DNA of 64,000 bases, taken from Orbicella franksi (lineage: Eukaryota). The stretch is taken from contig OZ116704.1 of NCBI GenBank assembly GCA_964199315.1, forward strand, positions 11,842,001 to 11,906,000. Direction: 5' to 3'. Under the pieces are notes generated by a model. It made no database searches, was not told the DNA's origin, and worked only from the letters and a program-made list of their open reading frames with translations. Below, one piece after another: positions 1 through 64,000 of the stretch. Within the stretch, counting starts at the first letter, position 1; each line of letters starts with the position of its first letter. The translations under genes and the position numbers were made by a program.

Positions 1-237
1 GTTCGTTTTTCCAAGGTTTTGGAAAAAAATTTTGATGCAAATGGATAAATAAATTCCTGAAAAGTCTAAACGAAGGACATTTACGGTTTCTTGACTTTTA
101 AAAAAGTTGAAATTATTGAAAAAACCGATGCGCGCGCACATAACTTCAATTTTAATTGACAATTCAATCCGAACGATCTTTTTCAGTCACAAAGTTTAAT
201 AATACGTCAAGAAATAATTGGAAACGATTTCGATTTC

Positions 238-593
238 GATTTCTATGAGGTGATAGTTGATTCGGCCTTCGGCATCATCAACTATCACCTCATAGAAATC
301 TCGAACTCATAATCTAATTGTTAAATAGTTGGCGAGGGCGCAACCCGAGTCAACTATCACGCGATAGAAATCGAGAGCGAATAATCTAATTGTCTTAGTA
401 TAAATCTGCTAGTCGCCCAGAACTTTATCTAAATCGTCTTCACAGACACTTTGAAAACGCCAAGAGGCGGCCGTCATTTTGTTAACAAGGGCACACTGTT
501 ACGCTACTCACTATCTATCACAGAATAGACAGTGAGTAGCGTAGCCAATCAGAGTACAGCATTCGTGATAGAACACTAGTAGATTTATACTAA
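238..593. repeat. Foldback/MITE-like interspersed repeats
   Basis: Perfect 23-bp stem (238-260 with 278-300, 17-nt loop). A 19-bp terminal inverted repeat TTAGTATAAATCT(G/A)CTAGT at 395-413 and 575-593 has one mismatch. Confidence 0.6.
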
Positions 594-688
594 AACTCGA
601 CAGAAACACGGTACATGTTTTCTATTTCTTAAGTAGAAGATCGTGGGATATACCATCATTTTATCTACTGAAGGGCGTTGAAACTTAC

Positions 689-2914
689 TTGACGGATTTT
701 CTCCATTCGAGCAATCAATGTCGTCTGTAAAGAAATAAAAAGGAAACTATGCTTGAGCGCCAAATTTATCACAAACCCGAGGGAAAACAGCAGTGTACTA
801 ATGAATGACTAAATAACAGCAAGTTCCCAAACAAACTTGGTGGAAGATATTCAAGTAGATATGGACATAGGGCTTTTGTCTCGTGTGCTGTTTTTGCAGC
901 AGTAATCCGTGTGTACTTTAGATTCCGCTTGATCCTCTGGACTTGCTAAGAAAAACTCTAATTTTATACACGGTGTTGTCCAAGTCAGCCAGAATCCAGG
1001 GGATTAATTAAAAAATGCCCATACGCGTGGAGAGGTGTAAAGGCCATTAAATACATCTATAATTGCCTGCATTACCCTTACCACTGGAGAGTAAGGATGG
1101 CCCAGTGGTGAGAGCAGTCGCCACCCACCAATGTGTTCCTGGTTCGACACATGTGGGTTGAGTTTGTTGTTGGTTCTCGCCTTGCCCTGAGGGTTTTCGG
1201 GTTCTCCGGTTTTCCTCCATCCACAAAAACCAACATTGCCAAATTCGAATTCGATCAGGTCAGAGGACTCGCACGAAAACCAGCTCTATTAGGCTGATGT
1301 GGCTTCCTCTCTAAATATAATTTAGAAATGGTATGGTATTTATTTACCAGGGTCAGTTGGCTTGAATGCGATTTGTAGCTTGTCATTCACCGTGAAGACA
1401 GATGACACCATTTGGAGAAAAGCAAAATTTCCACTGCTAAAAAGTTTAAGCGAGCCACTTGCACAGGGGCCATACTTCCCAATCAGAGGACTTCTGGCTC
1501 CAGCACCATCACGGATTATTAAATAGTCATCGACCCCAGTTAGCTTCAGTTCCTTGATCGTGATTTCCAGTCGGAAATTTTCTGGTGCTTGTATTTTCCA
1601 CCTACAGGAAGTGTCGTGTGAGCCATCCGGGAATTCAGGTGTTGAGATTTCACCGGCCACCCGCGCGTCAATGACAATGTTTGTATTCGACGAAGAACAA
1701 ACTGGAACATAACCAAAAAGATGTGTTTCTAGATACATAGTAACCATTGTTTAATTGCGAACCCTTACAAAATCTCTCCAGGAAGCCCTTGGAGGGACCT
1801 GTTCAAGGATATGTAGCTGCATGATACTGCGAATTAATAAGAGGTTGCGCGAGAATAGTGTCCATTCTCGTCCCCAGTGCTACGCGTTTTTTGAAATGTC
1901 GTTGAAGGTTTCGCAGATCACGTGACCAAACCAAAACGAGGGTCTGGGAAAGAGAACGTGACCAGTGAGGGTCCAAAAACAATGTTATTCAAGTTAGCGA
2001 GTACATTAAAATAACTTGTTCTTCACAGTTGACTTATCTTTTGTCTTGACATGTTAGTATTGGCGAAGGTTAGCTCACTGAAAACTCCAGAACTGTCTTT
2101 GGCGCCATAAAGTGAATTATATCAGTAATTCCGGTACAATTTGCATGAGCATAATAAGTTTGACCCCTGTTGAGTGTTCTGCCTCAGGTCATAATTCAGT
2201 TGTTTGTGTTCACAGTGACTTTGTTTAGATGTGAATTAATTGAAGGATAAAAGACCTTTCCCAAACTTTTATCTATGAATGCATTGAATTGGTTTATGAC
2301 ATGTGGGTGGATTTAGATCAAAACACACGCCAACGAGATAAAACGAGTCGCCATTCAGAACAGATAAGCAAAAGTATCTCATGTGGTAGACAATTCTTAA
2401 CTGCCTCAAGGTTAATTCAGATAGATAGATTAGCCAGAATTAAGAATGCAAAGCGTGTTGACAGAATAACACTAACATGCTTTCAAAATTATTGTCTGTT
2501 TGAAAGTGTTTGTTCGGTTTTGGGTCTCAAGCATTTCCTCGTTTAAAAAATGAAAACTGCCGGGAATACCTGCCACTCTTTGGCATTTCCAATGTTGTTA
2601 GTCTGATGCGATAATGATTTGTGAAGTACATCTGCAAATTTTGAAAGAAGTTCGTCCTTTTGGCGTTTTTCAAAGCACCAAAAAGACAAATGTTGCTTTA
2701 TGTGTTTAAAGGTTAAAGATGTAAAGGAAATTGAAGGTCGACAATCTATGGCTAACTAACACTTCAGCTTGTACTATTAGCGTGAATAAATTTTCCCAAT
2801 ACACACAAGCGTATTTGGTATATCTTAAAATCCATACATACCTTCAATATTTGCTTCTGCTTGGGTTAAAAATGGCATAAAAAGAACACCGACGATGAGA
2901 AACTTTAGAAACAT
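689..2914 (-). CDS. Gene 1: 5' part of a CUB(-ZP) paralogue (signal peptide, CUB1, Cys micro-exon); continues beyond the left edge of the window
   Basis: Exons 2914-2842 (MFLKFLIVGVLFMPFLTQAEANIE, signal peptide, donor GTATGT), 1701-1348 (354 nt CUB: VCSSSNTNIVIDARVAGEISTPEFP...CRWKIQAP...DYLIIRDG...GPCASG, donor GTAAAT) and 724-689 (36 nt, DDIDCSNGENPS, donor GTAAGT). All junctions are phase 1 with AG/GT ends. The CUB exon has the same length as, and is clearly paralogous to, gene A exon 17407-17054. The ZP domain is inferred by paralogy only. Confidence 0.8.
1090..1322 (+). mobile_element. tRNA-derived SINE
   Basis: A-box-like TGGCCCAGTGG and B-box-like GGTTCGA, followed by a non-tRNA body (GTGGGTTGAGTTTGTTGTTGGTTCTCG...AAAACCAACATT) and an AT-rich tail. 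No complete cloverleaf. Confidence 0.65.
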
Positions 2915-3807
2915 TCTCTGCGCGGTCATTTCCCAGACACTCGTGACCAACTACGACACTCCGTTTGATGGCGATGTATCTTTCAGCTGATAACAGCATC
3001 CACAAACTCGCTCGCAAAAAACGTTCCGCCTGCGGTTCTGTTCGATCATAAACTCAAATGCCAAACGTTCTAGAATTTCCCAAGCATGGTTCGCCTGCGT
3101 CGAGTTTTCTTTGTCAAGAGACTCCGGGATCGCTGCGACTCAAATGGTCATCACAGAATGTTTTGAATAATAACACTACACATAAAGCAGGAACTTGAAA
3201 GTGTATCAAGCGGGAACTGGCAAATGCTATGTTAATCAAAAAGGTTTCCTGCATGTGTGATGCGCCCAAAACGTCACTGAATCAGAACGTAGGACAACAA
3301 AAGACCCCATTGCGTGTTGATTATTTGCTTTCTTTTGTGGTAAATGATATTTGATATTGTACATTCCGCTTTGATTATGTGTTTTACAGTGTATCTCCTA
3401 AACACAAGCAAAATATGATAATTATGCAGGTGGATTACATCCACCATTTTGCTCATTGAAAGAACAAACCGTGACTTCATTTAACGGAACACTGAGAATT
3501 AAAAGTTTCTTTATTTTCACTCTTCAAATAGCCTTGCTAATTAACGTATGTTTTGCTCACATCAGTAATCTTCTAATCCTGTAAGAACGATTTCCCCTAT
3601 TGAATTGAATAGCCACTCTTTACCTAATTGTTTGTTGCATTTTTGTGGCTTTGATCATGACTAAGTTTTGTCTGTTTGAAATTCAGCTGCACGTAAATAA
3701 AGAAAGAAGCTTTTAGTTTTCGTAATCAGTTGAAAATCATACCCAGATACATGGCCTTGTCCGTTTGTTCACAAAGGACAATGAATAAATGAAAAGAGTG
3801 TCAATTA

Positions 3808-6331
3808 CCCTAGTCAGCTGTTTTATTAAATTTTATAAAACTTTTGTGAAATGTTTGTGAAATTTTATAAAAATTTTACCCAGCGGTTGTATGGAGTATT
3901 TTTATAAAATTGTGTAAAATTTATAACGTTATCACATGTAAATTTTTTTAAAATTTTATAAAATTGGCCAAAAACCCCATTATAAAAAATAATTTTACAA
4001 AACTTTATAAAATTTTATAAGCCAGCCATGATTGTTCTGAAGTTTGCCATCCTTTTTTTTAGAAAAATTTCCCCTTTCACACAGCATTAAATTTCACTGC
4101 AACTGAGGAGTGGTAGTAATCCTAATCAACTTAAGTGTTTCCATTAAACAGTGGGGAAACAATATTTAAGTAAAGACAGAACTTCTCATTTTCTTTGATA
4201 TGTAATAATGTTTTAATAGTCACTTTGTTTCAACACCTACCGGCAGGGTAAAAAACAGGCTTTTAATAATCATAATTCACAATTACTTAAAAATAGGTCA
4301 CTGTCAATAAGCAGTACTACTATTTAATGGCCTGGTCACATCCGTATTATATTAGCCAAGTACTATAACCACTCTGTAATCTAGGAAAGCATGTATTAAG
4401 AACAGTTTCAGCCTCAAGTCAACAGCAAATAAGAATGTTCTGCCTGAACACAAAAATATACAATCTTCAGAAAAGAGAAGTTAGTGTAATAGATAAAGAT
4501 TACTGTGCCAGTCCAATAATCTGCGCCAGAGTGAAATCAGGTGTTTTAATTAGCCTGTGAGTCACTTGCGATGCTCCTGCAACTTTACTTTGGCAATTGA
4601 GACAATCTGTGTTTCCCTTAGGTCTTTAAATTTCTCTATTATGACAGCTACATGTAGGAGAGAAAATGAAAAAATTCATGTCAGTTAACAGTTATTGAAA
4701 CTTTATTATTTGAAGACAGGATTCAATGGTTTATGAAATAAGCTACTGTAAACGTTAAAGCTTTGCCTTAGGAGTTAAGGGCACTTAAAGACAGTATTGA
4801 TTGGGATTTATAAACTATTCAAATATTTTTGCTTACATATAATTCAAAGATATAAATAGATGCATGGTGACAAAAAGATAATGTCAACATACTTGTCAAT
4901 AAATGCCAACGTTCCTTGGGCAAGGATGGTCTCCCAGTTTTTTTTCCTCGTACAGAGCAGTTAGAAAGCTCACGACACGTGAAGAGCATGTCCACGAGCT
5001 CTCTTATGTTCTGTCCCCACTTTGACGTGCATCCTATGGTCTTGATGCAGTCCTCCTGTCAATCAATGTTGAAAAGGGCAACATTTACAAAACGTTTTCA
5101 TTTTAGTTACCAGTTAACTGCTGCTTGTCTTAACTGGCCATCAGAAAATCATACTATTTATTCACTGTCTGCTCAGCCTCTTGTCAACTTCAACACAAGT
5201 TTGTGTTTGGGCTAAAAGTCAGGGAGTGGTACTTTTGACTTTTGCAAAAATAACATTACAGTTTGGTGCTCAAATGTAATACCACTTTTAATTCATGTGC
5301 ATACTTCCGTGTAAATTATCCAATTTCGCTCGAGTAGTGTTTTATAGGAAACCAACTCAAAATGTCAAACAAACTGGTGGGGTGAGGGAATCACTGTACT
5401 GATAAATAACTGAATAACCCACATTTGGCATTCATGAAATTGTACAGAAACTAGATAAATTATCTATGATAAATAAATGTTTACAAAAAAAAATCTATGA
5501 TAAAATCTGGCAAATCATCCACATTGTCAAGTGCAAATGCTCAGTTTTAGACAAGTCAGTGCACTGTGAAAAATAGTCCAAGAAGTGGATCACAATCCAC
5601 ACACCACACACTGACAAAACAAAAAACAAAGGTAACATTTTTGTTTAATGCTTTCTTGCTTGCCATTTTCGACACCTGCCCAAATTTGCAGGTGTAAAGT
5701 GATTCCCATCACTTCTGTACTTGGAAAGGCAGCACTGTTGGAGGGATTCAAAGACAGATGTTTTGTAGCGAGTATTCCCAACAGATATGAAAAAGATTAA
5801 CCTGAATCCTAAACTGGCCAAAACCAGCTGTAAAGGGCCACCATGGTCCATGTAAAACTGGTGACGCCATCACTTTGTGAGCATGCCCAAAAGAAAATTA
5901 TAATTCTAGCCTTGAACTTGTAGGGAAAATTGCAAATGAAGGTTTTGATAGTTTGTCTGTAAAGAAAAATGAGACTAGACTAATTTTATGGTGTTGTGAT
6001 GTTTACAGTATAAGGGCCTGTGTAATAAAGGAAATTGTTTCAAGACCACATTTTTAGTGATAATTTTATTGATTCAAGTTTCCACTTCAAGTTTTACACC
6101 TGAAGTGGTAAAGATTTTTATGAAATGTTATTTGTAAGGTAAAAATTTTAAAAACATTTATTTAAATAAGTAAACATTTTATAAAACTGTACAAAATGCC
6201 GTTTTGGTTTTATAACCGTTTATAAATTTTTATCAAGCGGCCATGTTTGTAAAATTAATCTTGTAAAATTTTACACATTTTTATAAAATTTTGCATGTTT
6301 GTATAAAATTCTATAAAACAGCAGACTAGGG
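3808..6331 (+). mobile_element. Internally deleted class II transposon, EnSpm/CACTA-like, 2524 bp
   Basis: Terminal inverted repeats CCCTAGTC(A/T)GCTGTTTTAT... (about 30 bp, 3 mismatches), TA on both flanks (3806-3807, 6332-6333), and many subterminal AAATTTTATAAAA repeats. An internal exon-like remnant at 5692-5800 (CKVIPITSVLGKAALLEGFKDRCFVASIPNRYEKD*) resembles animal EnSpm transposase C-termini (recall). The element boundaries are secure; the superfamily is inference. Confidence 0.7.
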
Positions 6332-6837
6332 TAACCATTTCTCACTCCATTAACGGCTGAAACGACCTCGCCGACTCTAGCTACTAGCATCGATGCTAGC
6401 AAGACGGTAAAGATTTCAACTCTCACCGTTCCAATCTAAAGATTCCACACAAAAAAAGTTTCTCCGCCTCAATACAAAAGCGACTTCAGTCTGAATTTTT
6501 TCAAGGTCTGTCCTGCAACTCCTGAGCATTGCTCTAACCGTCATACATCCTTTATAAGTTGACTTAGCCTTTATTGGAAAAGGCAATAGATAATTCTTTT
6601 GTTTTTTGTTAAGCAGCCTTGCATCTCAAATATTAATCCGAGTGAAAACTGAACTTTAGCCTGAATAGCGTGAATATGCAAATTCACAAGGCGTATATGT
6701 ATTAATTTTCCATTCCTAAGTAGTTTATATTATTTTACAAACTTTAAAGCGACCTCAACTCTGGTGAATGATACTGTATTGATTTTCAAGGAGAAAATAT
6801 ACGATGATCTCTACTGGAACTGTACTTAGCAGTTTAA

Positions 6838-7200
6838 CCCTCGGACGTACGAGCTACCTCAAACCCCCACAGTGGTACAAAGGGGTAGTAGGGGTGGAGG
6901 GAGCCCGGCTCCCCTGGGTTTTCGTTCTGTTAAGGCACAGTTGGATAAATTTAAATTTCGTAGATAGCCCTGAGCATGTTCTACAAAATGACACCATTTT
7001 TGTATGTTATGACGTCATATGACGTAAAATGTCGTCATTTGATCCGCCATCTTCGATTTCACTATTTGTGAAAAAACGGAAATTAATAGAAAATCAAGCC
7101 AAAATGCTTATGGAAGGTAACTATACGAGTAATATGGTCAAGTGATATTGTCAGTAAGGTGCAGCTATTTTTAATTTAAAACTGTGTGTATCGAGACTCT
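6838..7200 (+). mobile_element. Truncated non-autonomous DNA element starting TTAA/CCC
   Basis: TTAA (6834-6837) followed by CCCTCGGACGTAC and internal GACGTCA and CCGCCATCTT motifs. No matching right end was found, so the end coordinate is approximate. Confidence 0.35.
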
Positions 7201-7566
7201 TGCCGAGATCGTGGGCCCGTTATAATTAACTCAAAGATAGATTAAGCGGATGAAATTGATCGAATGTAGGGATATTTGATCAATTTAATTATCCGCTAAA
7301 ACCTCGATTAACGTTTGCTAGAAAGCGGGGATCCCATGTTAAGCGGGGCGTTGGGGTGCTAAAGTTACCATTCTAAGACCGGCAAACAGACAAATTAGCG
7401 CTATAGTGACTTAAATAATAATTGTCATCATATCACTTTAAGTAACTTTAGTCCATGAAGAAATTTGAAAGATTTCATGCCAGATTAGCCTTAACTATCA
7501 GCACAGTGGGGGGAAAATGTTCCTTTATTATTGTTCCAATCGGTGCAGCCCTGAAAGAGATCTTAA

Positions 7567-8115
7567 CCCATTGACTCCTGGCGCTTTTCGACATAAACAC
7601 ATTTCTTGGGACATCTTGGAGATTTTTAGCCTGGATGTGAGCCAGGTTAGCTCCAATCTACTTAGAAAGGTATTTCCAACATGATAGCATGCCTTTCCTT
7701 CCACTAGCACCGCGTTTTACGACATTTCTGTTCGGGCATGCGCAGAAATCTACGTCTTTAGGCTTTTAAATTTTTTTCGCCTTTCCTTCTTCTCTTTTTC
7801 TCACTTTTTGCGGTGGTGATTGAACTTCTCCTGAGCTTGCTTCCAGTTCAAAAATTTCTGAGAAAGCATCATTGAGACGGGCAATTTTTACCAAGGAGTA
7901 GCTAAGTGCAGTCGTAGGAAATTTGGCTCTGAGTTTTTCACTCAAATTTCTGAGCATTTTCGTGCATATCTCAGGCTCCATTGAGCCGATCACTCTGATC
8001 TGCGTATCATTGGTCAGACCTTTTCCTTCTGCAGAACTTGAGTATATATGATGCCAATTTTGGTCTAAGGTGATCACGTCAGAAGTGGAACAAAGGCCAA
8101 CGCTCGTCACGGCAC
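7567..8115 (+). mobile_element. Non-autonomous piggyBac-like element, right end truncated
   Basis: TTAA (7563-7566) followed by CCCATTGACTCC. The body resembles a high-copy repeat I recall from coral genomes. The right terminal repeat is absent. Confidence 0.45.
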
Positions 8116-9086
8116 AGAAACCAATTATTATTCTAACACCCTAAGTGATACCAAAATCCTCAATTTAAACCCCTTCTACAATAACGTTTGCGGAGTATAC
8201 CGTTCCAGAATCCTTTAAGGATATTTGGAAATCATATTCAGAAGTTTGAAATATGAACGAAGTATTGCTACATTTACAGCTGTGACTCAAAGACTTGGTT
8301 TGTACGGATTTGTGATAGCTCTGATCACACAGCCTATATTGGGACAACTTTAAGGAAGGCCCAGATAAATAAACTAAATTAGCTAATAAGATGTTGCTTC
8401 CTTGAAGAAATTCAACACGTTTGTCAATTGTAAAATACGCCACGTTCTGTACTGTTCTTCTTCTTGTGGTTAATACTGTATAGTGCCCTGTTCTCCATTT
8501 CCATTCTGTCCTTACTAATCGCGATAAGTTGATGAAACTCTCTACTAGTGAAAGTTTAGTCTACTGCCCGAAAAAGATTTCTTCGCCAAAACGTACGCGT
8601 AGCTTTTCACACAGCCCAATCAATTTAGGCAGTCCATACCAAGCTGTATCATAACTTATCATTCTAGAGAGGTCTGAGCAAGAACAAAGATTGCAGATTC
8701 CTTTTCTTCCAAAGGAACAAGTCGACCAAGTTTAAAAAAACAACATCCTAGGTTACCTTTTAAAGACCTTCAAAGGTACTGAGATGTTTGTTATAGAGAT
8801 GAAAAATGAAAAAATGTTTGTGAATCAGTGAAAGTGACTTGAATGTAAATTTGCTAAGGTACTGAAAATCTGCTTCCACTATACAAGACCCAAATAAAAA
8901 TCTCTATACATCAACTAAAGATTAATTCTGTTTCTTAATGTATTTGTTTTTTTCTTGTTTTTTTGTTTTTTTTTTTTCCCTTGGAAAATGAAAACAATTC
9001 AATTTAAAAATTTAAGATACAGTGATCTTTCAGACCACAACGTCTTGTTCACGTCTCACTCGATGATCCAGCTCTATGAGCGAGAT

Positions 9087-12000
9087 CTAAGAATCATCTG
9101 AAATGATAAGGGTTTCTTCCTTTCTTGTGGATTTGCGGCTTTGGCTGATGATGATTACAGCAATGATGAGCCCGATGGCAACAGTCCCCAGCACTCCGAC
9201 CACCACTCCTACAATTATGACCATGCTGTCGGTGGACTCTGACCCAGAATCGTTGTGTTCCTTAGCTGTGGAGAGCAAAACGGACGTTTTATCAACTCGG
9301 ATCATAAGTTGACAAGTGAAGATAGTGCAAGTGCAGCCAACCCTCTGTTTTGAATCCAGTTAATCGTGGTCCGGCCAAAAATAAACATTTCACTGTGAAT
9401 AATAAGCCATCGCTCAACAGACAGAGGCTACATTTTGTAACCCCTATATCAAGACACAAGGTTTGTTTATAATGTTCGAATGCCTAGTATCAAAATAAGA
9501 CTTCCTTCTACCACCAAGGCTACAGATGACCAATTTCACACAAGCAGCGCGGGATATCCCCCTGCACAAGGAATTTGTAACCTCCCTTTTATGAGCTAGT
9601 TCAGGTCATAAATAGGGTATAGGGAAAATCGTAGATTGTGTTCTTAAATAGGATAAGGGTTTTTGCAAGCGGACCTCAAACCCTGCCCAATTTTTCTGGG
9701 AGTGCCCCCACCCCGTCCCCCGGTTTGTGACTAAGAGTAACAGCAAATAAATTAATTAGAGTATGGAAAAATTGAATTCGCAAATTACTTCATCAGATTC
9801 CAAGGCTTAGCAACCCCCTCCCAGGGACTCGACGAAATAATAACAACCAAACTATCCGATGCTTTAATTTTAAAATAAATTAAAACTGGTTCTCACCACG
9901 TTAGTATAGTTCGTCGCTCGCTGACTTCGCGCAACCCCAATAATACACTGGTATAATAGCTTATGACGAAACCATTTTTGATTTAAGTCGGACCAATTTT
10001 TATATATCAATATAAGCTTCATGAAATGAAGAAACTTTTTAGGTAAATTAGGCAGCTTTTTTAATGGTATGTTAAGCTTTAAGTGTCAACGTGTCATCGG
10101 GAAAAAAACTTACCATCCTCGTTGCCAGTCATGAACTTGGACTTTAAAGGTCCAACATACAAATCAGCACTCATATCTTCCTCGGTTGATCTCCTTCTCC
10201 TCCTGTTCTCGCCACATCCCCTGTCGCATCGTGATCCAGCGTCATCTGTGCGGCAAACCGTCAACTTGCAGTGGATGTACACATCATCTTGCCTTTCTTC
10301 GAAGCGAAAAGCGGCAAGATTGAAAAACTGCTCGGCTTTTTTTTCGTACTGGTATTCCAAGGTGTTATCCCGCGAGCAACTGGAGAATGGAACACAGCAA
10401 TATAAAAATTAAAATTATCCATCTCAAACAATGTATGGGGCATGGATAGGTCTATCATAGCCATGAAAAATGGTTTCACAGAAAGAAAAAGAAAAACACA
10501 AGGTTAAATTACCTATAATGGAGTAATAAGATGAAGTAACAGAAGAAATTGATGCGACCTTATATTTTGTGGGTTACCGCCTAGCAACATTCTTTCAACT
10601 TTACCCACAAACCCTGTGCATATGGAGTTTTTCTTCTCTATTTATCTTTTATCTCTTCGAAAACAAGAAGTCGATCCTGCACTTTGTAGCCTTTTTGTTC
10701 GAATAATGGACACCAAAGAAAGAATATTGCTAATCAGATTTACCTCTCGTGAAATTTCCTCTGCAGTTCTTATCAGTGTGTCAAGTGCGGCCGAAATTTA
10801 AGACGTATTGTATAAAACAATGATTTGGTCATACACCCCCCAGAGGTCATATATTTGTTTAATATGCTATCTATAGCAATAGTAACTTACGCGTCTTCAA
10901 TGATAAGATGGACGGGAGTGGAATCGAAGCTCGACGATGCTGTGGCTTTGCAGACATCCGGGAACACAACCAATTCCGAGTCACCAGACTCCACTCGGAA
11001 ACCAAAGTACATCCTCTGACCCAGACCAACCGCCTTTGGAAATTCAGTAAGGGTGACATTGTTGTTTTCATCCTCGTACATGTCCATGAAATAGGTAAAG
11101 TTCCCAAATCTGTCTGGAAAAGGAAGAAAAAGAATACTTTAAAACAATTACTTGCAGGTCTCCAAGAACAGATGGTATTCTTCAGATAACGTATTAAAAT
11201 GCTTTAGAGCGCACAATAGGTCTGCAGGTTATTCGCCAAGCATTTTCCATAAATTTAGTTCATCGTTCCAGATAGTTAAAAAATAGAATATTTCATTAAT
11301 ACAGGCTGACACCTTGACGGGATTCGAACCCATGACTTCCCAGATTCTGGTCGCCAGCGGGCGTTGGGTACTGAGCTACGAAGAGATTCATGTCGAACTA
11401 GGCTAGACCATTTACCAGGTTCACATGTGACAGTCCTCCTGCATACCGCTAGGATAGGTAATTTTGTCGAAAGTCGCGTTAAGTGTCGAAATAAAAAAAG
11501 AAGATTTAATGGTAAATCCAGACAATGTTTCTCGAGAGCATGGATTTGAAACTCTATTTACCAAGTTACCTGCGTCTGTAATGACAAGCGTAGACCTTGG
11601 ACTGTAAGACACTTTGGAGATTACAGCCTTCTTGTCGTACCCACACTTAAACGGTATAATTTCCGTGTGCACACGAGTAATTACTTCATCATCAGCCGGC
11701 TGACCCGCTTTAAGGTAAACCTTGTTCGTGTAAAAAATCTTCTCGCCATCGTCTTCTTGTTTAGTCATGCAGGCTTCAAGTCCAAAAGTGAACTTAATCA
11801 TGTTCTCGTCCTTATAGCTGGCAACACAAGCCTTGTCTTCAAGGTGAAGGACAGAGTCGTTGATGGCAAGGCCAGGGAAGTCTGAAATCTGTAAAGATAC
11901 CTCGATGTAGTCAGGTCGGCAATCGACTTGTATTTCTGTAAGTCAAACGAAAAAGACCACGGTTAAGGGAAGATAGAAATTGTAACCAACGAATAATCAT

Positions 12001-15000
12001 TTTCGCAGCTCCAATAATTCACCTACTAAAAGTGGAATCTATGTTATAAAGATTAACAGTCGTTTAGAGAGAAGGGTAAAAAAGAAAGTAGCGGATTCAA
12101 AAATCGTCCTGGTAATTCTGCTGACCAGTGACACAAAGGCGCGCTATATAAGGAAGTCTTCCCTGGAAAGACGAAGGCTCATTTGTCAGTCACCGTTGAC
12201 CTGCGAGGGTCAAATTCAAAATGGCGGGCGATTTGAATACACGAAATGTAAGCTGTAAGTGAATTAAATTGCCTTTGGTGTCTCTACTTGTCTCTGTTTC
12301 AAGGAATCATGTTTTCAAGAGGATTATAAACTGATATTGTTCTGATGTCTACGCGAATAATTGTTCTACAATTGGACCCGGCTAATTCGAACCGTTTATT
12401 TCGAATTCCCCGTTATTTGGAACTCAAAACTATTTGCCTTGGTTTTGCTCTTCAGTTATTTACTATGGACTATTTCTAATTCCTATTTTTTCGAGCAATT
12501 TTTCGTTTCCCCTGCGAGTTGGAAATAGCGGGGTTCACATTTGTAATGTCAAGTCCGATCCCAGTGGGTATTGTAGAATACTGTCAGAGCGTGAAGCAAG
12601 CATTTTGTGGGTGAATTCAAAATTAGGGGGAGAAGCTTATGCTCTTTTATAACGCGCCTTCGTGTTTAAGCTAACCCAGGATAAGCGAGATTTTTTATTT
12701 GAGTCTTGTAACTTGATAACCATGATAATCATGAGAAAATCAACTCATGGGTATCCTTTCCTTTCCTATATGAGTATGGGGCTCCACTTGGCGGCCCTTC
12801 GGGCGGCCGGAGCTCGAAGCATGGAAAATAACTAAACGAGTCGAGTCAATTTACTGCGACTTACTTGCTTCAGAATCCAGTGTTATGTTTCCGCCATCGT
12901 AGCCCTCAGGAACTGAAAACCAAAACACAACCAATCAAAAAACGCGTGGATCACTTGAGGTAAATCAGGCAGCTTCTCATAGTAAGCTTTTTATGTTTGG
13001 CATTTTGTATCGCACATGAGACCTATATGAATCGAAATGAGGGCATATGAGGGAGAAATATTTCGGGAATTCGTGTTGTTGTTGTATTGTTGCTGTTTTC
13101 TGATGGAGATGAAAAGTATATTTTAAAGAACTATCCAGCCATGTCTAAACACATAATCAATCTTTTATCTGCCGAGAATGCATGACAGATCCATATTTGT
13201 CCCTAGATGGTCGATAATAACCATATTGTTGGATAGTAATTGAAAAAGGGCGTGTTTTATCCACTAAACTGCTCTCAGTAACTGCTATCGTTGTGTCGTT
13301 ATGTCGAGGAAACAATGTAAGTCTCCAGTTTTGGTGGCTTTTAATACTAGTAGACCAGAACACCACGATCCTATACTACATACGACGATAGTAAAGGTCA
13401 TATTTATTTGCGCCAAAATAACCAAACGTTAACTAAAACGTTACCTAGGAAACCGCGCGTAATGCCTGTAATGAGTATGTTAACTCGCGGTAAAATGAAA
13501 ACACATTGCAAGGCTATCAAAATTACTGCTGTAACATTCTTCAGACAGTCTATCAGACAATCAGTGTGTTAGACAGTATGTCAGACTGTACTGTCAATCA
13601 GCAAGCCAGCCAGTCAGACAGTCAGACTATCAGTGAACTAGCCAGGCAGTCAGACAGTCGACTGTCAGTCAGCCAGTAAATCATACAGACAGTCAGACAG
13701 TCATACCGCCAGACAGTCGGACAGTCAGACCGACAGACAGTCAGACCGTCATACCGTCAGACCGTCAGACAGTCACACAGTCAGACAGTCAGAAAGTCAG
13801 CCAGTCAGAAGGTAAAATTAAAAACTACTGTTTTGCTGAGCACAAGTTTTATTACTACCTGGGGGAGTTTTGACCTCTTGCCTCCATGATTTACAACGAA
13901 AAAAGTTGAGTAAAAGAGGCTGACACACTTACTTGGACTCGGAGCTTTACAGACTTGCCCTTGAGCATTGAAACCAAGTGGACCAGTATTCGCTTGAGGG
14001 CAATTGGTTTTAACTGCAGGGCATTCTTCAGGAGCTAAGAAGAGAGTAAAGAAAAAGAGACAAAATTAGACTACTTTTAAGACGACTTCGTGACGAACCT
14101 AGGGGGGGGGGGGGGGGGGAGGAGTATACCTTGGAATTATTTTTTGCGAGAGCTTCCAGCCTCATTCTCTGAATCACGAGTACATCTCAGATCAAGTGCC
14201 ACATTTTTTTGTAGCAGTTTTCAGACCTGTCGTTTCCATTGGCACATTTACGAGTTCGCCAACTACTTTTCCTTATCACTTTTGAAGTCTACTCCACACC
14301 CAATAAATTTTAGACTATAAAGGCATACATGTACGGTCACTGTAGAGCACACGGGGTGGACTTAACCGCCATGTTTTTACAAACAAGAAACAATAGGAGG
14401 ATATGTATTCATATTCTCTCCTCAGTTGCTTTGAATTAATTCCGAATATGAACCTAAATCAATGCCACTTCCCGTAACAACTTACGACATTTTCCTGTAC
14501 GCTCAAGGCTAAATAGCTAAATGTAGTGAGGTACTCTCGCCAGCGGTAGGACGAGAAATTTGCTTTCATGAGGAAGGGGCCCTATACATCTTGAACAATT
14601 ATCATGCGTGGACAGTTCTCACGCGGAAAAGTGCGTGGTAAGAGTCGACAGTGTGGACCTCCTGTCCAAGTGGAGATGATAAATCATACAAGGCTAAAAA
14701 GTACGTGCGCAGCAGTTTTTTCGCGTGTAACCCTTCTTCACTGTGACGTTTAGTCTAACATGTCACTCATGATGTGAGTTTCTTGCTCGTATGCCCCTAC
14801 TGGTGATCACATATTTTATCTAAATATTCTATTTTATTAGTTAGATAAGTTCGATTGTGAACAGATATAAGAATCGCATGTTTCAATTTGCCCCGCAAAG
14901 AGTTTCAGCTGCGGTGGTTAACCGTGTTATTTTCATACGTTTAAGACCATTTCTCTCAGGCAATGAATTTACTAACTGTTGCGTTACAGATAATAGCATA

Positions 15001-18000
15001 TCACAACATATAGTGTAACCCTTCCCCAAATGACTTTTTAAGATGGTTACCATAGTTCAGTTAATTACATACATGAGTGTCTTGTAATATTCTTGCCTAA
15101 CAATTAGGAAATATTTCTATCGTGTTCTACTCTAAAAAAAAAAAAGAACAGAACCTCACCGAGAGCTTTATACGTTGCATAGAAACCAGGCCAGTTGTTT
15201 TTTCTGTAGGCGCTAAACCTCAGGAACATCTCATTCTCGAAAGAAGCAAATGAATATAACTCCTTGCATCCGCACAGGACTTTAACATCATTCGTGATGT
15301 TTCCACGACGCTCGCTGATGGTGATGCTGTCATCCCCACAGCTCCCTTGACGGGAATATCGATGATCTTCAATACCAAGAAACTGGATTGCGAATTGCAC
15401 GCGATGCCCTCGAGGGGCTATGATTGTCCATAAACACGTTTCGTCAGCGTTGTAGTTGTTCGGAAAGTTTGGGCTTGTTAGCACTCCTGATAGTCGTCTT
15501 AGCTCGATGTTCACGCCACAGAGACCTGGAATTTTATCGCAAAAAATAGAAACTACTACCTCATGAACTTCTTATATATTGCCCGTTGTGTTTAGTTAAG
15601 CGTTCAATGAATTTTATAAAGGACTATGTACTAAGACTGTTTGAGGCAAACCATAAAAAAAATATCGAGATATTTCCCCTTAATTTTTTAATTAGCAAAT
15701 AAGATTTTCTGGCACATTTTCCCCTCGATTATTGTGACCTCCAAGAAAGTAAAAAGTAAAAGATTATAAAGGAAATAGGAAGGACCACGTTACCCAGGCA
15801 TTTTACAAGAAGTGATGACAAATTACAGCTCTTGACTGGTGTAATTGGATACTCAAACAATCAATAGTGTATTAGTAATAATAGTGTAGTAGCCTAATAT
15901 GGCTAACTGCTCGAGGTCACGTGATCACACGTTCTTGTGTTTTTTTTAATTCCACACACATAATGGGGTTGTCACTTTGCATGCAAACGCTCCAAAGTTG
16001 GCGAACCATGAGACATACTCAGATCAGTGTTGCAATTATGAATGAATCAAGGTAGAAACTTACTTGGTTGGGGTGTGCATTCAATTTCGCCTGTAGAAGA
16101 AAGCAAACACAAGATTACTTGCGCTTTAAATAACAGAATAATCAATATAGTTAGCAAAGTAGACAGAAGCGGAATTGGTGAGAAGAAATTTAAAGATATG
16201 TTAATAGTTTTAATAGAGATTTCCTCGCTTTGTTTGTTCAGCTCATTCGCTTTGGTAAAATCGCAAATTTCTTTTAAGGTTAATTATTGTTTCGAATAAA
16301 TGATTAGACTTTTTTTATGGCAGCTTCGCAAAATCTATATATTAGATACGTAAACAAGTGGATGAATATTAAATTTAACTGACTGACTAACCGACCGACC
16401 CACCGACTGACTGACACACTGACTGACTCTCTAATGCACTGATTGTCTGACTGTGTGACGGTGTGACTGTCTGACTAGCAGACTGGCTAGCTAGCTCACT
16501 GATAGTCTACCTGACTGTCTGACTGTCTGACGGGCTGGCTTACTAACTGACAGTATGACTGTCTGACTGGCTGGCTGGCTGACTGACAGTCTGACTGTCT
16601 GACTAGCTCACTGATAGTCTGACTGTCTGACTGGCTGGCTTGCCGACTGACTGATTGAATGACTGTCTGACTGTCTGACCGTCTGACTGGCTAGCTCACT
16701 GATAGTCTGACTGTCTGACTGGCTGGCTTGCTGACTGACAGTCTGACAGACTGTCTAACACACTGACTGTCTAACACTCTGACCGTCTGATTGTCTGACT
16801 GGCTGGCTAGCTCACTGATAGTTTGACTGTCTGAGTATCTGACTGTCTGACTGTCTGACTGTCTGACTGTCTGACTATCTGGCTGTCTGACTGTCTGACT
16901 GACTGATTAACTGCCTGCCTGCCTAAGTGATTAGCTGACTGGCGCATTAAAACGGACAGAAAACCAGACAGGCAGACTTTGTTTTGGGTCAACTCTTCCC
17001 TCAGTAAGAAATTGCTATTAAGCTGGCACCAAGTAGCAACCTTGCACTCTTACCAGGATCAATCGGCCTATACGCAATTTTAAGCTCGTCATTCACGCTG
17101 AAAACAGCAATCACCGTTTGAAGGAGAACTGTGCTTCCGCTGGAGAACAGCTTAAGAGAGCCAATCACACACGAACCATACTTGCCAATCACAGGACTTG
17201 AGGTATCAGCACCGTCACGGATCATCAAATAGTCATCCTGCCCGTTTAGTTTCAGCGAGTTGATCGTAATCTCGAGCTGGAAATTTTCTTGCGCCTGGAT
17301 TATCCAGATGCAGGAACTGTCAGTAGAGCCATTCGGGAATACTGGCGTGGAGATTTCACCAGGGACCTGAGCGTCAATGGCAATATTGGTATTCGAGGGA
17401 GAACAGACTGGAAAAAGATTAGCAAATGCCCTGTCATTGCAACTTCTGTATTTGAGGATGAAGCCTTAGGCCTTGTAACCAGTGGTCATAGCATACCTCA
17501 AGTGCTTTAACTGTAAGTCAGTTATATTGTTCCCGGTGGTTCTATGCATGCGTGACGTGTGTAGCGGATGAATGAAACTTATTGCGTGACTATTCAAATG
17601 ATAGCTATTGAGAGACATGTTGTCTGATCGTCAGTCTGACCTGCTTTACAATATTCTATCACGTGTAATTTGTACTTTTGCTCAGGACAACAAATCAGTC
17701 AAATCATATTCTGAAGGTCTTCATTACCAACCGAAATAACAGGACTGGATATGTTATTGCACTTTTGGCGCCTAAACATCGACCTAATTAATAAGAAAAT
17801 TAACTATTTCTACGTTTTTCTGCTGAGAGGAAGGTCGAGCAGAACTCTAGTCCAAGGCATTGTAAGTTATGCCTCAAGTCAAAGTCCAATTGTTTATGAT
17901 CAATTTGAGTCTGTTTACTTGTAAAATACTGTAACAGTATCATGAGTGGCCCTTTCCACATTTGACACGATTTGAGCAAAACATACACCACGTTATAACA

Positions 18001-18624
18001 TCATGAGGTGTATTCAAATCGATCAACACCGCACAGCTAGGTCCGCACAGCCTGAAGTCAGAAACTTCAAGATAATACAAATTTGCTTTTAACTTTAAAC
18101 ATGCAAATTGTTACCCACAAAGAATGCAAACCATGTGGGCAGAATAACAAATTAATTTCAAAGCTATAATAATCTGTTTCAAGGAGTGTTTGTTCGGTGT
18201 CTTCAGTCTAATGATCTCCAATTCCAGTTTCTTATTGAGATAAATAGCGACCTTTAACAAGAAGTTCTGTCACGACACAGCTTTATTTACTACTACAATA
18301 ATGTTCTTGGTTAATGTTGAAGTGATTTGTTTAATAGTGTTTATATTCGCACGTACACATACACAACAATTGCACGTTTGAACACGAGCATTGGTAAATG
18401 AGAAAGGGAAAACTACGGTCGAACTTCTCTTTACGGAGACCTTTGCTGGCTTAAATTACAATTTTTACTCGGAATGAGTTTTTCGAACGTTGGAAAAATC
18501 AAAGTTATTATTATTTTCTTAATCTCCATCCACTCATACCTGCAATATTTCCTTCTGCTTCTTCTAGGAATGGTGCGCAAACTGCACCCAAAATGAGCAG
18601 CTTTGAAAACAGCAGCAAGTTCAT
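9087..18624 (-). CDS. Gene A: CUB-CUB-ZP transmembrane protein (CUZD1/DMBT1-like architecture), about 655 aa, 9 exons
   Basis: Exons 18624-18540 (MNLLLFSKLLILGAVCAPFLEEAEGNIA, signal), 17407-17054 (CUB1), 16090-16064 (27 nt, GEIECTPQP), 15525-15160 (CUB2, LTSPNFPNNY...CLWTIIAP...LCGCK), 14034-13933 (3-Cys module), 11935-11570 (ZP-N), 11113-10891 and 10379-10114 (ZP-C, furin site RRRRR then hydrophobic patch LYVGPL), 9265-9087 (TM MVIIVGVVVGVLGTVAIGLIIAVIII, stop TAG). Phases are consistent throughout; total 1968 nt = 656 codons with all AG/GT boundaries. Confidence 0.9.
9553..9723 (+). mobile_element. Deleted copy of the CCCGGG-ended MITE seen at 40861-41324
   Basis: Shares GGTCATAAATAGGGTA-GGGAA-ATCG-AGATT...AAATAGGATAA...CCCAATTTTTCTGGGAGT-CCCCC with 41207-41324. 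Confidence 0.6.
11290..11500 (-). mobile_element. tRNA-related interspersed repeat fragment
   Basis: The reverse strand contains a B-box GGGTTCGAATCCC (plus strand GGGATTCGAACCC at about 11319-11331) and a degenerate A-box, without an acceptor stem. It lies in a gene A intron. Confidence 0.45.
12368..12546. mobile_element. Degenerate pogo/Tigger-like MITE
   Basis: TA-bounded, with degenerate inverted termini (TACAATTGGACCCGGCTA-TTCGAA / GGAAATAGCGGGGTTCACATTTGTA) and internal repeated TATTTCGAA motifs. Confidence 0.4.
12715..12815 (-). mobile_element. Fragment of the repeat family seen at 59630-59960
   Basis: Reverse complement of GGAGCCCCATACTCATATAGGAAAG-AAAGGA-ACCCATGAGTTGATTTTCTCATG-TTATCA at 59800-59870. 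Confidence 0.7.
13545..13810 (+). repeat. Complex CAGT/CAGA tetranucleotide-derived repeat
   Basis: Runs of CAGACAGT/CAGT units. Positions 13561-13643 are the reverse complement of 16689-16766. Confidence 0.9.
16380..16960 (+). repeat. Complex CTGA/CTGT tetranucleotide-derived repeat with higher-order units
   Basis: Repeated CTGACTGT units plus a recurring block CTAGCTCACTGATAGT (four copies, at about 16491, 16604, 16691 and 16807). Confidence 0.9.
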
Positions 18625-21600
18625 CTTCAACCCAGGCCGCAAGTGGTCAACTCACAACTTGCGTGAGATGAGAACTGATTTTCGCCCTTGAAACAGCGTC
18701 CGCAGACTGACTTGTCGCTAAAAGGTCCTCCTGTGGTTCCGTTTGACTGATCAGAAAACAGAGATGTTGAATATTCTAGACTAGACTTTGGCATGCGCCA
18801 CCTGCACTGCGTACTCGTTCTATGCTCGATCATTCAAACCCTTTGCATTACCGCAGAAAACATCCGAATGGGTCTCGGTATCACATTACAGTTAATGTGT
18901 AGCATGAATGCCAGCGCCTAGTGATAGAATTGGCATCTTGTTTTCATATGCCGTGGAAGATCCAGTCAATTCATCGATGGATAATCAGAGTAGGAACAAA
19001 AGATCTGATTCAATATTAGTTTGTTATTCGCTTCTTTTGTGCTAATTGCACCACGCTTATGTATTGTCCGTGTGAAAGCCCATATGATAATGCTGTACGG
19101 TCTCTATGTTATAAAGTCAGTTCTCTCTTAAATAATAAGAATAAAACAAGAATAACTAGTTAACAAGGAACTGTTTCTGGTCCCTGCAGACCGAATCTGT
19201 AAAATTAGCTTTGAATGTTTACACCAAGCTTACCGCTTTATTATATGTGTTTGACACGAACCGGAAGATACTAAACACAGGTAATTTATGCAAATTATGC
19301 AGAGGTGTCCCTGCTATTGCATTCCAACTGTTTGTTATTAGAACACGCTAGTGGCTCTCCAAATGAAGACAGAACCTTTTCCAAGTTTTCCTATCTAGTT
19401 AAAAGTTATGCGCATTGAGCTGGCATCATGCAGCTATTCAGGTTTTCGTTTTCGCATGTACTAGTCAATTAACTTAAGCAGACTCCATTACCGACCACGC
19501 CACTTTTGCAGTGGTGCCAAAAAGACTGTTTAATAAGACGATGAACACGTTATCAGTGAAAAGGTTTTAACCTCAGAATTTGAGTTTAAGACGTCCTCTG
19601 CCTCTTGTCATAGTTAGTAACCAACTATGACTATTAACTATGCTCTTGTGAAGGTGATTGCTTATACCCGGCGATAAGTCAATGAAATTCTGAGCTTGTA
19701 AACGAAGATTGCACGTGGTGATAGGGAAATAGCACCATTTAGGCGAAGACTTATCCTTTATTGAAAAAGACAATAGATAATTAAGCCATTTGTTATTTTG
19801 CAAAGATATTCGGGGTAAATTTAGCGTGACAAAGCTCAACCTGATACAAACGTGCTACTTCTGTGAAATACAGCGATCTTCATGATACTTCCACGACTGT
19901 GAAGGAATTCCACCAAATCATAAAAACCATGATATCTATACTCTCAACTTTTCGCTTACAGGAAGCTACAGGACGGTTACTATTCCCTTGTGCTTCTTGA
20001 TTGACGTTACACCGGTATTTGGACTGAGAAGAACATTTATGTTGCTCTCGTTCAGTGGGAGCTATCCTGCGCAAAGAGAGCACTTGGTCAAGTTATACAC
20101 TGACCTATACAAGGGGAATTAAACGGGTCAACTCAGTTAGCAAAACGAGACCAACAAAACGTTTGAGCTTTGCATTTTGCAGGAATTATACTATTTCAGC
20201 CCTGGCCTCAATGAGATGTGGGTGCAGGCCATGATCAAAGCCGCGGCAAAGAGTTGATGGTCCTGAAGCAAGCGGACACATGATCAAGGAAGCAGTAAAC
20301 AAGTCATGTCACTTTCGTGCTTATGCTTGGAAAATGCATGTGTTTCTGGTACAACTATTCCACACACGTACCAGCCAGTTTCCTTTCCTAGGGGAGGGGG
20401 GGAGGTGGTGGGGGAACGAGACTGGTTTGGGAGCCTACACCAACTAAACTTCTAAATAAGTCAGCTAAGCGTGAGGAAGTAAGCGCAATTTACCTGGGGT
20501 TCGATTTGGTGCATTAGGCAGGGGATGACAATACCGATCTTAACAGTCCTCGTCTGCCGAGATTTCAACAAAAATGGTAGTCTAGTTATTAAAACATATT
20601 TCGCACATCTAAGAAAACAGAATATACTTTATTCGGATTTATTTTGGCAGTGAACAATACAACTTACAAAAGTTGTCCTCTCTAGGCTTCTTAGGAGCTG
20701 TTTATACATTGTTAGAAATCGATCAACGGTTTCATAGGCATCATTCATGTTACACATAGGATCTCCAGACCTTGGTTAAATTTCGTCGCTCGCTTGCTGG
20801 CTTCCAAAAGGCCCAGTTTACTCAAAGAGAGATAAACTTAAGCGAACAGAATTTATGAAGTGGTAAAGTTTGGTTTGCAAACCTGATCAATTTCTCCGCC
20901 AAAACTCTGGACTTACAGTAAAGGACTGGGGTCGAGTCCTTTGAAGGTCACTTGGAACTTTGAAAGTAGCTTCCCAGAAGCCTAAAGGATCAAGAATCTT
21001 GCCAGCAATATGCAGGTGTGCGGTGGAACGTTACAAAGGCTTCACAAGAACTTGAAATCTGAATAAAGTTAATCTGCAACTCGAAGACTTAAATTGTTAA
21101 GATTACTAATGGTCTACTAATGACAAAGGCTATGTTATACCTTGTTGTTAGCAAGGATGAATGCTCAGGCAAATAATCTTATTTTCTCGCTTACTCGACT
21201 GAACTGCCTTGGCAAGTGATGAACGGACTAACAAACAAAACTTTCAGTCAGGAACTCTACGGTACTGGGTTTTAGTGCACGAGTTTCCTTGCCTTTGGTT
21301 AAAATTAAGAACAGCATACCTGAGTCATCGGGGCTAGCGAGGAGAAAAGGTATTTATTTCTCCCTTATCGTAGTACAGCTTGAATATAGAAAGAGCATGC
21401 ATTCTTGTTACCCTTTAACCCACCGAAAGCAAGTTAACCTCTTAAATCTTATATTCCAAGTTACGTTTAAACGAGTTCTGTTCTTCTCAAGCTACCTTAG
21501 AACAACTCAAACATTCTTCTTAAAGAACGTCTTTAAGACATCCTACTTTTTGATTCCTTCTTGTCACAATCCACTCTCCCCCCCCCCCCCCCACCCTCTT

Positions 21601-22255
21601 TTTTTTCTCCAAGTCAAGACATCCACGAACTTTACCGAAACACTCAGAAAAAGCAAAGAATTGTGTGGGGACTATCTGCAATGAAACTTCCTCACAGCAA
21701 AAGTATTTAGACTTTTTAAGAAGCGGTCGATGGAACACGCTGCAGCAAAAGATAAAAAGTAGCTGTCCCCGAAAAAAGGTTAATGGATTTGAACCATAAT
21801 GACCGTTTTAAAGTAGCTTGAGCAAAACCTAAGTTTCCACAAAAAGGTAATTCGTTTCCTGATGAGAGAAACGGGTTCATAAAGCTGTATTGTCTAAAAA
21901 AAGTGAAATCATCGTAACTTACAGAGGAGCCATTTTACGGAAGTTATTTTCAAGGTGATTAGATGCGTAATAAAGGAAAGTTAAATTAAACATGTTTTGT
22001 TCACATAATCTACATAAATCAGGTCACGTAAAATGCGAATTCCCAAATAAAAATCATAGCTAGTGAATCAAATGAAAAGTAGTTTTAAAAGTAAACTAAA
22101 AATCCAACTTAAAAAAATATAAGATAGAGTGGCGATCTGTACTAGAAAATATAAGGTAGAGCGATCTGTGAGACCAAGCATTTTGATCTCGGACTACTTG
22201 ATTCTGTGAGGAAGATTCAGTTCTTTCAAACATTACAGCTTAAATGCCAATCTTT

Positions 22256-25200
22256 CTACATTTCTTCACCGACAATGAGGGAGGCGCCCTTCGCAGAGAT
22301 GTTGCGGCGTCGGCTGATGACGACTACCGCAATGATGAGGCCGATGGCGACGGTCCCCAACACTCCGACAAGTATTGCCACGATCATGACCATGCTGCTG
22401 TTAGAGGCCGATTCTGACTCGTAGTTGTGCTCTTCAGCTGTGGAGAGGAAAGCAGAGTTTTTTTAGAAGGACTCAAAAAAAGTAAGTGATAACAGCCCAT
22501 TCGTCCCTCTCTAACAGAGTGGTGGATTACGCCAGGTCAAGCCTGCCAAACACTGACAAATTTGAGTCACCCCCCTCCCACCCTCCCAAGGTTTCGGGTT
22601 TATAATTTAAGTGAGCAAAGTTCTTAAGCAAAGTACTGCCGCTTTCAATGACAAACCAAGCATTCTATCTATTTATCATCTTAAAGTCGATACAGTTAAG
22701 TTGACCGTCCTAATGAGTTTGTAAAATTGACTTCAGCCTGTCTTCTAAACAACTTCAAACCTTTTCTCTTAAGGGAAACGTTACAAACGTCACTAAGCCC
22801 TATAAAAACGCTACGGCGGTAAATTTTCCACAAGCAGATTTAGTTCATAAATAGCTAGTAAGAGTTCGGCTCAAATAAAAGATGGTAGATAAAAAAAATT
22901 CCAACTGTTAACACTTTTTTCGGCATCATGTTTGAGATTATGATCGACAACAATTTATGACGCCTTTAATTCAAGTGCAAAATAGTAATCAAAATCTGAA
23001 CTGTTTATCAACAAAGTTCCTGTGTTGAACAAGTCTTTTTATTCAACATTGAAATAGTTTCTTTACATTTTCATGACTTCAGACTTCCACTTCCTGGTGA
23101 TAAGGCATTTTCAGTTTTTCGATCGCTTACCTTGGCATGCTATCTATCCCAACGGCGCAAAAACCAATATAACCACAACACAATCGCCCTTATACGTAAC
23201 AGTATTTCAAAGTCAAACTGAGCCAAACAAGAACAATATTTTAGGACAGTTAAGCCCATTTTGAAAGAATTTTCTCACAGATGTTTATTTTGGCAGATGC
23301 AATGGAACATTCAGCAAGGCAAACAGTAACTTCGCTTGAACAACTCTTTGTGATCAACCTTTCCCAAGTTTCATTCATTTTACATTTTCTGTACTCCCTA
23401 CTAACTTTAATTAAGTCTTGTTTCAAAGCAAACATTAAAAAATTGATAACGTCACCATAAATCAGTTAAACTGGCGAAATTACTTACCAGGCTCATTCGT
23501 CATTTTCTTGGTTTGCAACGGTCCAACATAGAGCTCTGTACTCATATTTTCCTCGGTTGATCTCCTTCTCCTTCTGTTCTCGCCACATCCCCTGTCGCAT
23601 CGTGATCCAGCGTCATCTGTGCGGCAAACCGTCAACTTGCAGTGGATGTACACATCATCGTATCCTTCTTGGAAGCGAAAAGCGGCAAGATTGAAAAACT
23701 GCGTGGCATTTTTTTCGTACCGATAATCCAACGTGTTATCCCGGGAGCAACTGATGACAAAAAAATAGCAGTGAAAAGTTTTGTCATTTCCTTCATTCAG
23801 TCTAAGCTATTTATCAGTTATTAGAAGCCCAAAGGGACTTGCATGTAAAAAAGTGAACTTCTCCCCTAAAAGGAACATCAAAACTGCACTATATGCCGAG
23901 GTGAAAATGCTCACGGCTTTAGCGAGATTCATTAAAGGCTTTTTGTCCACAGATTCAGTAAAGATTTTCAAAGACTTACTGAGGAGTTTTTGATGACACA
24001 TAGCCAATTAGTAAGGAAGCCACACAGTTTCTCAACTTACGCGTCTTCAATGATAAGATGGACAGGAGTGGAATCAAAGCTCGACGATGCTGTGGCTTTG
24101 CAGACATCCGGGAACACAACCAATTCCGAGTCACCAGACTCCACTCGGAAACCAAAGTACATCCTCTGACCCAGACCAACCGCCTTTGGAAATTCAGTCA
24201 CGATTTCGTTGTTAGTTTCATCCTCGTACATGTCCATGTAATATGTAAAGTTGCCAATCCCATCTAGAAATGGAAAACAAAAATGGTATAGGACTTTTCT
24301 GGCACCGTCATCTGACACCGTCACTATTTGTATTCGAATACGTGTCACAACGGCACCAGCTTAAAACAAAGTGTCGTATTTAATCAACAGTTTTCGGTTG
24401 CTTTAATGGTTTTGGTTTCTTTGCGAAAACAACTAACAAAACAATGGTTCCTTCCTGTTGTATCAATTTTTTTCCTATGCACACCTACCTTGCGAAAATG
24501 GTTTTGTTATTAAGCGTGTTTTTGATAAACAAAACATCTTCCAAGGTTTCTTATTTAAAAAAGGCAAATGCTTTCAAACGTCCTTAGCCTGCGTAGCAAG
24601 CGTTTCTGTGGGGTTCGGGAGCAAAGAATTACAGCGCGAAAACTGGAGCCCCATTTTCCACGCAGACAGAACACCGAAAATCCCGTTCGTCGGTCTTTCG
24701 TTGCTTCCAAACCCCACGGAAACGCTTGCTACGCAGGCTAAAACGTCCTCGACGTATTGACCAGTACCAATGGTACATTGTAGGTGTCCTCCTATTTTCC
24801 CTCAAAAAATAACTCTGTTAAACTGACGTCTAATTTATCAACAGATACATATAACTACAACACGCCAACCTACGTTAGCTACAATTAATTTGTGTGTTCC
24901 AAAAAAGCATTAGTAAGATTTTCCAAGTTACCTGCATCTGTTATGATAAGAGTACTCCTTGGACTGTAGGACACTTTAGAGATTACAGTCTTCTTGTCGT
25001 ACCCACACTTAAACGGGATAATTTCCATATGCTCACGAGTAATCGCCTTATCGTCCGCCTTTTCATCAGCTTGGAGGTAAACACTGTTCATGTAGTAAAT
25101 CTTATCGCCATCGTCTTCTTGTGTAGTCATGCAGGCTTCAAGTCCAAAAGTGAACTTAACCATGTTCTCGTCCTTATAACCAGCCACACAAGCCTTGTCT

Positions 25201-25731
25201 TCAAGGTGAAGGACAGAGTCGTTCACAATAAGACCTGGATAGTCTGACAATTGGAGTGATACCTCAATGTAGTCAGCCATGCAAACAACGTCTATTTCTG
25301 GAAGGAAAAAAAAAGAGGAGTTAGGGGGATAAAAGCACTAATGTATCACTGCATGTAAGAAACAAAATTACTTGATGAACCCATCCATTATTTTATTTCT
25401 CTTAGTTAGCCAGCCAGTGACATCATTCTCAGTCTTTTGGCTTTATAAGCAAGTCAGCACTTGTAACCTATTTGTTCCTTACGTTTGGCAAGTAATCATT
25501 TAATAGTCTCTTTTTGTTTCTTGTTGTCGTTGTTTGATTTTCTATATCATATTCGGCCTTCATCAAATGAGGACTTCTTTAAATTTTTCTGTTGTGATTA
25601 AACTTCAATTTCTTGAAAATTAAGTCTAATTGACTCAGGCAAAACGTTGCCGAATGTTAAAAGCTGAACACTGTTCCCAAACTCACTATTATCAACATAT
25701 AGCTCTTTTCAGGAGGCGCCGCTAAAAATTT

Positions 25732-25775
<44 letters not shown>

Positions 25776-28700
25776 AAAGCAGCATAAGGTAGTTTGAGGA
25801 TAGGGCCATTGCCAGTATGAGGCAAACCCCGAGGCTCTTCCCTCAGTTATTTAATTTTATTTGTTTTTCTTGTCGTTTCTGTTGGTTCTTTTTTGAAGGG
25901 AGAAAGTAAAGACTGTTGAAGGCCTAGGAAGAGAATTGTCTCAGTCGTAGTTTTTTCTGGCTACGGTCCTGTAGGGTCATTGAAAAAGCTTTCTTTACAG
26001 GACCCTCTCGCTAACTTTCCATGTTTTAAGTCTACGCATGCGTGTCGTTACCTATCTTGAAGTGAACACCCTTTGCTTAGCTCTCAGGCATAGTATATTA
26101 ATTCATTTTCATTCTTTCTGCAATGATGTTGAATATATGTAACTTCGCACATCTCCGCAGATTTTTATCTCAGTCTACTTCCAGAGAAAGTGATCTTTAA
26201 ATGTCCGATTGCAAAACTTTGCATTATGGAATTATATTCTTTGGGCGTTTTTGTCTTTCATAATTTCTGATAAAAGATAGTAACAATGAAAAATATATGC
26301 ATTTTTTTCGCTCTAATCTTCACTCTAAGCAGGGAAAATAATTTAGTGTAAACTATGGCAGGCAGGTTTCAAAGATCGCCATTCTTTCAGGGTTTTTTTT
26401 TTTTTTTCAAAGGTTTTAACTTCAGGCGAGTAAAACGCTGGCGGTTATGTGCTCTTCTTTTTTGAAGGTGAATTTGAATGCAACATCTACAGAACAAAGA
26501 TCAACAAAGGCGAAATCCAAAGAATTTGCATAATAGAAACTAATTACAAATGGAAATAGGGCTGGATAAATCACGATTGCTGTCACTCGCGTGCGCTGTT
26601 GAATTGATTATTAGTAGTTTTGATCTCAAAAAGCGCTTGATATTTTTTTGTTTTTAACTTTACAAAGGATTTACTGAGCGTTTATGGAAACTAAAATCAA
26701 TGTGCGAATACAACTTGCACGGCTTGTCGCTTCAAAAGCGAATGATCAGGCCGTCTGGAGCGAGCTGCATAACAATGAAGTTATCTTATACAAAGTGTCT
26801 TTGTTTATCAATAGACATAAAGGTTTGGTTTTGATTTGAATAGGATTTCACGCATTTTTGGTTAACTCTTACTATTGTGACCGCAAAATTAGCTAGCATT
26901 GTCCACAGACCAGGGTTGCCTGCAAATTCAATATTCTGGAGCATTCTTTGATTCTTAACTGTGTACGAATTCAGAGCACCGAGCCTTTCTTAACAAAAAA
27001 AAAACTCAATCGACCCCCTGGCAGAAATGGCAAGCAAACACTTCAAATGCTGATATACGACCCTGAGCGAAGACACATAATACCGTGCTAGGCTAAACAG
27101 TCTCGACTGAAACATTCTACGAAATAACGTTCTTTCTGACATGTTTGGGAGTAAGAAGGTTAGCTCAAGTTTAATAAACAGGATATATGCGTGAAGGGGA
27201 ATTTGTTACGGAAAATATGCATTCAAATTGGTTTAGGAGCACATGGTGTAGTCAACAATAGATGGCATTTTTTGAGTGTCTAATGAAATATTATTCCTAT
27301 GGAGTCAAAAGCCAACCAAGTAAGATAAGCTAAATAAAGTCTGTTCATTTATCTCTCGGGGATCAATCTTGTTAGAATTTGGTCTTCTTGTTAGAATTTG
27401 CTGCAGATTATGATCTTTGAATAAATAACTTCTAACTACTTTCTACTGAATGTGAAACAGAGCGGAATACAAATCACTTACTGGCTTCGGTGTCCAAGGT
27501 TATATTTTTACCTCCGTTGGACCCTGAAACTAAAAGCGAAAACAGAGCACGATTAACAAACGCAAGGTACGGTTACAAATCTTTAAATTAAACACAAAAT
27601 AAGAAGAAAAACAGATAGCATAGAGAGCAACCGTATTATGAACTATGCGCAAATGAATCTTTTGAAATTTATTATGCAGCAACCCCACCTAATGACTGCA
27701 GTGAAGTTTAAGATCTAGAGCTGTATTTACAAGCAGTTACTGCTTTCTGCAGGACCAATATTACCCCCATATTTAATCAAATGTTTCTAACCGATCGAAA
27801 CAGAATCTCTGCTGGGCACAGAATTCCGATGGACATTTTCGTCGTTTCACTTACTCCTGCAAGTCAGTTGTATAAAGGTTTGACATTTGAACACATGGCA
27901 TCACGAAAGAAGATGAGAAAGTTTCTTCAGAAAGCTAACATCGTTTCTGAAATTACCTTAACCTCGCGCTCAGATGGAAACGAAGGGTTTACTCGAAGCT
28001 TCGCACGATCGAAAACTCTCTAGAAATCAACAGTGAGCAGCGCGGGGACAAAAGTCCAAATTCGATCCCAAATTTAACACTGGACAAAGCAAAGTTAAAA
28101 GTATACCATACCTAAGGTAAAGCAAAACGAGGCGCAGAATATTATGAAGGCCTTCATTTCTCTCTCCTAATCAGATCGCACTGGAAACACAACGTTCGGC
28201 ACCGACAAGTTCACCGCCGACTGACCCAACCAAACCACGCGTCACTGAAGTCGCACACCTGGCTATTATAAGGGATGTAGTAAAGCGTGACGGAAATACA
28301 ATCGGCCGGGTCTCCTTGAAAGGGCGGGTTTTTTCTTTGTTGTTTGTCGGGAAGAACAAAGTGCATTCACAACTGAGATTTCGAGTTATTTGAGTAACCG
28401 ATCCCGTATACCAATTAAGGTGCGATAGAAGGTCGCGTTGGTAAGCGTGACGAACCTTCATTAGACTACCGTTATTTCGCCTCTCAAGTATATAAATTTT
28501 TAAAGCTTGGTCTTCTATTTTGCTCGGCAATGATTGAAAGGGAGTGACGATTAGACCTCGCTATTTGCATTTCTTTATGTTTCTTTATGTGACGGGCCTC
28601 GAGGCAAATGCAATTATGAGACGTGTTTAGACTGCAAAAGGTCTATTTTGCATAAATACTGATAATAACGACAGAAAGATTCTTTACGGCTAAGTGAAGA

Positions 28701-29542
28701 GCCATATTCCAAAGGCATGAAAACACGCAAAGTTCTGCATATTAATCCTTGCAGTCTGCAGCACAGGCTTCTTACGTTACTTGAACGGCTTACGATGAAT
28801 CGGGGAGCAAAGCGGAAATATAACAAACTGCGAATGCATCAACCAGCGATTGCTGGTCCAGAAGTTTCGATAATTCCAATGCCACACATGGGTGGAAAAA
28901 TGTTTAGCTACTAATAGGCAGTAGTTTCGAGGTCATTCTATGGTTGATGGAGATAACCATCTCGACAAACAGGCTCTCTTTTTTTAACCACGATTGCACA
29001 AAAGCAGGGGAGTGACAGTTCATACAAAGAAAAAAAACACTCTGAGCAAGCAATTCGCTCTTCATCTTTCACGCCCTGTTGTCACTCTGTTGCATTATCG
29101 CGTGACAAACATGGCCAGTTCAGTGGATTTTAGAACAGACTAGAGGCAACTAGAGGCCCGTTTCTCGAGGATCTCGAAATGTTTTCGTACCGGAAAGCCG
29201 TGGCAAAAGCTCAAACCTTATGATTACAGAGCTGTTTAATTCTTATATTCTTAATATGAGCAGAGATTCTCTACAAACAAGAAGTTTCAGGCGTATACAC
29301 CTCTCTGTTTTCAGATACAGATTAATCAAAAATGGCTTTGCGGGCCCGAAAAGTTTCCGGGGCTTTCGAGAAACGGACCTCAGAGTCGCTATCCCCTGAA
29401 AAGTGACAGGCAGAAACGGGCGTGCGCGAACAGGGGACCAGTTGCTGAAAATCTTCTTCAACCTATGAGTGCCTTTCCCCCTTTCCAAGGGAAAGGTGAC
29501 CAGAAGGGGCTGAGTCTTCTTGGGTCCATTCTCCCTGCCAAT

Positions 29543-29581
<39 letters not shown>

Positions 29582-32500
29582 TCTATCTATCTGTTTATTT
29601 GTTTATTTATTTTATTAATTTATTTACTTATTAGCTTCTTACCTAGCTATCTAAAGGGAAAGAAGGATTCTTCGTAGTTTTTCCAGTTTTTTGGCCATTT
29701 GGTGTTCGGTCGAGAGAACGGTTTCATATGCTAAATGTCCTTCACTGAGAATCATGGGAAAGGATAAATAGAACCACCTTTAGAACCAATACTTTATACC
29801 AGGGGAGGCAGCGTGACCGAGTGGTTAGTGTGCCGGACTTGAAATCCGGAGGACCCTGGTTCAAATCCTCCCGTCCCTACCGCTCTCTGAATTTGTTCTT
29901 GGTAGTCCCGAGTTCAACTTCTCCGCCGCGTTGTGTAAATAACCAACTGGTCAGCCTCCCACCAGTTGGAATTCTTAATAGTTTACATGCTGTTGTATTT
30001 GCAATATTTGGTAATTTATTTACAGTGTCCCTACTTAGCACATGATAGAGTTATTTATTTATTGATTGATTTATTATTACAGACCCCGGGATGTGGTGGG
30101 CATCACTCCATCGTTATCCTCGATTATGACCGTCATCTGTCTCCTTGGTCCTAACGCAGCACTTGGACGAGATGGACCATGGAGCTTAACGCTGACCAAA
30201 AATGATTCTTCACCCTCGTCTGCCTCGTCATCTATAATAGGGATATCAAATGTTTTCGTCGATTCGCCCTGTGTAAAAGATATCCGGGTACCAGATACTC
30301 CGATGTAGTCAGCCCCGTTTATGGCTGTCACGTCAGTCGTGGTGACGCTAAAAGAAAAATCAAGTGGGGTTAATGTTTTAAGACCTAATAGCAAGGATGC
30401 TGGATCGGTTTTAAAGAAGTTCCAGGTTGAAATCGCATCCTTCTCACTGCCGCGTGATGTAGTTGTATTTGGTGGTCAATTCCTCCATGCTCTGCAAAAA
30501 GCCCACTGTCCCACTATTTACGATTCTTAACACGTCTCTATTCCATTTACGATATTTGCTTGCTTATGAGTACAGCAGCGCTAAACACTTCGACCCTGTT
30601 AACTTAAGTGATTGAGAATTTTTAGTTTTTTTCCACATCTTTTTTTACCTACTTGTCAAAATAGCTTAATTCTGATTGGTGGAGAGCGAGTGCCGTTATG
30701 GTTTATTACTGACTGTCTGCATCATATGCAGCAAAATCTTTCAAAAGTGTCTGAAGTGTTTTGAACTGATACCTTCAGCTTACTTTTGAAAAGGCATTCC
30801 TTTTGTCTAATACATGAGCCTTTTCCATTTTGCCGGAGTTCAAAATCAAAATAGTCTTAATTATAATTTCCGTACAAATTCCATACCTTACAACTACAGA
30901 CACTGTTGTATTGCCAGTGTTTTCTATTACAATGCTCGCAATCCCTGCATCTTCTGACACTTTTAACTCCACTGCTTGAAACTGGAATACACCCGGAGAA
31001 TCTTTGAAGACAAAACAGATCCCTCAGACTTTATTGTGCAACCAAGGAGGTAGCGTGGCCGAATGGCCGAGGAGGTGTGGTATCGGCCTTAAAATCCGAA
31101 GCTTGCGGGTTCAAGTCCCGTTCTGACCACTGGCTGGAGTGGTAGACTCGTGTTCAACTCCTCGGGCAGCGAGGCGTGGAACATGGCGGCGGTCTAGCGG
31201 CGAACTTGTTGCGATTTCCTCGCGTTATGCGCAAGCTCGTTACGGTTCTCAAATAACTGACAGATGTCTGTAATGGGGCGATCATCGAAACCACCCGAAA
31301 GAGGCAAGATCAAAAGGTAGCTGCCACCCATCCCCGTCCTCCCGGCCTTGGCCACTTTTGTAAATAACTAACTAGTTGGCTCTTCTAACCTCGGCTTATA
31401 ATTGCCCGGCCCCTGTAGACTTAAAAACACCGCCTAACACTAAACAAAGGTTATTTATTTATCTAATTTTATTTTTCTCGTTTTCTGTTTCTTTTTTTAT
31501 GATAGGTATATTGGAGAAGACCCCAGCAGAGCATATATAAATTCTTCATTATAGTTTAAGAAAGCTCTCAGTCAAGATTATAATCGTTGAGAAGCTAAAG
31601 TTGTTCATTACTTTCCTCAAGATGTTACTTTTTCCTGTGTCACCGTAATGATTCGATTTAGCGCCCGGGCGCTTATTTACCTTTGGTACCTCATAACATA
31701 TTTTAACCTAATTTAACATAATTTAACTCGTTTTTGTTATGTCCCCGTATTAGTAGGGGAGTTTTTCCCCAGCTAGGTGGTTGATGACATTCTTAATAAA
31801 GTTTCTATCTATCTATCTTTCTACCTCAAGGGAGGGCGCTTATTGGGAACAGGGCGCTTTCTTTTTAGAGAAACAACTGAATGCTCAAAACAAAACTTGA
31901 AGATGAAATCTTTCATTTGAAGGAATTATGCACTCACATGGACATAATAGTTGAGAAACTCAGACGAACACCAAACATCTTTTCCTGTACTTGGTTTTGT
32001 TATTCGTTTTGTCTAGGTTCTTTAGCTTTTGTTTGAGCAGTCTCGCGGACCTCAATAGTTGAAAATCCCAGGAAAGCTTAGAATTATTAGAATTATCTTT
32101 CCCAAAGTTTTCATCGGCTCGTCATCATTTATTTGTCTTCGTCTGTAAGTCTTTCCGGTTTTGTCTAACATATGCCAGGGGGGTCTGTTTAGTTCCCACG
32201 GTCAATAAACCCAAACATGTCAACAATGATTTAGGCATTCAGCTTGTATTTATCAGTAGAAGCAGTAGAGCTTTAACAGTCCAACAAACCTTCTGCTATC
32301 GAACATGTTTTTAATGCAGTCCTGAGAACACATTTTTTCATCCACGTCTCACCTCAGTGCTGAGGAGATTTGAAAAGTTGCAATAGATATGTCTGGTTTT
32401 GAGATCTTCTGAGAAGGGCACTTACCCAACAGACGCTTCTGGAGTCTTCAGCTAAAGCCTCTATTATATTACAATCGTGATATTTGAAATGTTTTACAAT

Positions 32501-35003
32501 ACTAGCAATCTTCCGATTATGGTTTACATTAAGACTCGTAAATTACTATAAATATTGCCGGCACCAACGTGTTAACAATCAAAATTCCCCTTTCAGTTTC
32601 TTGTTACATCATACAATTTCCTAATGTTTTTCTTTCTCTGAAAAGATGCTGAACGATTTAGAGACGGCCTTGTGATTCGGAAGGTTAATTTAAGTCTGAA
32701 ACTATACATTCTGTTCAGTAATGATTTGTTATAGTATCTAAAAGCGAGGGCCGGGCGTTTCGTTGCTAATCTGTAGTAGTAGTAGTAATAAGAGCTTTTA
32801 TTTCTGAGTCAAAGTTGCTAACCCGCCTAACAGAGTAGTGTTACTTATCATCTCGTCTTTCGTTAATGAAGTTTTGAAATGTTTCTCAACTTATTATGAA
32901 AGCTATGGCACAGAAACACGAATATGGCTCTTGCTTGAATTTTCATTATACCATCTAATATGAGTATTAATAGTTTTCTTTAGGAGTCGATCAGTCTGTC
33001 TGGTTTAGATGCATCAGTGTGTATTTGCCTGTACGATATTGCAAAGTGAAGACTGATATGGGTAAACTAACTTGTCGTCAAAAGCATTCTCAATGTTTCA
33101 GAGGATCTTAAAAAATTCTATTTTCGAGCGTCTTAGATCGCAAAAAAATTCTTCTTTCCACCTCCCCTCCCTCCACACACGCACCCACTAGATAGACATT
33201 GTTTTTTTTTTTTTTTAATTTATGTCTTAATCAGACCACAACAACTGTGCAATATTGAATTTTCAGAGAACTCTTGATGCATGCATTTGTCTAAGGGGTT
33301 AGATGTCGCACAGCGTCGTTTTTCAAGTGTCTCGATTACTTTTACCGCCCATTGTGACTTCACAGGGCATAACTTACCTCTTGCATGTTTATAATATAAT
33401 TAAATATAATTAATGTGTTGAAATATAGCTAAAATATTGTAATATAATTAATATCGCACTTTAAAGTTGAATCCATGCAGTTTTGAATGCTTCAAGTTAT
33501 AATGCATTCATCGACCGTACAGGATTGGATATAAACACTACTCATGATATTAAACATCGTAAAGGTATTACGAAGAAATTTGATTGTAATGTATGCAATG
33601 TTCCAATTCTACAAGAACACGAGGTCTCCTTTTCTCAATTCCACAAGTCCAGTCCACTATTTCTGTTAACAAGCTGTTCACTCTTTATATGGTTATCTGA
33701 CGATCGATAACTCCTGTTTAAATAATGCATGAAATATTATACTGTTTTATATTATACTCCAGACGGAATAATGTTTCGAATTGTCCATTTTATCTGTAAA
33801 CAGTAACTTCCAAAGCCTTTACAGAGAAATTCATAACGATGATTTCTTATCTCTAGTCTATGCAAGCTGTAATGTTACCCCCCTTCGATTCCATTGTTTA
33901 TAAATTTATGGAAGACGAGTTCGTGACTCTTGTGGGAATATTTCCTCTGAACATTTTTCGAGAAGTCAAGCAAGGAAATACGGCAATAGATGTGATATTT
34001 CTTATAATTGGAAATCATTTAATTTCGATATGTTCAGACTACCATACTCTTCTAAGCTAAGTGACAATTAATGTTTATGAACCAATCGCATACGAGTAGA
34101 GAACTTGTGCGGTGTCCAGATATGATATATAATCCGTCGGCGCGAATAAGAAATTCCACTGTTAATACTAAATTTAACATTTTCTCTCCAAACCTGTTGA
34201 TTTCTTTGGTTAAATTTGAGTATCAGTCAGTCATTCTGCTTGCACAAATTGTAGTCTATAATTGCCGTATCGCTTGTGATCCAGCAAGAAAGTGAGAAAT
34301 ATACTTTTTGCCCAAGCTGCAGTTTGCACATACGCCAAACCGTGAAAGTGTCCCTTAAATAACGCGACGATCTGCCTTAACTGCAGCTCTCAAACGATGG
34401 ACAGCAAATGATGATCAATCTGGATAATGCCTTTAGTTTATAGCATGTTATGGCGTTAAAATATTTCACAAGTGAATTTGTAAAGAAATTTTTCGATATT
34501 AGATTACCGACTTCCTCTTTCAAACACTCTATATAGCAACATCCGTTTCCCCCTATTCAAAATGGCAGCTAATTCGCTTTCAATCTTCTAATGAGAGACT
34601 CGGCGGTTTGGAAGACTAGGTTAATTTTGCGCTCTTTGTGCTGTTTTAAGTGTATTGCAGGGCAATTTGACTTGCACACCGCGCCCTCTGACAGCTTGTC
34701 CGTTCGCTGAATACAGTTTAATCACGCCAAACTCTACTAGATCAGATGTAGTAAATTAATTAATCGCAAAGATAGTTACAAGTTAACGTTTTGCTGTAAG
34801 GTTCGGACACCACTTTACTCATCTTGGAAAATAAGCAATGACTTGCTAAGATTCTATAAAGATGGTCGATTTCCCCTAGGGTAATTGAATATACAACTGG
34901 AACAATCAAACGAAAACAAACTCACAACTTCTGAACAAATAGCGCACTAACCTTGGGCTGAACACATGTAGACAACTAAGGACAGGATAAGGAATCTCAT
35001 CAT
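22256..35003 (-). CDS. Gene B: Calx-beta plus ZP transmembrane protein, about 503 aa, 8 exons
   Basis: Exons 35003-34952 (MMRFLILSLVVYMCSAQ, signal, donor GTTAGT), 31001-30887 and 30347-30085 (Calx-beta: PGVFQFQAVELKVSEDAG...TAINGADY...SFTQGESTKTFDIPIIDDEADEGEESFLV...TVIIEDND), 27529-27482 (48-nt linker), 25297-24932 (ZP-N), 24263-24041 and 23750-23488 (ZP-C, RRRRR furin site), 22437-22256 (TM, stop TAG). Total 1512 nt = 504 codons. The ZP/TM part is very secure. Joining the signal and Calx-beta exons rests on phase compatibility; the donor at 30084 (GTCTGT) is weak. Confidence 0.8.
24585..24740. mobile_element. 156-bp MITE with a 9-bp target-site duplication (Mutator-like by TSD length)
   Basis: 31-bp terminal inverted repeat TAGCCTGCGTAGCAAGCGTTTC(T/C)GTGGGGTT (1 mismatch). 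Direct repeat AAACGTCCT at 24576-24584 and 24741-24749. Confidence 0.9.
25734..25775 (+). repeat. (CAA)n microsatellite
   Basis: About 14 consecutive AAC/CAA units. Confidence 0.95.
29154..29380. mobile_element. MITE, PIF/Harbinger-like
   Basis: Terminal inverted repeat AGG(C/T)CCGTTTCTCGA. The flanks TAG and CAG form a near 3-bp duplication. Confidence 0.6.
29541..29625 (+). repeat. (ATTT)n/(ATCT)n microsatellite
   Basis: Tandem TATT units grading into TATC. Confidence 0.9.
29804..30075 (+). mobile_element. tRNA-derived SINE
   Basis: A-box-like TGACCGAGTGG, B-box GGTTCAAATCC (29858-29868), non-tRNA body (GAGTTCAACT...TGTAAATAACCAACTGG) and a (TTAT)n tail. Confidence 0.75.
31046..31445 (+). 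mobile_element. tRNA-derived SINE related to 29804-30075, interrupted by an insertion
   Basis: Same head GGAGG(T/C)AGCGTG(G/A)CCGA(A/G)TGG, B-box GGTTCAAGTCC (31108-31118) and GTTCAACTCCTCGG. The family body resumes at TTGTAAATAACTAACTAG after about 190 bp of unrelated sequence. Confidence 0.6.
32000..34700 (-). mobile_element. Highly degenerate LINE-like (non-LTR) relic in intron 1 of gene B
   Basis: Only frame-broken hints: VHRL...RRVI..LSRF (ORF1-like), GGNITACID and PIL-GR (APE-endonuclease-like) and YYNKSL (linker-like), with many stops. The boundaries are approximate. Confidence 0.3.
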
Positions 35004-38000
35004 CGCTGACAACTCTTCCACCAGCATGCAGAGACTTAATTTGGGCCTAAACGCCAAGAGCCGGCGGGTCTATTGACGAAGCTTTCACCTCAGAAGCAAA
35101 GCGTGTGAGCCGTGTGTTCGCGACAAAGGCACTCAGCCATGAATAGTCGACGTCTGTGACCTGAGTGCGTGATGATTAACAAGTGACAGCATGAATATTT
35201 AATATTGATCGATGTCATTCCTATAAGACAGCTAATTTCATACCAAAGAAGCCGAGATCAGTCGCCGTGAAACCACACTGAAATATTTGTGACAGTCTGG
35301 CGGGAGAGGTCTACCCGCAGATTAGAGCTGATAATTTTCATTCAGGCAAGGAGCTTTAAAAAGGTTGCCATTTACGCTTCACGACTAATAAAACGAGATA
35401 GCTTGTTGAGGTGAACTTTGGCCATAGCTTCTGTTCGTGATTGTATTGCACACCATGTGGCCTGCGACGAATTAGAGCGATTAAAACTAATACCATTTGT
35501 GAAAACACGAAACAAGATAAGCCCAAATATTGCAAACAGACAGCAAATGAAAACTGTAGGCCATGCTACTTTAAAGCCAAGGCCAAATAAAGAAAACAGA
35601 TCGGAATTACAATCCCTATGAAACAAGAAAAGGCGCACACTTTGGTCAAAGATTTAATTAATACTATTTATAATAGTTTTTGTCCGGCAAAGGCAATTTT
35701 GATAAGCATCTTTTGAGCTAAATCGTTTCCAGGAACCTCTGTCGAGGCTCTAGTTTCGCCTTGACGATAAAAAAGAGAGAAAGAGAGAGAGTGAGAGAGA
35801 TAGAGATAAGATCCTGATCATAAGGGTTTGGGACACTTTTTCTCTGCGAGAAACCAACAATTTAAAGTCATAGAATCGAAATAGCCTTACAAAGATCTTT
35901 TCCTAGCCCATCCCCCTCCCCCCTGAACAATGTTGAATTTCTTTGACTCTACAATATATTTGCGACTCACATCTTTGACTCTTGACACCCAACATTTTCC
36001 GGGGGGGAATAAATAGAAATGCTGTTTTAAAGAAAAATGACGAAGTGTCCCCTACGTATTGTCCAGGATTGTAGGTTCCGAATGCGTACATGAGACATAT
36101 AAAGCGGCTCTCGACTTACATCAGATACTGCTTATATCGAAATTGTTAGATGGTCTTCTCGTTATCCTTACAATACACCGCATTATTTTGCAAGAAATTA
36201 GAGAAACTAAGTAAATCGTGCCTTATTGTTGTTGAAATGACTTCCATCAACAGCAAAATGCACAGTCCTGCAACGAGAAGGGCTGAAAAACAGGAGTTTT
36301 AATTCTTCAGGAATTCGGTTAAGTTGGTTCAGGGGAGATTTGCGATAATGCGAGCGATGATTTTCATCGTCTCTTGTATGAACTCAATTAGATAGAGGGA
36401 AAAGTTGGACTTTATTGCTTGAGAAAACTACTTCTCAGTAACTCGATAGAAACGTAAAACAGGCACGAGCTGTTGACGTAATGATGGCACGTCCAAAGAG
36501 AATGTGTATTTTGATCATAACGTGTGATTTTCCTTTCTCTTACCAGCAGAGTTTTCTAAAAGAAATAGAAATCATTTTCTCCTTGCTTCTATTGAATTAT
36601 AGATGGAAGCTGTCATGGAAACTAAAGTTCGAGAGAATTCGAACTGAAGATAAGATAAGATAAGATCATGGAGATTTGTACCTTCATACTGTGTAAGTGT
36701 CAAGATATTTAGCGGACTAATTTGGGACAATGAACATTGAGAATGAACCTACAGTACTTAAATGCAAAAGATAAATATTTAGAACACTTAAAAAAAATTT
36801 AAATTACAATCTAAAATGTAATTAGAATTATTTGCAACGTAATCTATTCATTGCAAAGTTTACAGCTTCGGCAACACTCCTTGCGGCCTTTGTTCTCACA
36901 GCATTATAGCAATTTCGTACCTATTTTTTGAACAAGATCTGTAGTAGTGTAATCATGTTTATTTTATTTTCAACAAAAAAAGTCTCAAATTTCTCAATAA
37001 TGCCGTCAAAAAACAAATGAGAATTTGAGAACACGAGAGAGATTGGGTAACTGAATTTGTTTGTTTTCCTACTTTAATTTACTTTTCTACAATGTTTACA
37101 AATTTATGGAGTTTTTCGTGATAGTATGATAAATGGGTTAGGCTTCTTTATATGCCGGCAAGTATACATATTTAACTCTTGCGTAACAAAGTCTGGTAGA
37201 ACATAACCTTTTAGCATAAGAGATGTCTTAGAGTGGTAGGAGTAGTCCCTCTTTCGTTCAGTTCGTGGTGCGTGACGGGAAAGTGAAACCTGCGAGAATT
37301 TTTTTTCCCGCGCGGCCAGATTTCGCGCGGCTATATTTTCCCTCGAAGTTTATTTACGGTCACGCTAGACGAAAGGGACTACTCGTGGTCTAGAGATGCC
37401 GGGGTACCTAAGAGAGCTGGACTGTTATGATTCCTTCTAAAGCAAGTGCTACGCATTGACATACTCCGGGCATAGCCAATCGAGCACAATCGAACAATTA
37501 GCAATATTCCCAGCGCGGTTATCTCAGGCTACTACGAGTATTCTTTCACCGTATTCTCTGTCGTCAGAGGAAAATACTTTTTAAGAAAGAAAAAAGGAAG
37601 TCGAGGGCAAGCACTGAAATAAGTGCAGTAAAGTTTGATGAACTATTTTAATCTGAAAACATTGTCTTACTTGGTATTATCGACAGTGCAAGCTTGGTCT
37701 GTGATGGCAAATGCTACTGCTAATTTAAAGTTACTGCCGCAAAAGTTCACAACCATTCCTCTCTATTAATTATGCCGGTTTAGTATAAAGAAAATTTTGT
37801 ATTTGCATCTTTTCGATTTTGTTTCTTTTTTTTTTAGTTTATTTGTCTGTGATTTCGGTCATTCCGAGGATTCTGGATATTCCGTGTATTCCGAGAATTC
37901 CACTCCTGGCTTTCCAAACTCACTCAACAAACATACGATCGCCCATGTCACGGTGGATAAGTTGACTGTTGCGCAACGTCGCGTGACACGAATAAAGTTC

Positions 38001-38316
38001 AAGTCACGAAAGGCAGAATCATTTTACCATTTAAGTACGCTAGCTGTAACATAGGTTTCTTTTTTTTTCCGATGCCGACGACATTTTTGGATTTCCATTT
38101 CATTTTCGCAACTGTCAACCAGATCTGCGCTAATATCTTACGGGGGATTGTCCCTGGACACGATGACGTCATTCTCATTGCTGATGCAACTTGAGTGGGA
38201 ACTCGGCAATAGTACACCAAATAAATAAGAGGGACCGGTTGTTCGTGACCAACAACGAATGTTTCTCTACGGCAGCTTAAGATTTTAGCTGTATTTTTTT
38301 ATGAAGAGTTGTTGAA

Positions 38317-48829: not shown

Positions 48830-49265
48830 TTGGAGTGTATACACTCCAAGATAATTTGGTTTTATCAACTGGGTTGGTAATGCGAATTGGCCACCGTAAA
48901 GAGATTCGAAAGCTGACGTTTTAAGCGTTAGCCCTTCATCGGAGCGAATCGAGGAATTGTGGGTTGTGTGTGGTTTATATACAGAAAGATGGAGCTACGC
49001 TATTGGTTGGTGCATGGTAACGTGAGAAACAGACAGAATAAATTAGTTGAATGAAAAGCGTTCGTTGATACCGTGAGGATTACGAGCGCCGATTTGAAAA
49101 ATAAATTTTTGTTCTAGAGTTTTGCGGCTTTCCGTGCTTCCTTGATGTAGGGAAAGGCCGCAGACTGCCATTTGTTGTTCAGAATGATTGGGGAGACTAG
49201 AGTGTCTCGCGACCCGTTTAGATGCGTTTTCGTCGTCTTTCTCTACGTCATGAAGGTGTAACCAA
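48830..49265 (-). mobile_element. Penelope-like element, 5'-truncated (GIY-YIG C-terminus plus 3' region)
   Basis: Translation ...LHLHDVEKDDENASKRVARHSSLPNHSEQQMAVCGLSLHQGSTESRKTLEQKFIFQIGARNPHGINERFSFN* (stop at 49043) resembles Penelope GIY-YIG C-termini (recall), and is followed by a hammerhead-like motif. Confidence 0.8.
48911..48946 (-). ncRNA. Degenerate minimal hammerhead ribozyme motif
   Basis: Minus strand CGCU-CCGAUGA-AGGGCUAACGCUU-AAAA-CGUC-AGCU versus the consensus CUGANGA...GAAA-CGUC. It carries two core substitutions (U4C, G12A). Confidence 0.6.
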
Positions 49266-50046
49266 ATTATTAATTTTTCTTGTTTACAAAAGCTTTTTAG
49301 TACTTTTGTTTTGTGTAGTTTGGCATTATTCAAACTCAAAACAGAAGGACAAACAATATAAACAGAAAACCTTCCCTCAAAGTTACAAAACTCAAATCAA
49401 AATCCTCACTTATCCTGGTTTAGCTTAATCGAGCTTTGAACAACCCGGCCCAGGAGGTCCGCTTTTAGGCTTGGCTAAATCTATATATTTAAAATAATTT
49501 CATGAATATGTTGCATGCGAGATGAGGAGATGATAAGAAAGGAAATAAAATAATCAAGTGTCTATTTATGGGGGAGGGCTGGGATTGATTCGCCAATCAA
49601 GGCACTCGTTCCCAGGTTCCCTTCAAACATTTCATTTTGCTTTCAAAACAAACGCACACGAATGGATGTCAATTGATTCACCCTCAAGGGCATCTTTTGC
49701 GGAAAAGTAGACTGATGAAAAATTGGTAAAGCCAAATAGACTAACAGATTTTCTAAATTTCATTTGTAGTCGTTATTTCCATTACAAACAGCGTTTATTT
49801 GAAGGCCAGCTGAACTCCAGTTTAAAAGTCACGCTATTTTTTGTCAACGAGAAACTGAAGAACGTGCTAGAAATTAAACAATAAGACATAATCTGGGCGT
49901 TGTACGTGGCTGTGGATTAACTAATCAACTAATTAGGATTCAAAAAGCTGCCAAGCTCGAAATCTGCATAAAGAAATGGCCTGCTGTTCTGACGGCCTCA
50001 GAAGGTCAACAATCCAACATTTTCCACTGTCCAGCACAAAGGAAGT

Positions 50047-53000
50047 ATGTTTCAACTGCTTCTGGGAATCGTGATTTTATTTCATCTCGTGTCCACCTCC
50101 ACATCAGGTTAGCAAACGATTTAAACTGCAAAATTTCATATGTATCGCTTCATATTGGCCGTTGTATTGTGTAGCAACTCGCGAGATAGACAGTTGAATT
50201 GCCAACTATCTATAAAGTAAAACGTGCAAAGTTTCGTTTATATCCCCTAAGAAATCTCAGTTGTTTGAGTTTAGTGAGAGTTACTTAAATAACGAAGCAC
50301 TAAGAATTTCAAACCCTTAGAACAACCAGGGATTCTTCGATTATTATTTTTTTAAGCCAACGATTATGTTTAACATATCAGTGACCATTATGACAACACT
50401 CCTTGTCTGTTTGTCGCGGTGACTGCGTTCGAATAAAGAGTGCCGTTATCTGAACACAAAACGAGTACATACAATTAGTGTGCATTGGCGACATGGGTTT
50501 AAGTTAAAAGACTGAAAGTGTTGCAAAACACATCGAATATTTAAATCAAAACAATAGTTTGAACGACTCCAAAATAACTGCGTGGATCACTCTTTTTATT
50601 ATTAATAGCTGTGCTCGAAGCTATCGAGATTTTCGCACCCTAGCGTGATGCAAAGCCTCATTACAGTGAAGCCCCTTGAAAAATAGCTACATACACCGCT
50701 TTCCACTTGGCATACATACAAAACTCGGACAGATGTTACGATTTCCTGTAGCATTTTTGATAGCTGAACGAATATTTGTCACTGATCCACGACTTATATA
50801 ATTAAGACATAAATTTGGCACAGCCCAGTATTCTGTCTGTTTGGCTGTCTGGCATAATGTATTTCACAGAGTTCATTCGCCATTTTCAATAGAGGACCAT
50901 AGAGGAGTGTTGTTGTACTTATTGCAATAAAACTATTCGGAAATAGGAACGAAGATGATATGTTGGTTGACCTTGGATGTCTGAAGAACGGAAGCATTTT
51001 TTAAGCTCATTTCGTCACCCAATTCACTTCTCGCTATCAACAATAAATCGTGCGTTTAGGATCAAGAATCTGACCTGAGTTATAACAGTTCTCCTCGGTT
51101 AATTACGAAAAGTAGTTTGTTTAAAATGTGTGAAAATTCCAAACACTCCCCTATGCAAAAAGCATCTTCAACAAAGCTTTTGTTTGTCATTTTGTCAGTA
51201 ACATTATTTACCTTGAAGCGAGATGTAACACAGAGAGTGCTTTATGGCATTGTGTACTTTGTTTGCCGTTGATTTTTTTATGTACATATACCTTGTGTGA
51301 GCATTGGAAGAATGTTTTACTTGAAATATTTACAATTTTTCTATTGCAACAATAGGAATATTCACATGGAAGAAGGGTTCCAACAAATTAACATAACTTT
51401 AGTACGTGGCGACGAGTTGAAGTCAAGATCAGGCCTGACCTGGTGTCTTATAATGCTTATTCACTGATCGACTTTGTAAAGCACCTTGGCCAAAGAACGT
51501 CATATGAAAAACTGACTCCTGTAAAGGATGTTTGCAATATTATTAAATCGAACAAAGATTAATTATTAATAAACGATTGACACTTCAAAATAGTTTTATT
51601 GGGGGAGGGGATGGGATACGGCTGTTGACGCTCTCGTGTGCGTAATATGAATTTCACCATATATATCCAGTATTTCACATTTCAAAATAATTTTTTATTA
51701 TCTTGAGGACGAAGGCCGATATTCTCCGCTTTGGTTCGATAAAGCTTAGTTCGTAATCAGTGATTTATTACAGAAGAAAGTTCACCTGGTCTAGTTCTAA
51801 GAGAATATTGGACCAACCTAAAGAGTTCTGATTGGATGAAGGACCCTTTACCTGAGGCCCGTCTTAGACGTGTAATTAATATTATTACCTTTTTGTTTGG
51901 GTTCAGTACTACGTTTAAAATGACAAAACTTTACAAGAGTATTCCTGGGCTTGAAGTAAACATGGCTACATGTTTACTTCAAGCCACGCTTTTGGCTACA
52001 AAAATGATTAGATTTTCGATGTTTCTCGTTACAAATTAAGCTACCTGTGCTCAATTCTAATTCCATGTCATCAAATATTGATTAGATGTCTCTTGCGTAT
52101 GGAGCTGCTGTGCGTAACAGAATTACGCTAGCTAATAAATCAATGTAAACTCATAATGCTTTAACAAAGGCACTCAACATTCGAACATTTACAATAAATA
52201 TCACACCACTGGTGTAAACTTCTGAGAAGTTTCTTCTTCAAACACGAAAGTAAAATGTCACACATCAATGATCCAGCAAAATTTTGTTTGACTTTGATTT
52301 CTTACGAGGCAATTACCTCCCCACCATGTGGCAAAGACCTCATCAAAGATAAGATAAACACGACCGATCTCTACGTGTGAAAACATTACATCTAAGGTTA
52401 ATTCTGACAAGACGATTAACCTGTCAAGAAACCAATCACGCGGTGTAAATGATAAATTGTCGTCTTAAACGGCGGCTGGTTTTAGCATGTCTGAAAAAGA
52501 ACTTGTTTCCACTGAAATCTACTGAATTCAGAGCGTTAAAAGATGGCGACCTCAAAAGCGAACAGAGATACCTCAGTTAAAATTCAACCTGTAAGATATC
52601 CGACAAAATTCCAAATTTTCAGGCTTTTCCTTCTATAGAAATAAACTGTAAATATTTCATTTCCGACAAGAGAAAATGAGAAAATCCCTCATTTTCTCAG
52701 TCTTGATTTCCGATTATCAGGCGTCGTACAAAACGTGTATGCCATGACGCCTTTAATTTATAGTTCAGGCTACTTATTTCATGGGGATAGTTTCATGATT
52801 TAAGCCGTTTTCTTCACGAACGTTTTCTCTGCTAGTTTTCTTTGTTTGTGTGTTTGTTGTTTTGTTGTTGCTGATGTTTCTGGAGTGAAGTGAAAAAAGT
52901 TTCAGTCAGTACATGTCAACATCTCTTCCAGATCTTGATCCATGCGTTTCATACAAAGAACTACGAGATTCCAACCGCTCTCAATTCCACAGCATATCTG

Positions 53001-56000
53001 GCTTAGACCTCGTTCAGTGCGACAAAAAATTAGTTCTGGACTGGTATAGATTTAAAGGAGGAGCTGGACTAAAAATGCCGGATTCGTGCGTCAAATCTGG
53101 CCACTGCGGTACGCATTCCCCGGGTTGGTTCCAAGGGTCCCATCCGACGAAGGTTGGTGATATTTCCATCGGGAGAATTTGCTTCAATTTTATGGGCTCG
53201 TGTTGTCAGTGGTACACGGCTACTAAGGTGAAAAAGTGCAGTGGTTTTTACGTCTATCAACTACCTTCAACCCCTTACTGTGATCTTCAGTACTGTGGGG
53301 ATGGTGCTACAGGTGGGAATATCTTACTTGGATGTACAATAATTATAATAGAGCAGTTTTTCCCGTAAGTGACGAAAGTAATTGGCATTTGCCTTGTTTT
53401 TGCCTCACCACGTTACACGATTGGTTTAATAATGTCGCGCCCCTTTGTCATCCAATCAGAAGTAAAACCAAAACCATTAATGACTCGCTCGCGCATGTTA
53501 TCCTGCGCCTCGCATCAGTAACCTGTATTTACTTCGAGTTTTGATTGGTCCATGTGATTACCTGCATCCTTTGTGATTGGCCAGAGTGATTACTTTGGTT
53601 TTGATTTGAAAACTGCTCGAAGTCAATACTTTCATGTTGGTCTTTCATAGCAGCTTAGACTGCTGTTATGACTGCATTAAGTCCCAAGCGTCTCCCCACC
53701 TTCCCCGAAGCCCGTCACAACAAAAGGAACAAAGTACCCTGGATAAACTGTAAGTTGTGACTGGTGACAGAATTAGTGTGTTCGCACTAGCCACGCATGG
53801 GTATCCAGGTTACCTCGTTTTCCTAACGGAGTGGAGGGCTTCCAAAACAAATTTCCAGGGTTATTATTGTGCCTTTTATGGGTTACTATTCATGGCTTGG
53901 CAGCCCTTCGGGTGCCTGAAATTAACACCTTTGCAATTTTATCCCCCACCCCTCCACAAAAAAACCGCCAGAAATCGCCCCGTTGTTTGAAATAACAAAT
54001 AACACCGCAAAAAAAAAAAAAAAAAACCTACTGCACCCACAAATTGCATGAATTCCACCCCTCCTGGCCGTACCGCTTCTTCCGCACCTAATTTTTACCC
54101 ATCTCTCAAACTTTTTCTATGACTAGATCTTGATTGTGCAGCTGATAACAACAACGTTACTATTAATGGATCGACCCTAGGCTCCTTGTCAAGTCCAGAT
54201 TTTCCCCGTCAGTATCCCAACAACTTTCAGTGCACTTGGCGTATAATGGCGCCCGCGGGCATGAAAGTAAAACTGGTGTTAAAGAACATGACACTGGGTC
54301 CTAATGATTATATAATGTTCCGCGATGGAGTACGTGACGATAGCCCATTGATCGCCAAATATGCCAACTGTGCATCGGGTGAGATTCGGCTCTATTCTAC
54401 AGATCAGTATCTTCTCGTGAACTTCGTCTCGGATTCAAGTGAACCTGGTAACGGCTTCCAACTGGATTACGAGACTGTCGAGTCAAGTAAGGAGACTAAA
54501 CGAATTCGTTATATTATATATTTTAGTCTTCTTCAAATTGAAAACTTATGTTTGACTTGTGCAAGGCATCCATGCACGTATGTTCTCGCCATTTACCAGA
54601 AGTTTAGTGTTCACTGTATGCGAATGAATTTCCAATAAAATGTTCTGGATGTTTGTTGTATGCGGCCCTTAGCAACAAATAATCGAATTCAGTAAAACGA
54701 ATTTCGAAATAACGATTCTATAAAACACAAATTTTCGTTTAACCGTAAGTTTTAAACGATTATGTACTATAACTCACACAAACTTAGAACTGAATCTAGA
54801 CTGAGCACGAATTAAAATTGGGATGTACGTTAAAGACCAAAACATGACAATATCTCCGAGTCTTTTCAGATCAATTTGATTTTTGCACTCTACATTTGTT
54901 CGTTTCTCTCGCGAGATCGTTTACGGTATTATTAAACTATTTTTTCCTCTTTCAGGTAAAGTTCGCTGTTCGCAGGACAAAGGTGAGATTAGCTAAACAA
55001 TCAGTACATTCGTAGAATTCTTATAAGATTAAATTTGGAAATACAGTTGACAATAAAGATTAGCGAAAAAACTGAGCAACGACGTTTCGGTGTCATCCTG
55101 GCACCATTTTCAAGTTAAAAAATATTTGTGCGAAAAGTAAACTAATTTATACCAATGGTAGAGGTGCGAAATTGAATAAATTAAGATTAAGATAGCTGTT
55201 CAATGTTCATGTTCATTCCAATGAGGTGTCAAACACTGGTAATGAGTTCAGTGTCTGTTCAAAGCCTAAACAAATACTTTTGCGCGAATGGAGTCTGACT
55301 GTGTGTTAAGGCTCGGTTTCTTCTTGCGAATCCACAACATTTCGTGGATCAAGCAATCGAACTTTCCCTGACATTTCTTTAGGATCTTAAATTCGTAGAA
55401 TTGAATTTTAATTCATTTTTTCCCATGTATTCAGATCAGACCTTCACTGATACGAATTTTTGAATTATGCTCGTTGTAAGAATACACCAGCTACGTTGTC
55501 TTTGTAACACACTAAAAGAAAGAAAATATAAAGTAGTTATCGTTTTCTTCCTCTCCCTGGTTATCTAAAACTTAGGTAACTCTTTAACTTGTAGATAAAA
55601 ATGTATTGTTTCTTGATCCTTATTTTGTGAATACTTAACATTTTCCTCACGATGCTGGACTGTAATGCGAGTAAACAAAATCGGAACTTTCAGTAGCAAG
55701 TATTTAGTTCAGGGTGATATTGTGGCTTTATCTGTAATTTCAGCGATCTTTAATGTAATCAAGCCAACAACAAAATGGAGTTTTCGAAAATAACGATTAT
55801 TTGAAGCAATTTTTTTTGCTGCCTTGAACAAAAATTTGGGAGGAATATATTGATTCACCTCAATTTTCAGTTCTCCTATGTGGTTTGAAAAATCGGGATA
55901 CCACTCTACATCAAAGCTATTGTTTTCTCTGTTTCTCTATACATTTTAGATATTTGTTCACCTAGTAGTGATATTAAAAGCTTGTCTGGAAACATGCGCA

Positions 56001-59000
56001 GCCCTGCATTACCGAAAAGTCCATCCGGGAACTCGGGCTGCCGTTGGAATCTCGATTTCCCAGTTGGCTACAAAACGTTGGTCGAATTTTCCTGGTTTGG
56101 AATGGCAGGGATAGGAAGTCAAAGGTGATATGAAACTTAGAACAGTTATGAAGAAGGAATCCGCCACAAGTTCGAGTAACAAGTGGACAAAAACTTTGTA
56201 TCAAGATTACATCTTATTGCAAACTTCTGTGCGACTGTTTTAAGTATCTTCTCAAAAGAAATAATTTCTAACAACACCAGATGTCAAAAACCAATGTTGA
56301 AGTTCATATGCCGAACACTTGAAAGTACTGGTGAAATGAAACTGATGATCAGTTTTTGTGTTTGAATAATTTTTCTGAACTTTAGAATTTATTTTCTCCA
56401 CCTCCCATGGGAAATTGTTTTGGTGTTATCACTGGCAACTGTTTATATCTTTAGCTTTTAGAAAATGCAAAAAGGCTGTAATATACTTAAAGTTTTTCTG
56501 GTACAAGGTTTTTGTCCATTTAAAACTGAAATAGCTCTATCGGATTTCGTCATAACGTTTTTCATTGTAGCAATCGGAATCATCGCCAACTTCAGGTGAT
56601 ATATCAAACTCGAGACAGTATCTCATCGCATTTCCAAACATGGAAAAGAGCGTTGAATTAACGGAGTACAGCGGAGGTTTTGGACGAGTTTGGAGGGTGT
56701 TGGTAATGTGGTGAAACACTCTCGCTATAGTTTTATGAATTTTTTAAACCGACAGCGAGAATGCTAACTGGGAACACATTTCCTAGCCTGCGAGCAGGCT
56801 CACTTGAGTCGCGCGCGAGCGGCGAAGTGCAAATCGATCCGGCGGGTAGGAGTCTGGTGAAGAGGCGCCAAGAAAGTAAGCCTGCCTTGATCTCTGTATT
56901 TTTTTTCATTTCTGCTTCGCCTGGGCGAAGTGAAATACCATTGGTCGAAATGCGGGAAAGGCGAGAAAACTGTCAATCTATTATGTTTGATGAGGAGCGC
57001 TTAGATCCCCACGGAGTCGGTAATTTACCGCACGTTCTCACAGTAAAAAAAAGTCGTCCACATTTGGATTCAAAAGAGAAACATTTGCAGAGATCAGAGC
57101 AGGCTCACTTTCTCGTCTCGCGTCTTCGACGATCGCTTTCGCGCTCGCGGTTACGCCGCGCGCGCTTGTGCTCCAACTTGAGCCTACTCGCAGGGTACAC
57201 ATTTCCAAACAAAGTCACAGCTATGGGATAGGTTTGTCTAATGACTTCTTAATAAATGTCCCTGTGTGAACATCTATAGAGAGTTATCGAAAGAATCAGT
57301 TACAAGGCTTTGCATTCTTGAAATGCGACTTACGAGCAAAACAACGTACTTAGTTAGTTCTTTCAAATATTTAGTTCTATTTCTCTTTTTTACTTCTACC
57401 ATCGAGAAGTCCGATTGGAAGCGGTTGACTTCCTAGATAATTAATGCTAGTGTTACTTATAATTAACTATAAATTGTTCCAAAAGTGACTGATATATTTT
57501 CAGCCACTGTGCCAATGATTTTGTTACCTTTGGTATGGATGGCGAGAAACAATCAAACACATACTGTGGTTGCAAGCTACCTTCAAAGCGACTTTATGAC
57601 CGTGAAAAGGTCTTTGTGACTTTTAACAACTCCCAAGCAGCAAACCAAGCTGGATTCCTGCTTCATTATAGAGCCGTTGGTAAGAAATGTGTCTAACGTT
57701 TATGATATCTTAATTGTAATTGTAATGGCCGACACTGAACGGTAAATTCACAAATTCACAAGGTCTTCGTTTGAAGGATTTAAAACACTCCTCCAAGAGG
57801 GAATAGTGAAGAATAACAGAGTGTATTAATGTCAGCATAGGTCTCAGAGTGGCCCAGTAACACAATTGAACTAATTTTATTTTATTCTTTTACTTGTGAT
57901 AGCCGCTGATGAATGCACAGACGGAGTTGATTCTTGTGAAATAAAAATGAACCCTGTGGGAATGAACAAAGATGGAGATCTATGTTACGGTAAGTAATAA
58001 ATTGATACAATTGCTGTGAGAGTTGTTGTATCTTCCACTTTGATCGAGTGCGGAGCTGGCGGTTATCAAAATCAGTTTCTTAGTGACCAAAATTGTGCGA
58101 TGACGACATGGAAACCTTTCAGGCATTCTTTTATCCTATTAATTGCGTCAAATTTGTATAATAACAAAGTATAAAAAGAGACTACTGACCACTAGTTCAC
58201 CTGATTTGAAGGGTAATACAGTCGCACCTCCCCACTACCAGCCCCCACCCACCTTTGGCGCAGTGGAAAATGGCCGTTGTAGAGAGGTGACCGTTAAGTT
58301 CTACGGTATCTCCTATTCGACGTTGTCACCCAATCCATTTGCTCTAGTCCCTTGTTCCTGTTTCTTGTTCAAAAGGAGAAAAATTAAACCATAACTGTCT
58401 CTACCGCAGTGTAGAGACCGAGGTGTCTAAAATTTGCTGGAGAATAAAGCAGTTCTGCAAAACTAATGACAATAGTTCTGGTAATTACCTCGTTGTCTTT
58501 GGCCTAATTCAGAGTCTACGAAGCCCACTACAACTTCACCGCCACAGACAACTGCAACAGCAGCAAAAACCAAGCAAGGTAGTTGTTTAGTGTGATTTAA
58601 CCACTATAACATATGCGACCAACACCTCTCTGGTACTTAAGCAAGCCTATCGGCTCAGTTCTAAAAGTTCAGCCATCTAAAACGAACAGAGTACTGAAAT
58701 GGGCTTAGCATTAGGTATATACGATATTGCGTTTATTGCAATTCTTAAATACAGGCTGAAATTAGCTTATCTACTTAAAGAAGATATTAATCTCAGCAAA
58801 AGCACCCGCCATTATTTTCCGACAGATGCTTCGCCTTCTTCGATATCTAAAACCACTTGACATGTTATTTCCTGTGCTCTCAGCAGATGACTTCGACGTG
58901 GACGTTAAATGCGATACGAATAAGATAAATGTCGTATTGCACATCAAGAGCCCTCTACACCACGACCCCGAAAGCGTTCACCTTAACGACGTCTCTTGCA

Positions 59001-61434
59001 AGCCATACTTCCAAAACGACAGTCATATATTTATCACATCGACTCTAGACGCATGCGGAATGACATGGAATCTTTCAGCTGACGGCAAGATGATCGTATA
59101 CAGCAACGCCATAACTGCTCTTGTACGCACTCAGAAGACACTGGGTTTGCACGCCACGCGAGATCACCAAGCAGTGTTCGAGTTTCAGTGCCGTTACAAA
59201 AGAAGGGCGGTTTTATCGATGGTATCATTCGACCCGTCCAAAATATTTGTCGTCACTGATATAGGTTAGTGAGGAATGTTAAAATATTTTGCATGTAAAC
59301 AATGGCAAACAATATAGAGAATGTTCAAGTCTGAGATTAAGGACACGCTGAGGACTTTAAGCAGTTCTTAGCTTTGGTTTTTTTTTGTCACAATACATAT
59401 TAAATTTCTTCTTTTCGCAATTTCTGTACCAGTGTTTAGCTTCATCTTTTGGTTTGTCGGTCTGTCTGTCTGTCCGTCTCTTTGTGTGCCTGCTTGATCG
59501 TTTAACTTTATAAAATGTGCTTTCTTTCGAATTATTTAGAGTTGTGTATTTGATTTCTAGTGTCTAAACATCGTGAAACGACAGGTTTTAATATGTCGAC
59601 GATTCTAAGCCACCCTATCATACGATTGGACGTTATAGCGGAGCTCCGGCGGCCCGAAGGGCCGCCAAGCGGTAAGCGCCAAGCGCCAAGTTAACGTGTG
59701 AGAAATTAACTTCCGGCTGTTTTCTGTCTGCTAATTAACTTTTACAAGAACGTTGCATAGTTTTATATTAGCGAAGCTCCAGCGGCCCGAAGGGCCGCTA
59801 AAGGGAGCCCCATACTCATATAGGAAAGAAAAGGAAACCCATGAGTTGATTTTCTCATGGTTATCACGGCTAACGGTATTGCTCGTGGGCGCGTACGCAC
59901 GACGGCGACGACGACGACGACGACGGAGTCACGCAAAATGGCCGTACTCCAAATAATAGGTTGACAGAGACATGCAGCCTTGGTTTACCGTGTACTTAAT
60001 TTGGCTCTGAACTACCCGGCCCAGGAACTACGTATTTAGGCTGGCCTAAATATATATATTTCCAGCTGTTAATATTGCAACCGTTTTTCGTTTTATCCTT
60101 TTCAGAGGCGTTTGGAAACTTCACGTTTGAGATGAACATGTTCAAAAGCGAAAACTTCAATGAGTATTACACGGAGTACCCAGTTGGACCAATAGACATC
60201 GGAACAGATATTTTCCTTCAGGTTTCAGTGACATCCAGGGATGCAGGACTTGTTGTGTTTGTGGATGAGTGTAAAGCCACTCCAACATCTGAATATCATG
60301 ATCAGATGCAGTTCATCTTTTTAGAGGATGGGTTAGTGACAATTATGTAATATATCAAACACGAAAGACCGTGTTTGACCAAATTTCCAAACACCGAGAT
60401 GAGAGTTAAAATACGACGCGCAGTGGAGTTCTCTGTGTCTGGAAATGTGGTCTATCACGGTCTTGAGTGTTGGATTTACCTTTTCAATCGAAACTAAAAC
60501 TGAGGAAAAAACAGAAAAAAATCGTAAAAATCTAGGCTAATTAACATCAGATATCCAAAACTGTCTGCATTGAAATGCTTATATGTACATGACGCATTGT
60601 TTCTTTACTTATTGATTGATTTATAACTTCAATTCCATTTATGCAGGTGTGCAAAAGACAACGCCCTTCGTTTTAACTACACCTTGTCGCCTGTTCAGCG
60701 TTTGATTTTGAGCGCGTTTCGTTTCAACGCTGTCAAGTCGAAAGAAATCTTCCTTCATTGTCTGGTAAAGGCTTGTCTTCGTTCAGACCAGTCGTCTCGT
60801 TGTGCCAAGGGATGTCCATTTAGCAAAAGAAAAAAGCGAGAATCAGAAAACGAGATTGAACGATTTTTGGCGCTTGGACCAATAATTGTTTCGTCTAATC
60901 AACCCAGTGAGATTACAGGTATGGCCTAAGTGATCTCTCCTGCAATAGAATGCGAGCAGTCTCTCTTTTGCTCGAAAGAACGCAAGCCAACAGAGGCGAG
61001 CGTCGATGCCACGAATAGCGCGGGCATGGGAAGACGAGCGAAGAGAGACTCGGAGATCCTTTTTTCGCTCTTCGTCCGACGTCTGCGTTACTTACTTGAA
61101 TTGAAGCTCGCAGTTTCGCCTCTGCTCGTTCGTTTGCGTTCTTCCTTCGCGGATCTCCAAGCAAAAGAGACTGCTCGCAATCTAGCCTAGCAATTGTTTC
61201 ACATGTATATTCTTACTAGTTTTCCTCGTCTCCCTTCCTTATTACCTTGCAGAGTCCTTGACACCAAAAGAGAGCACCGCTGTAATTGGTGTCGTAGCAG
61301 GACTACTTGGGTTCGTCGCGTTGTTACTCTTGGCAGCTCTTGTGGCCGTTATTTACAAGCGTCGTAAGAAACCTGACGTTACTGGGGCCGTTACTCTACC
61401 TCTTGTGCGTGACAATGTGCCGGGTCCTGGCTGA
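50047..61434 (+). CDS. Gene D: uromodulin/GP2-like D8C(D10C)-CUB-CUB-ZP transmembrane protein, about 797 aa, 12 exons
   Basis: Exons 50047-50107 (MFQLLLGIVILFHLVSTSTS, signal), 52932-53312 (10-Cys domain DPC...WYRFKGGAGLKMPDSC...CGTHSPGW...YVYQL...CDLQYC), 54127-54486 (CUB1), 54956-54982 (27 nt, SKVRCSQDK), 55950-56124 and 57504-57679 (CUB2, YCGCK), 57903-57989 (3-Cys module), 58513-58578 (Thr-rich), 58884-59264 (ZP-N, NAGNAG acceptor), 60106-60331 and 60647-60918 (ZP-C, furin RKKR, patch LALGPI), 61253-61434 (TM, TGA). Total 2394 nt = 798 codons with consistent phases. Confidence 0.88.
55030..55410 (-). mobile_element. Penelope-like element, 5'-truncated, antisense in a gene D intron
   Basis: Translation QFYEFKILKKCQGKFDCLIHEMLWIRKKKPSLNTQSDSIRAKVFV* (about 55403-55266), a typical Penelope GIY-YIG C-terminus (recall), followed by a hammerhead-like motif. 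Confidence 0.82.
55077..55117 (-). ncRNA. Minimal type-I hammerhead ribozyme, U3-A8 variant
   Basis: UAAC-UUGAAAA-U-GGUGCCA-GGA-UGACACC-GAA-ACGU-C-GUUG. Core with U3/A8 covariation, stem II GGUG/CACC, palindromic ACGU stem III, GUC cleavage triplet and a 4-bp stem I. Confidence 0.6.
56784..57197. mobile_element. 414-bp MITE with a 9-bp target-site duplication
   Basis: 19-bp terminal inverted repeat TA(G/C)CCTGCGAG(C/T)AGGCTCA. Direct repeat CACATTTCC at 56775-56783 and 57198-57206. Confidence 0.9.
59630..59960 (+). mobile_element. Interspersed repeat with two GAA-triloop hairpins and an internal (GAC)n run (Helentron/HINE-like?)
   Basis: 8-bp stems GGCGGCCC-GAA-GGGCCGCC (59648-59666) and AGCGGCCC-GAA-GGGCCGCT (59781-59799), plus a CGACGACGA tract. 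A second copy fragment is at 12715-12815. The superfamily is inference. Confidence 0.55.
60946..61184. mobile_element. MITE with TAG-TGCGAG termini
   Basis: Terminal inverted repeat TAGA(A/T)TGCGAGCAGTCTCT..TTTGCT. The flanks CTCCTGCAA and GCCTAGCAA are only partly similar. Confidence 0.7.
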
Positions 61435-61599
61435 GAGCTTTGCATCAAATTTGTTACTTTTGTAGAAGAAACCTAAGGTGGTTGGTCACAAAAGTCAAGG
61501 CTTGGTCCTCTCAGGAAAACATCATGGCTGTAAACTAAGTTACTATCGGGCAAAAAAGTCTCGATTTATCGGCGCTTACAGGGATAGCTAGGCGGAGAC

Positions 61600-61835
61600 G
61601 GCGTAACGGTTACCACCTTAGCCTCTAGTCAGGCTGGTCTGTGTTCTTGAGAAGGACACTTAACTCTCACAGTGCCTCTCTTCACCCAGGTGTAAAAATG
61701 GGTTCAATGAACCGTTCGAACCTGACAGAATACTAGGGCGAGGGAGGAACTGGACTAGCATCCCCCAAGGAGAGTATCAATACTCCTTCCCCTAGTTGCT
61801 TAATGTTACTGGGATCTAAGATAAGCTCCGGCGTT
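61600..61835 (+). mobile_element. SINE fragment with conserved core
   Basis: GACACTTAACTCTCACAGTGCCTCTCTTCACCCAGGTGTAAAAATGGGT...GGACTAGCATCCC resembles a widespread metazoan SINE core (recall). It lies in the 3' flank of gene D. Confidence 0.55.
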
Positions 61836-64000
61836 GTCCGGTAAAGGCATGGGCTAACGGCTTGGGCTCAAACGCGACCCAACTTAGAAGGATAGTTAAT
61901 TTGGGATGTTAATATTGCACAATTAAATGCTCTACCTAACTCCACTCAGTGAAGTATGAATAATGCACAAAACGAGTACACGCGATATTCGCAAGTTGTA
62001 TGAAAACCACTAACTACATGCAAATCAAAACACCGTTCAGGGTCTGGAAACAAGTAAAACGAAACTGTCGCGTAATAAAACTGATATTGAAAACTCAAGT
62101 GTGTAGTGCCGCTGTTTATTATATGGTAAGGTGGTCCGAGTATTCTGATTGGATCTTCCTTGGTAGGGATTCAGTGCTTTGAAACCTTGGACAATATCTG
62201 TTCCTCAAAGCTCACTGTTTTCCTCGAACTAAGCTTTCGGAAAAGTGTTTGCTTCTGGAAACAGATAATGTCCGCGGATAAATATCTCGGCAGATTTTCG
62301 CGCCAAATGGAGGCTATTTCGAACGGCTGAAAAAGCAGTTTTCGCTTACCGTATGCGAAAAAAAAGTCTGCAGTGTTTCCAAGTAAGGTTGAAACTTTAT
62401 TACTAAGCAAAAATCTCACATACGAAAATTTCGTTTCAGTGGCACTTTAAGCGGCCAGTAATTAAAGTCCCGATGGGGGCTTTTCTATTGTTTCTACCTC
62501 TGCTAAGCGGCCACTATCCATTTCTCCGAGGGTGGCCGCTTAAGAGGGAACTGTACTTACAATAACCTGTAAAGTTCCGTACAACAGCAGTTTACGATGC
62601 CGTAGTGGACAATTTGTTGTATATTTCTCTAACAAAAAAATTTCGATCGTGATTGGTTCTCGGTGTACCTATTTGGCACGTAATTGGCGCGCGATCTAGT
62701 GGATGTCCAATTACAACTTTTTGTGATTGGGTACCTGTACTTGGATAGCTACACCAATTGCACGTTAATTATGTGCGCTTTATGGCTTCCTCGTAAATGT
62801 TTCTTACTTTTTTTTAAACTTATTTAAAGCAATACTGACTTTTTCGTGCCAAAGTTCTTCAAATTACCCGCGCGAATATTCCTTGATTTTGTACTCCACT
62901 CAGTCCAATTATTATTACTAATAAAACAATTAATTATGATCCTGTTCAGTATGGGCCCGCAGTTTCAACTCGGCATGAGGCTGACGTCTAGATCGGGTAA
63001 TTATCGGACGATACTTCTTGCTATTTCGCTTGTAATTGCTCGTCGAGTGAGAAATCACAACTTATTTTACACGTGGTACTGACGTCACTGCAAAACTTCC
63101 TGTTGATCCACGAGATACCAAAATATTTATAAGAAGAAACTTCGGTATTGGAAATTTCCCGTCTCACTTCTGATCCTGGTAAACGTATTGGTTTCTGTAA
63201 GTACATTTGTGTTTACATTTGGTGACGGTAATTTCCACTATGATTCGCTAATCTTATTTTCTATCACCAAGAGTAATTTTTTTTCTTCAAATACCTTATT
63301 ACATTCGATAATGTCCGTTAGTGCAACAGTGTTTCCAAAGTCTCAATAACTAGCAATTTCCAACGCTCTACTAAAATCGAAAATGAATTTTTCAACGTTC
63401 AAATACACAAACAAAAAACTGCGCTAACTTTAACTTAGCCTGCAAGGAAAAGAATTCAGTCCACTCAGAATTCCGACTAATTTATGTGAAGGAATTTAGC
63501 CTCTTGAACACAATTTTAAATATTGAGACTGAAAGCCCAATTAACACGTTAACTCTGTTCACACTTTTTTCAAACTAAAACCTCATCAAAAATGTTTCGA
63601 CAAAGCACTAATGAGGTTGGTCCAGAGGTTGTCCTTGTTAGAAAAACTGGAAGTTTTTCAAAATCCAGAAGAAACCTTTTCTGCAGATAGAAATATTGTG
63701 ACAAATGTCCCTGTAGAGGCCAATATTGTAAAGTGCGACGCCAAACAAATGATAGCTTTCGATCATAAGCTTAATCGTGTAATTATGACAGCTAAACCAC
63801 ATTTGCAAAGGCGTTTTACCGATAAGGCATTTTACCGTAAAATGTGCGAAACCAATCCGGAGCAGGTGAACAATATAAAGACCTACACAACTGAATACTT
63901 TGAGAAAACATCTCGAAACTACAGTTGATGTTCGTAGCTTTAAACTACATGCCTAAGGCTTTTATAGTAACAAAATGGTAACAAGAAGGGGAAACTCTAC

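Follow-up and report, generated by a model that had tools for sequence, protein, structure and literature searches.

The 64,000-nucleotide stretch of Orbicella franksi DNA analysed here (the window) covers a cluster of four genes that encode membrane-anchored ZP-module proteins, one of which extends beyond it; the cluster is probably old and conserved among stony corals. The front ends of the four genes differ, and the likely reason is an old exon-shuffling event. A first-pass annotation had described a single ZP chassis carrying exchangeable, locally diversifying heads, which is only partly right: the modular exon design and a shuffling event are supported, but the single chassis and the current local diversification are not.

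Organization of the ZP gene cluster

Genes A, B and D lie in the window; a fourth copy, gene 1, is also complete and crosses the left edge of the window. Each of the four encodes ZP-N, ZP-C, a furin-type site, a hydrophobic patch and a TM helix, and the introns leading from head to ZP-N, from ZP-N to the first ZP-C exon, from the first to the second ZP-C exon and from there to the TM exon have the phases 1, 1, 2 and 1 in all of them. This common plan had been noted for A, B and D, and Pfam together with exon reading confirms it for these three and for gene 1 too. Domains were called with Pfam on exon-sized open frames; PF23344 and PF00100 score above their cut-offs in A, B and D and in full-length homologues, and an alignment of 13 homologues contains ten invariant Cys columns, in line with the pattern of four in ZP-N and six in a type-II ZP-C. 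The furin-type sites, read directly in the sequence, are RRRRR in A and B, RRHRR in gene 1 and KRKKR in D; they are predicted cleavage sites, and each is followed by a hydrophobic patch (e.g. DLYVGPL or FLALGPIIV) and then by the TM helix.

The heads on these ZP modules do differ as reported, being CUB-CUB in A, Calx-beta in B and D8C-CUB-CUB in D by Pfam. Exon reading also bears out that phase-1 introns bound the head modules, which are of the 1-1 type in all four genes, and internal phase-2 introns occur only inside the Calx-beta domain of B and the second CUB of D.

Gene 1 had been read as signal peptide, CUB and micro-exon, and this is accurate for the part inside the window, which is identified by Pfam, exon reading and tblastn with Pocillopora P0145 and with P0099:

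689..2914, minus strand, gene 1, in-window part
2842-2914, minus strand, signal-peptide exon, MFLKFLIVGVLFMPFLTQAEANIE
1348-1701, minus strand, CUB1 exon (Pfam CUB match at 1343-1750, minus strand)
689-724, minus strand, micro-exon, whose end at 689 is the start of the reported stretch

The remainder lies to the left of the window on the same contig (C7), so the gene is complete: it comprises CUB2, a four-Cys linker, a 242-aa Ser/Thr stalk, ZP-N, a two-exon ZP-C and the TM helix. Its ZP-N exon (C7:11835766-11836044) is above the Pfam cut-off with 58.6 bits, and this exon and those for ZP-C can be aligned with ZP homologues.

Gene A is resolved by Pfam, an assembled CDS and collinearity with the transcript-derived protein P0099:

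9087..18624, minus strand, gene A, 671 aa
18540-18624, 17054-17407, 16064-16090, 15160-15525 and 13933-14034, minus strand, exons 1-5
12865-12912, 11570-11935, 10891-11113, 10114-10379 and 9087-9265, minus strand, exons 6-10

The full CDS is 2016 nt long (671 aa) with AG/GT at all splice junctions, and it encodes, in order, signal peptide, CUB, micro-exon, CUB, four-Cys linker, micro-exon, ZP-N, ZP-C, furin site, hydrophobic patch and TM helix, the exons including one each for the signal peptide and the linker and two micro-exons of 27 and 48 nt. Pfam E-values are 7e-10 and 1e-18 for the CUB domains, 3e-13 for ZP-N, and 3e-10 and 3e-8 for the ZP-C exons. Judged by homology and splice sites, the exon chain is one that places two CUB domains and a ZP module in a single predicted polypeptide; P0099 (671 aa) is collinear with it at 75% identity, and the same CUB-CUB-ZP chain is present in P0099 and P0102, both transcript-derived.

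Gene D, based on Pfam, exon reading and collinearity with Nematostella, consists of the following parts:

52932..61434, plus strand, gene D, at least 733 aa
52932-53312, plus strand, D8C exon (D8C_UMOD, PF23283, E 4.7e-14)
54142-54486, plus strand, CUB1 exon (Pfam CUB, E 1.6e-17)
55950-56124 and 57504-57679, plus strand, CUB2, split in two exons (Pfam)
58513-58578, plus strand, Thr/Pro micro-exon
58884-59264, plus strand, ZP-N exon (Pfam, E 8.7e-14)
60106-60331 and 60647-60918, plus strand, ZP-C exons (Pfam), carrying KRKKR
61253-61434, plus strand, TM exon

The first domain had been called D10C; the domain is present, and its Pfam name is D8C_UMOD. A signal-peptide exon was sought for D and not found. 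The exon chain is joined on homology, and D is collinear from end to end with Nematostella LOC5507923 (P0068), a D8C-CUB-CUB-ZP protein (E 1e-154).

The window also contains one assembly gap:

41718-41897, no strand, assembly gap, intergenic and outside every ZP gene

It is flanked by an SDR ORF (ending at 40002) and a GPCR ORF (44480-45493), no ZP, CUB or Calx matches were found between 40 and 44 kb, and continuity across the gap affects no gene model.

Alternative first exons of gene B

Gene B is probably a dual-promoter gene, in which the inner first exon (SP2) would give rise to a headless ZP subunit and the outer promoter (SP1) to Calx-beta-containing RNAs, which other corals join by splicing to the micro-exon and ZP exons of the headless form. 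Its headless isoform is defined by RNA-seq junctions, P0097 and Pfam, and its upstream block by RNA junctions, Pfam and the O. faveolata model:

22256..28157, minus strand, headless isoform, 375 aa
28112-28157, minus strand, signal-peptide exon SP2, MKAFIIFCASFCFTL
27482-27529, minus strand, micro-exon, GGKNITLDTEA
24932-25297, minus strand, ZP-N exon (Pfam, E 1.6e-12)
24041-24263 and 23488-23750, minus strand, ZP-C exons (Pfam)
22256-22437, minus strand, TM exon
30085..35003, minus strand, alternative upstream 5' block
34952-35003, minus strand, signal-peptide exon SP1, MMRFLILSLVVYMCSAQ
30887-31001, minus strand, Calx-beta exon 1 (Pfam, first half, 0.005)
30085-30347, minus strand, Calx-beta exon 2 (PF03160, E 3.8e-13)

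The dominant B transcript in RNA-seq is the headless one, made up of signal peptide, micro-exon and ZP: the junction 25297-to-27482 is covered by 104 and 30 reads and 27529-to-28112 by 53 and 2 reads, and P0097, a protein from a Logan transcript, agrees with this isoform across all 375 residues at 99.7% identity. In the upstream block, 59 and 37 reads join the two Calx-beta exons (30347-to-30887) and 38 and 22 reads join SP1 to the first of them, and loose read ends at 31004 match 34955-34984. From Calx-beta exon 2 to the micro-exon there are 0 reads in two polyA libraries, in which both sides are well covered, and thus, the RefSeq model aside, the fused isoform is a prediction in this species. 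The earlier claim that the B head is joined to the ZP exons is documented only for relatives and in that model; the fused 503-aa B model is essentially identical to O. faveolata XP_020602028.1, differing by one residue and an N-terminal extension.

Full-length Calx-ZP transcripts occur in related corals. Stylophora has both B forms (497 and 376 aa), as does a closer relative (500 and 374 aa), in each case with identical ZP sequence. Desmophyllum has an exon resembling SP2 (MKVFALLCVSLYLAL, donor TAG|GTATG) in the interval from Calx2 to the micro-exon, and the whole Calx-beta domain of its homologue matches with E 1.7e-20. By its PF03160 match and its acidic DDxxxExxE segment, read directly as IIDDEADEGEESF, the B domain belongs to the Calx-beta family, and its Ca2+ binding is a prediction. 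A literature search for the Calx-ZP combination found no paper describing it.

Alternatively, the Calx-beta exons could form a separate small gene for a secreted Calx-beta protein of ~147 aa that ends with a TAA and polyadenylation just past 30085, in which case B would be headless only and the apparent Calx-ZP fusions would stem from read-through or faulty annotation. The SP1-Calx1 and Calx1-Calx2 junctions fit such a gene, as does position 30085, where no junction or notable loose end is seen, coverage falls from ~50x to ~2x within ~20–30 nt, and the phase-1 donor (GGG|GTCTGT) is weak, with an in-frame TAA 6 nt on and an AATAAA at 30070-30075. This possibility is nonetheless unlikely, as fused ORFs are complete on 2–3 kb transcript contigs from Stylophora (several 497-aa members) and the closer relative (P0130, 500 aa), RefSeq also models the fusion for O. 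faveolata, S. pistillata and Montipora, and the fusion junction falls at the identical codon in all relatives with matching phases. Moreover, the protein collection searched holds no spliced Calx-only ORF, and a few X24 reads splice SP1 directly to the B micro-exon, which indicates that the outer promoter does feed the ZP exons.

Origin and age of the gene architectures

By their ZP modules, the genes divide into three old lineages that are ~35% identical to one another, one for A and B, one for gene 1 and one for D, which contradicts the notion of one chassis. The heads of A and gene 1 share 69% (CUB1) and 74% (CUB2) of their amino acids, but their ZP parts only 31–45%, and the ZP parts of A and B are 79–90% identical. 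On these identities, A is a chimera whose head block is of the gene 1 type and whose ZP block is of the B type, the two having presumably been joined in phase-1 introns, and the likeness of its head to gene 1 and of its ZP to B means that shuffling did happen. In ortholog pairs the ZP part evolves no faster than the head (65% ZP identity between gene 1 and Pocillopora P0145), and the ZP tree unites gene 1 with P0145 at 100/100 and recovers an A/B-type clade at 100/100. Since the head tree has no resolved branching, the direction and timing of the event are inferred. The simplest account would be a single tandem duplication, reaching from the B intron upstream of the micro-exon to the gene 1 intron downstream of the linker exon, which would reproduce the order B, A, gene 1 and would be older than the divergence of Orbicella from both Desmophyllum and the pocilloporids.

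The architectures recur in other species: CUB-CUB-ZP in Desmophyllum, Oculina, Pocillopora and Stylophora, CUB-CUB-stalk-ZP in Pocillopora, Calx-ZP in Stylophora, Montipora and Desmophyllum, and D8C-CUB-CUB-ZP in Nematostella. In addition, one strand of Desmophyllum contig MU827336.1 carries a Calx-ZP gene, then a CUB-ZP gene (635 aa) and then another CUB-ZP gene (1032 aa), so that the order B, A, gene 1 is kept. With a counterpart of the same architecture elsewhere for each gene, the cluster cannot be called locally diversifying; of the local shuffling, one event is on record, but it is old and the architectures are conserved across corals. Ancient fixed architectures, which had been named as the observation that would speak against local shuffling, are largely what the ZP tree and the other corals reveal.

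A local kit, in which heads are now being swapped onto a single chassis within the lineage, would account for the phase-1 introns at every module boundary, for the near-identical ZP of A and B beneath unrelated heads and for the grouping of ZP modules of differing architectures by coral lineage. However, the same three architectures sit on A/B-type ZP in at least four other coral genera, Desmophyllum keeps the gene order, the ZP of gene 1 and D is too distant from that of A/B (only ~35%), the introns of A and B have no detectable similarity, and the lineage grouping is mostly limited to ZP-C, where gene conversion explains it better. Such ongoing diversification is already largely refuted, and its probability is very small.

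After the chimera event, gene conversion appears to have homogenised the ZP-C exons of A and B, which are neighbours. Comparison of A with B gives dS values of 0.18 and 0.26 for the two ZP-C exons, 0.53 for ZP-N and 0.89 for the TM exon (estimates from 57–125 codons per exon), and Orbicella-Desmophyllum orthologs differ by 0.5–1.4. A, B and their nearest relatives form one group in the ZP-C tree (100/98); in the ZP-N tree, B is placed with the Oculina headless protein instead. If duplication and head capture had instead been repeated independently in each coral family, the ZP tree would be expected to pair differing architectures, and it does so for the headless and CUB proteins of Desmophyllum (91/84), the Calx and CUB types of pocilloporids (94/91) and A and B of the Orbicella lineage (95/97). 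This scenario is improbable, as it requires three architectures, the micro-exon, the junction codons and the gene order to have originated recurrently, and is at odds with the five-fold dS variation between adjacent exons of one gene pair and with the disagreement of the ZP-N and ZP-C trees.

Predicted structure and relation to known ZP proteins

An AF2 model of the headless form of B (pLDDT 68) is matched by Foldseek to the polymerisation region of uromodulin (4WRN, E 1e-16), and also to UMOD, ZP3 and GP2 filaments; it places the strand that follows the furin site on ZP-C, in a docked position. The modelled ZP fold of B is like that of solved ZP modules. The precursors are predicted to be type-I membrane proteins in which a signal peptide, a head and a ZP-N/ZP-C polymerisation module with ten conserved Cys are followed by a furin-type site, an external hydrophobic patch and, last, the TM anchor. 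If they behave like uromodulin, GP2 and the ZP proteins of egg coats, cleavage at this site would release the hydrophobic patch, and the ectodomain could then polymerise into extracellular filaments displaying CUB-CUB (A), CUB-CUB with a mucin-like stalk (gene 1), D8C-CUB-CUB (D), and Calx-beta or no head (B).

Gene A has the domain order of vertebrate CUZD1, with two CUB domains, a ZP module and a TM anchor, and CUZD1 ranks second among the Swiss-Prot fold matches of the ZP part, with 22–25% identity, a likeness at the level of fold and domain order. Unlike CUZD1, coral A has an extra four-Cys linker exon and a GGNITLD micro-exon ahead of ZP-N, and its head and ZP have separate histories within corals. 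Gene D resembles uromodulin and GP2 in placing D8C before a ZP module with a furin-type site and hydrophobic patch, and the UMOD polymerisation region and the UMOD and GP2 filaments are the best solved-structure matches for the ZP fold. In contrast to these proteins, D carries two CUB domains that separate D8C from ZP, and it ends in a TM helix and cytoplasmic tail in place of a GPI signal; a Pfam search of D for uromodulin-type EGF domains found none. From the sequence comparison, Nematostella LOC5507923 is its true counterpart.

The organic matrix of coral skeletons has ZP proteins as a core component (PMC3748352, PMC4890752, PMC8382919). One of them, the 'ZP domain-containing protein' G8HTB6 of Acropora millepora, identified in the skeleton by proteomics, resembles the SP2 isoform of B in being headless, with signal peptide, ZP and TM, and is its top Swiss-Prot fold match (E 8e-29). 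The two are only 29% identical, whereas B-type orthologues in complex corals are ~60–65% identical; B is therefore assigned to a different ZP lineage and is not taken as the ortholog of G8HTB6. The architectures of B, gene 1 and A are represented among S. pistillata XP_022785063.1, P. damicornis XP_027049069.1, Desmophyllum OS493_031076 and OS493_031083, and O. faveolata XP_020602028.1, and the coral homologues are labelled in databases only as 'ZP domain-containing protein-like' or 'uncharacterized'.

Domain content and exon chains of the ZP genes

The window is positioned on C7 (11842001-11906000) of the ~497-Mb coral genome G000. Pfam scans over its exon-sized open frames bear out the domain calls of the first-pass annotation, in which the domain now identified as a uromodulin-type D8C had been listed as D10C. 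The domains are distributed over four genes as follows.

Gene 1, minus strand: CUB at 1343-1750
Gene A, minus strand: CUB, CUB, ZP-N, and ZP-C across two exons
Gene B, minus strand: Calx-beta across two exons, ZP-N, ZP-C
Gene D, plus strand: D8C, CUB, a second CUB split by an intron, ZP-N, ZP-C

When splice sites are read codon by codon, the ZP module has the same series of intron phases (1,1,2,1) in all four genes, including gene 1, and each head module is flanked on both sides by phase-1 introns throughout, as had been proposed. Phase-2 introns occur only within ZP-C, within the Calx-beta domain and within the second CUB of D. Furthermore, a furin-type site precedes a hydrophobic patch and then a transmembrane (TM) helix in each of the four genes; the site reads RRRRR in A and B, RRHRR in gene 1 and KRKKR in D. 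Genome-wide, at least 48 ZP-N exons are present, several of them within other tandem clusters, which indicates a broad expansion of the ZP family through tandem duplication in this genome. Such further clusters lie at C1:20.47-20.85 Mb, C5:8.60-8.66 Mb, C5:30.5-30.6 Mb and C5:33.9-34.0 Mb.

Missing exons were located using transcript-derived homologous proteins as guides; the chains of A, gene 1 and D derive from homology and splice sites, and RNA reads were aligned on B only. In A, the added exons encode a signal peptide, a 27-nt micro-exon between the CUBs, a four-cysteine 'APEECP' linker and, upstream of ZP-N, a 48-nt micro-exon (IPEGYDGGNITLDSEA). The assembled coding sequence measures 2016 nt (671 aa), has AG/GT at every junction and is collinear with P0099, a homologous protein of 671 aa. 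The head of gene 1 consists of five exons, as in A, and the end of its micro-exon falls exactly at 689, where the cluster had been taken to begin. Beyond the left edge of the window, gene 1 goes on to encode a Ser/Thr-rich stalk of 242 aa, followed by a ZP module of its own and a TM helix, and what had been seen as a signal-CUB-micro-exon fragment is therefore a fourth complete paralogue. The exon chain of D is collinear along its full length with Nematostella LOC5507923 (D8C-CUB-CUB-ZP by Pfam). Its signal-peptide exon was found neither by homology nor by a heuristic signal-peptide-exon search, which also missed those of A and gene 1, both recovered by homology. A Nematostella signal-peptide match just upstream of the D8C exon of D crosses a stop and has no ATG, and was rejected.

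Gene B has two first exons and a probably optional head

Gene B was followed with polyA RNA-seq reads of the same species label from two libraries, aligned to 25100-31050. The elements that matter here are the following.

34952-35003, minus strand: outer signal-peptide first exon (SP1), MMRFLILSLVVYMCSAQ
30085, minus strand: donor of the second Calx-beta exon
28112-28157, minus strand: inner first exon (SP2), ATG and signal peptide, MKAFIIFCASFCFTL
27482-27529, minus strand: 48-nt micro-exon

ZP-N is joined to the micro-exon by 104 reads in one library and 30 in the other, and the micro-exon is joined to SP2, the exon ending at 28112, by 53 and 2 reads. The resulting headless form, which consists of signal peptide, micro-exon, ZP and TM, is 375 aa long and matches P0097, an ORF of an assembled 1.9-kb transcript contig, with 99.7% identity over its full length. 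The two Calx-beta exons are also joined to each other (59 and 37 reads) and spliced to SP1, and a few reads in one library connect SP1 directly to the micro-exon. Neither of the two polyA libraries yielded a junction linking the donor at 30085 with the micro-exon. Read coverage drops steeply within about 20-30 nt beyond 30085, a stretch that contains an in-frame TAA and an AATAAA, and judging from this coverage most Calx-beta RNAs in these samples seem to terminate as short messages encoding Calx-beta only. With Calx exon 2 as the query, the protein collection returned no spliced Calx-only ORF, only unspliced genomic-type ORFs. A direct splice from Calx exon 2 to ZP-N is ruled out for the observed transcripts, since every isoform seen has the micro-exon before ZP-N. 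In the same gene, about 45 nt of intron at 29328-29376 attract RNA reads that continue heterogeneously on either side and carry one of three bases at 29340; this is most likely a repeat common to many transcripts and not an exon of B.

The fused form is represented in relatives. The fused B model (503 aa) equals the O. faveolata RefSeq protein XP_020602028.1 except for one residue and an N-terminal extension. Assembled transcripts of a close relative encode a Calx-ZP protein of 500 aa as well as a headless one of 374 aa whose ZP sequence is the same, and Stylophora has the same pair (497 and 376 aa), each on several independent contigs. The Calx-ZP junction sits at one and the same codon position in the fused B model, XP_020602028.1, the close relative and Stylophora. 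In addition, Desmophyllum carries an exon resembling SP2 (MKVFALLCVSLYLAL), with the same donor, in the stretch separating Calx exon 2 from the micro-exon; no SP2-like relic was found in the intron of A upstream of its micro-exon. Because relatives have both forms with the same junction codon, and Desmophyllum the SP2-like exon, the preferred interpretation of B is a gene with two promoters and a Calx-beta head that is optional, an arrangement conserved in at least three families of robust corals. The Desmophyllum annotation (MU827336.1, 285-299 kb) splits the Calx-ZP gene into two models, one of 233 aa with a garbled ZP-N start and one of 227 aa carrying ZP-C.

Gene A is a mosaic of its neighbours

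A comparison of the paralogues module by module reveals that head and ZP do not share the same nearest relative in A.

Table. Module-by-module identity between paralogues
Pair; head; ZP module
A and gene 1; 69% (CUB1), 74% (CUB2); 31-45%
A and B; heads unrelated; 79-90%
D and any other; 28-32% (CUB1); 29-41%

The idea of a single ZP chassis carrying different heads is not borne out, given how little the ZP modules of A and gene 1, or of D and the others, resemble each other. An alternative source of such a pattern would be a ZP module that evolves faster than the head; however, orthologous pairs show that ZP is no faster-evolving than the head (gene 1 and the Pocillopora protein P0145 share 65% of ZP), so rate differences cannot account for the mosaic. 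The sequence comparison thus identifies A as a chimera, in which a head block of gene-1 type is joined to a B-type block comprising the micro-exon, ZP and TM. One tandem duplication, spanning from the B intron upstream of the micro-exon to the gene 1 intron downstream of the linker exon, both of phase 1, could have given rise to A in its observed place, with B on one side and gene 1 on the other. In a self-blastn, no introns or intergenic stretches of the paralogues resembled one another, and the breakpoints are therefore not mappable at the DNA level; a head-only tree ends in a basal polytomy that neither dates nor polarises the head duplication. One duplication, broken at both ends within phase-1 introns, can explain a chimera long kept alongside its parents, and the locus offers a clean, datable case of ZP proteins acquiring new heads. 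Of the proposed shuffling of phase-1 modules, the modular design stands and one old event is recorded in A, but ongoing local diversification is not borne out.

The architectures are old and shared among corals

Table. Architectures among homologous proteins
Architecture; where found
CUB-CUB-ZP; Desmophyllum, Oculina, Pocillopora, Stylophora
CUB-CUB-stalk-ZP; Pocillopora
Calx-ZP; Stylophora, Montipora, Desmophyllum
Headless ZP; several corals
D8C-CUB-CUB-ZP; Nematostella

On one strand of Desmophyllum MU827336.1, a Calx-ZP gene is followed by two CUB-ZP genes (635 and 1032 aa), in the order B, A, gene 1. A second Desmophyllum region contains Calx-ZP, headless ZP and a 565-aa short-chain dehydrogenase (SDR) gene, echoing the SDR ORF beside B. 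In the ZP-only tree, gene 1 and P0145 form a pair (100/100) and the A/B-type ZP modules form a clade (100/100). The cluster was described as locally diversifying, which does not agree with the presence of the same architectures in other genera and the retention of the B-A-gene 1 order in Desmophyllum. ZP phylogeny and synteny largely point to ancient fixed architectures, in which the old shuffling event is still recorded.

The SDR genes themselves are as follows.

38305-39999, plus strand: 565-aa ORF without introns, carrying short-chain dehydrogenase domains (adh_short, E 6e-19)
Desmophyllum L009, 18845-20542: 565-aa adh_short gene adjoining a headless ZP gene

The recurrence of a 565-aa adh_short gene beside ZP genes indicates that the neighbourhood is conserved between coral families.

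Probable concerted evolution of the A and B polymerisation domain

Within the A/B-type clade of the ZP-only tree, ZP modules group by coral lineage and not by head. For A against B, synonymous divergence (dS) is lowest in the ZP-C exons (0.18 and 0.26), rises to 0.53 in ZP-N and reaches 0.89 in the TM exon; these estimates come from small samples of 57-125 codons per exon. The CUB exons of gene 1 and A differ by a dS of 0.76-1.04, and orthologous exons of Orbicella and Desmophyllum by 0.5-1.4. The A/B ZP-C values fall below those of the orthologs, which makes these exons appear 'younger' than the species split, and both A and B predate the Orbicella-Desmophyllum split. Furthermore, in a ZP-C-only tree A and B group with their nearest relatives at 100/98, while a ZP-N-only tree places B with an Oculina headless protein instead. 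The similarity of the two ZP-C regions could stem from repeated independent shuffling or from gene conversion. The exon-varying dS, the ZP-C values below those of orthologs and the conflict between the ZP-C and ZP-N trees suggest, with moderate confidence, gene conversion.

Functional implications

ZP-module proteins form egg coats, the urinary uromodulin mesh, the tectorial membrane and insect cuticle linings. The alignment of ZP modules has ten invariant cysteines, and an AlphaFold model of headless B (pLDDT 68) has structural matches in the polymerisation region of uromodulin and in the filaments of UMOD, ZP3 and GP2. By analogy, it is likeliest that the established ZP mechanism applies to the coral genes: furin cleavage would release the hydrophobic patch, allowing the proteins to polymerise into filaments on which the heads are displayed. 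ZP proteins are a core component of the coral skeletal matrix (PMC3748352, PMC4890752, PMC8382919). The best Swiss-Prot match of headless B is G8HTB6, an Acropora skeletal ZP protein, at only 29% identity.

Putative co-polymerisation of A and B is an attractive reading of ZP-C homogenisation. A more elaborate scheme, which we consider improbable, is that conversion keeps the ZP-C regions of A and B matched for mixed filaments, the promoters of B set the ratio of Calx-beta-decorated to bare subunits, and a weak donor switches between free and tethered Calx-beta. If it were true, the head density or Ca2+-binding capacity of the extracellular coral matrix would be tuned at the RNA level, and the switch, a weak 5' splice site 6 nt before a stop and poly(A) signal, would decide whether the Calx-beta protein is secreted free or tethered to a filament.

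Less expected are the exon-limited concerted evolution of a polymerisation domain between differently headed neighbours and the conserved nested promoter that yields a headless subunit from a Calx-beta-ZP gene. In the literature searched, Calx-beta with zona pellucida and cnidaria, and the accession numbers, gave no match, and the Calx-beta-ZP combination appears to be undescribed there; similarly, no paper describing the optional Calx-beta head, the chimeric neighbour or the exon-limited concerted evolution was found in it. These findings add new detail to an established kind of protein; they leave the general picture of ZP biology unchanged and provide testable hypotheses on mixed filaments and head dosage in coral extracellular matrices.

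Other sequence features

41718-41897: assembly gap between the SDR ORF and the GPCR ORF
44480-45493, minus strand: single-exon rhodopsin-family GPCR ORF of 338 aa (7tm_1, E 3e-40), between B and D
40213-40603: near-perfect tandem repeat with a 56-nt period (HSFIRSFV... in translation), copies 93-97% identical
13541-13820 and 16378-16943: degenerate short-period repeat blocks ('SQTVRQSD...' in translation), mutually inverted
40680-40860: repeats related to these inverted blocks
~1080-1325: 240-nt element in a gene 1 intron

No ZP, CUB or Calx matches lie near the assembly gap, which is irrelevant to the ZP cluster; the tandem repeat sits in a repeat-rich stretch ahead of it. The inverted blocks bracket three phase 1-1 exons of A, namely the micro-exon at 16064-16090, CUB2 and the linker. 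The element in gene 1 has more than 2000 candidate copies in the genome, at about 78-83% identity, and is probably a SINE or MITE.

Follow-up and report, generated by a model that had tools for sequence, protein, structure and literature searches.

A coral ZP-module gene with two signal-peptide first exons and an optional Calx-beta cassette

Gene structure

The window, a stretch of 64,000 nucleotides from Orbicella franksi (contig OZ116704.1; an N run occupies 41718-41897), carries a minus-strand gene in which exons for a Calx-beta domain lie upstream of exons for a ZP module. Its features, in transcriptional order and with the evidence that places them, are as follows.

34952..35094, minus strand: E1, upstream first exon (sequence and mRNA contig L011)
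30887..31001, minus strand: E2, first Calx-beta cassette exon (weak PF03160 match and RNA joint)
30085..30347, minus strand: E3, second Calx-beta cassette exon (PF03160, 49.9 bits, and RNA contigs)
28203..28990, minus strand: conserved non-coding block upstream of E1' (cross-species alignment and RNA depth)
28112..28202, minus strand: E1', internal alternative first exon (RNA joint and mRNA contig L010)
27482..27529, minus strand: E4, 48-nt linker exon (RNA joint and mRNAs L010, L011 and L012)
24932..25297, minus strand: E5, ZP-N domain with four conserved Cys (PF23344, 48 bits)
24041..24263, minus strand: E6, first ZP-C exon (PF00100 and mRNAs L010 and L011)
23488..23750, minus strand: E7, second ZP-C exon (PF00100, 37 bits, and mRNAs)
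21565..22437, minus strand: E8, stalk, single TM helix and short cytoplasmic tail (sequence and L010)

All exon borders follow the GT..AG rule on the minus strand with compatible phases, and four other coral assemblies show the full set of exons, with E1', in collinear order. The 5'UTR of E1 reaches at least 35094 and its donor follows 34952, where the exon closes in phase 1. Candidate starts are the ATG at 35027, which is in frame, lies upstream and is the RefSeq start, or those at 35003/35000, the start common to the orthologues; the signal peptide reads MMRFLILSLVVYMCSAQ, and the exon is kept in the coral loci L001, L002, L003 and L007. The Calx-beta cassette (E2 plus E3) comprises 378 nt between phase-1 introns. 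E2, entered in phase 1 and left in phase 2, supplies strands A-B and the Glu equivalent to NCX1 E385, with a protein identity of 64-81% in four other coral genomes. E3, a single-copy exon in its own genome (E<=1e-8), contains the motifs DY, IIDDEADEGEESF and IEDND and closes in phase 1 at the donor G|GTCTGT, which is conserved across five coral genomes. An earlier note on this DNA had described a Calx-beta motif split over two exons (here 31001-30887 and 30347-30085), with IIDDEADEGEE and IEDND, as part of an encoded protein with signal exon, Calx-beta domain, ZP module and TM segment; both the split and the encoded protein are borne out, and the gene model equals RefSeq XP_020602028.1 except for one residue.

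E1' lies downstream of the Calx-beta exons and upstream of the ZP exons, with an ATG at 28156, a signal peptide of its own (MKAFIIFCASFCFTL), a phase-1 end and the donor TTAG|GTATGG; ATG, open reading frame and donor are kept, with conservative changes, in the same four coral loci. The non-coding block directly upstream is likely to be the internal promoter and 5' region of this exon. Across 27400-28990 the identity to L001, L002 and L007 is 79-82%, and it is still 66% to L003, the most distant locus, in which the rest of the intron is no longer alignable; RNA depth in run X7 drops from ~200 to ~4 upstream of ~28280. A splice from E3 to an acceptor at 28180 inside E1' was considered and rejected, as translation would then stop after four codons and the RNA joints listed include none of this kind.

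Downstream, E4 is common to all isoforms; it is in phase 1 at both ends and encodes VSGSNGGKNITLDTEA, including the N-glycosylation sequon NIT, whose residues N160, I161 and T162 hardly vary across a 17-sequence alignment (A2). E5 matches the mRNAs L010 and L011 at 100%. The start of the ZP-C exon E6 is corrected here from 24359 to 24263: the mRNA contigs begin it at 24263, and of the four other corals three (L001, L003 and L007) have stops or frame shifts in the longer version. E7 encodes a consensus furin-type site, RRRRR, and then the hydrophobic patch ELYVGPL. The coding part of E8 (22437-22256) ends at a stop codon at 22258-22256, and its 3'UTR extends to at least 21565.

Transcripts and isoforms

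The RNA evidence consists of contigs from four runs of four studies. The joints E2-E3 (30887>30347), E1'-E4 (28112>27529) and E4-E5 (27482>25297) are present in all four runs, as is E1-E2, visible as a loose end of 27 nt at 31004 that represents the tail of E1 in reverse complement. The coordinates 30085, 27529 and 25297, named previously as consecutive junctions, are correct, and 27482>25297 is seen directly; the E3-E4 joint itself, 30085>27529, is absent among the joints listed for Orbicella RNA in these four runs. In three runs the genome match of RNA contigs breaks exactly at 30085 and is followed by 19-39 unplaced letters. Contig geometry around this site is suggestive only. In run X4 (k=31) the E3 and E1' contigs both extend by 29 letters, the length that entry of each into E4 would give, which hints at a path from E3 to E4. 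In X7 the E4-E5 contig has four upstream letters that fit E1' or intron and not E3, and in X2 the E3 contig continues without splicing over 30349-29930, with a depth equal to that of the exon. Neither of these two runs displays a path from E3 to E4.

Three mRNA forms can be assigned to the gene. Isoform 1, E1'-E4..E8, is a ZP-only protein of 375 aa, represented by the full Orbicella mRNA contig L010, which aligns to E1' at 28202-28112 (98.9%), proceeds from E4 to E8 and covers the last exon from 22438 to 21565. Isoform 2, E1-E4..E8, is likewise ZP-only (377 aa) and skips the cassette; its full Orbicella mRNA contig L011 aligns to E1 at 35094-34949 with 99.3% identity. Isoform 3, E1-E2-E3-E4..E8, joins the Calx-beta head to the ZP module in a product of 503-511 aa and is the RefSeq model in Orbicella. 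Its full mRNAs are L012, from a close relative (80-93% nucleotide identity) with exon borders at homologous sites and a homologous E3-E4 junction, and L009, from the cluster containing Stylophora XP_022785063.1; the signal, Calx-beta, ZP and TM architecture proposed in the earlier note is thus transcribed in other corals.

The dominant mRNA is the ZP-only form started at E1', and the head-bearing form is a minority here: contig depth on E2-E3 amounts to 17-27% of that on the ZP-N exon E5 in the four runs. The Calx-beta domain is therefore an optional part of the gene product and not, as formerly supposed, a fixture of a single or main one, with L010 starting at E1' and L011 skipping the cassette. 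Since L011 joins E1 to E4, both lie in one transcription unit. Long and short forms share 90% clusters in Orbicella, Stylophora, Montipora and Acropora. The full-length isoforms of both kinds were found via an alignment made up of ZP-N exon rows and an unrelated 507-aa first row (P0068), for which reason the identity and coverage values of that comparison carry no meaning. In Stylophora the 497-aa form is assembled in at least eight Logan contigs; in Orbicella no Logan-assembled long open reading frame occurs in the protein collection, and the RefSeq model is the only long member of its cluster.

Domain architecture

The gene belongs to the coral 'ZP domain-containing protein-like' family. Its predicted product spans the membrane in type-I orientation and carries a ZP module of the uromodulin type. 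PF23344 (ZP-N) matches with 48 bits (cut-off 24.7) and PF00100 (ZP-C) with 41.5 and 37 bits on two exons (cut-off 24.6). Ten cysteines of the long form P0308 are invariant or nearly so in alignment A2, namely C173, C204, C223 and C265 in ZP-N and C344, C365, C401, C406, C415 and C419 in ZP-C. The arginine-rich site is kept in the same alignment, as is the order that follows ZP-C, from RRRRR through ELYVGPL to a hydrophobic TM stretch; the AF2 model places a helix at residues 466-495. Structurally, the ZP part matches best with 4WRN (E 5e-14), the polymerisation region of uromodulin; structures of UMOD filaments come next.

The ZP module and the Calx-beta head are held apart by about 25 residues of flexible linker. 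E3 alone matches PF03160 with 49.9 bits (E 3.8e-13, profile positions 40-119), above the curated cut-off of 27 bits, and E2 alone gives a weak 17.2 bits over profile positions 3-43; P0308 and its orthologues carry a precomputed PF03160 annotation. The head (residues ~28-140 of P0308) is modelled by AF2 with a pLDDT of 80-91 as a seven-strand beta-sandwich resembling CBD1/CBD2 of NCX. Foldseek comparison of this model yields a TM score of 0.86 and an rmsd of 2.6 A to NCX1 CBD1 (2DPK), and TM scores of 0.89-0.91 to CALX CBD1 (3EAD), at 29-32% identity to the NCX1/CALX domains.

The acidic Ca2+ ligands of NCX1 CBD1 are E385, D421, D446, D447, E451, E454, D498, D499 and D500 (PMC3386913). In an alignment anchored on the E454K residue of 3US9, eight of the nine are kept in the coral head (E385, D421, D446, D447, E451, E454, D498 and D500), and D499 is replaced by Asn. 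Among nine long forms, drawn from six genera, E385, D421, E451, E454 and D498 never vary, and seven of the nine retain D446/D447; the Desmophyllum paralogue OS493_031077 has none of D446, D447 and D499. Judged by these residues, the head would be expected to bind Ca2+.

Orthologues and earlier records

Over 30.8 kb the window is 98.4% identical to the O. faveolata assembly GCA_002042975.1, where one annotated gene covers these exons, with a 671-aa CUB-ZP gene after it; the RefSeq product listed is the 511-aa form. Orthologues are found in Stylophora pistillata (XP_022785063.1), in two Montipora species (XP_068734243.1 and XP_068685222.1) and in Desmophyllum pertusum (KAJ7353937.1 and KAJ7353940.1), all with the same order of signal, Calx-beta, linker, ZP-N, ZP-C and TM. 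These records are automatic models whose names omit Calx-beta, and none of them records the internal first exon or the skipping of the cassette. The suggestion that the architecture is undescribed consequently holds in part: it exists as RefSeq or GenBank models in Orbicella, Stylophora, Montipora and Desmophyllum and is thereby automatically annotated and public, yet the literature searched contained no paper on a combination of Calx-beta and ZP in this sense, nor one citing the accessions of these orthologues.

HMMER results with E3 were dominated by giant multi-repeat Calx-beta proteins through their summed scores and included no orthologue; a word-index search with the same exon returned only exon-sized open reading frames on genomic contigs, which led to the orthologous loci and are uninformative on splicing. 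One match of 50% identity came from a metagenome scan (L008), and a region search with residues 1-160 of the Stylophora protein retrieved only its own two clusters, a result with little bearing on breadth.

Evolution of the cassette

Orbicella, Stylophora, Desmophyllum, Montipora and Acropora, which span both major scleractinian clades, have all kept the combination of Calx-beta and ZP, and in five genomes the reading frame of the cassette is unbroken and its phases and splice sites are conserved. Within this conserved frame the cassette changes quickly. Its dN/dS is 0.44-1.4 vs 0.08-0.24 for ZP-N, a ratio of about 2.5 to 17, in pairwise values that share the window branch and are non-independent; compared with the ZP exons, its counts of nonsynonymous and synonymous changes are different (Fisher p 1e-6 to 0.02). 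Between genera the head retains 35-47% identity, compared with 63-75% for the ZP part. Such dN/dS values are easier to reconcile with weak constraint or diversifying selection than with an ion sensor under strict conservation.

Interpretation

ZP-module proteins form egg coats, the urinary uromodulin network and the tectorial membrane of the inner ear, and the domains N-terminal to the ZP module largely determine the function of the filament. For the coral locus we regard as probable a single gene with two signal-peptide first exons, an optional Calx-beta cassette and three mRNAs, whose long product would decorate a filament in a Ca2+-tuned manner. By analogy with uromodulin, the precursor would be cleaved at the furin site and the cleaved protein would polymerise into extracellular filaments, to which the long isoform may add a Ca2+-binding head. 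Promoter choice together with cassette splicing would then set the ratio of head-bearing to head-less subunits, and this ratio could tune a Ca2+-dependent property of the matrix. The part in calcification or Ca2+-dependent adhesion put forward in the earlier note would be conjectural.

Other readings of the same exons differ in how they treat the head. It is highly improbable that the gene makes one constitutive protein of signal, Calx-beta, ZP and TM, with the domain obligatory in every filament subunit: its exons do keep one reading frame, and the RefSeq product is the 511-aa form, but the dominant E1' mRNA is head-less, a second mRNA skips the cassette, E2-E3 depth stays far below that of E5 in the four runs, and short forms accompany long ones in Stylophora, Montipora and Acropora. 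We give just as little credence to a separate upstream gene for a small secreted Calx-beta protein ending at a TAA two codons past 30085. That stop codon and AATAAA-like strings do follow 30085 directly, the X2 contig runs unspliced across 30349-29930 at exon depth, and E3>E4 is missing from the listed joints; against this, L011 joins E1 to E4 in Orbicella itself, and in L012, L009 and several RefSeq models the homologous Calx exon continues into the linker exon. Moreover, orthologues have a (CAAT)n microsatellite in place of the AATAAA strings, the donor G|GTCTGT is kept in all five genomes, and a search of products of 48-152 aa found no 145-aa protein. Polyadenylation at 30085 was likewise discarded, there being no upstream signal and no conservation of the strings after the stop. 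Equally improbable, in our view, is the long isoform as non-functional splicing or promoter noise beside a ZP-only protein that alone matters. Its minor share of depth and the want of a long reading frame assembled from the Orbicella runs would agree with noise, but not the intact cassette with phases and splice sites conserved in five genomes, the architecture kept in five genera, or the repeated assembly of the 497-aa form in Stylophora.

A more serious competitor, possible though in our view doubtful, accepts the same gene structure and sees in the head a fast-evolving recognition or adhesion module (for self/non-self, microbes or a partner), in which Ca2+ is at most structural, and not an element that responds to Ca2+ or serves calcification. 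The elevated dN/dS of the cassette and the low identity of the head between genera speak for it; the Calx-beta repeats of sponge aggregation factors are polymorphic recognition molecules, and the Calx-beta domain of integrin beta4 is not known to have a functional Ca2+ site. This evidence is weakened by the non-independence of the pairwise values, and it has to be set against five ligand positions that are invariant in the nine long forms and two more that most of them keep; because of this conservation, metal binding itself can be argued to be under selection.

Returning to the single gene with an optional head, we speculate further, though we consider it unlikely, that promoter choice and cassette splicing are used to regulate the share of filament subunits bearing a Ca2+-binding, fast-evolving Calx-beta head. 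The matrix could then alternate between two states, one plain and the other Ca2+-crosslinkable or recognition-competent, for example in the calcifying or the outer epithelium. If true, this would be a regulated modular decoration of filaments, which is not known to be described for any ZP protein. At a more immediate level, the gene can omit a Calx-beta head whose Ca2+ site looks intact, a pattern that recurs in five coral genera, and the database picture is corrected, RefSeq listing the long form and RNA contigs showing the head-less one as the main product. Coral biologists thereby gain a target: the tissue or life stage of the head-bearing isoform and its roles in Ca2+ binding, matrix assembly, calcification and recognition. 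The gain is limited because the sequences were already public and the function put forward is a predicted one.

Comparison with known systems

The coral protein resembles UMOD in its ZP-N and ZP-C, its ten cysteines, its furin-type site, its external hydrophobic patch and the membrane anchor at its C-terminus. UMOD, which is GPI-anchored, extends EGF and D8C domains as filament arms, whereas the coral protein would polymerise, by analogy, with a single optional Calx-beta domain as arm and a TM helix as anchor. CBD1 of NCX1/CALX shares the fold and eight of nine acidic ligands with the coral head, but in NCX1 it lies in the cytosol, forms a pair with CBD2 and serves to regulate a transporter; the coral domain stands alone, outside the cell, in front of a ZP module. 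NCX1 D499, which also bridges to CBD2 (PMC3386913), is the position occupied by Asn in the coral head.

The family name also applies to the 'ZP domain-containing protein' of the coral skeletal matrix (Acropora millepora JN631095.1; Stylophora XP_022806326.1). Four coral skeletal proteomes have seven proteins in common, one of them a ZP protein (PMC7115838), and a ZP protein forms a scleractinian orthogroup with skeletal-matrix members (PMC7902050). The skeletal protein of Stylophora, XP_022806326.1 (PMC7115838), and the Stylophora orthologue of this gene, XP_022785063.1, carry different accessions, and one supplement of a Desmophyllum proteome preprint contained none of the OS493_03107x / 03108x entries. 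In the CUB-ZP neighbours (gene A; Stylophora XP_022785115.1; CUZD1-like) the head is CUB and not Calx-beta. The ZP chassis of the CUB-bearing gene A at 10127-11939, named a close paralogue in the earlier note, is 75-90% identical in protein to the one described here, and a tandem ZP cluster with CUB-ZP genes is found in Orbicella, Stylophora and Desmophyllum.

Structure of the Calx-beta/ZP Gene

The exons of the minus-strand Calx-beta/ZP gene were rebuilt from stop-free segments and splice sites:

35003-34952, minus: E1, signal peptide; in-frame ATG further upstream at 35027
31001-30887, minus: E2, first part of Calx-beta
30347-30085, minus: E3, second part of Calx-beta (Pfam PF03160, 49.9 bits on E3 alone)
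27529-27482, minus: E4, linker of 48 nt
25297-24932, minus: E5, ZP-N (PF23344, 48 bits)
24263-24041, minus: E6, ZP-C; acceptor 24263 fixed by mRNA contig L010
23750-23488, minus: E7, ZP-C
22437-22256, minus: E8, TM helix and stop

PF00100 matches the ZP-C exons E6/E7 with 41.5 and 37 bits. Because every border of E1-E8 is GT..AG and the domains are confirmed by Pfam, the earlier note was right that Calx-beta and ZP exons occur here with a signal and a TM segment, and its junction coordinates 30085, 27529 and 25297 are all correct. A longer E6 was rejected, because three of the four other coral genomes have stops or frame shifts in it and L010 uses 24263. The window is eukaryotic in its composition, and a 34-kb stretch of Orbicella faveolata (L014, GCA_002042975.1) aligns to it with 98.4% identity over 30.8 kb.

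Two further ZP genes lie in the window, which also contains a run of 180 Ns (41718-41897):

10127-11939, minus: CUB-bearing ZP neighbor; ZP exons 75-90% identical in protein to the Calx-beta/ZP gene
58898-60911, plus: more distant ZP gene, 29-37% identity

The CUB neighbor corresponds to a 671-aa CUB-ZP model in the older O. faveolata assembly.

An Internal First Exon and an Optional Cassette

The earlier reading of a signal exon followed by Calx-beta and ZP is encoded, but it overlooked an internal first exon, E1', which gives rise to a ZP-only mRNA. The sequence up to 28112 reads ATG AAG GCC TTC ... TTA G|GTATGG and codes for another signal peptide, MKAFIIFCASFCFTL; like E1, the exon ends in phase 1. 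The 1855-nt mRNA contig L010 (98.6-100% match to the window) runs E1'(28202-28112)-E4-E5-E6-E7-E8 plus 3'UTR, and its product has 375 aa and lacks Calx-beta. Four further coral assemblies keep the ATG, reading frame and donor of E1', and the most distant one differs only by conservative changes. Against that distant locus, the E3-E4 intron remains alignable solely in the ~1.6 kb around E1'. A TATA-like TATAATAG lies at 28265-28272, ~30 nt upstream of the rise in E1' RNA depth (run X7); the three closer orthologous loci do not share it.

Full-length proteins were sought with an alignment having a long first row, after which 90% clusters were inspected. The cluster of the 375-aa protein also contains a 377-aa protein and the 511-aa XP_020602028.1 (O. 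faveolata), which differs from our reconstructed model solely by M146I. In the mRNA contig of the 377-aa protein (L011, 99-100% match to the window) E1 (35094-34952) is joined straight to E4, so E1 and the ZP exons form one transcription unit. E2 and E3 (115+263 = 378 nt) are bounded by phase 1 at both ends and so form a skippable cassette. One gene yields three mRNAs: an E1' ZP-only form, an E1 cassette-skipped ZP-only form and, very probably in this species too, the long Calx-beta/ZP form.

The full long mRNA is found in a relative (L012, 80-93% nucleotide identity, homologous junction CCAGG|TTTCAGGG) and in L009, which belongs to the Stylophora cluster. In Stylophora, Montipora and Acropora, 90% clusters contain both long and short forms, and Acropora additionally has a cassette-skipped form bearing an E1-type signal; in Desmophyllum, two gene models combine Calx-beta and ZP. 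Four orthologous loci were reached through exon-sized ORFs matching E3. All four carry E1, E2, E3, E1', E4 and E5-E7 in identical order on one strand, and E8 was recovered in three, its expected position in L001 being the end of the fetched stretch. Two 926-aa RefSeq "uncharacterized protein" models (P0319, Acropora muricata; P0320, A. palmata) cluster at 90% together with the Acropora forms of 391 and 522 aa and may be fusions of neighboring genes.

RNA Joints in This Species

E3 is present in 20 public sequencing runs, 7 of them recorded as RNA. Logan contigs from four RNA runs (four studies) were aligned to window 25100-31050. Joints 30347>30887 (E2-E3), 25297>27482 (E4-E5) and the unexpected 27529>28112 were listed in all four, each with CT..AC ends (GT..AG when read on the minus strand). 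The E1-E2 joint shows up too: all four runs have a 27-nt loose end at 31004 whose sequence is the end of E1 in reverse complement. In three runs the E2-E3 contigs leave the genome match precisely at 30085, with 19, 29 or 39 further unplaced letters; in the fourth (X2) the E3 contig continues unspliced to 29930. The transcript path 30085-27529-25297 proposed earlier is thus borne out in its E4-E5 joint and in use of the 30085 donor, but 27529>30085 (E3-E4) is absent among the joints listed for the four runs. Given the E1-E2 and E2-E3 joints, the use of the 30085 donor, its conservation in five genomes and the RefSeq model, the E3-E4 joint of the long mRNA very probably exists in this species. 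Contig depth over E2-E3 is 17-27% of that over E5, a rough figure based on per-contig means.

Between E3 and E1', all four runs reach very high contig depth at 29080-29477 (up to ~2500), with numerous loose ends at 29277, 29332 and 29374-29383; the stretch resembles an expressed repeat or transposon. A repeat immediately downstream of E3 (29804-30037), with an inverted match elsewhere in orthologous locus L002 (18391-18170) and one in L003 (9204-9373), raises RNA depth beside the E3 donor. Right behind that donor, 30040-30084 reads TAATAATAAATCAATCAATAAATAAATAA; its AATAAA strings look accidental, since orthologues carry a (CAAT)n microsatellite at that place.

The Calx-beta Head and Its Possible Function

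The long-form protein (P0308) was modeled by AlphaFold2 with 17 aligned sequences as input. The Calx-beta head (residues ~28-140) is confident (pLDDT 80-91), the linker (144-167) is disordered, and the ZP part has lower confidence because the alignment is shallow. In Foldseek searches with the predicted structure, the head resembles NCX1 CBD1 (2DPK; TM 0.86, rmsd 2.6 A, 32% identity) and also matches CALX CBD1, and the ZP part resembles uromodulin (its polymerisation region, 4WRN, at E 5e-14, and its filaments) as well as ZP3. In CBD1, the Ca2+-coordinating residues are E385, D421, D446, D447, E451, E454, D498, D499 and D500 (PMC3386913). With numbering anchored in the alignment via the E454K residue of 3US9, all are kept in the head except D499, which is Asn. 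Across nine long forms, representing six genera, five ligand positions never vary; the Desmophyllum Calx-ZP paralogue OS493_031077 has lost three and has a degenerate Ca2+ site.

Beyond the gene structure and isoforms, which we demonstrate, a function can be proposed. Ten Cys of the ZP module are conserved, and the module also has an RRRRR site followed by a hydrophobic patch, and a TM helix. By analogy with uromodulin-type ZP proteins, the precursor would be cleaved at the furin site and polymerise outside the cell; in the long isoform, the predicted Ca2+-binding head would sit at the surface of the filament, tethered by a flexible linker. The coral skeletal matrix counts a ZP protein among its core components (PMC7115838, PMC7902050), and the accession of the Stylophora skeletal ZP entry (PMC7115838) differs from that of the gene's Stylophora orthologue; a link of this gene to calcification is not directly supported.

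Among the full texts searched, we found no paper pairing Calx-beta with a ZP domain or with zona pellucida and coral, one paper naming Calx-beta and zona pellucida together dealt with vertebrate domain shuffling, and accessions of the orthologues were absent from all texts. The sequences are nevertheless public and auto-annotated in several corals, with precomputed Pfam matches and names that omit the head. The present analysis adds exon E1', the optional nature of the cassette, the range of corals that have it and the finding that the head evolves faster. The gene belongs to a known pattern in which heads are exchanged on a ZP chassis.

Evolution and Possible Origin of the Head

Between the window and five relatives, dN/dS is 0.44-1.4 for the cassette vs 0.08-0.24 for ZP-N and 0.15-0.24 for ZP-C. 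The non-synonymous/synonymous contrast gives Fisher p of 1e-6 to 0.02, in pairs that share the window branch and with approximate site numbers. Inter-genus identity is 35-58% for the head and 63-75% for ZP. Because the head evolves this fast, a role as a recognition or adhesion module is a serious rival explanation of its function.

At E<=1e-8 the cassette has no second copy in its own genome. Its closest non-ZP relative in our searches is a Desmophyllum model of four Calx-beta repeats (P0068, OS493_031078; ~50% identity) on the same contig as the Desmophyllum ZP cluster, which would agree with a single repeat unit having been captured by exon shuffling. P0068, which is devoid of a signal peptide and runs into an intron, may be one origin of the cassette or else a wrongly split gene. 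The Desmophyllum pertusum contig (723,938 bases) holds five gene models (P0196, P0364, P0068, P0171, P0187): OS493_031076 is ZP only, 031077 Calx-ZP, 031078 the four-repeat model, 031080 Calx-beta with a partial ZP-N, and 031083 CUB-ZP.
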